Below are positions 1 through 64,000 of a DNA stretch of 64,000 nucleotides, one piece after another. Under the pieces are notes generated by a model. The model searched no databases. It was not told the DNA's origin and was given only the letters and a program-made list of their open reading frames with translations. This DNA is from Piromyces finnis finn (lineage: Eukaryota; Fungi; Neocallimastigomycota), in the NCBI GenBank assembly GCA_002104945.1, contig MCFH01000013.1, positions 1-64,000 of the forward strand. Direction: 5' to 3'. The position numbers and the translations under genes were made by a program. Numbering within the stretch: the stretch's first letter is position 1; every line of letters begins with the position of its first letter.

Positions 1-246
1 GCTTCAATGAATACTGCATTCTCAGCTGGTGATTTAGTACTTGTTAGAAATTTTTCAAAGAAAGTTAGATCCATTTTTCATGGGACCTTTCCGTATTATT
101 AAAATGGAATTTAATACTGCTACATTATGTGACCCTATTAGTGGTGCAATAGCTGAAAGAAATGTTCATCAAAAGAATTTAGTTCATTACATACTTGGCA
201 CAATGAGACTTCCAGGGACGAAGTCCAAACTTAAGTGGGGGGATCT
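1..246 (+). pseudogene. pol: Inverted copy of element A integrase C-terminus and PPT
   Basis: ORF 41-265 repeats RKLDPFFMGPFRIIKMEFNTATLCDPISG of ORF 1035-1418. PPT AAGTGGGGGGATCT precedes TGATAC at 247. Confidence 0.85.
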
Positions 247-587
247 TGATACGCTACTCACATAAAAACGTAATAAAAACTAGCCGAATAAACACGACTT
301 AACCCATAGCGACTTATAATAAAAATAAAAGATAATAACCCTTAAAAATGAATAAATAATAATTTTATGGAAATATAACCCTTTCTTTTAAATAAATAAT
401 ATTTCTTTATTAAATAATAAATTATTGAATAAAAACGACTTAATAGAGATAATAATAAAATAAATTATTAAATAAAATAAAACGACTCAATCCAAAAATG
501 TATTAAAATAATAAATAATAATAAGTAAATAAAAAATGAATAAAATAAATAAAAATAAATAAACATAAATAAAATGATATTAATATT

Positions 588-1022
588 AAATTAATCACTT
601 TTAGTAATAATTACTCAGTTATTTATTTTTAATTTATAATAAGTTTGAAAGAATTTCTAAAGAACACTTGGATAAACACTAGAATTAATAATTTAATGTA
701 TATCATTTTATTTTTTTAGTTTATTTATTCATTTTTTATTTACTTATTATTATTTTATTATTTTAATACATTTTTGGATTGAGTCGTTTTATTTTATTTA
801 ATAATTTATTTTATTATTATCTCTATTAAGTCGTTTTTATTCATAATTTATTATTTAATAAAGAGAATATTATTTATTTAAAAGAAAGGGTTATATTTCC
901 ATAAAATTATTATTTATTCATTTTTAAGGGTTATTATCTTTTATTTTTATTATAAGTCGCTATGGGTTAAGTCGTGTTTATTCGGCTAGTTTTTATTACG
1001 TTTTTATGTGAGTAGCGTATCA
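588..1022 (-). repeat. Element A 3' LTR (partial, cut by the fold-back)
   Basis: Near-identical to 9246-9685. In element sense it starts TGATACGC directly after the PPT. Confidence 0.88.
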
Positions 1023-1034
1023 AGATCCCCCCAC

Positions 1035-4000
1035 TTAAGTTTGGACTTCGTCCCTGGAAGTCTCATTGTGCCAAGTATGATAATGAACTAAATTCTTTTG
1101 ATGAACATTTCTTTCAGCTATTGCACCACTAATAGGGTCACATAATGTAGCAGTATTAAATTCCATTTTAATAATACGGAAAGGTCCCATGAAAAATGGA
1201 TCTAACTTTCTTCTTGAAAAATTTCTAACAAGTACTAAATCACCAGCTGAGAATGCAGTATTCATTGAAGCTTTTTGTTTTCTTCTATTTTCCCATAATT
1301 TATTAGCATTCTGAATATTTTTGGTAACTTCAATAATCCATTCCCAATGTGTAGTAAATTTATTTATTAAATATTCTTCTGGAGTTTCGTATTCATTTTT
1401 ATTATTATATTCTATCATAAGTTCAAATGGTTGAAGGTCAGTACGACCATATAATAATTCAAAACTAGAAAATTTTGTTACTTCATTTTTACAAGTACGT
1501 AGAGCCCATAGAGCAGATGGTAGAACTTCGTCCCTTCTTATTTTGAGTTTCCTAGTAGTCGAATATTTTTAACAAATTTCTCTATTACGATTTTCTACTT
1601 GCCCATTTGTTTCTGGATGATAAGTACTAGAATATTGAACATATTACCATATAAATCAAGGAAGCCTTTAGTAGCATCAGAAGTAAATTGTGGACCATTA
1701 TCAGTAATTAATATTTTCCGGAGTACCATGTCTAGAAAATACATTTGTAAGAAATTTATAACATCCGTAGATTCCAATTGACTTTTAGTGGTTCAGCTTC
1801 AACCCATTTGGTAAAATAGTCTACAAGTACTATATATATTTATTATTATTTTTAGTTATTGGTAGTGGTCCAATAATATCTAAACCAACTCTAGTGAATG
1901 GTAGACCTGGTTTTGTAGCAAATGATTCAGTACCACTATTAATAGGTTGAGGTCTCTTTATTGACATCATGGCAAGTTTTTACAAGTAGTTCTACATCTT
2001 TAGACATATTTTTCCAATAATAATTTTTCTTTAATCGTTATAAGTTTTATAAAATCCTTCATGACCTATTGAATGTGCAGCTAATAGTAATTCTATTTTC
2101 TCTTCTTTATCTTCGACAACTTTTCTGATATTGTCACCATCTTTATAGTACTTTATTCCATTTATTAAGATAATTTTCTTTTTAAGAAAGTCTTTAATTT
2201 TATTACTTCCTGGATATTCATTAGAATTATTTTCACTGGTGGTACCAATAGATGTATCAGTTACTTCAGTTACAAGTACAGCTTCTAAGTCAGTATCATT
2301 ATCTAATACTTCTTCTTTTTCATTTTCAAATGAAACGGAGGATATTTTTATTTTATTTTCTATATTAAAATAATTATTTTTATCAATATTAAAAATATTA
2401 GATGGTTCAAATGAATGAATTTTATTAAGATTATTATTATTGTGGATGTTAGAATTATAATAGTTAGTTGTAGTATTTTCATTTAATTTAGGAAAATCAT
2501 TTTTATTTATATCTATTTTATTATTTAAGTAGCAAGTGTTATTTAAGTCATTGATATCACTATTCATTACTTCATTATAAACAATATCATTATATATTCA
2601 GATAATTCATTTATTTCGTTATTTTTAAAATAATTATTATTCTTGCTTTTATCAATATCATTTTTAAAATTTATATTTATATTTTTACTCCCATGTGAAT
2701 TATTATTAGTAGAGATATAATTATTTAAATCAACATTATTAAGTTTAGAATATTTAATTGAATTTACACTTTCATTAACACAAGAATTTTTATTAAAGTC
2801 AATATTTTTATCAATATAAGGATTAATATTGTTATTTTTATTTATTTCATTATCATTAATACATGAATTATTAAAATTACAAGAATAAACTATATTTTCA
2901 TTATTTTTAGAGTAAAAATCTTTATTTGAATTTAAAATATTATTTTTAGTAGTTTCACCATCATTATTATTAAAGGTAGCTAGTGAAATTTTTATATCAT
3001 TTTTATTGTCTGGTATTAGTCTAGATAATGCATCAGCGACTACATTTTCTTTCCTTGTTCATATTTGACTTTTACCTTGAGCATACTAAGTGTAGTAACC
3101 CAGCGTGTTTGACGAGCATTATTTGGTTCTTTATTATTAAATAAGCCAACTAAAGGTTTATGGTCAGTATATAATATCGTTTCTTCTTTATTCCCACTTA
3201 TATAAGATTTAAATTTCTTACAACAATAAAAAGCTGCGGTTCCTTCTAAGTCAGTTATACTATAATTAATTTCACTATCATTTAAAGACCTACTAACATA
3301 ATGAATTGGATGTTCAACATTATTTTCATCTTTTTGAAGTAATACACCACCAATACCATTAAGTGATGCATCAGTTCTTATAATAAAATATTTATCATAG
3401 TCAGGATATTTTAAAATAGGAGACTTAATCAGTCTTTCTTTTAGTATTTGGAAACTTTGTTCAGTTTCAGATGTCCATTCAAATTTCATACCCTTTTTTA
3501 ATAATTTAAATAATGGATGAGCAATTTGGGCAAAATCTTTTATAAACTTCCTGTAATATCCTATAGCTCCTAAAAATGATCTTAGCTGTGTAAGGTTTGT
3601 TGGTGACTTCCAATTTTTAATAGTTTCAATTTTCTTTTCAACTGGTTTGACACCTTCTACTGATAGAATATGACCAAGGACCTCTACTTCTTGTTTTAAG
3701 AAATGACATTTTGAAAGATTTGCTTTTATACCATTTTCTTTTATTATATTAAAAACCTTTTGAAGATCTAATATATGTTGTTCAAGACTTGGAGAAAATA
3801 CTAAAAGGTCATCCATATAAACAAATAAACATTTTCCAATAAGTGGTAGAAATATACGGTTCATTTCTCTTTGAAAGGTTGCTGGAGCATTACATAAACC
3901 AAAAGGCATTACTTTGTAATTATAATTTCCAAATATTGTTGTAAAACATGTTTTATCAATATCTTCTTTCTTCATTGGTATTTGATGAAAACCAGAGAAT

Positions 4001-5740
4001 AAATCAATGTAGATAAATATTTTACATTATTACCAATAGAAAATAATATTTCTTCATGTATGGAAGTGGATATGAATCTTTTATTGTTATAGAATTTAAT
4101 TTTCTATAATCTACACACATCCTCCATTTTCCATTCTTTTTTGGTACTAATAAAACTGGAGAAGACCAAGATGATTGTGATGGTTCTATTAAATCATTCT
4201 TTAAAAGCTTTCCTATTTCTTCTTTTAGAATTTCCATATGTTCTTTATTAGAAATACGATACATTTTCTGTTTAATAGGATCATCTTGATTTAATTTAAT
4301 TTCATGAGCTAATAATTTTGATTTACCCAAATCATCAGTATCATTAGCTAGAACATCTATATTAGTTATTAAAAGATTCTTCAGTTGGTCTTTTGCTTCT
4401 TTTTGTGTTTCATCAACTATTTTATTAATAAGTTGTAATTTAGAATCACTAGTAGTTTTAATTTCTAAATCTTGATATTTATCATTCTGACTAGTTAAGT
4501 AATATATTAATGCATCTTGATTAATTTCTTCATCAAATTCTTCTATTAAGTTAGTTTGATTCATTTCATTAATACTTTCAAAAGATCCAATTTTGTGAAT
4601 ATCATCAGTTTTCTGATATAAAGTATGATCAGAAAAGTCCATAATTAATTTCATATTAGCTAAAGTTTCTACACCAATTAAGACCTGGAATATATCTTCT
4701 TTTTCAATAAGTCTAAATATTTCTTTAGATGTTATATTACCAATAGTAATTTCAATTTCATATAGATGCGACTCAATAGTAGTATTGGAATAAGCTTGAT
4801 ATAAAGTTTCTCTAATTTTTGAAACTGGTTTTAATGGAATATTATTTTCTAATAAGAATTTTCTAGTAATCATATTTATAGATGAACAGGAATCCAAATA
4901 TACAGTAGTTTCTATTCCTTCTATTTTGCATTTTGATTTCACAACTTTATCTTTTCTTATGGTGGAAAGAATTGTAGATTCATCCTCAATAATTTTAGTA
5001 AATTTTAATGCTTTTGAAAGTTCTGTTTTTAATTTAGGACTAATTTCAAGTAGTTGACCTATTGTTATATTTGCAAATTTTTCTCCTATATCTTTAGTTA
5101 TATTATATTTTTCTTGATCTGCTGATATAACTAATCTTTTTGTACCTTTTTCATTTGGTACATCTTTTTCTTTTTGACTTGGAAGTTCAATCTCTTTTGC
5201 TAATTCTATTATTTCCTTTTCTCGTTCTTTTTTATTATTTCGTTTAGCTTTATCTATAGTGGGTTGATTAATGAATGAAGGATCTAATTGTTTTAATGCT
5301 TCTGTTGAATTAGTGTTATTATTAATATTATTATCATTAATGTTATTATCTATTTTATTACTTTCATTATTATTTATATTAGTGTCATTATTCATACTCA
5401 TATTATTATTAATATTATTATTATAATTATTATTAAGATTATTATTATTATTATTATTTTCATTTTCAATTACAGTCTCCATTTCTACTTCATTATTTGG
5501 AACTTCAATTATATCTTCATAAGTATTATTTAATGGTTCTCTAGTCTCATTACTTGGAACTCTAATTGGTTGTGGATTGTCACTTAATTTTTCTTTGGTA
5601 GTTCTTTTATATGGTTTAATATCAGTATTCTTTTTAGCTTTTCTTATTACTGGAATAGTAATTTCTTCATTTACTGGTACTGATATTGTAGCAAAAGTAG
5701 TATTGGTTTGATTTATGGGAGTATTCCTTCTCCCACTCAT
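1035..5740 (-). pseudogene. pol: Element A pol: protease, RT (YMDD), RNase H, integrase; several frameshifts
   Basis: ORFs 4022-5740 ([32 protein letters not shown]), 3040-3975 (MPFGLCNAPATFQ, YMDD, TDAS, YTDH), 2031-2567 (HSIGH), 1595-1777 (ITDNGPQF) and 1035-1418. Confidence 0.92.
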
Positions 5741-5749
5741 AAGTTTAAA
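5715..5749 (-). promoter_or_regulatory. Putative -1 ribosomal frameshift signal (U UUA AAC plus stem-loop) of element A
   Basis: Gag frame reads CAT TTA AAC TTA TGA. The heptamer is at 5743-5749, then a 6-nt spacer and the stem TGGGAG/CTCCCA. pol is in the -1 frame. Confidence 0.75.
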
Positions 5750-6935
5750 TGATTTTGATTAGAGTTTATAAGGCCTTGTTTTTCCATTTCTGCAAGTTCT
5801 TGGAATGTATATTTGCAATCTTGCATTTTGTGGCCTACTTGTTGACATCTAAAACATTTATTTCTTTGAGACTGGTTAAACATATTCACTTGACTTTGAG
5901 ATGTAGTTTGATTAACTTTATTAGTAGTAGTATTCATTTTATTAGCATTATTAGAATAATTAGTGAATTTTGATATGATTTATTTTCTTCCATATTGGAA
6001 TAATTATTGTTATTAAATGTACTAGAATTATAAGGGTATTTACTATAACCATTATTATATGCATTTTGATCACCTTGATAGTTTATTATTATAATTATTA
6101 TTATAGTTATATAATATTATTATAGTATTGAAATTATTTGGGTAATTATTTCTGTAATTATTCTCTTATTAAAACGTTGATTTCTCATATTATAGTTTCC
6201 ATTGAATCGCATATTATAATTATTATAATTATTATTATTATCATAATTATTATTATAGTTATTATTGTATATCCATTATAAGTATATGGACTATCATTAT
6301 TATTAAATAATTATATTAGTTCCACCACTATGTTGAGTAAATAGATTATAATTTTGGTTTTGATATGGATCAAAGTAAGGTTGGTTATCAGTAAACATAT
6401 TTACATTATGATACTGAGGAACTTCAGTTGCTGATTCAGCTAATTCGGCAACCTTAAAAGCGGCTTCTATATCTTTAGGTTGGGCAGTGATTACTTGAGT
6501 TCTGATAAAAGGACGAGAAATAATGGAATTAGTATAATCCTTAACAGTAACGAATAGTTGGGATCCAACATTAAGATTTTTATATAAGTTTCCGTATCTC
6601 CAGTTGAAATCCTTAATACTTTCTCCTCTTCTAATTTTTAGAGACTTAACATTGAAGCATTTTTCTTGAGGCGTGATTTCTAAGTATTCTTCAATAGCCT
6701 CTTTAATATCTTCGATACTAGGATAATTTGTTCCAGTATCACTTTCTGTTTTTAAGTCATCAATGATTCCTTTTAATCTACCTTGGACACATTCCTTTGC
6801 CCAAGCGAATATCTTTTTGGGATCATTGATGTCAGATAGGTCCATAACTCTGCTGAATTCTTCAGCCCAGCTTTCGATATCCCTATCTTGACTACCAATT
6901 CTAGGTAGCATTTTAGTGATTTCACTGATCTTCAT
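5737..6935 (-). pseudogene. gag: Element A gag with C-terminal CCHC knuckle; Asn-rich linker frameshifted
   Basis: ORF 6303-6935 lies upstream of ORF 5737-5937, which contains CFRCQQVGHKMQDC. Confidence 0.85.
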
Positions 6936-7169
6936 TTTTGTATATATAAATTTCTTATAAGGTAAAATAATTAAAATAAAAGAATAATTTAATTTGAAAT
7001 AAATGATAATAAAGAAAATAATTGGAATTTATATATTATATATATATATATGTGTTTTGAACTTTAATAATATAATAATATTAATAATATTTATAAAATT
7101 AAAAATGAAAAGAATTGAATATATAAATAATTGATAAATTGATAAAGTATAAAATAATATAAAATTTAT

Positions 7170-7207
<38 letters not shown>

Positions 7208-7532
7208 AAAAAAAATTAAAGAAAATTATTTAGAAATTGAGAAGTATATTAAAGAAAAATAAAAGAATAAAAAATAAGTAATACAACAGAAATCTATATA
7301 TATATTGTATAAATTATATATATTATATGGATTATATAAATTATAAAAATTATATAAATAATGAAATTTAATATTGAATGAGATCAGATCGGAGAAGTAT
7401 TTTATAGAAAGTATATTATATTATTATTATTAGTCAGGAATAATAGAAGCTTTACGGAATAATATCTAATTATAAATTTAAATGCAATTTATTAACTCTC
7501 AATTTTAAATGATCAAGGAAGAATGAAAGAAT

Positions 7533-7570
<38 letters not shown>

Positions 7571-8438
7571 AATTAGGAATTTATAAGAATATGTATATTT
7601 TTTTTTATTTAATTTAATTATAATAGTTTATATATATTGTTACAATTATTTATTTATTTTTAGGCACCCGAGGCACAGTGACTATAAAGACTTTCGGATC
7701 CCTACTAAACCCCCACCTTTAAATGATAAATTTTCACTTCCAAAGTTCTGCTCCTTACTCAGGATTTTCAGCCGAACTTGCTACTCTCTTACTTGAGAAT
7801 CAAATAAAGGCTGTCTAGTATACCTACTCCCTCTTGCTGAGTGTGTACCCGCCTTACTCTCTAAATAATAATTGCTTTAATTATTGCTATATTTCGAACT
7901 CAGTCTATTATATAACAACAACCAATATATACTTACTATTTTTTTTTTTTGTTATAATTTAAATTAAAAAAATTTTTAGTCAATAATTAAGAATATTGAA
8001 ATAAATTATTCGCTTAATATGTAGGTAGCCTTAAGCTAAGAAGTTTTTCATTCAACAGCCGCCTCTACAAATAAGCACTGGTGAATTAATTTATTCTCTT
8101 AATTAAGAAATAAAAATTGTATATTTAATTCAAATTATGATCTTATTATTAACTGCTGAGAAGGATTAACTTTTTTCCTAGTTTTTACTATCACACTGAT
8201 CCCCTGGATAGATCAGAAATATAACAAACTAACTGAATGGATTAAGTTATCCTTATTAATAATAAGAACGGAAACGATTATAGGAATTATAGAAATTTTC
8301 TTCCTTGTGTAACGTATATGACTAACTATTAATCACTTATCTTTAATTTCTTAAATACCCTTTTTAGAAATATTAAAATTTTTATAATTTTAAAATTATA
8401 TATATTTCCTTTTATATATATAATTAAATTTTTTTTTT

Positions 8439-8470
<32 letters not shown>

Positions 8471-8585
8471 AGAAGAATATATAATAAAATTAAATTAAGT
8501 GTAAACTGTTTTTTTTATAAACGCTTAATATCTTAGAATTTATTAGTATTATTATTAATATTATTCTTTTTCATATCTTTGGTCA

Positions 8586-8603
8586 CGCCCGGATTCTCCA
8601 CCA
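8586..8603 (-). promoter_or_regulatory. Primer binding site complementary to a tRNA-Ala-type 3' end
   Basis: Sense TGGTGGAGAATCCGGGCG. Its complement ...ATTCTCC-A-CCA has U70, C71, C72 and A73, typical of tRNA-Ala. Confidence 0.7.
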
Positions 8604-8611
8604 AAATTTTA

Positions 8612-9685
8612 TGATGCGTTGACCGATATATTTTTGAATAATATAATATTTTTAATAAATAATAAATTCTAATATTTATGATGAAACAATAAATTTAAAA
8701 TAAAATAAAATATGTTTTATAATTAACAAATAAATCACTCAAAAACTCGAAAATAAACTCTTTTTATTATGTTTAAATTATCTCTTTATTATATTTATAA
8801 TTTATTTATTGTCTATTTATTGTCCCCCTTTATAAAGAAGAATTTTATCTTCCTTTTATACATTTTCATTTATTACATGTATTATTATTTTTAACTATTA
8901 AATGTTATTATTACTATTGTTATTATTTATTAAAATTAAAAGAATAAATTAAAATTATGTCTTAGTATTATAAAATATTATAGAATATTACTTATTTGAT
9001 TTTCTTATTACTTCAAAATGTTTAAATTTAGAAAAATTATTATAAATTATCATTGACTATCATTAAATGTATAATACCTTGAATAAAATAATTAAAATTT
9101 AAAATTAAAATAATATTAAAATAAAATTAAAATGAAATTAAAATATTAAAAGTATCAATTATTATAAACACCATTTTATACAGAAACATAAAAGAGTTCT
9201 GTATTTTATCTTTGAAATTGTTATTATTGTTCTATTTCCAGGCTTTAAATTAATCACTTTTAGTAATAATTACTCAGTTATTTATTTGTTAATTTATATA
9301 TATAAGTTTGAAAGAATTTCTAAAGAACACTTGGATAAAACACTAGAATTAATAATTTAATGTATATCATTTTATTTTTTTAGTTTATTTATTCATTTTT
9401 ATTTACTTATTATTATTTTATTATTTTAATACATTTTTGGATTGAGTCGTTTTATTTTATTTAATAATTTATTTTATTATTATCTCTATTAAGTCGTTTT
9501 TATTCATAATTTATTATTTAATAAAGAGAATATTATTTATTTAAAAGAAAGGGTTATATTTCCATAAAATTATTATTTATTCATTTTTAAGGGTTATTAT
9601 CTTTTATTTTTATTATAAGTCGCTATGGGTTAAGTCGTGTTTATTCGGCTAGTTTTTATTACGTTTTTATGTGAGTAGCGTATCA
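8612..9685 (-). repeat. Element A 5' LTR (~1.07 kb)
   Basis: Termini TGATACGC...CGCATCA. 9246-9685 matches the 3' LTR remnant. The inner end is inferred from the terminal inverted repeat next to the PBS. Confidence 0.75.
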
Positions 9686-10209
9686 ACAAACTATGTAAAA
9701 GGTTTCTTATAATATTAGTTAATAGGTTATTAATTAGTTAATTAAGTTAGTTATTACCTCTCTATACGAGTTAATAACTAAATAAAGTTTTATAAAAAAT
9801 AATAAAAGAAAGAAAATAAATATTATAACACTAAAATAAATATAAACACTTATATAAATATTTTATGAAATAATTTTTACTTAAATAATATTATTTTAAT
9901 TATATCTTTTATTTATTAATTATAATTATCTACATTAATTATTATTATAGTTATTAATTTACTTTAATACTAACGCTAAAGTATTTAACGTTAGTTTTGA
10001 CTATACTATTTAACTATATGAGTTTATTTTCTTTACCACTTGATTGGGTAAAGCAAATAAACTTCCTATTTAATTAATAACCATTAATATATGGTTATGT
10101 ATATATTTGGCCAATAAATGGTGACCAGAATATATGGTTTCAATTGAAATATTTGTGGGCAAACTTATGGCCACAAATATTTCTTACAATGCCCCCCTGA
10201 GGAGAAAAC

Positions 10210-13200
10210 CTAGGCAGGGTTTTGGACACTAACCATGAATTCCTGGTAGCATTTATCTTGAAATTCCTTGAGTAGCTTATCATAGTGGGAGTTCTTGTCA
10301 ATGATATCAGCATCAACCCACTCTTGTCTAAAGTCACTAAAGGTAGCTAAGTATTGGTAGTTATCCTTCTTTCTTCTGGCATTCATGATTTTGATAATTT
10401 TCTGGTAGCCCACTGGTGCAGGTGTTAGTTCTTCAGGTTTGTTATGGTAGGGTTCAAGTTCACTGATATGAAACACAGGGTAGACATTGGGGAAAGGTGA
10501 CTTGCTGATATCCAACCGGTAGTTAAGCTTGCTTTCATCAATTCCAATAACCTTGAAGGGACCGTACTTTCTTGCTTGTAGCTTGTAGAAGGGAAGAGGG
10601 TTGTAATTTTCTGGTTTTCTTAACCACACCAAATCCATGAGCCTAATTTTAGGGTAGTTAAGTTCTCTTCTATGGTCCAAGTGGTCTAAGAACCGTGTTC
10701 TTGATATGTCCAGCATGTGCTTTAAGTTACCTAAGTTGTGAGCGAAGCTATCTAATATAGGAGCTTCACCAAGTGAGTGGACAAGTTCTGAGTCTTGAGG
10801 GTTCATATGTACCTGGTAGTTATACAAGGCTAGGAATGGGGACTGCTTAGTAGAACTGTGTACTGCATTATTATAGCAGAACTCAGCTAAGTACAAGTAC
10901 TTCAACCATTCGTCGTCATCAAAGGTCTTCACAAAGCATCTAAGGTACATACTTACGTAGGAGTTATTGCGTTCTACCTGACCAACTGTTTCATGATGGC
11001 CAGTAGTAGCAAGGTTTACTTCTACGCCAAAGAACCCCATAATGTCCTTCCACAACTTACTAGTGAACTGGACACCACGATCCGTAGTAACCGATTTGGG
11101 ACAACCATGTAACTTGAATACATGTTGTAAGTATGCTAAGGCTGTTTCTTTAGCAGTAGGCATACTTCTAAATCCCACTAAGTGTATCATCTTGGTTAAC
11201 TTATCGCTACAAACCATGATACAACCTCTTCTAGTGACTTCTGGGGGTTCTGAGGGACTACTACCTGGTTTTCTACGTTCCTTAATAGGTAGGTCCGTCA
11301 GGAAGTCGATTTCTACTTCTTGCCAAGGTAAGTCTGCAACTTTTACCCTAGCAGCGCTACCGTACGGCTTGTGTCTGTTGTCCTTTTGGGTACAACATAT
11401 GGTACAAGCTTTAATATATCCCGCAATGTCATCCTTCATTTTTGGCCAGTAGTAGTTTCTGGCTATCAGGTCATAAGTTTTATCTTTTCCCAAATGACCT
11501 GCTGTTTCACTATCGTGGTTAAGTTTTATGATTGTTTCCCTTAACACCTTTGGTACATATGTACGTTCTGGTGCATCCTTTCTAACAATCAACCCATTAA
11601 CCATCAACCACTTCTTTTTGATGAGCTTGTGGCCTCTTTTTGCGTCAAGACCATCTCTAATTTCCCTAGCAAGCTCATCCGTGTTGTAGGCTTGTTTCAG
11701 TTCTCCCACAAAGCTTACTTCTAACACCGCATAGCACTCTTCTTCCACGGGTGGAAATTCTTTTACCTGTTCAGGTCGAAGGAGGCTAGCTTTTTCCATC
11801 TCCAGTTGTACCTGTTCTGGAGATACCATTCTTGATAGGATATCGGCTCTACCATTCATTTTTCCTGGCCGATATATTATTTCGAAGTCGTATGCAGCAA
11901 ACAGCTCTTGCCATCTTGCCTGTCTTGCTGTCAACAACTGTGGTTTTGTGGCGAACAGGAGATTCCTATGGTCACTATATACTAGGACCTTATGTTTCGC
12001 ACCCATTAACAGGTGTCGCCACTCGATGAAAGCATTCCTAATAGCCAACAACTCCTTTTCCGTGATGGAGTAGTTGATTTCTGCTTTCGTAAGTTTCTTG
12101 GAATAGTAATACACAGGGTGTAGTTCATTGTCATCGCCTAGTTGTGATAATACACCACCCACTGCGTAGTTACTAGCGTCGCACTCCACTATAAACTGAC
12201 GGTCATGGTCAGGATATGCTAATACTGGTGGAGACAACAGCATTTCTTTTAACTTCTCGAACGCCTGGATGCGTTCTTCATTCCACAGGAATTGTACCTT
12301 TTTGGACGTCATCGCATATAACGGCCTTGCTATCTTAGAGAAGTCCTTTATAAACTTCCTATAATAGTTGCAGAATCCGAGGAATGACTGTAGTTCTTTA
12401 ATGTTGGTTGGTTGTGGCCAACTTGCTACAGCTTTTAACTTTTCTGGGTCGGTTTTAATACCATATTTTCCAACTACATGACCCAGGAATGCAAGTTCTT
12501 CCTTGTGGAACTCACACTTCGCTAACTTAGCTACTAGACGATTATCTATTAGCTTTTGTAGGACTCTTTTTACATGCCCTACATGCTCTTCAAGTGACTT
12601 GGAGTAGATGATGATATCATCCAAGTACACTTGACAGCAGTCGTTGATTTCTTCTGCCAGCACCGTATTAATGAACCCTTGGAACGTGGCAGGAGCATTA
12701 GTCAACCCAAATGGCATCACTAGATATTCATAATGCCCAAACTTGGTTGAGAATGCCGTCTTGTATTCGTCACCTTCACGAATACGCAGAGGTTGTAGGC
12801 AGACTTCAAATCCAACTTGGAGAAGATAGTCGCGCCTTTCATAGCCTCAAACACTTGACTGATGAGTGGTAAGGGAAAGGAGTTACGCACTGTTACCTTA
12901 TTAAGACGCCTATAATCAGTACATAATCGTCTTTCACCACTCTTTTTGGGCACGAATAACACAGGATAACCTGCAGGACTTTCTGACTTCCTGATGAAGC
13001 CTTTTGCCAGGTTTTCCTCTATATATTCCTTCAGTGCTTTTTCCTCTTCTGGATTGAAGGGATATATAGGCCCTTTATGAAGACTAGCATCCGGCTCCAG
13101 GTCGATCTTACAGTCGTAAGGACGGTGTTCTGGTAGCTGGTTAGCTATTTCTTCATTAAATGCTTCTTTGAAATTGTGGTAGTACTTCTCCACGATTTCT

Positions 13201-15748
13201 TCAGGTGTGGGTTGATTTTCGTTTAAGTTTTCTCCCTGTACCAACCCTACGTAAATGTGATTTTTCTCTAAGTTCGACTCTTGTACCAACCCTACTGAAA
13301 CACAAGTTTTTTCTAAGTTGGATTCAAATGTCAACCCTCCGGAATCACATTTTTTCTCTAAGTCAACACTCTGTACCAACCCTACTGAAACGGGATTTTT
13401 CTCTAAGTCAGAACTTCGTGTCAACCCTCCGGAAACACAAGTTTTCTCTAAGTTGGAACTCGATACCAACCCTCCGGAACTTCCGTTTCTGGTTTCTTTT
13501 GTAGCCTTGTGGCTACCATTGCCCACGATTTCGGCTTCAATGTTTTCTGCGGTTACAGTTACCAGAGGCCTTCTTGCTTTTGCATTAGTAACTGTATTTA
13601 TGGGACTTAATTGAGTACAGTAGTAGATGTCACCACCATTCACACCATAACTGTTGGTATGTCCTTTATCCTTATCATTATCTACTACGAAGTACCTCAC
13701 TTGTGCATCTTTATCGTAACCTCTGTAGATAAAGTGCTCATCCATGAAGCCCAGTCCCACAATGATCATCTCCGGCATGTTGTCGGATAGGTGACAACTT
13801 GTGTTGAAGCAGTATGGTTTAGCTTCTTGTTCGCCAGATGGAGTTAACCATAACTTCAACTGCAAGTCATCTGAGAACTGCTTTAACTCGATATCTCCAT
13901 TCACAGTTCTGAATATGGCTGGTTTGTCCACTACCTTTAACCCGAGCTTCTTTGCCAAATTTGGATGAATGAGGTTTGTAGTGGAACCAGTATCATACAA
14001 GACTTCTACCCTTTTTATATCTCGAGGGTTGCTTCTTGCATTTATTTCAGCTACTAATTGGTTCTGACTGTAGTAGCTGTTATTAACCGTCGTTTGACTT
14101 GCCATAGCCTTAGGTAATGGGTTATTTCCCATACTAGAAGGTCCTTGCCTTGGTTGGAAGCTAGAACTTCTTCTAAAGCTTGACTTGTTTAATGATTCAC
14201 GACGTTCTTTATACCGTTATTGTTTTTTGCGTAAGCCTGAGTGTTGGTCTGCTCAACTTTAGGCTTATTATTTGGCTTGTTGTTCTTCTGCTTTAACTCA
14301 GCCCATCTAGATGGTCTACATGGGTCTGTGATGTCCAACAAGGCCATAATAGTGGTCTGGCGGTCTCTTTTGTCGTACTTTTCTATGGTTTCATTACGGA
14401 AGACTGCTTGGTGATCATCGCACTTTAACAAGACTTCACTTAATGTTTCCAGCGTACGTTCCTGTTCAGGGATATCATAGAACGCTTCCCTGACAGAAGG
14501 CCTGACCTGTTGTATTAACACCTGTCTCCTAACATTTTCAGGAAGCCCAAGTGTTTCCGTCAATTCATTGAACTCTTCCAAGTAGTCGTATGCTTTTCCC
14601 CACTCATGTGTGAGTTTAAGCAACTTTGACTTGCAGAGTTCATGGGGAGACTCTGGTGGAAACTTATCTTGAAGGTGGAGGAATAGTCTTTCAGCATCAG
14701 GATTCCTACGCTGCAGCGTCCTCTCTCTAAGTCTATACCATCTCAATACTTTACCACCTAGATGATCTTCAATGAAGCTAACCTTTGCCTTTTCGTCGTT
14801 ACCATAGTCATATGGATAACGTTTGAAATGACGTAAGCACTTCTCTTGAAAACCCTCTAAGTCTATCCCATTATTATCAAACATAGGCACTTTTTCTTCA
14901 TACCTATGTACTCGCCAGTCGAACATCTTCACGTCCCCATCCTCGGAGTATTCCGTAGGGTTGGTGCTGCTACTAGTTCCAGCACCATGAGGATTACCCG
15001 TACCACCGGTTTGATAGGATGTTCTTTCATGAGCTCTGGCTTCAGCTCTTCTTGTTATGGCTTCGACTTTAGCCTCGAACAATTTTTCTCTTTCTTCTAG
15101 AGCGTTTCGTTGCTCCCTCAATCTGGCCATCTCTTCTTCAAGCTCTTTTTTATAAGAGACAAAGGCACTAGATTGGCGGTACAACGTTTCTTGGTTGTTT
15201 AGCACTTGCTGGTGGTCTTGTAACCTTTCCTCATGTTCTGCAGTAAAGGCATTTTCCACAGCATGCAGCTCTTCCAAGCTAACTTGGCTAGCTGACTCAT
15301 TTGCTTCCAACCTTTGATCCACTTCAACAAATTTTTGCTGAAGAGCATCGTTTATCTCGCTCTTGTAAACCTCAATACCCGCGAGTTGTTCTTCCATAGC
15401 ACCCAGACGGTTTCCCATACTAGCAAACTGGCTAGATATTTCCGAAACCCATCTATTAAGAAGAACCTCAATGTGTTGCATTGGGTTTACCTCACTATTA
15501 TTAGTAAAAAAGAAAGAAGGATCAACAGGGGCGGGCATAGAATCCCCCTGTTGAACCTGTAAATTCTGATTAGATTCGACCTCAGTGCTTTCGAGAAGCA
15601 CCGGGGTTCGAACCCGTGACATTCCCTCTACACCATCCATGCCATCCGCGCTCGCCGCGTCAGGACGGGTCCCGTCCCTTACGAATGATGTTTTTGTGTC
15701 CAATTTATGGACACCCCGAGGGTTAGGCGACTTACCTGCGTTTTTCAT
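10210..15748 (-). pseudogene. pol: Element B gag-pol polyprotein split by two 1-bp deletions
   Basis: ORFs 14189-15748, 12720-14132 (LYDTGS) and 10210-12720 (YLDD, CDAS, HHCC, TDRG, degenerate chromodomain-like tail) align to the single reading frame of copy C. Confidence 0.93.
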
Positions 15749-16030
15749 TTCTAATTCAAAATAAATTCTTTTAATAATTAAAGAATTTATTATATAAAAT
15801 AGGTTATAATGAATTTAAAATTTAAAAATAATGAATTTTTAATGCTAAACTATTAAAAAATATTATTTTAATAATAAATTTATTCTTTTAAATATAATAT
15901 TTGAATATTATATAAAAATTGTAAATAATATTATTAAAACAATAATTTAAATAAAAATAAAATAGTTTTTTAAGAATTTTTAATAACACTAACCTAATTA
16001 AAACTAAGCTAACGTAAGAACTAACTATAA

Positions 16031-16041
16031 AGCGTTAGTAT
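16031..16041 (-). promoter_or_regulatory. Self-complementary PBS of element B (ATACTAACGCT)
   Basis: Directly follows the 5' LTR. It is the exact reverse complement of the LTR-internal site at 16315-16325. Confidence 0.85.
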
Positions 16042-16662
16042 TGTAAAAGGTTTATTATAATATTAGTTAATAGGTTATTAAATTAGTTAATTAAGTTAGT
16101 TATTACCTCTCTATACGAGTTAATAACTAAATAAAGTTTTATAAAAAATAATAAAAGAAGGAAAATAAATATTATAACACTAAAATAATATAAACACTTA
16201 TATAAATATTTTATGAAATAACTTTTACTTAAATAATTATATTTTAATTATATCTTTTATTTATTAATTATAATTATCTACATTAATTATTATTATAGTT
16301 ATTAATTTACTTTAATACTAACGCTAAAGTATTTAACGTTAGTTTTTACTATACTTTTAACTATATGAGTTTATTTTCTTTACCACTTGATTGGGTAAAG
16401 CAAATAAACTTCCTATTTAATTAATAACCATTAATATATGGTTATGCATATATTTGGCCAATAAATGGTGACCAGAATATATGGTTTCAATTGAAATATT
16501 TGTGGGCAAACTTATGGCCACAAATATTTCTTACAAATACTAGAAATAACTAAATTGTCTTAGTGGTTAGTAGCTAAAACTTTGAGTCTGAATGACACTA
16601 GTTCGAGACCTCATAGATACTATTTTAAAAAAATTATAATTTTATTTTATTTTATTTTTTTA

Positions 16663-19600
16663 TGATTAAATATTATTATTATAATATTTTATATAACACC
16701 AACACTTTATAAATAAATATTTGTATAATATGTATATATATTATTTTATATTTATTTATTATTATTTATTTATTAATATTTGTTATTAATATTTATTATT
16801 ATTTAATACAAGTTATTTAATAATGTCTTTTCTTATATTATGAAAAGAACTACATTTTAATAATAGTAAAAAATATATATTTATATAATATTAAATAAAA
16901 TTATACTTTTCATATAATTAATTTAATTAATACATAAAAATTTAAATAATATATAATTATATAATTAATTAATAGTAAATAAAATATAAAATTATTTCAT
17001 TATAATTTTAACATTCTCCCAAAAGTATAAATACTTTTATTTAATATTCATTTAATATTCATTTAATATTCATTTAATATTTATGTAATAAATTATTTCT
17101 AAAAATAGACATTTTTGTAGCATCCAAATATTTTGGTGAAACCATCAGCAATGTTATTTAAGGACTTGATATATTCCAATTTAATTTTTTTCTCTTTTAA
17201 CCATTTCTCTTATTTTATGATACTTAATATCAATATGTTTTGATTTTGGATTAATAGTATCATTTTCAGCATTATAAATTGCTGCCTGGTTGTCAATGTT
17301 TATTACAGTACATTTATGAGTTATCCCTAACTCATTAAGTATGTTTGCATACCAAAGTGAATGTTTTCCGCACTCACATAAGCTGTAATATTCTGACTCA
17401 GCTGTAGAGGTAGCAATACAATGTTGAAGTTTCGAAAACCAACTCGTGGGACCACTTCCCATGAAGAAAACAAATCCGGTGGTTGATCTTCTGGTTACTT
17501 TGTCACTACCGTAGTCTGCGTCTACAAAGGTCTTTAAAGAAGCTTCGCCTGAATAGAGCAATCCGTAATTAATGGTTCCTTTGAGGTATTTAAAAATTTG
17601 AATAACATTCTCCCAGTCTTTAAAAGTAGGTTCTTGTGATTTTCTGGCTGCTTTGGTGACTGAAAATAAAATGTCTGGTCTAGTAGATATAGCAAGATAT
17701 AGTAAACTACCAATGGCTGCACGATACTTTGTTGGGTTATATTTTTCTTGTTTATCATCAACTTCGTTTGCTGGTTTAGGTGTTTTGCAAGGTTTACAGT
17801 TTTCTAAGTTGAATTTTCTTAAGATATCTCTAAGGTATCTTTCTTGGTGAAGTAAGTATCCATTGTTTAATTTTTCAAATTTAATTCCAATAATAAAATC
17901 TGCATATCCAATATCGGTAACTTTGTATCTTTTCTTTAGTAATTCTTTAGTTTTATTTATTTCATAATTGTTACCTGATATTAGGATATCATCGACATAT
18001 ATTCCTAACAAACATTTTATATTATTGTTATCATCTTTCTTAACGAAAATACAGGGTTCACTTACCAGTCTTTTAAATCCAATATTAGTTAAAGTATCAG
18101 TTATATTATTATTCCATTCTCGTGCTGCTTGCTTGAGACCATAGAGTGCCTTATTTAGTTTCCAATAGCCTTTTTTCGGTAAGTAGAGTCTCCTTCTGGA
18201 GCATACATATAAATACATTCATTTAAGTCAGCATATAAATAAGCTGCCTTTATATCTAATTGATGTATATAAAATTTCTTTTCTGCTGAAATAGCTGTAA
18301 GAATTCTTAGTGAATCATGTTTTAATGTTGGAGAAAATGTTTCTTTGTAGTCCGTACCGTATTCTTGAGTGAATCCTCTAGCTACTAAGCGTGCTTTATA
18401 CTTGGTAATGTTTCCTTTGCTATCCTTTTAATTTTGAACACCCATTTTGAGGTAATTACATTAGTATTTTGTGGAACTTTGTTTATTTTTTCATATACTT
18501 TGCGTTCTTTCATATTGTTTAATTCATCATTTATAGCGTCAAGCCATCTTCTTTTATCTTTTCTCTTAAAGATTTTCAAAAAAACTTGTTGGTTCTGTTA
18601 TTTGGTTATCTGTCGTTGATGATTTATCAACGTTTATTTATTTCTTTTCTTATTCTTTTACTAGTTGTATACTTTTCATTATTATCCAAAATTTTTCTTT
18701 TGTTCCTTGGATAATTTGGATATTGTCTTTGTTCTACATCTAGTGAATGGTTTGGAATATAGCTTAATGAGTTATTATTTTTTTTTGTTTATTTTATTTA
18801 ATTCTGATAAACTAATTCCATTGTCCAAGTCTTTAGCCTTATAAGAAATTTTGTTCTTAGATTTTCTTTCGCTTTCAATTATTTTTATTTATCCTTTCTT
18901 CTTTGTTTAAGAATTTATTTCTTTTAATTTTAATTTTACTTTCATCTTCACTTTCTTCGTCACTGTCGATTACTTTTTCTTTTATTTTTCTTTTTATGAA
19001 TATTATTATTGTTGTTTTTAATTTTATAACTGTTATTGTCTTTCATATTATTAATGAAGTTATTATTTATATTATTATTTATATTATTCTTATTATGTGA
19101 ATTAATAATATTAACGTTGTTATCGTCATTATTATCATTAAATTTATTTATATGATTTTATTTATAATATCATTATCATCATATATTTCATTAATATTTT
19201 TATTTGTTTTATTTAAATTATTATCTTCTTTTGTATTATTATTTTTATTTTTTATTTTATTTTTATTTTTTATTTTATTTTTATTTAAATCATTACTTTC
19301 ATTTGAATTATTATTTTCATCTGAAATATTGTTTTTATTGGATTATCGTTTTCATTTGAATTATTGTTTTTATTTGAATTGTTATTTTCATTTAAATTAT
19401 TATTTTCATTTAAATTATTATTTGTGTTTAAATCGTTATTTTCTTTTAAAATATTATTTTCATTTAATTTATTTTCATTTAATTGTTATTTATATTTAAA
19501 TTGTTATTTATATTTAAATTGTTATTTTCATTTATGTTATAATTTTTAATGTTTTCTTTATTATTATTGTTATAAATAATATTATCCTTATTATTATTAC

Positions 19601-22450
19601 TATTAATGCCGATATAGTTATTGTTGGCATTATATTTTATTTTATTAAAATTATTTGGAAAATCATTGTTATTAATGTTTGATGATATGCCAATTTCTAT
19701 GTCCTGTTGAAGACTTCGTTATCGTCCCCCTCCATTTCATTGATTAATGAATCATGATCGATGAAATTGACATTTTTGACGTTATCATCAAAATTAAAAT
19801 TACCTGGTTGGTCTTCTAAAAATTCAACTACTCTTTTGATGACAATTTTAAAAGAATTTAAGTCAAAATTCTGAATCCGGTAGAAGTGTCATCATAACCA
19901 ATAAATATGCCAGGTAGCGAAGTGCTTTCAAATTTGTGTTTTTCAGTGTTACGTTTAAGATGTAACACTTTACATCCAAAAACACGAAATTTACTGTAGT
20001 CTACTGGGATATTATATAACATTTCATAGGGTACTTCAAGTCATTTCCATTGTGAGGTAACCTGTTATGTATATAATTGGCAGTTCTGACTGCGTCTTCC
20101 CAGAATCTTCTACATAATTTAGCATCTTGCATCATAGTGGTAGCTGCATGGATTAGTACTCCATTAAACCTTTCAGCGCGTCCATTTTGTTGTGGATTAT
20201 ATGGTACAGTGAATTGTTGTGTAATACCATGAGTATCACAAAAATTTTTAAAATTTAAAGACTTATATTCTGTACCATTATCACTTCTTAAATATGTAAT
20301 ATTCTTTTTAAATTCATTGGTAACTTTATTATACCATATTTTAAACGCGTTTAACGCGTCACTTTTATTTTTTATAAAAATTACCCATCCATATCTTGAA
20401 TATCATCTAAAAAGGTAATAAAATAATGATTACCGTATATAGATGACGCGTTAATGGGTCCAACTATATCAGTATGTACTAATTGAAGTACTTCTGTACT
20501 TTTATTAGTAGAACTATGATATGGTTGATTTTTTAATTTTGATAATGAACATGTTTCACAAATATCTTTAATGTTTATATTAATAATTTATTTTCAATAC
20601 TTTTGGCATGAAAATGACCTAATCTTCTATGCCAAAGATGTAATTTTTCATCATTATTAACTTCCTAATTGAATAACAATACATTGGATTTTGTATTTGG
20701 TAGTTAAATAATTTTGTCTTTGATATATAAACATTAAATATGTTATGTTCATCTTCTCTTGATACATATATATTATTTTTATTTTTATCTTGGATAAATG
20801 CTGTGGCAGATTATTTATATATTTAAATTTACATTAAGACTTCTTTAACAAAATTTGAAATAGATATTAAATTCCTTTTAATATCTGGAACATATAAAAC
20901 ATTTTTTAAAATTATTTGTTCTTTATTAAAGTAGCCTTTTATGTTGCCTATATGTGTAGATAACCAACTCACCATCCGCATAGTAAATTGGTTCTTTATG
21001 TCTTTTAATTTTATATAATAATTTAATATCGTTTGTAAGGTGAACTGATGCTCCTGAATCTAGCATCCACATACTAAAGTTCCCTTTTGATTTTATAACC
21101 TTTTTATATTTTTTATTTGAAAAATTTACTTTTACAACACTGTTTGATTCTTTTTCATATGTAGAATCATAATCCACGTTGAATAAATTTGGTGTTATAT
21201 CCTTGTAGTTACTTCTTTGTTTTGTAACTACATCTGCATATTTCTTTTATATTTTTTATTTTGTTTATTTTATAATTTTTATTGTTTGAATTATATTCTT
21301 TTGCTAATTTTCTTTAAATATGCAGTTTCTTCAATGTGGCCTCTTTTATTACAAAAATGACATATTATCATTTTTATTTTTATTATTTTTATTTTTATAA
21401 TTTGAAATTTATTATTTTTATGATTATAATTATCATAATTTCCATAGCCACTTTCACTACTAAAACTTGATTAAATCCAAGCCTATTACTTCGTTCCCTT
21501 TCTTCTGACCTTTGAACAGACTGAACTCTATTTGATACATATTCTCTACATAAAGTCCAGTTACCTTCATAATCGAATATATTTATCCATTGGTATTGTT
21601 TTGGCATAGCTCTGTATAAAACGGCGGCCTTTTCTTCTTCATCTATATGGACTCCCATGGATTCTAATGTTTCAAATTTTAAATTTAGTTTTAATTTACA
21701 AAACTGGCTATACTATCTTGTGGGTTGTATTTCATTCTATTCACTTCTTTAATAAGGTCAGTTTTCTTACTGGATTGGTTTCCTATATATATACTTTCTA
21801 AAGTTTTCCATATTTGGTAACCAGTAAGTGTTCTACTTTGAACATTCTTCAACTGATTTTGGTGCCAATGTACTTCTAATAAACATTCTTACTTATTATC
21901 AATAGCAAGAGTTTCATCTGTTACATTTTATTATAGTACATGTTAGGCTCATGTGGGACTTCTTTTATAATTTTCTTTTTCACTCTCTGATATATTCTTT
22001 ATATATATCTTTGGAGTTTTATTTTCATCAATATATTCTTCCAAACCGCAGCATCTTAAATATCTCTGACTTTGATCTGCCAAGCTTGAAATTTTCTTTA
22101 TTAAGTTCTATTTTGGAATTTTCCTATAAAACTAGAAGGGTCCATATTTGAACTTAGTAGATTTTTATTTTTATTATTAGACATTTTTTGAGACAATTGA
22201 GACTCTTAATCTTTTATGATTAAATATTATTATTATAATATTTTATATAACACCAACACTTTATAAATAAATAATTTTATAATATGTATTATATTAAATA
22301 TTTTATATTTATTTATTAATTATTTATTTATTAATTTTTTTATTAATTATTTATTATTATTTAATACAAGTTATTTAATAATGTTTTTCTTATATTATGA
22401 AAAGAATACATTTTAATAATAGTAAAAAATATATATTAATATTTATAATA
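16663..22450 (-). mobile_element. Ty1/Copia element K, left arm of palindrome (many indels)
   Basis: 3' LTR 16663-17013 (TGTTAA...TAATCA), PPT TTTTGGGAGAA, RT (YVDD)/RNase H ORF 17181-18218, LDSGAS protease, and partial 5' LTR from 22217. Confidence 0.93.
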
Positions 22451-22593
22451 ATTAACTATAATAAAAATATTAATAAATAAATAAATAATAAATAAAATAT
22501 TAAATAATTATATACATATTTAACAAATATTTATTTATAAAGTTTTTGGTGTTATAATAAATATTATAATAATAATAAAAAATTTATCATAAA

Positions 22594-22608
22594 AGATTAA
22601 GAGTCTCA
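22594..22608 (+). promoter_or_regulatory. Putative half-tRNA PBS of Copia K (complement of tRNA-Lys CUU anticodon arm)
   Basis: AGATTAAGAGTCTCA starts 4 nt after the LTR end. Its complement TGAGA-CT-CTT-AA-TCT has anticodon-loop architecture. It is also present at 22198-22212. Confidence 0.65.
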
Positions 22609-22662
22609 GTTGTCTCAAGAAAATGTCTAATAATAAAAATAAAAAATCTACTAAGTTCAAAT

Positions 22663-25600
22663 ATGGACCCTTCTAGTTTTATAGGAAAAATTCCAAATAG
22701 AACTTTAATAAAGAAAATTTTCAAGCTTGGCAGATCAAAGTCAGAAGATATTTTAAGATGCTGCGGTTTGGAAGAATATATTGATGAAAATAAAACTCCA
22801 AAGATATATATAAAGAATATATCAGAGAGTGAAAAAGAAAATTATAAAGAAGTCCCACATGAGCCTAACATGTACTATAATAAAAATGTAACAGATGAAA
22901 CTCTTGCTATTGATAATAAAGTAAGAATGTTTATTAGAAGTACATTGGCACCAAAATCAGTTGAAGATGTTCAAAGTAGAACACTTACTGGTTACCAAAT
23001 ATGGAAAACTTTAGAAAGTATATATATAGGAAACCAATCCAGTAAGAAAACTGACCTTATTAAAGAAGTGAATAGAATGAAATACAACCCACAAGATAGT
23101 ATAGCCAGTTTTGTAAATAAACTAAATTTAAAATTTGAAACATTAGAATCCATGGGAGTCCATATAGATGAAGAAGAAAAGGCCGCCGTTTTATACAGAG
23201 CTATGCCAAAACAATACCAATGGATAAATATATTCGATTATGAAGGTAACTGGACTTTATGTAGAGAATATGTATCAAATAGAGTTCAGTCTGTTCAAAG
23301 GTCAGAAGAAAGGGAACGGAAGTAATAGGCTTGGATTTAATCAAGTTTTTAGTAGTGAAAGTGGCTATGGGAAATTATGATAATTATAATCATAAAAATA
23401 ATAAATTTTCAAATTATAAAAATAAAAATAATAAAAATAAAAATGATATAATATGTCATTTTTGTAATAAAAGAGGCCACATTGAAAGAAACTACATATT
23501 TAAAGAAAAATTAGCAAAAGAATATAATTCAAACAATAAAAATTATAAAAATAAACAAAATAAAAAATATAAAAAGAAATATGCAGATGTAGTTACAAAA
23601 CAAAGAAGTAACTACAAGGATATAACACCAAATTTATTCAACGTGGATTATGATTCTACATATGAAAAAGAATCAAACAGTGTTGTAAAAGTAAATTTTT
23701 CAAATAAAAAATATAAAAAGGTTATAAAATCAAAAGGGAACTTTAGTATGTGGATGCTAGATTCAGGAGCATCAGTTCACCTTACAAACGATATTAAATT
23801 ATTATATAAAATTAAAAGACATTAAAGAACCAATTTACTATGCGGATGGTGAAGTTGGTTATTCTACACATATAGGCAACATAAAAGGCTACTTTAATAA
23901 AGAACAAATAATTTTAAAAAATGTTTTATATGTTCCAGATATTAAAAGGAATTTAATATCTATTTCAAATTTTGTTAAAGAAGGTCTTAATGTAAATTTT
24001 AAATATATAAATAATGCTGCCACAGCATTTATCCAAGATAAAAATAAAATAATATATATGTATCAAGAGAAGATGAACATAACATATTTAATGTTTATAT
24101 ATCAAAGACAAAATTATTTAACTACCAAATACAAAATCCAATGTATTGTTATTCAATTAGGAAGTTAAATAATGATGAAAAATTACATCTTTGGCATAGA
24201 AGATTAGGTCATTTTCATGCCAAAAGTATTGAAAATAAATTATTAAATATAACATTAAAGATATTTGTGAAACATGTTCATTATCAAAATTAAAAATCAA
24301 CCATATCATAGTTCTACTAATAAAAAGTACAGAAGTACTTCAATTAGTACATACTGATATAGTTGGACCCATTAACGCGTCATCTATATACGGTAATCAT
24401 TATTTTATTACCTTTTTAGATGATTATTCAAGATATGGATGGGTAATTTTTATAAAAAATAAAAGTGACGCGTTTAACGCGTTTAAAATATGGTATAATA
24501 AAGTTACCAATGAATTTAAAAGAATATTACATATTTAAGAAGTGATAATGGTACAGAATATAAGTCTTTAAATTTTAAAAAATTTTTGTGATACTCATGG
24601 TATTACACAACAATTCACTGTACCATATAATCCACAACAAAATGGACGCGCTGAAAGGTTTTAATGGAGTACTAATCCATGCAGCTACCACTATGATGCA
24701 AGATGCTAAATTATGTAGAAGATTCTGGGAAGACGCAGTCAGAACTGCCAATTATATACATAACAGGTTACCTCACAATGGAAATGACTTGAAGGTACCC
24801 TATGAAATGTTATATAATATCCCAGTAGACTACAGTAAATTTCGTGTTTTTGGATGTAAAGTGTTACATCTTAAACGTAACACTGAAAAACACAAATTTG
24901 AAAGCACTTCGCTACCTGGCATATTTATTGGTTATGATGACACTTCTACCGGATTCAGAATTTTTGACTTAAATTCTTTTAAAATTGTCATCAAAAGAGT
25001 AGTTGAATTTTTAGAAGACCAACCAGGTAATTTTAATTTTGATGATAACGTCAAAAATGTCAATTTCATCGATCATGATTCATTAATCAATGAAATGGAG
25101 GGGGACGATAACGAAAGTCTTCAACAGGACATAGAAATTGGGCATATCATCAAACATTAATAACAATGATTTTTCCAAATAATTTTAATAAAATAAAATA
25201 TAATGCCAACAATAACTATATCGGCATTAATAGTAATAATAATAAGGATAATATTATTTATAACAATAATAATAAAGAAACATTAAAAATTATAACATAA
25301 ATGAAAATAACAATTTAAATATAAATAACAATTTAAATAAAATAACAATTTAAATGAAAATAATATTTTAAAAGAAAATAACGATTTAAACACAACAATA
25401 ATTTAAATGAAATAATAATTTAAATGAAAATAACAATTCAAATAAAACAATAATTCAAATGAAAACGATAATCCAAATAAAAACAATATTTCAGATGAAA
25501 ATAATAATTCAAATGAAAGTAATGATTTAAATAAAAATAAAATAAAAAAAAAATAAAATAAAAAATAAAAATAATAATACAAAAGAAGATAATAATTTAA

Positions 25601-27680
25601 ATAAAACAAATAAAAATATTAATGAAATATATGATGATAATGATATTAATAATATAAATCATATAAATAAATTTAATGATAATAATGACGATAACAACGT
25701 TAATATTATTAATTCACATAATAAGAATAATATAAATAATAATATAAATAATAACTTCATTAATAATATGAAAGACAATAACAGTTATAAATTAAAAACA
25801 ACAATAATAATATTCATAAAAAGAAAAATAAAAGAAAAGTAATCGACAGTGACGAAGAAAGTGAAGATGAAAGTAAAATTAAAATTAAAAGAAATAAATT
25901 CTTAAACAAAGAAGAAAGGATAAATAAAATAATTGAAAGCGAAAGAAAATCTAAGAACAAAATTTCTTATAAGGCTAAAGACTTGGACAATGGAATTAGT
26001 TTATCAGAATTAAATAAAAATAAACAAAAAAATAATAACTCATTAAGCTATATTCCAAACCATTCACTAGATGTAGAACAAAGACAATATCCAAATTATC
26101 CAAGGAACAAAGAAAAATTTTGGATAATAATGAAAGTATACAACTAGTAAAAGAATAAGAAAAGAAATAAATAACGTTGATAAATCATCAACGACAGATA
26201 ACCAAATAACAGAACCAACAAGTTTTTTTGAAATCTTTAAGAGAAAAGATAAAGAAGATGGCTTGACGCTATAAATGATGAATTAAACAATATGAAAGAA
26301 CGCAAAGTATATGAAAAAATAAACCAAAGTTCCACAAAATACTAATGTAATTACCTCAAAATGGGTGTTCAAAATTAAAAGGGATAGCAAAGGAAACATT
26401 ACCAAGTATAAGCACGCTTAGTAGCTAGAGGATTCACTCAAGAATACGGTACGGACTACAAAGAAACATTTTTCTCCAACATTAAAACATGATTCACTAA
26501 GAATTCTTACAGCTATTTCAGCAGAAAAGAAATTTTATATACATCAATTAGATATAAAGGCAGCTTATTTATATGCTGACTTAAATGAATGTATTTATAT
26601 GTATGCTCCAGAAGGAGACTCTACTTACCGAAAGGCTATTGGAAACTAAATAAGGCACTCTATGGTCTCAAGCAAGCAGCACGAGAATGGAATAATAATA
26701 TAACTGATACTTTAACTAATATTGGATTTAAAAGACTGGTAAGTGAACCCTGTATTTTCGTTAAGAAAGATGATAACAATAATATAAAATGTTTGTTAGG
26801 AATATATGTCGATGATATCCTAATATCAGGTAACAATTATGAAATAAATAAAACTAAAGAATTACTAAAGAAAAGATACAAAGTTACCGATATTGGATAT
26901 GCAGATTTTATTATTGGAATTAAATTTGAAAAATTAAACAATGGATACTTACTTCACCAAGAAAGATACCTTAGAGATATCTTAAGAAAATTCAACTTAG
27001 AAAACTGTAAACCTTGCAAAACACCTAAACCAGCAAACGAAGTTGATGATAAACAAGAAAAAATATAACCCAACAAAGTATCGTGCAGCCATTGGTAGTT
27101 TACTATATCTTGCTATATCTACTAGACCAGACATTTTATTTCAGTCACCAAAGCAGCCAGAAAATCACAAGAACCTACTTTTAAAGACTGGGGAGAATGT
27201 TATTCAAATTTTTAAATACCTCAAAGGAACCATTAATTACGGATTGCTCTATTCAGGCGAAGCTTCTTTAAAGACCTTTGTAGACGCAGACTACGGTAGT
27301 GACAAAGTAACCAGAAGATCAACCACCGGATTTGTTTTCTTCATGGGAAGTGGTCCCACGAGTTGGTTTTCGAAACTTCAACATTGTATTGCTACCTCTA
27401 CAGCTGAGTCAGAATATTACAGCTTATGTGAGTGCGGAAAACATTCCTTTGGGTATGCAAACATACTTAATGAGTTAGGGATAACTCATAAATGTACTGT
27501 AATAAACATTGACAACCAGGCAGCAATTTATAATGCTGAAAATGATACTATAATCCAAAATCAAAACATATTGATATTAAGTATCATAAAATAAGAGAAA
27601 TGGTAAAAGAGAAAAAAATTAAATTGGAATATATCAAGTCCTTAAATAACATTGCTGATGGTTTCACAAAATATTTGGAT
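22663..27680 (+). pseudogene. pol: Copia K gag-pol (gag-PR-IN-RT-RH) fragmented by 1-bp indels
   Basis: ORFs 22663-23325, 23331-23825, 24588-25160, 26589-27068 and 27043-27594 occur in Copia domain order. Confidence 0.9.
25285..25530 (+). repeat. Degenerate AT-rich tandem repeats encoding an Asn-rich IN-RT spacer in Copia K
   Basis: Repeated AATGAAAATAA(T/C)AATT(T/C)A units; mirrored at ~19290-19540. Confidence 0.7.
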
Positions 27681-28172
27681 GCTACAAAAATGTCTATTTT
27701 TAGAAATAATTTATTACATAAATATTAAATGAATATTAAATGAATATTAAATGAATATTAATAAAAGTATTTATACTTTTGGGAGAATGTTAAAATTATA
27801 ATGAATAATTTTATATTTTATTTACTATTAATTAATTATATAATTATATATTATTTAAATTTTTATGTATTAATTAAATTAATTATATGAAAAGTATAAT
27901 TTTATTTAATATTATATAAATATATATTTTTACTATTATTAAATGTAGTTCTTTTCATAATATAAGAAAAGACATTATTAAATAACTTGTATTAAATAAT
28001 AATAAATATTAATAACAAATATTAATAAATAAATAATAATAAATAAATATAAAATAATATATATACATATTATACAAATATTTATTTATAAAGTGTTGGT
28101 GTTATATAAATATTATAATAATAATATTTAATCATAAAAAAAATAAAATAAATAAAATTATATTTTTTAAAA

Positions 28173-28295
28173 ATATATTTTTCATTTTTCATTTGGAGTC
28201 AAGGTTTATTTTTTAATTAATTAATTTCTTAAAAACATTTTTACTATATAATTAATAACTTTGACCTGGCCGCATAACCAAACCAAAAACTTAAC
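28173..28295 (+). repeat. Fragment (U5 end) of D-family LTR
   Basis: GACCTGGCCGCATAACCAAACCAAAAACTTAAC matches the reverse complement of the first ~120 bp of 59072-60207, with several small errors. Confidence 0.8.
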
Positions 28296-28741
28296 CTACC
28301 ATATATTCTGGTCACCATTTATTGGCCAAATATATGCATAACCATATATTAATGGTTATTAATTAAATAGGAAGTCTATTTGCTTTACCCAATCAAGTGG
28401 TAAAGAAAATAAACTCATATAGTTAAATAGTATAGTCAAAACTAACGTTAAATACTTTAGCGTTAGTATTAAAGTAAATTAATAGCTATAATAATAATTA
28501 ATGTATATAATTATAACTAATAAATAAAAGATAATAATTATAATAATTATTTAAGTAAATAATATTTCATATTAATATTTATCGTATTATATTTATTTTT
28601 GTGTTATAATATTTATTTTAGTTCTTTTATTATTTTTTATAAAACTTTATTTAGTTATTAACTCGTATAGAGAGGTAATAACTAACTTAATTAACTTGTT
28701 ATATTTAACTTTTTAACTAACATATATAAAAACCTTTTACA

Positions 28742-28752
28742 ATACTAACGCT
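28742..28752 (+). promoter_or_regulatory. Self-complementary PBS of element C (ATACTAACGCT)
   Basis: Exact reverse complement of AGCGTTAGTAT at 28459-28469 in the same LTR. Confidence 0.85.
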
Positions 28753-29042
28753 TTATAGTTAGTTCTTACGTTAGCTTAGTTTTAATTAGGTTAGTGTTAT
28801 TAAAAATTCTTAAAAAACATATTTTATTTTATTTAAATTATTGTTTAATAATAATTATTTACAATATTTTATATAATATTCAAATATTATATTTAAAAGA
28901 AGTAAATTTATTATTAAAAATAATTATTTTTTAATAGTTTAGCATTAAAAATTCATTATTTGTAAATTTTAAAATTCATTATAACCATATTTTATATAAT
29001 AAATTCTTTAATTTATTAAAAGAATTTATTTTCGAATTAGAA

Positions 29043-32000
29043 ATGAAAAACGCAGGTAAGTCGCCTAACCCTCGGGGTGTCCATAAATTGGACACAAAAA
29101 CATCATTCGTAAGGGACGGGACCCGTCCTGACGCGGCGAGCGCGGATGGCATGGATGGTGTAGAGGGAATGTCACGGGTTCGAACCCCGGTGCTTCTCGA
29201 AAGCACTGAGGTCGAATCTAATCAGAATTTACAGGTTCAACAGGGGGATTCTATGCCCACCCCTGTTGATCCTTCTTTCTTTTTTACTAATAATAGTGAG
29301 GTAAACCCAATGCAACACATTGAAGTTCTTCTTAATAGATGGGTTTCGGAAATATCTAGCCAGTTTGCTAGTATGGGAAACCGTCTGGGTGCTATGGAAG
29401 AACAACTTCGGGGTATTGAGGTTTACAAGAGCGAGATAAACGATGCTCTTCAGCAAAAATTTGTTGAAGTGGATCAAAGGTTGGAAGCAAATGAGTCAGC
29501 TAGCCAAGTTAGCTTGGAAGAGCTGCATGCTGTGGAAAATGCCTTTACCGCAGAACATGAGGAAAGGTTACAAGACCACCAGCAAGTGCTAAACAACCAA
29601 GAAACGTTGTACCGTCAATCTAGTGCCTTTGTCTCTTATAAAAAAGAGCTTGAAGAAGAGATGGCCAGATTGAGGGAGCAACGAAACGCTCTAGAAGAAA
29701 GAGAAAAATTGTTCGAGGCTAAAGTCGAAGCCATGAACAGAAGAGCTGAAGCCAGAGCTCATGAAAGAACATCCTATCAAACCGGTGGTATGGGTAATCC
29801 TCATGGTGCTGGAACTAGTAGCAGCACCAACCCTACGGAATATTCCGAGGATGGGGACGTGAAGATGTTCGATTGGCGAGTACATAGGTATGAAGAAAAA
29901 GTGCCTATGTTTGATAATAATGGGATAGACTTAGAGGGTTTTCAAGAGAAGTGCTTACGTCATTTCAAACGTTACCCATATGACTATGGTAACGACGAAA
30001 AGGCAAAGGTTAGCTTCATTGAAGATCATCTAGGTGGGAAAGTATTGAAATGGTATAGACTTAGAGAGAGGATGTTGCAGCGTAGGAATCCCGATGCTGA
30101 AAGACTATTCCTCCACCTTCAAGATAAGTTTCCACCAGAGTCTCCCCATGAACTCTGCAAGTCAAAGTTGTTTAAGCTCACACATGAGTGGGGAAAAGCA
30201 TACGACTATTTGGAAGAGTTCAATGAATTGACGGAAACACTTGGACTTCCTGAAAATGTTAGGAGACAGGTGTTAATACAACAGGTCAGGCCTTCTGTCA
30301 GGGAAGCGTTCTATGATATCCCTGAACCGGAACGTACGCTGGAAACATTAAGTGAAGTCTTGCTAAAGTGCGATGACCACCAAGCAGTCTTCCGTAATGA
30401 AACCATAGAAAAGTACGACAAAAGAGACCGCCAGACCACTATTATGGCCTTGTTGGATATCACAGACCCATGTAGACCATCTAGATGGGCTGAGTTAAAG
30501 CAGAAGAACAACAAGCCAAATAATAAGCCTAAAGTTGAGCAGACCAACACTCAGGCTTACGTAAAAAACAATAACGGTGCCAAAGAACGTCGTGAATCCT
30601 TAAATAAGTCAAGCTTTAGAAGAAGTTCTAGCTTCCAACCAAAGCAAGGACCTTCTAGTATGGGAAATAACCCATTACCTAAGGCTATGGCAAGTCAAAC
30701 GACGGTCAATAACAGCTACTACAGTCAGAACCAACTAGTAGCTGAAATAAATGCAAGAAGCAACCCTCGAGATATAAAAAGGGTAGAAGTCTTGTATGAT
30801 ACTGGTTCCACCACAAACCTCATTCACCCAAATTTAGCAAAGAAGCTCGGGTTAAAGGTAGTGGACAAACCAGCCATATTCAGAACTGTGAATGGTGATA
30901 TCGAGTTAAAGCAGTTCTCAGATGACTTGCAGTTGAAGTTATGGTTAACTCCATCTGGCGAACAAGAAGCTAAGCCATACTGCTTCAACACAAGTTGTCA
31001 CCTATCCGACAATATGCCGGAGATGATCATTGTGGGACTGGGCTTCATGGATGAGCACTTTATCTACAGAGGTTATGATAAAGATGCACAAGTGAGGTAC
31101 TTCGTAGTAGATAATGATAAGGATAAAGGACACACCAACAGTTATGGTGTAAATGACGGCAATATCTACTACTGTACTCAATTAAGTCCCATAACTACAG
31201 TTACTAATGCAAAAGCAAGAAGGCCTCTGGTAACTGTAACCGCAGAAAACATCGAAGCCGAAATCGTGGGTAATGGTAGCCACAAGGCTACAAAAGGAAC
31301 CAGGAACGGAAGTTCCGGAGGGTTGGCATCGAGTTCCAACTTAGAGAAAACTTGTGTTTCAGTAGGGTTGGTACAGAGTGCTAACTTAGAGAAAAAATGT
31401 GTTTCCGGAGGGTTGACACGAAGTCCTGACTTAGAGAAAAACCCCGTTTCAGTAGGGTTGGTACAGAGTGTTGACTTAGAGAAAAAATGTGATTCCGGAG
31501 GGTTGGCATTTGAATCCAACTTAGAGAAAACTTGTGTTTCAGTAGGGTTGGTACAAGAGTCAAACTTAGAGAAAAATCACATTTACGTAGGGTTGGTACA
31601 GGAAGAAAACTTAAACGAAAATCAACCTACACCTGAAGAAATCGTGGAGAAGTACTACCACGATTTCAAAGAAGCATTTAATGAAGAAATAGCTAACCAG
31701 CTACCAGAACACCGTCCTTACGACTGTAAGATCGACCTGGAGCCGGATGCTAGTCTTCATAAAGGGCCTATATATCCCTTCAATCCAGAAGAGGAAAAAG
31801 CACTGAAGGAATATATAGAGGAAAACCTGGCAAAAGGCTTCATCAGGAAGTCAGAAAGTCCTGCAGGTTATCCTGTGTTATTCGTGCCCAAAAAGAGTGG
31901 TGAAAGACGATTATGTACTGATTATAGGCGTCTTAATAAGGTAACAGTGCGTAACTCCTTCCCTTTACCACTCATCAGTCAAGTGTTTGAGGCTATGAAA

Positions 32001-34628
32001 GGCGCGACTATCTTCTCCAAGTTGGATTTGAAGTCTGCTTACAACCTCGTGCGTATTCGTTAAGGTGACGAATACAAGACGGCATTCTCAACCAAGTTTG
32101 GGCATTATGAATATCTAGTGATGCCATTTGGGTTGACTAATGCTCCTGCCACGTTCCAAGGGTTCATTAATACGGTGCTGGCAGAAGAAATCAACGACTG
32201 CTGTCAAGTGTACTTGGATGATATCATCATCTACTCCAAGTCACTTGAAGAGCATGTAGGGCATGTAAAAAGAGTCCTACAAAAGCTAATAGATAATCGT
32301 CTAGTAGCTAAGTTAGCGAAGTGTGAGTTCCACAAGGAAGAACTTGCATTCCTGGGTCATGTAGTTGGAAAATATGGTATTAAAACCGACCCAGAAAAGT
32401 TAAAAGCTGTAGCAAGTTGGCCACAACCAACCAACATTAAAGAACTACAGTCATTCCTCGGATTCTGCAACTATTATAGGAAGTTTATAAAGGACTTCTC
32501 TAAGATAGCAAGGCCGTTATATGCGATGACGTCCAAAAAGGTACAATTCCTGTGGAATGAAGAACGCATCCAGGCGTTCGAGAAGTTAAAAGAAATGCTG
32601 TTGTCTCCACCAGTATTAGCATATCCTGACCATGACCGTCAGTTTATAGTGGAGTGCGACGCTAGTAACTACGCAGTGGGTGGTGTATTATCACAACTAG
32701 GCGATGACAATGAACTACACCCTGTGTATTACTATTCCAAGAAACTTACGAAAGCAGAAATCAACTACTCCATCACGGAAAAGGAGTTGTTGGCTATTAG
32801 GAATGCTTTCATCGAGTGGCGACACCTGTTAATGGGTGCGAAACATAAGGTCCTAGTATATAGTGACCATAGGAATCTCCTGTTCGCCACAAAACCACAG
32901 TTGTTGACAGCAAGACAGGCAAGATGGCAAGAGCTGTTTGCTGCATACGACTTCGAAATAATATATCGGCCAGGAAAAATGAATGGTAGAGCCGATATCC
33001 TATCAAGAATGGTATCTCCAGAACAGGTACAACTGGAGATGGAAAAAGCTAGCCTCCTTCGACCTGAACAGGTAAAAGAATTTCCACCCGTGGAAGAAGA
33101 GTGCTATGCGGTGTTAGAAGTAAGCTTTGTGGGAGAACTGAAACAAGCCTACAACACGGATGAGCTTGCTAGGGAAATTAGAGATGGTCTTGACGCAAAA
33201 AGAGGCCACAAGCTCATCAAAAAGAAGTGGTTGATGGTTAATGGGTTGATTGTTAGAAAGGATGCACCAGAACGTACATATGTACCAAAGGTGTTAAGGG
33301 AAACAATCATAAAACTTAACCACGATAGTGAAACAGCAGGTCATTTGGGAAAAGATAAAACTTATGACCTGATAGCCAGAAACTACTACTGGCCAAAAAT
33401 GAAGGATGACATTGCGGGATATATTAAAGCTTGTACCATATGTTGTACCCAAAAGGACAACAGACACAAGCCGTACGGTAGCGCTGCTAGGGTAAAAGTT
33501 GCAGACTTACCTTGGCAAGAAGTAGAAATCGACTTCCTGACGGACCTACCTATTAAGGAACGTAGAAAACCAGGTAGTAGTCCCTCAGAACCCCCAGAAG
33601 TCACTAGAAGAGGTTGTATCATGGTTTGTAGCGATAAGTTAACCAAAATGATACACTTAGTGGGATTTAGGAGTATGCCTACTGCTAAAGAAACAGCCTT
33701 AGCATACTTACAACATGTATTCAAGTTACATGGTTGTCCCAAATCGGTTACTACGGATCGTGGTGTCCAGTTCACTAGTAAGTTGTGGAAGGACATTATG
33801 GGGTTCTTTGGCGTAGAAGTAAACCTTGCTACTACTGGCCATCATGAAACAGTTGGTCAGGTAGAACGCAATAACTCCTACGTAAGTATGTACCTTAGAT
33901 GCTTTGTGAAGACCTTTGATGACGACGAATGGTTGAAGTACTTGTACTTAGCTGAGTTCTGCTATAATAATGCAGTACACAGTTCTACTAAGCAGTCCCC
34001 ATTCCTAGCCTTGTATAACTACCAGGTACATATGAACCCTCAAGACTCAGAACTTGTCCACTCACTTGGTGAAGCTCCTATATTAGATAGCTTCGCTCAC
34101 AACTTAGGTAACTTAAAGCACATGCTGGACATATCAAGAACACGGTTCTTAGACCACTTGGACCATAGAAGAGAACTTAACTACCCTAAAATTAGGCTCA
34201 TGGATTTGGTGTGGTTAAGAAAACCAGAAAATTACAACCCTCTTCCCTTCTACAAGCTACGAGCAAGAAAGTACGGTCCCTTCAAGGTTATTGGAATTGA
34301 TGAAAGCAAGCTTAACTACCGGTTGGATATCAGCAAGTCACCTTTCCCCAATGTCTACCCTGTGTTTCATATCAGTGAACTTGAACCCTACCATAACAAA
34401 CCTGAAGAACTAACACCTGCACCAGTGGGCTACCAGAAAATTATCAAAATCATGAATGCCAGAAGAAAGAAGGATAACTACCAATACTTAGCTACCTTTA
34501 GTGACTTTAGACAAGAGTGGGTTGATGCTGATATCATTGACAAGAACTCCCACTATGATAAGCTACTCAAGGAATTTCAAGATAAATGCTACCAGGAATT
34601 CATGGTTAGTGTCCAAAACCCTGCCTAG
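29043..34628 (+). pseudogene. pol: Element C gag-pol, one frame with a single nonsense codon (TAA 32061-32063)
   Basis: ORFs 29043-32063 and 32118-34628 are in the same frame. RIR*GDEYK corresponds to GAA (Glu) in copy B. Confidence 0.93.
31341..31610 (+). repeat. Six 45-bp (15-aa) coding tandem repeats between PR and RT
   Basis: TTAGAGAAAA recurs at 31341, 31386, 31431, 31476, 31521 and 31566 (LEKxxVSxGLxxxxN/D). B has five units. Confidence 0.92.
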
Positions 34629-35143
34629 GTTTTCTCCTCAGGGGGGCATTGTAAGAAATATTTGTGGCCATAAGTTTGCCCACAAATATTTCAATTGAAA
34701 CCATATATTCTGGTCACCATTTATTGGCCAAATATATGCATAACCATATATTAATGGTTATTAATTAAATAGGAAGTCTATTTGCTTTACCCAATCAAGT
34801 GGTAAAGAAAATAAACTCATATAGTTAAATAGTATAGTCAAAACTAACGTTAAATACTTTAGCGTTAGTATTAAAGTAAATTAATAGCTATAATAATAAT
34901 TAATGTATATAATTATAACTAATAAATAAAAGATAATAATTATAATAATTATTTAAGTAAATAATATTTCATATTAATATTTATCGTATTATATTTATTT
35001 TTGTGTTATAATATTTATTTTAGTTCTTTTATTATTTTTTATAAAACTTTATTTAGTTATTAACTCGTATAGAGAGGTAATAACTAACTTAATTAACTTG
35101 TTATATTTAACTTATTAACTAACATATATAAAAACCTTTTACA

Positions 35144-36094
35144 CTAGTATTCTGTGTAGTAATTTCTTATTATTGTTTACAGAAATTACTATCTACAATA
35201 ATATTAACGAATAATATTGTAGTATTATTATGCGGAAATAAGAAGTATTGAACAAATTAGAATAGAAAATAGAAAGTAAAAATAAAACTTATCGAGTTTA
35301 TTATAAAGATTTATAATAAACAACCAAACACAAAGAGTCAAATGGGTCGTAAGTTTTTTATTTAAATTACTGATTTATTAGAAGGATATTTTATTTAATT
35401 AAAAAGAAAAATGTATTTATGTTATTTATTATAACGTATTCCTTTATAATAATAACTCTTGAATTTCTAAGGAATTTCAAGAGTGTTTTATTTATAATTT
35501 TATTAAAAAATAAGGTTAAATAAACGGGTTCTAATCTTAACAAATAAAATGTTTAGGAAAAGACTAGAAGAAAAACCTAAACATGATTTTCGATCAATAT
35601 TCTAGTCATATTGATCTTCGTGTAATTTTAAGTAAAACCGAATGCTTCTTTAAAGCGAAATCGGGAAAACCTTAAAATTTCGATTCCTATTTTATCCGTG
35701 CTTAATACAATACATAAAATATAATTAATACATAATTTAAAACAATAAGTGTAATGAATATAGTTAGTCAAAATTAAATGTATAAGATAAATAATAAGTA
35801 AGTAAATTATTTATATTAATTAAATGTACATAAAAATTAATAATTAAATAAATTTATAAAGTTAATTAAATATATAAGAATATAGCAAGTAAATAAATTT
35901 TATATTTTATATAAGTGTATATAAAATTAATATTTTAAGTAAATCATAAGTATTAACTAAATGAATGAAATATTAAATAATTTAATAAATTATTAGTAAT
36001 AGTTGAATGTATAGAAAATAATAATTTAAATAAATTTGTATTAAATAATAAGAAATAATAATTATTCAATTATGAATAATTAATATTTCTTACA
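35144..36094 (-). repeat. Diverged probable LTR (family J)
   Basis: 35280-35700 resembles the reverse complement of 43960-44320 (e.g. TTATCGAGTTTATTATAA). TGTAAGAAAT-type terminus. Boundaries are uncertain. Confidence 0.45.
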
Positions 36095-36097
36095 TTC

Positions 36098-36857
36098 TGA
36101 TACAAGATGCATAGAAAAATATAATATTTTAAATATTTTATGAATAATATCTAATCCTTTTATAAATTGTATATCAATTACTAATGATAATAATAATTAA
36201 ACTATATTAGTATAAATTATTATGACGCAAATGTTACACATACATTAGAATAATTAGTTACACAAGAAAGGAAAAGATATAAAAGAGAGTGTTAAAGCAG
36301 AAGATATGAAAAGAGAGAACTTTTCATTTATAAATAATATTTGATATTTTAGTTTTAAGTATTAGTTTTATTTTATTTTATTTTTATATTAATAGTTTTA
36401 GTTTAAGTTAGTTTTAGGTTAATAATTACGTATTTAGTATTTATTATATTTCCTTCAGTTTAAATATTAGTTATAAAAGAAAAGAATATTTATTGTTTAT
36501 TTTTACTATTTCAGAAAAGTTATATTTTATCATTAATAATACTTTCATCAACATATTTTTATATTTACACATTATATTTAACTATTTATATTTATTCAAT
36601 AATAACTTTCGATCCTATTAGTATTGAATGTTATTAATGTTATAATCATAATAATAATAATAATTAAATAAAGAATCTTTAAACCAAAATCTATTTAATT
36701 ATATTATTATAAAATTTATTATTTTTATTATTTATTTTTATTATTATAAAATAGAAATAAATACAATATTAACTAATATATTATTCATATATCATTCCCT
36801 ATTGCTAACGTTCATAATTATATTTTATTTATGGTGTTTTTGAAATATATTGCATCA
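36098..36857 (+). repeat. Solo LTR, family I, 4-bp TSD ATTC
   Basis: TGATAC...GCATCA termini, ATTC at 36094-36097 and 36858-36861, homologous to 43002-43778. Confidence 0.85.
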
Positions 36858-36912
36858 ATTCATTACATGGTCCTCCTGTAAAATATTGTATTAATAGAAT
36901 AATGTATTTAAT

Positions 36913-37909
36913 TGTGAAAATATTAACTGGATTTAAAACAAATTCAGATAATATCTATAATTAATTAAACATAATAATTAGAATTAAATAATCCCAATAA
37001 TTATTTTAAAACACCTTTAAAAGTCACCTTTTAAATTCTGATTCAGTGAAAGGGTTATGATTTCAAAAAATTTAATATCAATACACTATAACCCTTAACC
37101 AAAAATAAACAAATACGAAACTACGCATAACTCGCCAAAAACGAGTGCTACGGCTGTAAGTATTACGGTTGTGAAACCAAGTTTATTAGAAAGCTTAAGG
37201 AAAAAGCTACATTTTGGTACAATCGCGGTCCTTCTAACTGGTCATTTAAGGAAGATATGATCATTTGAAGATTTTAATAAGTAAATTAAAATTAATATGA
37301 TATCAAGTATGGATCATAGACATTTCTTATGACTTGACGAAAATTAAAAAGATATCAATAGAAATTCTAATTATATTAATTTAATTAATGATAGTGACTG
37401 TTACTAAAAATAGAACTAAACCATTTAGGTGTAACAGTTAACATTTATAAATTAAATAATTTTAATTATTATAAAATAGGTTAATGGATCAAGTGTTTAA
37501 ATGATTAATCATATGTTTATTTTATTTTATGTCATGACAAAACAAACAAACAAACAAACAAACAATCTTATTATATTATTAACATATTACATGTAATACT
37601 TTATTTTTATCAATTTAATAATCTGAACAAAGAATATAAAATAGAATGAATTGAATTCGATTTTAATTCTTTGTAAAGATTATAGTTATAATCTTAATTA
37701 TATAGTTATTAAATATATTATCATTTATATTATTATTAATAAATAAATAAAATTTTATAAAAAAGTTATTTTAAAGAATAAATATTAATTTCTCATTTGG
37801 AAGTTTAAAGGGTTATTTTATATTTAAATTTAATTTCTCAAAAAACATATTTACTATATAATTGATAACATTCTGACCTGGCCGCATAACCAAATCCAAA
37901 AACTTAACA
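36913..37909 (+). repeat. Solo-like D-family LTR without TSD
   Basis: Reverse complement of the F LTRs (TGTGAA...TTAACA). Flanks TTAAT and TCATC differ, and no PBS or PPT is adjacent. Confidence 0.9.
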
Positions 37910-40622
37910 TCATCGAAGAACAACAATAACACAGAAGGTGTAAAAGAGAAAGTTGTTGACAGCAAGAACAACAACACTACGGATACAAATTCAAATATAA
38001 ATAAACAAAACAATAATACAGAAAGGACTACTTCCAAGAAGGATTTCCACTTTAAAAACAATGGAGAAGAAGTAATAGAAGAAGAAGTAAATGAAGAAGA
38101 AATAAATGAAGAAGAAATAGAAGAAAAAATGGTAAATGAAGACAATATAAGTACTATGGACGAGGACCTGGTTGATAAAAATTTAACTTACAACGAAAAA
38201 ACTGAAAGGAAAGAGGAAAAAAGTAACAAAAAGACTAATATTATTTCTCAAACTATGGAAAGCTCAAAAAGTAATTTAATGAACAATTCTAAAACAAATT
38301 CTTTATACATGAATGAAGACACTCAAAACAAAAATAATAATTCAAATTCGAAATTTGACAAAATTAAATTTACAAATGACATTTTAAAAGTTTTAGAAGA
38401 AATTGCAAATGACAATTGCAATTTCAAAAAGAAAAATTGTAAAATTTCAAATAATATCAATAAAAATTATAAATATCAATTTCCTGAAACTCCTAGTTCA
38501 GATAACGTTTGTTCTGGTAAAACTCCTGCTGACAAAAACAAAAATATAGTTATTGAAAATCATGATCATTATAATAATTCTTCAACTGATGAATTCACCA
38601 CTGAAGATATTTCTAATACCAAAATTGATGGCGAAAATATTACTAAAAATTCAATTTCTGATCATTGTGAAAAAAATTTTTATTAATAAAAATTTTTCAA
38701 AAATTGACTCAAAAATTCAAAATAAAAATGAAAACATTCTATTGGATGATAAATCAAATAATCCACGTCATAATTCTAGCATAAATTCTAATGTTACGCA
38801 GGATAATTCTACCAACTCAGATACTATGGATATTAATGATAACATAAATTTTAATTCAAAATTTTCTGGTTCTCCTGATATTACACGTGACTCTCATTCT
38901 TTTATCCCGGACGACAATAAATCTATGGATGATCCTAATCCAAACTTGGAAGATGAAAATGATATCATGGATGATATCATGGCCGATAATTCTGATGATT
39001 CCTCCCATCCTGAAAGAAAAAGGCCTTGCAGTCCTACCTCTATAAATAATTCCAGTACCCCTAAGAAGCACAAGAATAAATATATAGCTACCGTATTTAC
39101 TGATGCTCCCACTACGCACAAAGAAGCAATGTCTTGTACGAATTCAAAATATTGAAAAGCAGCCATTCAAGATGAATTGAATAACTTATATTCTAATAAA
39201 ATTATGTCCCTGGTTAAAAATATCCCAAAAAACAAAAATATTATATCTACCAAATGGGTTTTTGCTGTTAAAAGGGACAGCAATAATAAAATTGTACGTT
39301 TTAAAGCTAGACTTGTCGCTAGAGGTTTCCGTCAAAAACAAGGAATCGATTTTGACTTAACCTATTCTCCAACCTTAAATATTGACAGTCTAAAATTTAT
39401 TATTGCTATTGCTGCAAAATTTAAGTGGGATATATTTCAGCTCGATATTAAAGCTGCCTACCTCAATGCTCCATTAGATACGGATATTTACACCACTATT
39501 CCGCTTGGAGATAGCAACTTTGGGGGAAGATACTGGAAGCTGAATAAAGCTCTTTATGGTTTAAAACAATCAGGAAGACAATGGAATAAAACAATAGATA
39601 AATTCCTGAAAAATAATAACTTTAAACCATTAAAATCCGAACCATGTATATATACGTTAAAAGAAAACAAATACGTAAAATGTATAATTGGTCTATATGT
39701 AGACGACATGGTTATAGTTGGAAAAACAAATACAATAGAGAGGGTAATAAGCAAAATTAAAAGTAAATTTAAAATATCAAATAGCGGTCCCATTAATTAT
39801 ATTCTAGGAATAAAGATTGAGAAGAAGGATTCCAAATACATTATTTCTCAAGAGAATTACATTAATAATGTATTACAAAGATTTCATATGGAAAACGTAC
39901 GTAGAAGAAATACGCCATGTACAACAGTTGACAAGAGCCCCTCAAATAATAATCCTTTTGATAGGACTAAGTATAAAAGTGCAATAGGTGTATTAATATA
40001 CTTATCAAAAAGTACTAGACCGGATATTGCTTTCGCCGTTAATAAAGCTGCAAGAAAATCCGAAAACCCAACAGTATCTGACTAGAATACAATTGTAAAC
40101 ATTTTCAGATACTTATCAACTACAAAGCATTACAAAATCGAATACAGTGGTGAAGGGAAAATTCAAGGATACACTGATTCGGACTACGGAGGCGCAGAAG
40201 ACTTTAAATCTACCTCTGGAGGGATAATCTTAATGGGAAACAGCCCAATATGCTGGTTGTCAAAGAAACAAACATGTGTGGCTACGTCTACTGCTGAGGC
40301 TGAGTACAACAGTATGTCAATGAATACGAAGAAGATCCTATGGCTTAAAAATATGGTAGATGAAATTTTTAACTACAATAAAAATATAACTTTATTCACC
40401 GACAACAAGGCAAGTAAGAAAATAATAGAAAACGGTGAAATAAACACTAAGTTAAAACACATAAATATACACTACCATTTTATTATTGACAACATAGAAA
40501 AGAACAATATAAAAATAGAATATATAAACACTAAAGAAATGCTAGCTGACCCTTTAACTAAAGATCTACCTGGTCCAAGAATGTTTGAATATACAAATAA
40601 GATATTCTTAAAGAAAATCTAA
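37910..40622 (+). pseudogene. pol: Copia H pol remnant with one frameshift and two Trp-to-stop codons
   Basis: ORFs 38553-39155, 39177-40085 and 40233-40622 share a frame. Stops TGA 39153 and TAG 40083 fall where Copia RTs usually have Trp. Confidence 0.88.
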
Positions 40623-40906
40623 TTTGAGGGGGAGTGTGAACATTTATGGACACATAATTTTATTTATCTATATCATATATTTATAAACACACGTGACTAA
40701 TTTATAAAAACATAAACATGTATTAAAAGTGTTGTAAACGTAATGTCTACGAGTTGTAGAGATAGTTAATTTTTATTTATTTTATTTTATTTCCTATAGT
40801 CACATGACCTTACATCTCATTATATAAATGTAATATTTACAATGTAACTTTTTCTCTTTGTTAACCTTATTAATAAAAATTATTTATTAATTAAATTTAT
40901 TTCACA
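37910..40906 (+). mobile_element. 5'-truncated Ty1/Copia element H
   Basis: Low-complexity spacer, then RT (YVDD) and RNase H (TDSDY, FTDNKA), PPT GAGGGGGAG and a 272-bp LTR 40635-40906 (TGTGAA...TTCACA). Confidence 0.9.
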
Positions 40907-41716
40907 GTATTAATAAGATAATAATCTTTATAAAGATTTGATTTCATAAAATTATTCTAAACTATTTATACTAATTGTAATTTTACATTTAATAATAAAA
41001 TAACTTTTTAATACATGATTATATTCATAATATATTTTATAATACTAAAACTAAACTTAAGACTTATTACTAATTATTAAAAATAACTATTGTTTATATA
41101 TTTATAATATTAATTATTTCTTAATTATAATATAATTCATTGCATATAATTTTAATAATTATAATCTTTTAATTCAAAGATTATAAGTTATGTTATTGAA
41201 ATAATTATTATAAAATAAAGTTAATTAATTCCGGAAAATAATTTTAATTTAATTAAAACAATAATTTATATCCTTTTGGGTGAATGATTTATGTCAATAC
41301 ATCAGGGGTGATCATTCTCTGAATAAACAATTAATCATTACTAACAAAATATCTTTAAATTGAAATATCTTGTGAACCAGCAGAGATATTGACCTGATTT
41401 TAAGATATGTTGTTTATCTCAAGCGTGACTTTCTAACGAACCCACAATCTCCCAACCATTATTCAAAAATCGCTATTCGTTAAGGAGATACGCGTGTTTT
41501 TCCTTATTTAATTTTGACGATAAGGGTTAAAGTTATTTGTTATAAAATTATTAAGGGTTAAGGTTATATCTTAACCTTTTCTAAATTTTTTAAATATTTC
41601 TTAATATAATTTTATAATTTATTTGAAAATAAAATATTATTGATTTTGAAATTTTATAAGTAATTTCACAATTTCAAGTGATCTTGAAATTGTAGATTTC
41701 ACTAGTATTCGTGACA
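40907..41716 (-). repeat. Partial G-family LTR
   Basis: Homologous to 58262-59066 and ends ACTAGTATTCGTGACA. Confidence 0.8.
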
Positions 41717-42997
41717 TGTTATCTTATATTGTTTTATCTCGAAAGCTATTGTACGAGCTTTAACAATATTTACTAGTTTTATTAAATATATTTAATTTAT
41801 TTTATAATTTTGATAGTTTTATTATTTTAATAATATTTATATAGAATAATAACACCAGATTTATTCTATAAAATATTATTTATTATTAACACAATAATTA
41901 CAAATTAGACAAGTTTAATTTCGTTTTTATATTTTCTTTTATTTATTGTTTTTACACTCTTTTTTAACAATAATTTTTATTATATAAAAACTTATTTTTG
42001 TCTTCTAAATATTATTATGTATTATTTAATTAACTATATTGATTATTATTAAAATTTTAACTTAGTATTAATAATCTAAGTCTTCCTATTTTTTACTAAA
42101 AAATATTATTATTCTTTATATTAAAAATTATTTTTATAATTTAACCCAATCAAATATATAAATTTATAAAATATTTGATTTTATGTTAAATTATATTTTT
42201 ATAATAAACTATATAAAATTATTTAATAATTATTTATATAATAAAATTTTCTACTAATATCAAATGTATAATATATTTATAATTATTATTTATCATTTGT
42301 GTTAAGGAACCAATAAATAATGTTATTCTTGTCATAATTAATGATTATGACCTAATCCATTATTGTTCCTAAATGTATGAAAACTTTACAATATTCTTAT
42401 TTGTAAATTAATGTATACACTTAAATTATATTTAAAATTATTAATAATTATTTTTATTGAACTTAAATTTTATTTATTAAACTTAAAATTAATTTAGTAA
42501 TAATAATATATTGAAAATTATAGTTTATTGAACTTTTAGTTTAATTTATCAAATTAATGAATTTTTTATTAATTAAAATTATGAATAATATTTTTGTAAA
42601 ATAGTAAAATTCTTTAGTTAAATATATTTAAAGTAAACTTTTAATGTATATTAATCAATTTAATAATATGTATAAATATTTATTATAATAGCAATGTAAT
42701 TCTATTATTAATTTAAAAGTAATTTAAATACTAAAATTAATGTAAATAATTAAAGACTAATTCTTTTATTTAACACTACTTAATTTTTTACAAAAAGTAT
42801 AAAAAGATGTATATTATAAGAATTAGAAAGAGAGATATTTTTAATTACTTTTTTTTATTTTTATTTTATATTAATTTCTTAATAAAACAAATTTATTAAT
42901 AAAACAATTTTTCTTATTTCATTTTAATATTATTTTTGAGTATTAATAAAATTTATTAATATTTTATAAATAAAATTAAATTCCTCGAACCGTAACA
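41717..42997. other. AT-rich segment with TGTTA...TAACA ends, possible solo LTR
   Basis: Only the 5-bp terminal inverted repeat supports it. There is no second copy and no TSD. Confidence 0.25.
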
Positions 42998-43001
42998 TTT
43001 G

Positions 43002-43778
43002 TGATACAAGATGCATAGAAAAATATAATATTTTAAATATTTTATGAATAATATCTAATCCTTTTATAAATTGTATAATAATTACTAATGATAATAATAA
43101 TTAAACTATATTAGTATAAATTATTATTACGCAAATGTTACACATATATTAGAATAATTAATTACACAAGAAATGAAAAGATATAAAAATAGTGATAAAG
43201 GACAAGATATAAAAAGAGAGAGAACTTTTCATTTATAAATAATATTTGATATTTTAGTTTTAAGTATAAGTTTTATTTTATTTCATTTTATTTTAATAGT
43301 TCTAGTTTAGGTTAGTTTTAGGTTAATAATTACGTATTTAGTATTTATTATATTTAATTCAGTTTAAAATATTAATTATAAAAGAAAAGAATATTTATTG
43401 TTTATTTATATTATTTCAGAAAAGTTATATTTTATTATTAATAGTAATTTTATCGACATATTTTTATATTTACATTTTATATTCAACTATTTATATTTAT
43501 TAAACAATAACTTTCGATTCTACTAGTATTGAATGTTATTAATGTTATAATCATAATAATAATAATAATAATTAAATAAAGAAACTTTAAATCAAAATCT
43601 ATTTAATTATATTATTATAAAATTTATTATTTTTACTATTTATTTTTATTATTTATTTTTATTATTATAAAATAGAAATAAATACAATATTATCTAATAT
43701 ATTATTCAACTATCATTCCCTATTGCTAACGTTCACAATTATATTTTATTTATGGCGTCTTTGAAATATATTGCATCA
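43002..43778 (+). repeat. Solo LTR, family I, 4-bp TSD TTTG
   Basis: TGATAC...GCATCA termini with TTTG at 42998-43001 and 43779-43782. Confidence 0.85.
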
Positions 43779-43784
43779 TTTGTC

Positions 43785-44380
43785 TGTAAGAAATTAGATT
43801 TATTTTATAATAAATAATCTATATTTCTTATTAAAATTAATTTATTATATTTTTTATTTAACCTTTAATATTTTATTAAATTTTATTAAATTTTATTAAA
43901 TTTTATTATAATACATAATGTATTTTAAATGTAATGTAAATTATTGTATTTAGAAAAAATCGATTATTAGAATTTTCCCGAATCCATTCGGTTTTATCTA
44001 ATAATACGATGATTGATAAGAATAGATTATCAATCGAAACTTTTCTAGTTTTTTCTTCTAATCTTTTTCTAGAAAAGAAATTAATTAAGATTAGAACTTT
44101 CTTTTATTCTTTAAATTCTTATATAAAAAGACCTCTTGAGTTTCATTTGAAAATCAAGAGTTATTATTATAAGAAATTATAATAAATAACATAAATAAAT
44201 AGATACACTTTTAATATTAATAAAACATTCTTATAATAAAAAATATTTTAAACCCTAACACGAACGTTATTTATTGTAGGCTCTTATAATAAACTCGATA
44301 AGTATATTTTTCTTTATTTTAATAAATAGTTTCCTTATAACTATCTCATTTTAACAATTAGTATTAAAATGTAGCTAATA
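43785..44380 (+). repeat. Diverged probable LTR (family J), truncated by D LTR
   Basis: Starts TGTAAGAAAT and shows inverted homology to 35280-35700. Confidence 0.45.
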
Positions 44381-45995
44381 TGTTAAGTTTTGGGGTTTGG
44401 TTATGCGGCCAGGTCAGAATGTTATTAATTATATAGTAAATATGTTTTTTAAGAAATTAAATTTAAATGTACAATAACACTTTAAACTTCCAAATGAAAA
44501 ATTAATATTTATTTTTTTTTTTGAATAACTTTTTATAAAATTTTATTTATTTAGTAATAATAATATAAATGATAATATATTTAATAACTATATAATTAAG
44601 ATTATAACTATAATCTTTACAAAGAATTAAAATCGAATTCAAATCATTCTATTTTATATTCTTTGTTCAGATTATTAAATTGATAAAAATAAAGTATTAC
44701 ATGTAATATGTTAATAATATAATTAAATAAGTAATAAGATTGTTTGTTTGTTTGTTTGTTTGTTTGTTTGTCATGACATAAAAATAAAATAAACATATGA
44801 TTAATCATTTAAACACTTGATCCATTAACCTATTTTATAATAATTAGAATTATTTAATTTATAAATGTTAACTGTTACACCTAAATGGTTTAGTTCTATT
44901 TTTAGTAACAGTCACTATCATTAATTAAATTAATATAATTAAAATTTCTATTGATATATTTTTAATTTTCGTCAAGTCATAAGAAATGTCTATGATCCAT
45001 ACTTGATATCATATTAATTTTAATTTACTTATTAAAATCTTTAAATGATCATATCTTCCTTAAATGACCAGTTAGAAGGACCGCGATTGTACCAAAATGT
45101 AGCTTTTTCCTTAAGCTTTCTAATAAACTTGGTTTCACAACCGTAATACTTACAGCCTTAGCGTTCGTTTTTGGCGAGTTACACCTTGTTTCGTGTTTGT
45201 TTATTTTTGGTTAAGGGTTATAGTGTATTGATATTAAATTTTTTGAAATCATAACCCTTTCACTGAACCAAAATTTAAAAGGTGACTTTTAAAGGTGTTT
45301 TAAAATAATTATTGGGATTATTTAATTCTAATTATTATGTTTAATTAATTATAGATATTATCTGAATTTGTTTTAAATCCAGTTAATATCTTGTAAAGAT
45401 ATCAAACGCCTCTGTTTGATATCTTTAATGTAACTTAAGCCACAAGTATTATTGTTTAAGTTACACAAATTATATTCAGAAAAAGAAAATGAGACATAAT
45501 TTATTTATTAATAATTAAAGTTTAAAACAAAATAAATTATTAATTTATTTTTAATGTTTAACAAGTAAATTAATATTCTCAATTTAAATCCCTAGTTTTA
45601 GTATTGTTTTTTTATAGAAATAGATAAATAATAAATGATTAATATATCAATAATACATGGGCACATATTCAAATTAAATGGTACTTAATTTGAATTGCCA
45701 ATTGTATTTTACTAAAAATAGTTATAGTTTAAATATTTATTAATAATTAAGATTTTAGTGTAGATTTTAAATAATAATATATAAGAAATAAATAGTTATA
45801 ATATAATATAAATGTATTTAGGAAAAATATAAATAGAAGATATTTTTCATCATTTTATCGATGTAATTGTTATTAATAAAATTTCTATTATAATAAAAGA
45901 TATTTTTAATAAAACAATTTTTTATTTTATTTTAAATTTTGTGTTATTGTAATAGAATAGATATCCTAATCTATTCTTTCTGTGTCAGCATTACA

Positions 45996-46006
45996 ATAAC
46001 AATTAC
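45996..46006 (+). promoter_or_regulatory. Self-complementary PBS of element E (ATAACAATTAC)
   Basis: Exact reverse complement of GTAATTGTTAT at 45863-45873 in the same LTR. Confidence 0.85.
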
Positions 46007-46044
46007 CTAACTACTTCAAGAGTACGTTAGGATATCTACCGCCC

Positions 46045-46140
46045 GAAGAAACTTTGTTGCTACCTTGGTTCAAGAGAGTATTGAAGAAACTTTGTTGCTA
46101 CCTTGGTTCAAGAGAGTATTGAAGAAACTTTGTTGCTACC
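46045..46140 (+). repeat. 38-bp tandem repeat (2.5 copies) in the leader of E
   Basis: GAAGAAACTTTGTTGCTACCTTGGTTCAAGAGAGTATT starts at 46045, 46083 and (partial) 46121. Confidence 0.92.
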
Positions 46141-46150
46141 CTAGCAGAAG

Positions 46151-46186
<36 letters not shown>

Positions 46187-46297
46187 ACTCTGATTAATAT
46201 TATTATTATATAATACAAAACTTGTTCGACACTGTATAACAGATCGAGTTTGAATAACTTTTGTATTAACTAACATCGTTTTTGTAGAAATAGTTTT

Positions 46298-46341
<44 letters not shown>

Positions 46342-46397
46342 ACTTACTTGAAACAGTAGTAAGAAAACATTTTTTATATTTTGTTTTATATTTAACG

Positions 46398-49300
46398 TTG
46401 GAGGACTTAATTAGTGAGTTTGAAAATTTAAATTTAGAGATGGGTGATAGGACTGTGGGTGTTTCTGGGAATTCGGGGAACATTATTAATGCTCCACCGA
46501 TATTTTCTGGTAAACAAAGAGAATTGGATGGATTTTTAACCAGAGTTGAGTTGGTATTTCGTACTCGACCGACACTGTATAATACAGATCGAGTCAAGGT
46601 CGACTTCGTTATATCATACTTCTCTGGTAAACCTTTGGAATGGGCTTCAGTGTTGATGAAGAATAATAGTGGGGTTTTAAACCATTATGATGAATTTGTA
46701 GATAGGTTGAAGGCTAATTTTGGCAGTTATAGATACGATACCGTTGTAGCTAACGGTAAATTAGATAATCTTCGCCAAAGGAAACTTGGTCAGGTATTAG
46801 ATTACATTACCGAGTTTCAACGTATTAGCCAAAATTCAAGCTTTAATGACAGCGCAAAAATCTACATGTTTCTGAAAGGTTTATTACCACCACTTAGGGA
46901 GAAGTTGGCTTTCATTGAATCAAACCCAACTTCAATTGAACAATTGATTTCTTCAACTATTTTAGTTGAAGATATGATGAAAAGGAATTCTCTAAGTGAA
47001 TTTTATTTTAATGGTAGAAGGGCTAACGATCCTATGGATGTGGATGTATTTAGAATTAGTAGAGAAAATAAACGCAAAAGGTATGTGAATATCCAAGGAT
47101 CAAGTAAAAATTACAATGAAAACATAGACAACTTTGAAGAAGAAAAGAAAAAGGGGTTATGTTTTCTTTGTAAACAACCAGGACATTTAAAATTTAATTG
47201 TCCTAATAGAGTAAAGCCCAGAAAAGTGTTAAGAATTGTGAAAGAAAGGACTCCAAAAATTGTTAATCCAAAAATTTACAAAGTTGGAGTCAAGGGAGTG
47301 AAAAGTGATTTAAACCTTGTGGATTTTTACTTGAGTACCAATGAAGTTTCGGAAGTTAAAATTAAGGTTTTAATTGATTCCGGTTCTGAATTAAATTTCA
47401 TTAATCCAAGTCTTGCTGAAGAACTTGGTATTAATTTGGAAAAAGTGGAACCATTCCGTGTTTCAGGTGTTAGTGATGGAGTTGTTAGTGTTTGGGAAAG
47501 GACTGAGAAGTGCATGCTCCGTTGCAAAAATCACTTCGAAGTAATTCAACTTTATGGATTACAAGTCCCCGGTGTTGATGTTATTCTTGGTTTGCCGTGG
47601 ATAAAGAAGCATAATCCAAATGCTTTCTACGACTCTAAGAAAATCGCTTTTAGTTCTGGTTATTGTGCCAGACACTGTAACAAAGGTAAAAGAAAAAGAA
47701 AACCAAGAAAGAAGTCCAAGAATGATCAATTAGATCATGATGTTCTCGACCGAAGCTTAACCAAAAAACCGAAAGTAGATTCCTCCGTCCCAAACCATGA
47801 AGAAAAAGAATATGTTAAAGGCCGCCTTGTTAGAACCATTAATGATGAAGATGACAGCGATGATGAATATATTAGTTTTAATAAAAAAGTTAAATGTATT
47901 GTAACGAAAATTAATGAAACATGTAATAATGATAATGAATCATGTAGTAATAATAATAATGAAAAGAATATTAATAAAGATAAATTGGTCGCCGTACCAA
48001 CCCAATATTTAGAATTTAGTGAAGTGTTTAACGAAAAAAATTGTGAAGTGTTACCTCCTCATAGACCTTATGATTGTGAAATCAAACTTAAGGATGATTC
48101 AACTTTATTTTATGGACCCTTGTATCCATTAACTGAAGTTGAAAGAGAGGAACTTAAAAAGTATATAGATGAAAATTTAAATAAAGGTTTTATTAGGAAA
48201 TCATCGTCTCCTGCTGGTGCCCCAATTTTGTTTGTTAAAAAGAAGGACGGTTCCTTAAGACTTTGTATTGATTATAGAAGGTTGAATAATATTACCATTC
48301 GTAATTCATATCCTTTACCTTTAATAAGTGACCTTTTGGATAGGGTGAAAAATGCTAAGATTTTTACCAAATTAGACCTTAAATCCGCTTATAATCTTGT
48401 TCGTATTAAAGAAGGTGACGAATACAAAACGGCTTTTCGTACTAGGTATGGTCATTTTGAATATCTGGTTATGCCTTTTGGATTAAAGAATGCACCTGCA
48501 ACTTTTCAACACTTCATTAACGATGTCCTTAGTGACTATTTAGACGATTTTGTTATCTCATATATTGATGATATTCTTATTTATTCTAATAATATCGAAG
48601 AACATCATGAGCATGTTAAAAAGGTACTTAAGAAACTACTTGAAAATAATCTTTATGTTAAATTAGAAAAATGTGAGTTTGATGTTGAGAAAACCACTTT
48701 TCTTGGTTATGTCATTTCAAAGGATGGATTGCAAATGGATGAAAATAAAGTTAAAGCAATTCTCGATTGGCCGGTTCCCAAGAATGTTAAAGAGGTTCAG
48801 TCTTTTATTGGTTTATGCAACTATTACAGAATTTTTATTAAAGACTTTGCTAAAATTGCAAACCCTCTTCACAAACTCACTAGAAAGAATGTTGCTTTTA
48901 ACTGGGTGAAAGAAGATCAGGACGCTTTTATTTTATTAAAATCTCTGTTCACGTCAGCTCCTATTCTGAAACATGCGGATAGTAATAAACAATTTATTGT
49001 AGAAACTGATGCTAGTAATTATGCTGTCGGTGCTATTCTCTCTCAAGAATTTGATGGCAAATTACATCCTATTGCATTTCTTTCTAAAAGTTTGACGAGT
49101 TGTCAAAGAAACTATCCTATATATGACAAGGAACTTTTAGCTATTGTAGTTGCTCTTGAAGAATGGCGTCATTATTTAGAAGGTGCACGCCATCCGTTCA
49201 TAATTTATACTGATCACAAGAATTTAACATTTCCTAGAAAACCTGAAATGTTATCTCAGAGACAAATTAGATGGAATTTGTTCTTATCCAGATTTGATTT

Positions 49301-50987
49301 TAAACTCATTTATAGAGCTGGAAAGAAATCCGGTAAGCCTGATATCCTGTCTCGTAGAAGTGACCATTTAGAGAATAATATTAATTCTGATGTTTCTTGT
49401 CTTACTATTTCGTTTCATCATAGCGATAACAAACCGTTAATCGATTCTATTTTATTAGAACTTAAAAATGACGATTTGTATAATTCTATTGTCCAATTTA
49501 AAATGAATGGTTCTGCATGTAATGCACCTATTAAAAATATTGATAAAGTTATTATTGATAACGAAGGATTTTTGTTATATAATAATCTTATTTATGTTCC
49601 TAAATCTCTTAGGACAAGAGTTTTGGAACTTCATCATGATTCTGTTGCTGCTGGTCATTTCGGTATTAAGAAAACCACTGAACTGATTTCCAGAAACTTT
49701 TGGTGGCCAAGGTTTCATTCAGACGTTAAATCTTTTATCAAATCTTGCGTGACTTGTTGCAAATCCAAAGTCCCCAGACATAAGCCTTATGGATTGTTAT
49801 CCCCTTTGGACACTCCCAGTAGGCCCTGGTCTGATATTTCTATTGATTTTATTGTTGATCTTCCTAAGTCCAGAGATATGACAACTCTCATGGTTGTTGT
49901 CGATAGATTTACTAAATTTGCTCACGCCATTCCTTTACGTTGTCTTCCTACTGCTTCGATTGCTGCTGATGCTTTTATTGCTAATGTCTTCCGTTTGCAT
50001 GGTCTTCCTGATTCCATCATTTCTGATAGAGGCTCGCAATTTACTTCTGACTTTTGGTCAAGACTTTGTGACCTTCTTAATATCAATCATTCATTGTCAA
50101 CTGCTAACCATCCGCAGACAGATGGTCAAACGGAGAGGGTGAACGGCATATTAGAACAATATTTCCGTTGTTTTATCAATAAAAAGCAGAATAACTGGGT
50201 TGATCTTATCCCGTTTGCTGAATTTGCTTATAATAATACTTTACAGCAATCTATAAATCAATCCCCATTCTTTGCTAATTATGGTTTTCATCCAAAGTTC
50301 AGCTTGGAAATCCCGGCTAATGATAGACCTAGTAGAGCTGAACAAAGAGTAATTGATATGAATGAAAACTTTAAATTATTAAAAGAAAACTTAGAAAAAG
50401 CAAAAGAAACATATAAGAAATATGCCGATATGAAGAGAATGATTCCCCCGGAGTTCGAAGTGGGAAAGAAGGTATGGTTATTGAAAGATTCTCCTGGAAC
50501 TAACCTAAAGAGAAAATTAGCACCTCAAATGCTTGGCCCATTTGAGATAATTGAAAAAGTTAGTTCTCTCGCTTTCAAATTGAAACTTCCAAAGACAATG
50601 AGATGTCATCCAGTCTTTCATGTTTCATTGTTAGAACCATACTTTGAAAACAAGTTTAACGACAGGTCTAATCGTAGGAAGAGGAACGTTCACCTTAACA
50701 CAGATTTAATTGAAAAAATTCCAGAGAAAATTGAAAAGATGAAATCTGTTAATGGTGAAACATTTTATAAGTTATCATGGAAAGGATTTGACAAATCCAC
50801 TTGGATTTCTGAAGATCAGATTCCAGATAAACAATTAATACAAGAGTTTGAAAGAAACTCTAAAAAGTCAAAATATAAGTCGAACGACTCCTCCATGAAA
50901 ATTAGAAAGAATAAAGTTAGTAATCTAATCAAGCACAGATACCAACCATTTGTAATTGAAATTCCTTCGAGAAAAGATTCCTTATAA
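46398..50987 (+). CDS. pol: Element E gag-pol polyprotein (gag, CCHC, PR, RT, RNase H, IN, chromodomain-like)
   Basis: Uninterrupted 1529-codon ORF: CFLCKQPGHLKFNC, LIDSGS, YIDD, TDAS, HHCC, SDRG and FYKLSWKGF. The first codon is TTG; the first ATG is at 46440. Confidence 0.96.
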   Translation: MEDLISEFENLNLEMGDRTVGVSGNSGNIINAPPIFSGKQRELDGFLTRVELVFRTRPTLYNTDRVKVDFVISYFSGKPLEWASVLMKNNSGVLNHYDEFVDRLKANFGSYRYDTVVANGKLDNLRQRKLGQVLDYITEFQRISQNSSFNDSAKIYMFLKGLLPPLREKLAFIESNPTSIEQLISSTILVEDMMKRNSLSEFYFNGRRANDPMDVDVFRISRENKRKRYVNIQGSSKNYNENIDNFEEEKKKGLCFLCKQPGHLKFNCPNRVKPRKVLRIVKERTPKIVNPKIYKVGVKGVKSDLNLVDFYLSTNEVSEVKIKVLIDSGSELNFINPSLAEELGINLEKVEPFRVSGVSDGVVSVWERTEKCMLRCKNHFEVIQLYGLQVPGVDVILGLPWIKKHNPNAFYDSKKIAFSSGYCARHCNKGKRKRKPRKKSKNDQLDHDVLDRSLTKKPKVDSSVPNHEEKEYVKGRLVRTINDEDDSDDEYISFNKKVKCIVTKINETCNNDNESCSNNNNEKNINKDKLVAVPTQYLEFSEVFNEKNCEVLPPHRPYDCEIKLKDDSTLFYGPLYPLTEVEREELKKYIDENLNKGFIRKSSSPAGAPILFVKKKDGSLRLCIDYRRLNNITIRNSYPLPLISDLLDRVKNAKIFTKLDLKSAYNLVRIKEGDEYKTAFRTRYGHFEYLVMPFGLKNAPATFQHFINDVLSDYLDDFVISYIDDILIYSNNIEEHHEHVKKVLKKLLENNLYVKLEKCEFDVEKTTFLGYVISKDGLQMDENKVKAILDWPVPKNVKEVQSFIGLCNYYRIFIKDFAKIANPLHKLTRKNVAFNWVKEDQDAFILLKSLFTSAPILKHADSNKQFIVETDASNYAVGAILSQEFDGKLHPIAFLSKSLTSCQRNYPIYDKELLAIVVALEEWRHYLEGARHPFIIYTDHKNLTFPRKPEMLSQRQIRWNLFLSRFDFKLIYRAGKKSGKPDILSRRSDHLENNINSDVSCLTISFHHSDNKPLIDSILLELKNDDLYNSIVQFKMNGSACNAPIKNIDKVIIDNEGFLLYNNLIYVPKSLRTRVLELHHDSVAAGHFGIKKTTELISRNFWWPRFHSDVKSFIKSCVTCCKSKVPRHKPYGLLSPLDTPSRPWSDISIDFIVDLPKSRDMTTLMVVVDRFTKFAHAIPLRCLPTASIAADAFIANVFRLHGLPDSIISDRGSQFTSDFWSRLCDLLNINHSLSTANHPQTDGQTERVNGILEQYFRCFINKKQNNWVDLIPFAEFAYNNTLQQSINQSPFFANYGFHPKFSLEIPANDRPSRAEQRVIDMNENFKLLKENLEKAKETYKKYADMKRMIPPEFEVGKKVWLLKDSPGTNLKRKLAPQMLGPFEIIEKVSSLAFKLKLPKTMRCHPVFHVSLLEPYFENKFNDRSNRRKRNVHLNTDLIEKIPEKIEKMKSVNGETFYKLSWKGFDKSTWISEDQIPDKQLIQEFERNSKKSKYKSNDSSMKIRKNKVSNLIKHRYQPFVIEIPSRKDSL

Positions 50988-52032
50988 ATTAATCTCGCAG
51001 GAGCTCGACTTAGAGAGAGAGATTGTAAAGATATCAAACGCCTCTGTTTGATATCTTTAATGTAACTTAAGCCACAAGTATTATTGTTTAAGTTACACAA
51101 ATTATATTCAGAAAAAGAAAATGAGACATAATTTATTTATTAATAATTAAAGTTTAAAACAAAATAAATTATTAATTTATTTTTAATGTTTAACAAGTAA
51201 ATTAATATTCTCAATTTAAATCCCTAGTTTTAGTATTGTTTTTTTATAGAAATAGATAAATAATAAATGATTAATATATCAATAATACATGGGCACATAT
51301 TCAAATTAAATGGTACTTAATTTGAATTGCCAATTGTATTTTACTAAAAATAGTTATAGTTTAAATATTTATTAATAATTAAGATTTTAGTGTAGATTTT
51401 AAATAATAATATATAAGAAATAAATAGTTATAATATAATATAAATGTATTTAGGAAAAATATAAATAGAAGATATTTTTCATCATTTTATCGATGTAATT
51501 GTTATTAATAAAATTTCTATTATAATAAAAGATATTTTTAATAAAACAATTTTTTATTTTATTTTAAATTTTGTGTTATTGTAATAGAATAGATATCCTA
51601 ATCTATTCTTTCTGTGTCAGCATTACATATCTTCACAACGCCCTCCCTAGGAATTCGTATTCCAGACGAATTCTAGAAACTGGAGCGAGAAATAAAAATT
51701 TTTGATTTTAAAAAATTTTTACGAGAGGAATAATTTCAAAAGGTCACTTGGCCATTGTGAGATTTTTGAAATTTCACTTTTTGAAAAATTTCTTTGTTGA
51801 TAAAATTTTAATAATAAAATTGATAAAGTAAGATTTAAAAATGATAATAGAAATAAAAAAAATTAAGTTTTAATATAATAATTGAAAAATATTAAAAGTA
51901 AAAATTTTGAAATGTTGAAATTTCAAAATTTTGTGATGAGTTAAATTTCGAAATTTAGTTGTTATAAAAATTTTTTGTAATTGTTGTAAAAGTTATTTTT
52001 AGAGAATTATTGACTTATTAATATAGTAATAA

Positions 52033-55000
52033 TTAATTATATGCTATAGAAGCATAATGACGTCCACTTTTTAAATATTTTTGATAAATGAATTGGTTGC
52101 GTGGATTGTCTTCTACTTCACTTGCTGGTACCCAATTGTAAGTAGGGCGGTACTTATATCGAATTTTATATTCATATCGTTGTTGTTTATAATTGGTACG
52201 GAATCCAGATATTTCCACTATATCTTTTATTGATTCTGGATCCGCAGTTCTATTTAAAAATTCTTTTGGAGTTGGTTTATAAGGTTCTAACTCAGATACA
52301 TGAAATATTGGATAGTGTTTGGGGAAAGGTGATTTTTTGATATCAATTTCATAATTGTTATTTCTTAAAACTTGTGTTATTTTATATGGACCATATTTGC
52401 AAGGAGCTAATTTGGAACTATTTTCAATATTTAAAGAAGGTGGGGCTTGAATCCAAACTAGATCATCAATTTTAAATTTTGGAGCTTCTAAACAACTTTT
52501 ATCCACTCTTCTTTTATACAATTCTTTGGAACGTAGTAACACTTCTTTTATGTGGTTGAATGCATCATTAACGTTTTGAACTAGTTTATGATTAATATTA
52601 CATTGTGGTAATAGGGTCATTTCATCCATCGGAGGATGAAAACCATAATTAATGAAGAATGGTGTTTCTTTGGTTGATTCATTAACAGCATTGTTATAAG
52701 CGAATTCTGCAAGTGGAAGCCAGTCAACCCAATTGTCATGATAAAAAGACTTGGAATAACATCTAAGATACTGTTCAATAAAAGAATTTGACCTCTCGAC
52801 CTGTCCAACAGTTTCATGATGGTCAGTAGTAGCTATTCTTGGATGAATATATAATAAATCCAAAAATTCGAGCCAAACATCACTTGTGAATTGTGAGCCT
52901 CTATCAGTATATAAGTCATAAGGGAGACCATGTAGACGATATACATTGTTTAAAAAAGCTTTAGCAGTTTGTGCTGCATTTGGAACTTGTTTAAACGGAA
53001 CTAGGTGAATCATTTTGGAAAAGCGGTCAACCACTACCATAATAACGGTGTATCCTTTAGACTCAGGAAGGCCACAAAGAAAGTCAATTTCTATAGATTT
53101 CCATGGACGTTCTGGAGTATCTAAGGGTTGTAATTTTCCATACTTACGATGTCTAGTTACTTTATTTCTTGCGCATGTTTCACAAGAATTAACAAATTTA
53201 GTGACATCATCCTTCATTTTAGGCCACCAAAAATTTCGAGTTATCAATTCTAAAGTTCTTTTTATACCGAGATGTCCAGCAGAGGGTTGTTCATGATATT
53301 TCATAAGAACATCTAAACGTAGTTTTTCAGGAATATAAACTAAGTTGTTATATAGAATAAGATTATTTTTTAATTCAAACTTGTTCATTTTCCTAAATGG
53401 TTTATAAGCTTTTTGGTCATTATATGGGCTGAAATATAACATAATATCCTTAGCGGTTTCATCATTCTTTAAGTATTGAATAACTTGTTCCAAGAAGTTA
53501 CTCATAATACCTATGAAGCTTGGTATGAGTTTTACATTTTTTGAGTCTAAAATAAATTCTGGCTTTACTTCATAAGTCTTATCCATGTAATCAGGTCTGC
53601 GAGATAGACTATCAGGTTTACCATTCTTACGACCTTGTCTGTATATAAGTTCAAAATCGTATTCTTGAAAGAAAAGGTGCCAGCGATGTTGTCTTTGATT
53701 ACCTACCTTTCCTCCAAGAGTATAAAGTAAGTTTCTATGATCAGTGTAAACTTTTATTTTGTACTTAGCACCAAGAAGAAGGTGCCTCCAAGTAGAGAAA
53801 GAATCCTTAATGGCTAATAATTCTTTATCTGTTATAGAATAGTTAACTTCAGAACTACTGAGACTTCTGGAATAGTAAGCAACAGGATGTAAACAATTTT
53901 CTGAATCATATTGAGATAGTATAGAACCAATAGCAACATTACTTGCATCACATTCTAAAATATATTGTTTTTGAGGATCAGGATGTGATAAAATAGGTGC
54001 GGAAGTTAAACGAGTTTTTAAAATGTTAAATGAGGATTCACATTCTGTAGACCACTTGAACTTTGCATTCTTTTTTGTTAAGTTGTGGAGGGGTTTAGCC
54101 AAGTCTGCAAAATTCATTACAAAGCGTCTATAATAGTTACAAAGACCTAAAAATCTTTGTACATTCTTAACTGTGGTAGGAGTAGGCCAATTTTTGATTG
54201 ATTCTATCTTTTTTGGGTCGGTAGCAATTCCTGAACCTGAAATAACATACCCTAAGAATTCAACTTGTGGTTTGTCGAATTCACATTTAGGAAGCTTAGC
54301 GTATAGATTATTTTCTAATAATTTTGAAAGAACTTCACGTACATGTTGGTGGTGTTCTTCTAAGGTTTTTGAAAATATAAGAATATCATCCAAATAGAGA
54401 ATAACAGATTTTTCTAAGAAAGGTCTGAGAACAGAATTTGTAAATGCCTGGAAAGTAGCAGGAGCATTACGTAAACCAAATGGCATCACTAAATATTCAT
54501 AGTGACCAAATTACCAAATTTTGTGCGAAAAGCAGTTTTATATTCGTCACCATTTCTTATTCTAACTAAATTATAAGCAGAGCGTAAGTCGAGCTTGGTG
54601 AAATAATTTGCACCTTTGACACGTTCTATAATGTCGGTAATAAGCGGTATTGGGTAGGAATTACGTATCGTTACAGAATTGAGTTTTTTATAATCAATAC
54701 AAACTCTAAGAGTACCATCTTTCTTTTTCTGGAACACCACTGGATATCCTGCGGGTGATTCGGATGGTCTAATAAAGCCTTTTTCTAAATTTTCCTTGAT
54801 ATACTCTTCTAAAACTTTTGATTCTTCTTCTGATAAAGGATAGATGGGACCATAATGAAGAGTAGCATCTTTTTCTAGTACTATTTTGCAATCTGTAATT
54901 CTATGTGACGGTAGTTTATCAGCTTCTTGTTTGCTGAAAACTTTTGCCAAATCTCGATAGGGTTCTGGAATATCCTCAATAGTATGTTCTTCTAAATTGC

Positions 55001-55850
55001 TTACTTTTTCTGGTTTTTCGGACAAAAAAGTATGAATTAAATAATTATAATTATATCCATCATAATTATTTTTATTTAATATAACTTTTTTAGAAAATTT
55101 GGAACGTTTAGATTTGAATTTGTGGAATCGACCATTTTTCTTCTTCTTAAAGGTTTTGGATCTGAAATTAAAATTATGAATTTTATTTTTTAAATTATAA
55201 AAAGTAGCGGAATATTTTTTATCATTATTTGCACCTGTAGAAGTGGTAGGTGTAGTATTCTTATCATTTCTATTATAAGAAATGAATTTTTCTAAATTTA
55301 AAAACTTAGTAGCATGCTTCATATTGAATTTCTTTTTGTTAAAATCATATTTTAAATTTGAATATAAATATTTTTTATTATAATTATAATGAATTTCATA
55401 TTTGGACATGAATATATTTCCAAATAATAAATCTGTCGGAATATAATCCGCTAGTAAAAATTTTTCTTTGAAATTGATGAAATGAAATTTATTGTTGATA
55501 AATAGTTTTAACTGGAAGTTTAGGTTGATATATTCATCAAGTTCAATTGAAGTACCACTGATACCTTGTACAGTGATAACATTATTCATTTTATGAGGAT
55601 GTAATTGTAATGTACGTAATAGTTTGTACGACATAAAATTACAATAAGATCCACTATCTAATAGTGATGTACATATAGTTTTATTATGTATTTTATTTGT
55701 TCCTCCATTATTGGATAATATATATGTATTAAAAGTAAAGAATGTTGAAGGTAACGTATTATCTTTATTGATAGTGGGAAAAGTGTAGTTTAATATTTTT
55801 ATATTCGAGTGGTGATGGGACTTCAATGGAAGTCCTTTATTTAGTTTTTT
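52033..55850 (-). pseudogene. pol: Element F pol (PR, RT, RNase H, IN, chromodomain-like), frameshifted by an 8-bp duplication
   Basis: LLDSGS, YLDD, CDAS, HHCC, TDRG. ACCAAATT is duplicated at 54505-54520, splitting ORFs 54489-55826 and 52033-54489. Confidence 0.93.
55818..55850 (-). promoter_or_regulatory. Putative -1 ribosomal frameshift signal (A AAA AAC plus 7-bp stem-loop) of element F
   Basis: Gag ends TCA AAA AAC TAA, then an 8-nt spacer and GGACTTC-CATT-GAAGTCC. The -1 frame is closed by TAG just upstream and open into the protease downstream. Confidence 0.82.
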
Positions 55851-56872
55851 GAACTAATTTTTTGAGCCTTATAATTGTTGTTATAGTAATTATTATTATG
55901 TTTTTGGAAGTTATTGCTATTGTTATTGTTATTGTTATTGTTGTTGTATGGTCTGTGGTGGTTGAAATGTGAATTTCTTTTCTTATTAGATTTGGAACTG
56001 GAAGACTGGGTAATCTTATTCTTTGTAGAAAGAGAACTTTCAATCAAAATACATCTAGTTATAATGGACTCCATAGTGGTTGGAAATACCTCCATCTTTT
56101 CAATTTCTTCCTGATATTTTGGATGTAACCCATTGTAAAAGATTAAAGATAATGCTTCTTCATTCCATTTAAATTGTTGTGAAAGAGAGCGGAATTCCTC
56201 GATATAATCATTTATTTTACCATATTGTTGTTTTAAACGCATTATTTTGATTTTAGCTATCTTGTAACTAGCAACATTTGAGAAAGCAATTCTTAGTCCA
56301 TCCAACAATTCTTGCATGGTAGATGGATAAATATTATCCTTGTACTTGGCAAGATACCAATTTCTAGCAGCATCACGAAGACGGGATTGTACAAAATTAA
56401 TTTTTGTTTCTTCTGGTAAAGTTCGATTTGGTAGAGTTTTAAAAGTATCTTCACATAATTGACAAAATAGATCGGTCTCACTAGTCTTACCGGAAAACAT
56501 ACCTGGATCTGGGACTTGAGTAATTGGGGTAGCAAAACGACCTCTCATGATAACATCATGATCTAAGTCAAATCTTGTTGAAGTAGATTCATCATCTCTA
56601 AAGGCAGTAGGTCTTGGAGTAGCTATCCTATCATAGTTGGTATGTAACAATGGATGTTCATCTTCATTCTGAGTAACTTGACTATTATTCATACTGGTTA
56701 ATACTCCCATGATTTCATTTAAACGATTGTTCACATCATTGGAAAAATTTTGAAAATCTTCACGGAAAACCAAATTTTCATTGATACCCTCAATGATATC
56801 TTTGGCAGTCTGAGTAGCATCCTCTCTAAGTTGGTTTACCTCGTCTGGGAAGTTAGAAACTGGAGTGAACAT
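55841..56872 (-). CDS. gag: Element F gag
   Basis: 343-aa ORF with retrotransposon-gag-like motifs (PGMFSG, RLRDAARNWY, IFYNGL). It starts 25 nt after the PBS. Confidence 0.9.
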   Translation of the reverse strand: MFTPVSNFPDEVNQLREDATQTAKDIIEGINENLVFREDFQNFSNDVNNRLNEIMGVLTSMNNSQVTQNEDEHPLLHTNYDRIATPRPTAFRDDESTSTRFDLDHDVIMRGRFATPITQVPDPGMFSGKTSETDLFCQLCEDTFKTLPNRTLPEETKINFVQSRLRDAARNWYLAKYKDNIYPSTMQELLDGLRIAFSNVASYKIAKIKIMRLKQQYGKINDYIEEFRSLSQQFKWNEEALSLIFYNGLHPKYQEEIEKMEVFPTTMESIITRCILIESSLSTKNKITQSSSSKSNKKRNSHFNHHRPYNNNNNNNNNSNNFQKHNNNYYNNNYKAQKISSKN

Positions 56873-56896
56873 TCTAAAGTAGCCACTAAACAGCGG

Positions 56897-56907
56897 GTAA
56901 AGATTAT
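56897..56907 (-). promoter_or_regulatory. Self-complementary PBS of element F (ATAATCTTTAC)
   Basis: Directly follows the 5' LTR and is the exact complement of the LTR-internal site at 57133-57143. Confidence 0.85.
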
Positions 56908-57937
56908 TGTTAAGTTTTTGGATTTGGTTATGCGGCCAGGTCAGAATGTTAGCAATTATATAGTAAATATGTTTTTAAGAAATTAAATTTAAATATAAAA
57001 TAACCCTTTAAACTTCCAAATGAGAAATTAATATTTATTCTTTAGAATAACTTTTTTATAAAATTTTATTTATTTATTAATAATAATATAAATGATAATA
57101 TATTTAATAACTATATAATTAAAATTATAACTATAATCTTTACAAAGAATTAAAATCAAATTCAATTCATTCTATTTTATATTCTTTGTTCAGATTATTA
57201 AATTGATAAAAATAAAGTATTACATGTAATATGTTAATAATATAATTAAATAAGTAATAAGATTGTTTGTTTGTTTGTTTGTTTGTTTGTTTGTTTTGTC
57301 ATGACATAAAATAAAATAAACATATGATTAATCATTTAAACACTTGATCCATTAACCTATTTTATAATAATTAAAATTATTTAATTTATTTAATTTATAA
57401 ATGTTAACTGTTACACCTAAATGGTTTAGTTCTATTTTTAGTAACAGTCACTATCATTAATTAAATTAATATAATTAGAATTTCTATTGATATCTTTTTA
57501 ATTTTCGTCAAGTCATAAGAAATGTCTATGATCCATACTTGATATCATATTAATTTTAATTTACTTATTAAAATCTTTAAATGATCATATCTTCCTTAGA
57601 TAACCAGTTAGAAGGACCGCGATTGTACCAAAATATAGCTTTTCCCTTAAGCTTTCTAATAAACTTGGTTTCACAACCGTAATACTTACAGCCGTAGCAC
57701 TCGTTTTTGGCGAGTTATGCGTAGTTTCGTATTTGTTTATTTTTGGCTAAGGGTTATAGTGTATTGATATTAAATTTTTTGAAATCATAACCCTTTCACT
57801 GAACCAAAATTTAAAAGGTGACTTTTAAAGGTGTTTTAAAATAATTATTGGGATTATTTAATTCTAATTATTATGTTTAATTAATTATAGATATTATCTG
57901 AATTTGTTTTAAATCCAGTTAATATCTTCACATCGTG

Positions 57938-59066
57938 TGTAAAAGTTTTACTAAACTTATAATTTAATATTAAAATATTAAATTAAATAAAAGGTTAAAA
58001 GATAACTAGGTTAGAAAAAAAATGTTTTATTAAAATAATCTTAATTGATTTATAAATGAATAATTAAATTATATATTATGGTTAAAATAATTTCTTTTAT
58101 TTTATTTAATGATATATTGCTAAAATATATAATAATAAGATTATTTAGTAGTAATACTCATTAAGTATTAATTATTATTAATAGTTAATAATTTATAGTT
58201 AATAATCTTTAGTTAATAATTTATAGTTAATAATTTAATAATTTATGGTTAATAATTTTTGGTTAATAATCTTTACAAAGATTTTAATTTCATAAACTAT
58301 TCTAAACTATTTATACTATTTGTAATTTTACATTTAATAATAAAATAACTTTTCAATACATGATTATATTCATAATATATTTTATAATACTTAAACTAAA
58401 CTTAAGACTTATTCCTAATTATTAAAAAATAACTATTGTTTATAATATTCATAATATTAATTATTTCTTGATTATAATATAATTCATTGAATATAATATT
58501 AATAATTATAATCCTCTAGTTCAAAGATTATAAATTATGTTATTGAAATAATTATTATAAAATAAAGTTAATTAGTTCCGGAAAATAATTTTAGTTTAAT
58601 TAAACAATAATTTTTATACTTTGAGTGAATGATTTATGTTTGATATATCAGGGGTGATCATTCTCTGAATAAACAATTAATCATTGCTAACAAAATATCT
58701 TTAAATTGGAATATCTCGTGAACCAGCAGAGATATTGACCTGATTTTAAGATATGTTGTTTGTCTCGAGCGTGGCTTCCTAACGAACGTAATTATAACCA
58801 AAACATTTTTATTCAAAAATCGTCATTCGTTGAGGAGATACGCGTGTTTTTCCTTATTCCATTTTAACGATAAGGGTTAAAGTTATTTATTATAAAAATT
58901 ATTAAGGGTTAAGGTCATATTTTAACCTTTTCTAAATTTTTAAATATTTCTTAATAAAATTTTATAATTTATTTGAAAATAAAATATTTGTTGATTTTGA
59001 AATTTCATAAGTGATTTCACAATTCCAAGTGATCTTGAAATTGTATTTTCACTAGTATTCGTGACA
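57938..59066 (-). repeat. Solo LTR, family G
   Basis: TGT...ACA termini, flanks TCGTG and TTGTG, homologous to 40907-41716. Orientation is inferred. Confidence 0.72.
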
Positions 59067-59071
59067 TTGTG

Positions 59072-60207
59072 TGTTAAGTTTTTGGGTTTGGTTATGCGGC
59101 CAGGTCAGAATGTTATTAATTATATAGTAAAAATGTTTTTTAAGAAATTAAATTTAATTATAAAGTAACACCTTAAACTCCCAAATGAAAAATGAAAAAT
59201 TTATATTTACTTTAAAATAACTTTTTATAAATTTTTTATTTATTTAATAATAATAATATAAATGATATTATAAGTAACTATATAATTAAGATTATAACTA
59301 TAATCTTTACAAAGAATTAAAATCGAATTCAATTCATTCTCTTTTATATTCTTTGTTCAGATTATTAAATTGATATTAATAAGAATAAAGTATTACATGT
59401 AATATATTAGTAATATAATTAAATAAGTAATAAGATTGTTTGTTTGTTTGTTTGTTTGTTTGTCATGACATAAAATAAAATAAACATATGATTAATCATT
59501 TAAACAGTTGATCCTAATTAGTAATTATAAAAACTATTCAATTAATAATTCATCATTATTAATTGATATTACCATAACATATTTGTTATAATTAAATAAT
59601 TATTATTTGCAAAATTATTTCTAATAAAACTTGCCGTTAACCTATTTTATAATAATTAAGATTATTTAATTTATAGGTGTTAACTGTTACACCTAAATGG
59701 GTCTAGTTCTATTTTTAGTAACAATCGTTATCATTAATTAAATTAATATAACTAAAATTCCTATTGATATATTTTTAATTTCATCAAGTCATAAGAAATA
59801 TTTATGATCCATACTTGATATCATATTAATTTTAATTTACCTAATAAAATCTTTAAATGATCATAACTTCCTTAAATGATCAGTTAGAAGGACCGCGATT
59901 GTACCAAATTGTAGCTTTCTTCCTAAGCTTTCCAATAAACCTAGTTTCATCACCGTAGTACTTATAGCCGTAGCGATCGTTTTTGGCGAGTTACACCTTA
60001 TTTCGTACTTGCTTATTTTTGGTTAAGGGTTATAGTATATTGATATTAAATTTTTGAAATCATAACCCTTTCACTGAATCAAAATTTAAAAGGTGACTTT
60101 TAAAAGTGTTTTAAAATAATTATTGAAATTATTTAATTATAATTATTATGTTTAATTAATTATAGATATTATCTGAATTTGTTTTAAATCCAGTTAATAT
60201 CTTCACA
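59072..60207 (-). repeat. Solo D-family LTR with 5-bp TSD TTGTG
   Basis: Homologous to the F LTRs, with ~120 bp extra near 59510-59635. TTGTG at 59067-59071 and 60208-60212. (TTTG)n microsatellite inside. Confidence 0.92.
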
Positions 60208-60258
60208 TTGTGTTTATTCAGCTAGTTTTTATTATGTTTTTATGGGAGTAGCGTATCA
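60208..60258 (-). repeat. Terminal remnant of an older A-family LTR
   Basis: TTGTGTTTATTCAGCTAGTTTTTATTATGTTTTTATGGGAGTAGCGTATCA matches 9635-9685 with four substitutions. Confidence 0.85.
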
Positions 60259-60885
60259 AAAAATAATGTCACAATAACATATATAAAAATTTAAAAAATT
60301 TGGACACATGGAAAAAATTAAAAATTTTTTCAAAATTTGAAAATTTGAAAATTTGAAAAAATTTATTTTTTAAATTTTTATTAAAAAATTTCAAAGTATA
60401 AAATTTCTAATATTTGAAATTATTAAATTTTTTAAAATTATTAAAATTTTATTATTAAAAATTTTATTTTAAATTTATTAACTATTTACAATAATTATAT
60501 TAATTATTAATTTATAAAAATTAAATATTTTATAATTAGATAATAATTAATTAAAATTAAAAAATGTAATAATTAAAATTGTTCATGTATAAAAAGAACA
60601 AAAATTGACAAAAATTACGAAGCTTTAGCGTTAGTAATTTTTTAACTTAAAGTTAATAAAATTTATAAACTTCTATAAAACCTAAAACTTTAAAAATTTT
60701 AATATTTTTAATAACTTAATATATGCTGATATTAAGTTATTGCTAAAATAAAAATATTATTTAATTTTCTTTATATAAATATTATTAGCTTTACGCCTTC
60801 AATAGGAAAGCGTATTATATTTGTTAATTAATATAACTAGTGTGCTTACCACACTTTTCTTTAATAAAAAAATCGCTTTTTGACA

Positions 60886-60896
60886 TTACTAACGCT
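60886..60896 (+). promoter_or_regulatory. Self-complementary PBS of element L (TTACTAACGCT)
   Basis: Exact reverse complement of AGCGTTAGTAA at 60627-60637 in the same LTR. Confidence 0.85.
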
Positions 60897-60966
60897 TATT
60901 ATAAAAGTGCGCTAAGCACCAATTAGTTAGTAATTATTAATAACTAAATATAATAATTAAAGTTTA

Positions 60967-63900
60967 ATGGAAAAGTCTCCACTTACACCTATTAAAGTGG
61001 ATACAAAAGAATTTTTTAATCGCCTACAAACTACCAAGAGAGAACGTTCCCCAGGAAATACTCCCGTAAGAAAATCAAAGATGCCTAATCATTCCGGACA
61101 AGCTAATGCTTCTACGAGTAATCCTACTCAGAAGCCAACTACTAATGAGGATCTCAAGGCCCTCATTGAGTCTTTAACTGCTACCTTAACTGGGAATATC
61201 AATCAGTTAAAGGTTGATATTCAAGCTACCAGAAGGGAAAACGAAAGTCTCAATGATCGTTTGACTGTTTTGGAAAACTCTACTCAAGTTATTATGGGTA
61301 AGATGGCTACCTTAGAAGTCAACGATGCTAGGAAAGACAATCAACTCGCTGATATCAAAGCTCATATCAGCAAGGCTACTCAAAGAGTTGATGAGTTGTC
61401 TACTCCCGTTACTCCTTCTGCTACTACCCCTCACGAACCTGACGGTGACGTCATCATGGGAGATGCTTCGCCTCCAAACGTCGCTGAAAAAATGCTTTCT
61501 TACTCAGGAGAAAGTATTCAATTACGTAGATTCATCCGTCGATGCGAACACCACTTCTTAAGACACATCAAGTTCTATGGAAACAATGAAGCTATGAAAG
61601 TAAACTTCATTGAAGATTGTCTTACTGGTGATGCTGCAGATTGGTACGATGTTGAACAAGCAGACTTCCAGGAATCTCATCCGAATAGAAAAGTTCTTTA
61701 CGAAGCTTTAAGTAAGAGATTCCTTAACCCGAAGGATATCAACATCACCAAAATCGACCTGATGAAGCTCAGACATAGTTGGGGAAAAGCTTCCGAATAC
61801 TTAGGAAAATTCTCCCAATATGTCAAATTAATTGGATGTTCCGAAGACATTCAATTAACCATCATGCTTTTCCAAGTTCGACCTACCGTGAACCACGCCT
61901 TTAGTAAATTAACTTCGGATAGACAGACGTTAGAAGAACTGAAGAATCTTCTAATCAAATATGATGCTTCCAAGGATACTTATTACGATGATACTTTGGA
62001 AAGACAAGCTAACTACAAGGACAAAGAGCCCTTAATAGCTAATTTATTAGGTATTCATGGCAGTCTTTATTCCAAGAACCCTAACAAGACTAACAATCGT
62101 AATAACAACCAAAGGAACAACAATAACAACAATCGCCCGTCTAACCAAAAAGGAAAAGGCTCCAGTAACTTGGATAGCAAGTCTAGTACCCAAAATCCCA
62201 ATAAAAGTACTAAACCTAATAATGGTACTTCATACTCCAGCTATCTCTGTGAAGTAGAAGAGCAAGATATCTTAGAGCTACCAAATCCTGATCCGGAGAA
62301 GTATCCCATCGTGAAGACTAGTGTAAAAACTTCTAAAGGATCTAGACAGGTTATCACTTCGTCTCTCTTAGATTCCGGCTCTACTACCAATGTAATCCAT
62401 ATGGATTTAGTGAAGAAACTAGGAATTAAGACCATACCAGCTGATACTGTTGTAAAGGTCATGGGAGGTAATGTCCTAATGCATTACATCACAGAAGAGT
62501 TCAACATTGTAATGAACTTATCTTCTATAGGAGGAACTCGAGAAGAAGTTCGTCAATACAAACTTCGATGCCACGTAGCTGATCAGCTTCCTTCTTCGAT
62601 TCTCCTAGGTTCTAAGTTCATGAAAACCAACTTCTTCTGTATCTTAACACAACCTGACCATTCCTTTACAGTTAAAATTGGTCCTGTTCCTTTCTCCAAC
62701 CATAATGGATCTGAGATTAAATCTCCTAACTTTAGGAATTATTTGAAGAAATCTACACCTCTTCATGAAGTTATGTTTATCACGGAACTCGAAGACTCAA
62801 ATCTAGATAAATCAACTTCCATTCCAACAGAAACAGTCTTCATAGCCGATGATCAGAATCCTGAACTAGTAGAATCTATCAACGGTATACCTTTGGAATA
62901 TGAAGATTTATATGAAGCCTTCAATGAAGAACGAGCCGATGAACTTCCTGAACATCGTGTATATGATTGTTCTATCGATTTGAAACCTAATGCTTCATTA
63001 TTTTATGGGCCAATTTATCCAACTACTCCTACTGAACGTCAATTTATTAAGGAGTATATTGAAGAAAACTTGAATAAAGGATTCATTAGAAAATCCCGAT
63101 CTCCTGCTGGACATCCAGTTCTACTCCAAGATAAGAAGGATGGTAGTCTAAGATTTTGCGTTGACTATCGCAAGCTCAACGACCAAACTATCAAGAATGC
63201 CTATCCGCTACCTTTAATCCTATCAGTCTTTGAATCAATGAAAGGTGCTAACTATTTCACTAAGTTAGACCTCAAGTCAGCTTATAATTTAATTAGGATT
63301 AAAGAAGGTGACGAGTACAAGACTGCATTCAGGACGGCATTTGGTCACTTTGAGTACTTAGTCATGCCTTTTGGACTAACTAATGCTCCTGCAGTTTTCC
63401 AAGCTTTCATTAATGATATCTTTAGTGATCAAATTAATAAGTACGTTCAAGTGTACTTGGATGATATCATTATCTACTCCAAGACCCTTGAAGAACATGT
63501 TCAACATGTTAGAAATGTTCTTCAATTAATCATTGAAAACAACTTAGTTGCGAAACTCAAAAAATGTGAGTTTCACAAAGCTGAAATCGAATTTTTGGGT
63601 CACGTAATCAGTAAGGAGGGAATCAAAACTGATCCTCACAAAATTGAAGCAGTTAAGAACTGGCCTATCCCTACTACTGTGAAAGAAGTTCAGTCCTTCT
63701 TAGGGTTATGCAATTACTACCGTCGCTTTATCTCTAACTTTTCTAAAATTGCAAAACCATTATACAATTTAACTAAGAAAGGCGTCACTTTCATATGGAC
63801 AGACGAGTGTAATAGAGCATTTAATCAACTTAAAGAATTTCTTACTTCAGCCCCAGTTTTACTTTGTCCTGATCATGATAAACCATTCATAGTTGAATGT

Positions 63901-64000
63901 GACGCAAGTGACTTTGCTATCGGGGGAGTACTTTCACAAAAAGGTGATGATGGAGACCTGCATCCAGTTTATTACTTTTCTAAAACCCTTCATGATGCAG
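60967..64000 (+). CDS. pol: Element L gag-pol polyprotein, 3'-partial (not in ORF track)
   Basis: Manual translation from ATG 60967 (MEKSPLTP...) stays open to the window end: LLDSGS, MPFGLTNAP, YLDD, CDAS. Gag shares KLRHSWGKA / KLTHEWGKA with B/C. Confidence 0.93.
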   Translation, partial: MEKSPLTPIKVDTKEFFNRLQTTKRERSPGNTPVRKSKMPNHSGQANASTSNPTQKPTTNEDLKALIESLTATLTGNINQLKVDIQATRRENESLNDRLTVLENSTQVIMGKMATLEVNDARKDNQLADIKAHISKATQRVDELSTPVTPSATTPHEPDGDVIMGDASPPNVAEKMLSYSGESIQLRRFIRRCEHHFLRHIKFYGNNEAMKVNFIEDCLTGDAADWYDVEQADFQESHPNRKVLYEALSKRFLNPKDINITKIDLMKLRHSWGKASEYLGKFSQYVKLIGCSEDIQLTIMLFQVRPTVNHAFSKLTSDRQTLEELKNLLIKYDASKDTYYDDTLERQANYKDKEPLIANLLGIHGSLYSKNPNKTNNRNNNQRNNNNNNRPSNQKGKGSSNLDSKSSTQNPNKSTKPNNGTSYSSYLCEVEEQDILELPNPDPEKYPIVKTSVKTSKGSRQVITSSLLDSGSTTNVIHMDLVKKLGIKTIPADTVVKVMGGNVLMHYITEEFNIVMNLSSIGGTREEVRQYKLRCHVADQLPSSILLGSKFMKTNFFCILTQPDHSFTVKIGPVPFSNHNGSEIKSPNFRNYLKKSTPLHEVMFITELEDSNLDKSTSIPTETVFIADDQNPELVESINGIPLEYEDLYEAFNEERADELPEHRVYDCSIDLKPNASLFYGPIYPTTPTERQFIKEYIEENLNKGFIRKSRSPAGHPVLLQDKKDGSLRFCVDYRKLNDQTIKNAYPLPLILSVFESMKGANYFTKLDLKSAYNLIRIKEGDEYKTAFRTAFGHFEYLVMPFGLTNAPAVFQAFINDIFSDQINKYVQVYLDDIIIYSKTLEEHVQHVRNVLQLIIENNLVAKLKKCEFHKAEIEFLGHVISKEGIKTDPHKIEAVKNWPIPTTVKEVQSFLGLCNYYRRFISNFSKIAKPLYNLTKKGVTFIWTDECNRAFNQLKEFLTSAPVLLCPDHDKPFIVECDASDFAIGGVLSQKGDDGDLHPVYYFSKTLHDA

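What the first reader, a model, noticed from the sequence alone, without database searches (positions are those of the whole stretch)
16031..60896. Four co-resident Gypsy families share an 11-nt Tf1-style self-priming architecture
Seen: B/C, E, F and L all lack a TGG-starting tRNA PBS. In each, the 11 nt directly after the 5' LTR are exactly complementary to one site inside the LTR, and pairing stops after 11 nt on the PBS-distal side: ATACTAACGCT, ATAACAATTAC, ATAATCTTTAC and TTACTAACGCT. TATAAA-like boxes lie 35-39 nt upstream of that site in E, F and L. Known: S. pombe Tf1 primes from the first 11 nt of its own mRNA after RNase H cleavage, and similar structures were predicted for other Tf1/sushi-group elements. 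Inference: a diversified self-priming radiation in this host, with three unrelated primer sequences but invariant length.
Basis: partly seen in the sequence, partly recalled or inferred. Interest (0 to 1): 0.82.

Follow-up and report, generated by a model that had tools for sequence, protein, structure and literature searches.

The report
Self-priming Gypsy retrotransposons, four families
Four families of jumping genes in this very AT-rich, probably gut-fungal, DNA appear to start copying themselves with a short piece of their own RNA instead of a host tRNA, a trick already known from the fission-yeast element Tf1, so this is a clean new example rather than a new mechanism.

Summary
In B/C, E, F and L the 11 nt directly after the 5' LTR are exactly complementary to one site inside that LTR. 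Pairing stops on the PBS-distal side, and none of the four PBSs starts with TGG. Chance per family is 5e-5 to 2.5e-3, and a fifth Gypsy family in the window (A) shows nothing. A TATA box lies 35-39 nt upstream of the site in E, F and L, and in all seven relatives examined.

Relatives at 64-75% protein identity, from gut-type metagenomes, keep the pairing through compensated changes on both sides. This argues strongly for Tf1-style self-priming and against a fixed host tRNA.

Two sub-claims are overstated:
- The primers are not unrelated. E and F share 8 of 11 bases, and B/C and L differ by one compensated base.
- The length is not invariant in the wider clade, where it is 10, 11, 12 or 16 nt.

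All are Ty3/Gypsy elements. On a reference-poor tree they fall in one clade of Orpinomyces and gut-metagenome sequences, sister to fish elements that I take to be sushi-like. Self-priming is long established for the Tf1/sushi group, so these are new members of a known kind. The transcription start and the RNase H cut remain untested.

The parts
16042..16536 (-). Element B 5' LTR (495 nt). The self-primer site AGCGTTAGTAT is at 16325->16315.
   Evidence: LTR pair 98% identical; boundaries and site read; pattern hits.
16031..16041 (-). Element B PBS ATACTAACGCT, directly after the LTR end ...TTTTACA.
   Evidence: shuffle frequency 2.5e-4.
9694..10189 (-). Element B 3' LTR, with a second copy of the site at 9977->9967. 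The B interior is 10190-16030. Its pol is broken by a frameshift in RT.
28298..28741 (+). Element C 5' LTR. It lacks the first 51 nt compared with its 3' LTR. Site at 28459-28469.
28742..28752 (+). Element C PBS ATACTAACGCT.
34649..35143 (+). Element C 3' LTR, with the site at 34861-34871. The C pol carries an in-frame stop in RT.
45392..45995 (+). Element E 5' LTR (604 nt). TATAAAT is at 45828-45834 and the site GTAATTGTTAT at 45863-45873. The 5' arm of a U5 hairpin is at 45942-45953.
   Evidence: LTRs 100% identical; TSD TATCT at 45387-45391 and 51628-51632; TATA position; hairpin.
45996..46006 (+). Element E PBS ATAACAATTAC.
   Evidence: in the folded leader all 11 primer-PBS pairs are in the MFE structure, mean pair probability 0.78.
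46398..50987 (+). Element E single intact ORF of 1529 aa: gag, PR, RT, RNase H, IN, SH3_Tf2-1 and a marginal chromodomain.
   Evidence: Pfam scans; closest solved structure is the Ty3 Gag-Pol polyprotein, E = 1e-156.
51024..51627 (+). Element E 3' LTR, with the site at 51495-51505.
56908..57932 (-). Element F 5' LTR (1025 nt). The TATA box starts at 57181 and the site GTAAAGATTAT is at 57143->57133.
56897..56907 (-). Element F PBS ATAATCTTTAC. The gag ATG follows about 25 nt further on.
   Evidence: primer-PBS pair probability 0.98.
44381..45391 (-). Element F 3' LTR, main part, with the site at 44620->44610. Its first 5 nt lie at 51637-51633, on the far side of the nested element E, followed there by the TSD copy at 51632-51628.
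36913..37909 (+). F-family LTR copy with no PBS after it (solo or truncated). The site is intact at 37673-37683.
59072..60207 (-). A further F-family LTR copy with no PBS after it. The site is intact at 59310->59300.
60267..60885 (+). Element L 5' LTR. Its start is inferred from TGTCA...TGACA ends only. TATAAAA is at 60588-60594 and the site AGCGTTAGTAA at 60627-60637.
60886..60896 (+). Element L PBS TTACTAACGCT.
   Evidence: shuffle frequency 5e-5.
60967..63999 (+). Element L gag-PR-RT reading frame. It is open from the first ATG to the end of the window.

Best explanation
B/C, E, F and L are Ty3/Gypsy LTR retrotransposons that most likely prime minus-strand DNA synthesis with the 5' end of their own transcript, as Tf1 does.

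Proposed steps:
1. Transcription starts about 35-39 nt downstream of a TATA box in the LTR, at the first base of the 11-nt site (inferred).
2. The first 11 nt of the RNA fold back onto the PBS, which directly follows the LTR. The complementarity is shown; the RNA fold is predicted.
3. The element's RNase H cuts after nt 11, and the freed 3' end is extended through U5 and R (inferred from Tf1).
4. Plus-strand strong-stop synthesis copies the retained primer. The PBS of the next copy is therefore re-templated from the primer, which would explain why primer and PBS change together between relatives (inferred).

The elements belong to a clade found so far only in Orpinomyces and gut-type metagenomes, so the host is probably an anaerobic gut fungus (Neocallimastigomycota).
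For: - Placement and chance: exact 11-nt PBS/LTR complementarity sits at the only place a minus-strand primer can sit, directly after the LTR end, in four families. Chance per family is 5e-5 to 2.5e-3. Gypsy family A in the same window is a negative control.
- No tRNA-type PBS: no PBS starts with TGG, ARAGORN finds no tRNA gene in the window and Rfam finds no RNA family.
- Compensated changes in the B/C-L lineage: the first PBS base changes A to T together with the last site base T to A. L088 (64% identical protein) has PBS ATAGTAACGCT and site AGCGTTACTAT.
- Compensated changes in the E lineage: L001 and L002 (65% identical) keep the same pair. L003-L005 have GTATTAGTTAT with ATAACTAATAC, which is two compensated changes.
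- Compensated changes in the F lineage: L089-L091 have GTAAGGTTAT with ATAACCTTAC. L098 has GTAAGATTAT with ATAATCTTAC, a one-base deletion on both sides.
- TATA boxes start within about -35 to -40 in E, F, L and the seven relatives examined (read by eye for the relatives). TATAWAW density in the LTRs is only 0.4-1.3 per 100 nt.
- Folding: the primer-PBS duplex is in the minimum-energy fold of all five window leaders, with pair probability 0.78-0.98.
- Element type: gag-PR-RT-RH-IN order with the Tf2-1-type SH3 domain. A single gag-pol ORF in E.
- Phylogeny: the window families sit in a 26-row clade (SH-aLRT 100) next to fish elements whose gag carries the RTL/LDOC-type (PF16297) domain, which I take to be sushi-like.
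- Literature: Tf1 uses its first 11 nt, cut between nt 11 and 12 (PMC7175516). Self-priming is attributed to the Tf1/sushi group from fungi to vertebrates (PMC4600332, PMC6317226).
Against: - No RNA or cDNA data exist here, so the transcription start, the cleavage and the primer itself are all inferred.
- B/C lack a good TATA box at the expected distance.
- In relatives L001-L003 and L088 the minimum-energy fold prefers other pairings. In the E lineage a U5 hairpin overlaps the first 5-6 nt of the PBS.
- B, C and F are defective copies, so only E (and L, as far as it can be seen) could be active.
- No Tf1, sushi-ichi or MAGGY reference sequence could be obtained, so placement in the Tf1/sushi group is indirect.
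- The host's tRNA set was not available.
Confidence: 0.85

Rival explanations
1. The PBSs are bound by host tRNAs or tRNA fragments at an internal region or as a half-tRNA, as in some copia-type elements. On this view the match to the LTR is incidental.
For: No host tRNA set was available, so this could not be excluded directly. Half-tRNA priming exists in plant copia lineages (PMC6317226). The window holds no tRNA gene to compare with.
Against: - A host tRNA is constant, yet PBS and LTR site change together in three lineages.
- Four different PBS sequences each match their own LTR perfectly, at chance levels of 5e-5 to 2.5e-3.
- Pairing ends exactly where a conserved TATA box predicts the RNA 5' end to be.
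Confidence: 0.04
2. The LTR-PBS complementarity is a long-range RNA helix used for something other than priming, such as packaging, dimerisation or translational control of gag. On this view priming is done by an unidentified primer.
For: The helix closes the whole R-U5 leader in the predicted folds. In F the gag start codon lies only about 25 nt beyond it.
Against: - Every LTR element needs a primer whose 3' end pairs with the base next to the LTR end, and the helix begins exactly there in all families and relatives.
- No other candidate PBS is present.
- The arrangement matches what was shown experimentally for Tf1 (PMC7175516).
Confidence: 0.06
3. The matches are chance inverted repeats in very AT-rich, low-complexity LTRs.
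For: Inverted repeats of 10-14 nt are frequent in these sequences, with several per kilobase in the relatives.
Against: - The test is position-specific, using the 11 nt directly after the LTR, and gives 5e-5 to 2.5e-3 per family.
- The B/C and L words contain four G/C bases.
- The pairing is kept across relatives with compensated changes, and family A shows none.
Confidence: 0.01
4. Self-priming occurs, but the primer is not the first 11 nt of the transcript. Transcription would start further upstream and the primer would be cut out on both sides, or it would start inside the site and give a shorter primer.
For: - In the B lineage and in L098 a PBS-identical word lies just upstream of the site, so complementary sequence exists on both sides of the presumed start.
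- Duplex length varies from 10 to 16 nt among relatives.
Against: The TATA box keeps a fixed distance of 35-40 nt to the first base of the site across lineages whose primers differ. Complementarity ends abruptly at that base in all window families.
Confidence: 0.08

Closest known systems
Tf1 and Tf2 of Schizosaccharomyces pombe (founding self-primed Ty3/Gypsy elements)
   Same: - No tRNA-type PBS.
- The PBS directly after the 5' LTR is complementary to 11 nt at the presumed 5' end of the transcript.
- The Tf1 PBS begins ATAAC (PMC11042837), as does the E PBS (ATAACAATTAC).
- E has a single gag-pol ORF, a 5-bp target duplication and a C-terminal chromodomain (marginal score).
   Different: - The host is different and extremely AT-rich.
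- Four diverged families (RT-RH-IN 40-47% identical) lie side by side, with different primer words.
- B and F show no detectable chromodomain.
- F-lineage relatives have separate gag and pol ORFs.
- Cleavage and the RNA start are untested here.
Tj1 of Schizosaccharomyces japonicus
   Same: Self-priming was inferred from PBS/5' LTR complementarity in the same way (PMC4600332). Like the F-lineage relatives, it has gag and pol in separate reading units.
   Different: Tj1 was shown to transpose, and it targets Pol III genes. Nothing is known here about activity or target choice.
Vertebrate Tf1/sushi-group elements (sushi-ichi and relatives)
   Same: - Fish elements whose gag carries the RTL/LDOC-type (PF16297) domain, which I take to be sushi-like, are the sister group of the window's clade in the RT-RH-IN tree (SH-aLRT 95).
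- The E gag matches the RTL1-8/LDOC1-type domain PF16297.
- Self-priming has been predicted for this group (PMC4600332, PMC6317226).
   Different: Protein identity is only 34-44% over the long alignments. No named sushi-ichi reference sequence was available for the tree.
Tcn1 clade (Cryptococcus, mosses, lycophytes) and other predicted self-primers in plants
   Same: They are predicted self-primers, detected by LTR complementarity of 10 nt or more starting 0-5 nt after the LTR (PMC6317226).
   Different: They are different clades and hosts. In the broader fungal relatives sampled here the complement is 8-12 nt and mostly starts 2 nt after the LTR, rather than directly at it.

Membership tests
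Self-priming Ty3/Gypsy LTR retrotransposons (Tf1/sushi group) | Ty3/Gypsy gene order gag-PR-RT-RNase H-IN between LTRs | tested here: met
   Pfam domains are in that order in E (one ORF) and in the pieces of B, C and F. The best solved relative is Ty3 Gag-Pol.
Self-priming Ty3/Gypsy LTR retrotransposons (Tf1/sushi group) | No PBS complementary to a tRNA 3' end (TGG...) next to the 5' LTR | tested here: met
   The bases after the LTR ends are ATAC..., ATAA..., ATAA... and TTAC....
Self-priming Ty3/Gypsy LTR retrotransposons (Tf1/sushi group) | The PBS directly after the 5' LTR is complementary to a sequence inside the same LTR | tested here: met
   There are exact 11-nt complements in all four families. 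Shuffle frequencies are 5e-5 to 2.5e-3.
Self-priming Ty3/Gypsy LTR retrotransposons (Tf1/sushi group) | Primer and PBS stay complementary when either changes (co-variation among relatives) | tested here: met
   At least six compensated events were seen: B/C versus L; B versus L088; E versus L003 (two); F versus L098 (paired deletion); F versus L089.
Self-priming Ty3/Gypsy LTR retrotransposons (Tf1/sushi group) | The complementary sequence is the very 5' end of the element's mRNA | not testable with these tools
   The only support is indirect: a TATA box at -35 to -40 in E, F, L and seven relatives. No RNA data were available.
Self-priming Ty3/Gypsy LTR retrotransposons (Tf1/sushi group) | RNase H cleavage of the RNA duplex (between nt 11 and 12 in Tf1) releases the primer | not testable with these tools
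   This needs cDNA or RNA mapping. The LTR end fixes where the primer's 3' end must be, which corresponds to nt 11 of the site.
Self-priming Ty3/Gypsy LTR retrotransposons (Tf1/sushi group) | RT/IN phylogeny places the element inside the Tf1/sushi clade | tested here: inconclusive
   The tree of 43 RT-RH-IN rows puts the window's clade next to fish elements taken here to be sushi-like, and away from plant chromoviruses. No Tf1, Tf2, sushi-ichi or MAGGY sequence could be included.
Chromoviruses (chromodomain-bearing Gypsy elements) | Chromodomain at the C-terminus of integrase | tested here: inconclusive
   E scores 25.3 bits against a Pfam cut-off of 25.1, and its relatives carry PF00385. B and F show no chromodomain hit at E <= 1.
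tRNA-primed LTR retrotransposons | PBS complementary to a host tRNA (3' end or internal half) | tested here: not met
   The 3'-end type is excluded by sequence. The internal or half-tRNA type could not be checked against a host tRNA set, but it is contradicted by co-variation of the PBS with the LTR.

The most novel reading that the evidence does not exclude
In this gut-fungal clade the self-primer could be governed by a fixed ruler: a start set by a TATA box at -35 to -39 and an RNase H cut 11 nt further on. Primer identity would then diversify freely, because the PBS is re-copied from the primer in every cycle.

The B lineage, and L098 in the F lineage, would add a third player. This is a PBS-identical word just upstream of the start that co-varies with both primer and PBS. 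It could form a hairpin over the U3/R junction, for instance to mask the 3' copy of the primer sequence or to control initiation. Such an element has not, to my knowledge, been described for self-primed retrotransposons.
Probability: 0.15. Interest if true: 0.55.

Novelty: new member of a known kind. Interest (0 to 1): 0.35.

Why it matters
Self-priming has been shown experimentally for very few elements. Here several diverged families from one fungal clade carry different primer/PBS words, and their relatives carry compensated changes. That makes a natural mutagenesis series:
- It shows which positions are free to vary (the 5' and middle part of the primer) and which are held (the 3' TAT and the PBS start ATA).
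- It shows that duplex length clusters at 10-12 nt but can reach 16.

E has identical LTRs and an intact single ORF, so it is a candidate active element for an organism group that lacks genetic tools. For annotation, PBS-by-tRNA finders will miss or mis-bound these elements in anaerobic gut fungi.

Tried and rejected
- **Intron or programmed frameshift in RT.** B, C and F all have ORF breaks at about the same place in RT. Reading the three frames showed unrelated defects: a frameshift in B, an in-frame stop in C and a small insertion in F. The ORFs end at the same spot only because the conserved YLVMPFG codons contain stops in the other frame. The pieces were always searched separately and never joined.
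- **tRNA next to B.** A tRNA-looking stretch near the B 5' LTR (16555-16625) was not supported by ARAGORN or Rfam.
- **Rfam.** The whole window gave no family at gathering score.
- **RNAalifold on four E-lineage leaders.** MAFFT misaligned the 5' ends, so the long-range helix could not be scored. Only the local U5 hairpin was returned. Co-variation was therefore counted by hand and by script.
- **Metagenome scan with an RT-RH-IN alignment.** It returned only distant relatives (31-40% identity, GC about 0.5). These served as a broad comparison, not for co-variation.
- **Contigs that were too short or truncated.** L087 (site only), L092, L097 and L100-L102 could not show both primer and PBS.
- **IMG/VR scan.** It gave four loci, which were not analysed further.
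- **Reference sequences and papers.** No Tf1 chain came up when E's polyprotein was searched against the PDB sequences. Lin and Levin 1997 and 1998 are not in the held library.
- **Target-site duplications.** None could be recognised for B or F.
- **Searches and steps not done.** The large representative protein search was not used, because the word search and family scans left nothing open. No spliced model was involved.
Full report
**What is in the window**

The window is extremely AT-rich: GC is 0.13-0.42 per 2 kb. It appears to consist almost entirely of nested LTR retrotransposons.

Self-comparison and Pfam scans define these elements:
- Gypsy A, about 246-9686, - strand.
- Gypsy B, 9694-16536, - strand.
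- Two copia copies, about 16652-28139.
- Gypsy C, 28298-35143, + strand, the same family as B.
- A copia element, 36095-43781, which carries an F-family LTR.
- Gypsy F, - strand: 5' LTR 56908-57932, 3' LTR 44381-45391.
- Gypsy E, 45392-51627, + strand, nested ten bases inside the start of the F 3' LTR.
- A further F LTR, 59072-60207.
- Gypsy L, from about 60267 to beyond the window end.

State of the copies:
- E has identical LTRs, a 5-bp target duplication (TATCT) and one intact 1529-aa gag-pol ORF.
- L has an open gag-PR-RT frame up to the window end.
- B, C and F are each broken once in RT, by a frameshift, an in-frame stop and a small insertion respectively.
- Their pieces were always handled apart.

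**Check of the observation**

Each directly follows an LTR end of the form ...ACA, and its exact complement occurs once in that LTR.

| Family | PBS | Site in LTR | Site start to LTR end |
|---|---|---|---|
| B/C | ATACTAACGCT | AGCGTTAGTAT | 284 nt (B), 283 nt (C) |
| E | ATAACAATTAC | GTAATTGTTAT | 133 nt |
| F | ATAATCTTTAC | GTAAAGATTAT | 236 nt |
| L | TTACTAACGCT | AGCGTTAGTAA | 259 nt |

- The next pair on the PBS-distal side is a mismatch in every case.
- On the other side the terminal A of the LTR can also pair in B, C, E and L.
- None of the PBSs starts with TGG.

Chance was tested in a position-specific way. In 20,000 dinucleotide shuffles of each LTR the required word appeared in 0.025% (B, C), 0.25% (E), 0.13% (F) and 0.005% (L). 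Only 0.02-0.3% of each element's internal 11-mers have a complement in their own LTR. Gypsy A, in the same window and of similar composition, has no complement of 8 nt or more after its LTR.

The TATA claim also holds. TATAWAW starts at -35 (E), -38 (F) and -39 (L), although such words occur only 0.4-1.3 times per 100 nt of LTR. B/C have only a degenerate box near -43.

**Relatives and co-variation**

Word searches with the E polyprotein and the L frame found hundreds of relatives:
- Nearly all come from unnamed metagenome contigs, several from gut-type samples.
- Four are gene models of Orpinomyces sp. (JGI Orpsp1_1), at 62-86% identity.
- The host is therefore probably an anaerobic gut fungus. 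This is an inference from relatives, not from a host gene in the window.

I fetched the contigs of relatives and read their LTR/PBS junctions.

E lineage:
- L001 and L002 (65% identical protein) keep GTAATTGTTAT with ATAACAATTAC.
- L003-L005 have GTATTAGTTAT with ATAACTAATAC, two changes compensated on both sides.

B lineage:
- L088 (64% identical) has the same LTR end, CCTTTTACA, followed by ATAGTAACGCT(A).
- Its site is (T)AGCGTTACTAT, so a C-to-G change in the PBS is matched by G-to-C in the site.
- Within the window, B/C and L differ at the first PBS base and the last site base, again compensated.

F lineage:
- L089-L091 (73% identical) have ATAACCTTAC with GTAAGGTTAT.
- L098 has ATAATCTTAC with GTAAGATTAT, which is one base lost on both sides.

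A separate family:
- L099 is sister to the B/L lineage in the tree.
- Its PBS is ATAATCTTATTCTAAA, with a 16-nt complement 331 nt upstream.

In all seven relatives examined, a TATA box lies about 35-40 nt before the first base of the site (positions for the relatives read by eye). A constant host tRNA cannot explain PBS and LTR changing together. A primer taken from the element's own RNA does explain it.

**Mechanism**

This part is inferred, by analogy with Tf1.
1. Transcription would begin at the first base of the site.
2. The first 11 nt would fold back on the PBS.
3. RNase H would cut after nt 11, and the new 3' end would be extended into U5.

For Tf1 the literature states that the first 11 bases pair with the PBS and that RNase H cuts between bases 11 and 12 (PMC7175516).

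Folding the predicted leaders puts all 11 primer-PBS pairs in the minimum-energy structure of B, C, E, F and L, with pair probability 0.78-0.98. It does not do so for L001-L003 or L088, so thermodynamic prediction alone is not decisive.

In retroelements, plus-strand strong-stop synthesis copies the primer. In a self-primed element the PBS is therefore re-templated from the element's own 5' end at each cycle. I propose this as the reason why primer and PBS drift together so readily. It is not shown here.

The primers are not unrelated:
- E and F are identical at 8 of 11 positions (GTAA...TTAT).
- The L099 family and the F lineage share the 3' AAGATTAT.
- All primers end in TAT (TAA in L), and nearly all PBSs begin ATA.
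- The Tf1 PBS also begins ATAAC (PMC11042837), like those of E, L003 and L089.

The length of 11 is common to all four window families and to Tf1. Among relatives, however, the part beyond the LTR end is 10 (L089, L098), 11 (L001-L003), 12 (L088) or 16 nt (L099).

In more distant fungal Gypsy elements from soil and root metagenomes (31-40% identity) with a recognisable LTR pair, I again saw no TGG-type PBS. In several of them there was an 8-12 nt complement, mostly starting 2 nt after the LTR.

**Classification**

All four families have the Ty3/Gypsy order and the Tf2-1-type SH3 domain.
- E also matches the RTL/LDOC-type gag domain and, marginally, a chromodomain.
- B and F show no chromodomain.
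- The families are 57-67% identical in the RT core and 40-47% over RT-RH-IN.

A quick maximum-likelihood tree of 43 RT-RH-IN rows shows:
- E, F and B, plus the L relative P0082, sit in one clade of 26 rows (SH-aLRT 100). That clade consists only of gut-metagenome and Orpinomyces sequences.
- Its sister group consists of fish elements whose gag carries the RTL/LDOC-type (PF16297) domain, which I take to be sushi-like (SH-aLRT 95).
- Plant chromoviruses lie further out.

This fits a radiation within the Tf1/sushi group. The rows were chosen from searches seeded with the window's own proteins, and no Tf1, sushi-ichi or MAGGY sequence could be included. Membership by phylogeny is therefore inconclusive.

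**Novelty**

Self-priming was demonstrated for Tf1. It has been inferred for:
- Tf2 and Tj1;
- vertebrate Tf1/sushi elements and Tcn1;
- about 12% of surveyed plant elements (PMC4600332, PMC6317226, PMC7175516).

A text search found no paper describing LTR-element priming in Neocallimastigomycota. These are therefore new members of a known kind, in a host group where they have not been described. They come with an unusually clear set of compensated changes.

**Side observations**
- In the B lineage and in L098, a word identical to part of the PBS lies 9-18 nt upstream of the site and changes along with the PBS and the site.
- In the E lineage, a 7-12 bp U5 hairpin overlaps the last bases of the LTR and the first 5-6 bases of the PBS.
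- Neither was followed to a function.

Noticed in passing
window 16337-16343 (- strand, B LTR); L087 and L088 just upstream of their sites; L098 about 7118-7125: A word identical to part of the PBS lies 9-18 nt upstream of the self-primer site: ACTAACG in B/C, AGTAACGCT in L087, GTAACGCT in L088 and ATAATCTT in L098. It changes together with the PBS and the site, giving a near-palindrome across the presumed transcription start. Shuffle p is 0.017 down to below 0.001. It is absent from the E lineage, L, F, L089 and L099.
   Followed up: partly
window 45942-45953 with 45990-46001; the same in L001, L002, L003: The E lineage has a U5 hairpin (12 bp in E and L002, 10 bp in L001, 7 bp in L003). Its 3' arm covers the last 6 nt of the LTR and the first 5-6 nt of the PBS, so it competes with the primer-PBS duplex. 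This recalls the U5-IR stem described for Tf1 and retroviruses.
   Followed up: partly
window 45387-45391 and 51628-51632: Element E (identical LTRs, intact ORF) is inserted ten bases into the start of the F 3' LTR, with a 5-bp duplication TATCT. It is a recent insertion and a possibly active copy.
   Followed up: yes
window 13216-13479 and 31313-31640: Tandem repeats with a 45-nt period (4-6 copies, 15 codons each) lie inside the gag-PR reading frames of B and C.
   Followed up: no
window 12720, 32063 and 54489 regions: B, C and F each have one break in RT at nearly the same place. The lesions are unrelated: a frameshift, an in-frame stop and a small insertion. The shared ORF end arises because the conserved YLVMPFG codons read as stops in another frame. 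It is not an intron or a programmed frameshift.
   Followed up: yes
window 16555-16625: A stretch beside the B 5' LTR looks like a decayed tRNA (D-arm and T-arm-like words). ARAGORN and Rfam do not call it.
   Followed up: partly
L001 (period 6019) and L088 (period 6980): These metagenome contigs read interior-LTR-interior. That means either tandem elements sharing one LTR, as reported for integrase-independent Tf1 insertion at PBS homology (PMC11042837), or an assembly artefact of collapsed LTRs.
   Followed up: no
window 246-1075 and 9245-9686: Gypsy family A has two LTR copies head to head at 246-584 and 586-1023, each flanked by its polypurine tract. It shows no self-complementary PBS and no clear TG...CA ends, so its priming mode is unknown.
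   Followed up: partly
L099 212-1439: The contig carrying the 16-nt-primer family also holds a split, intron-containing nucleoside transporter gene (PF01733). These metagenome contigs are therefore eukaryotic, even though some relatives are filed under bacterial bins (for example P0009, labelled Erysipelotrichaceae).
   Followed up: no
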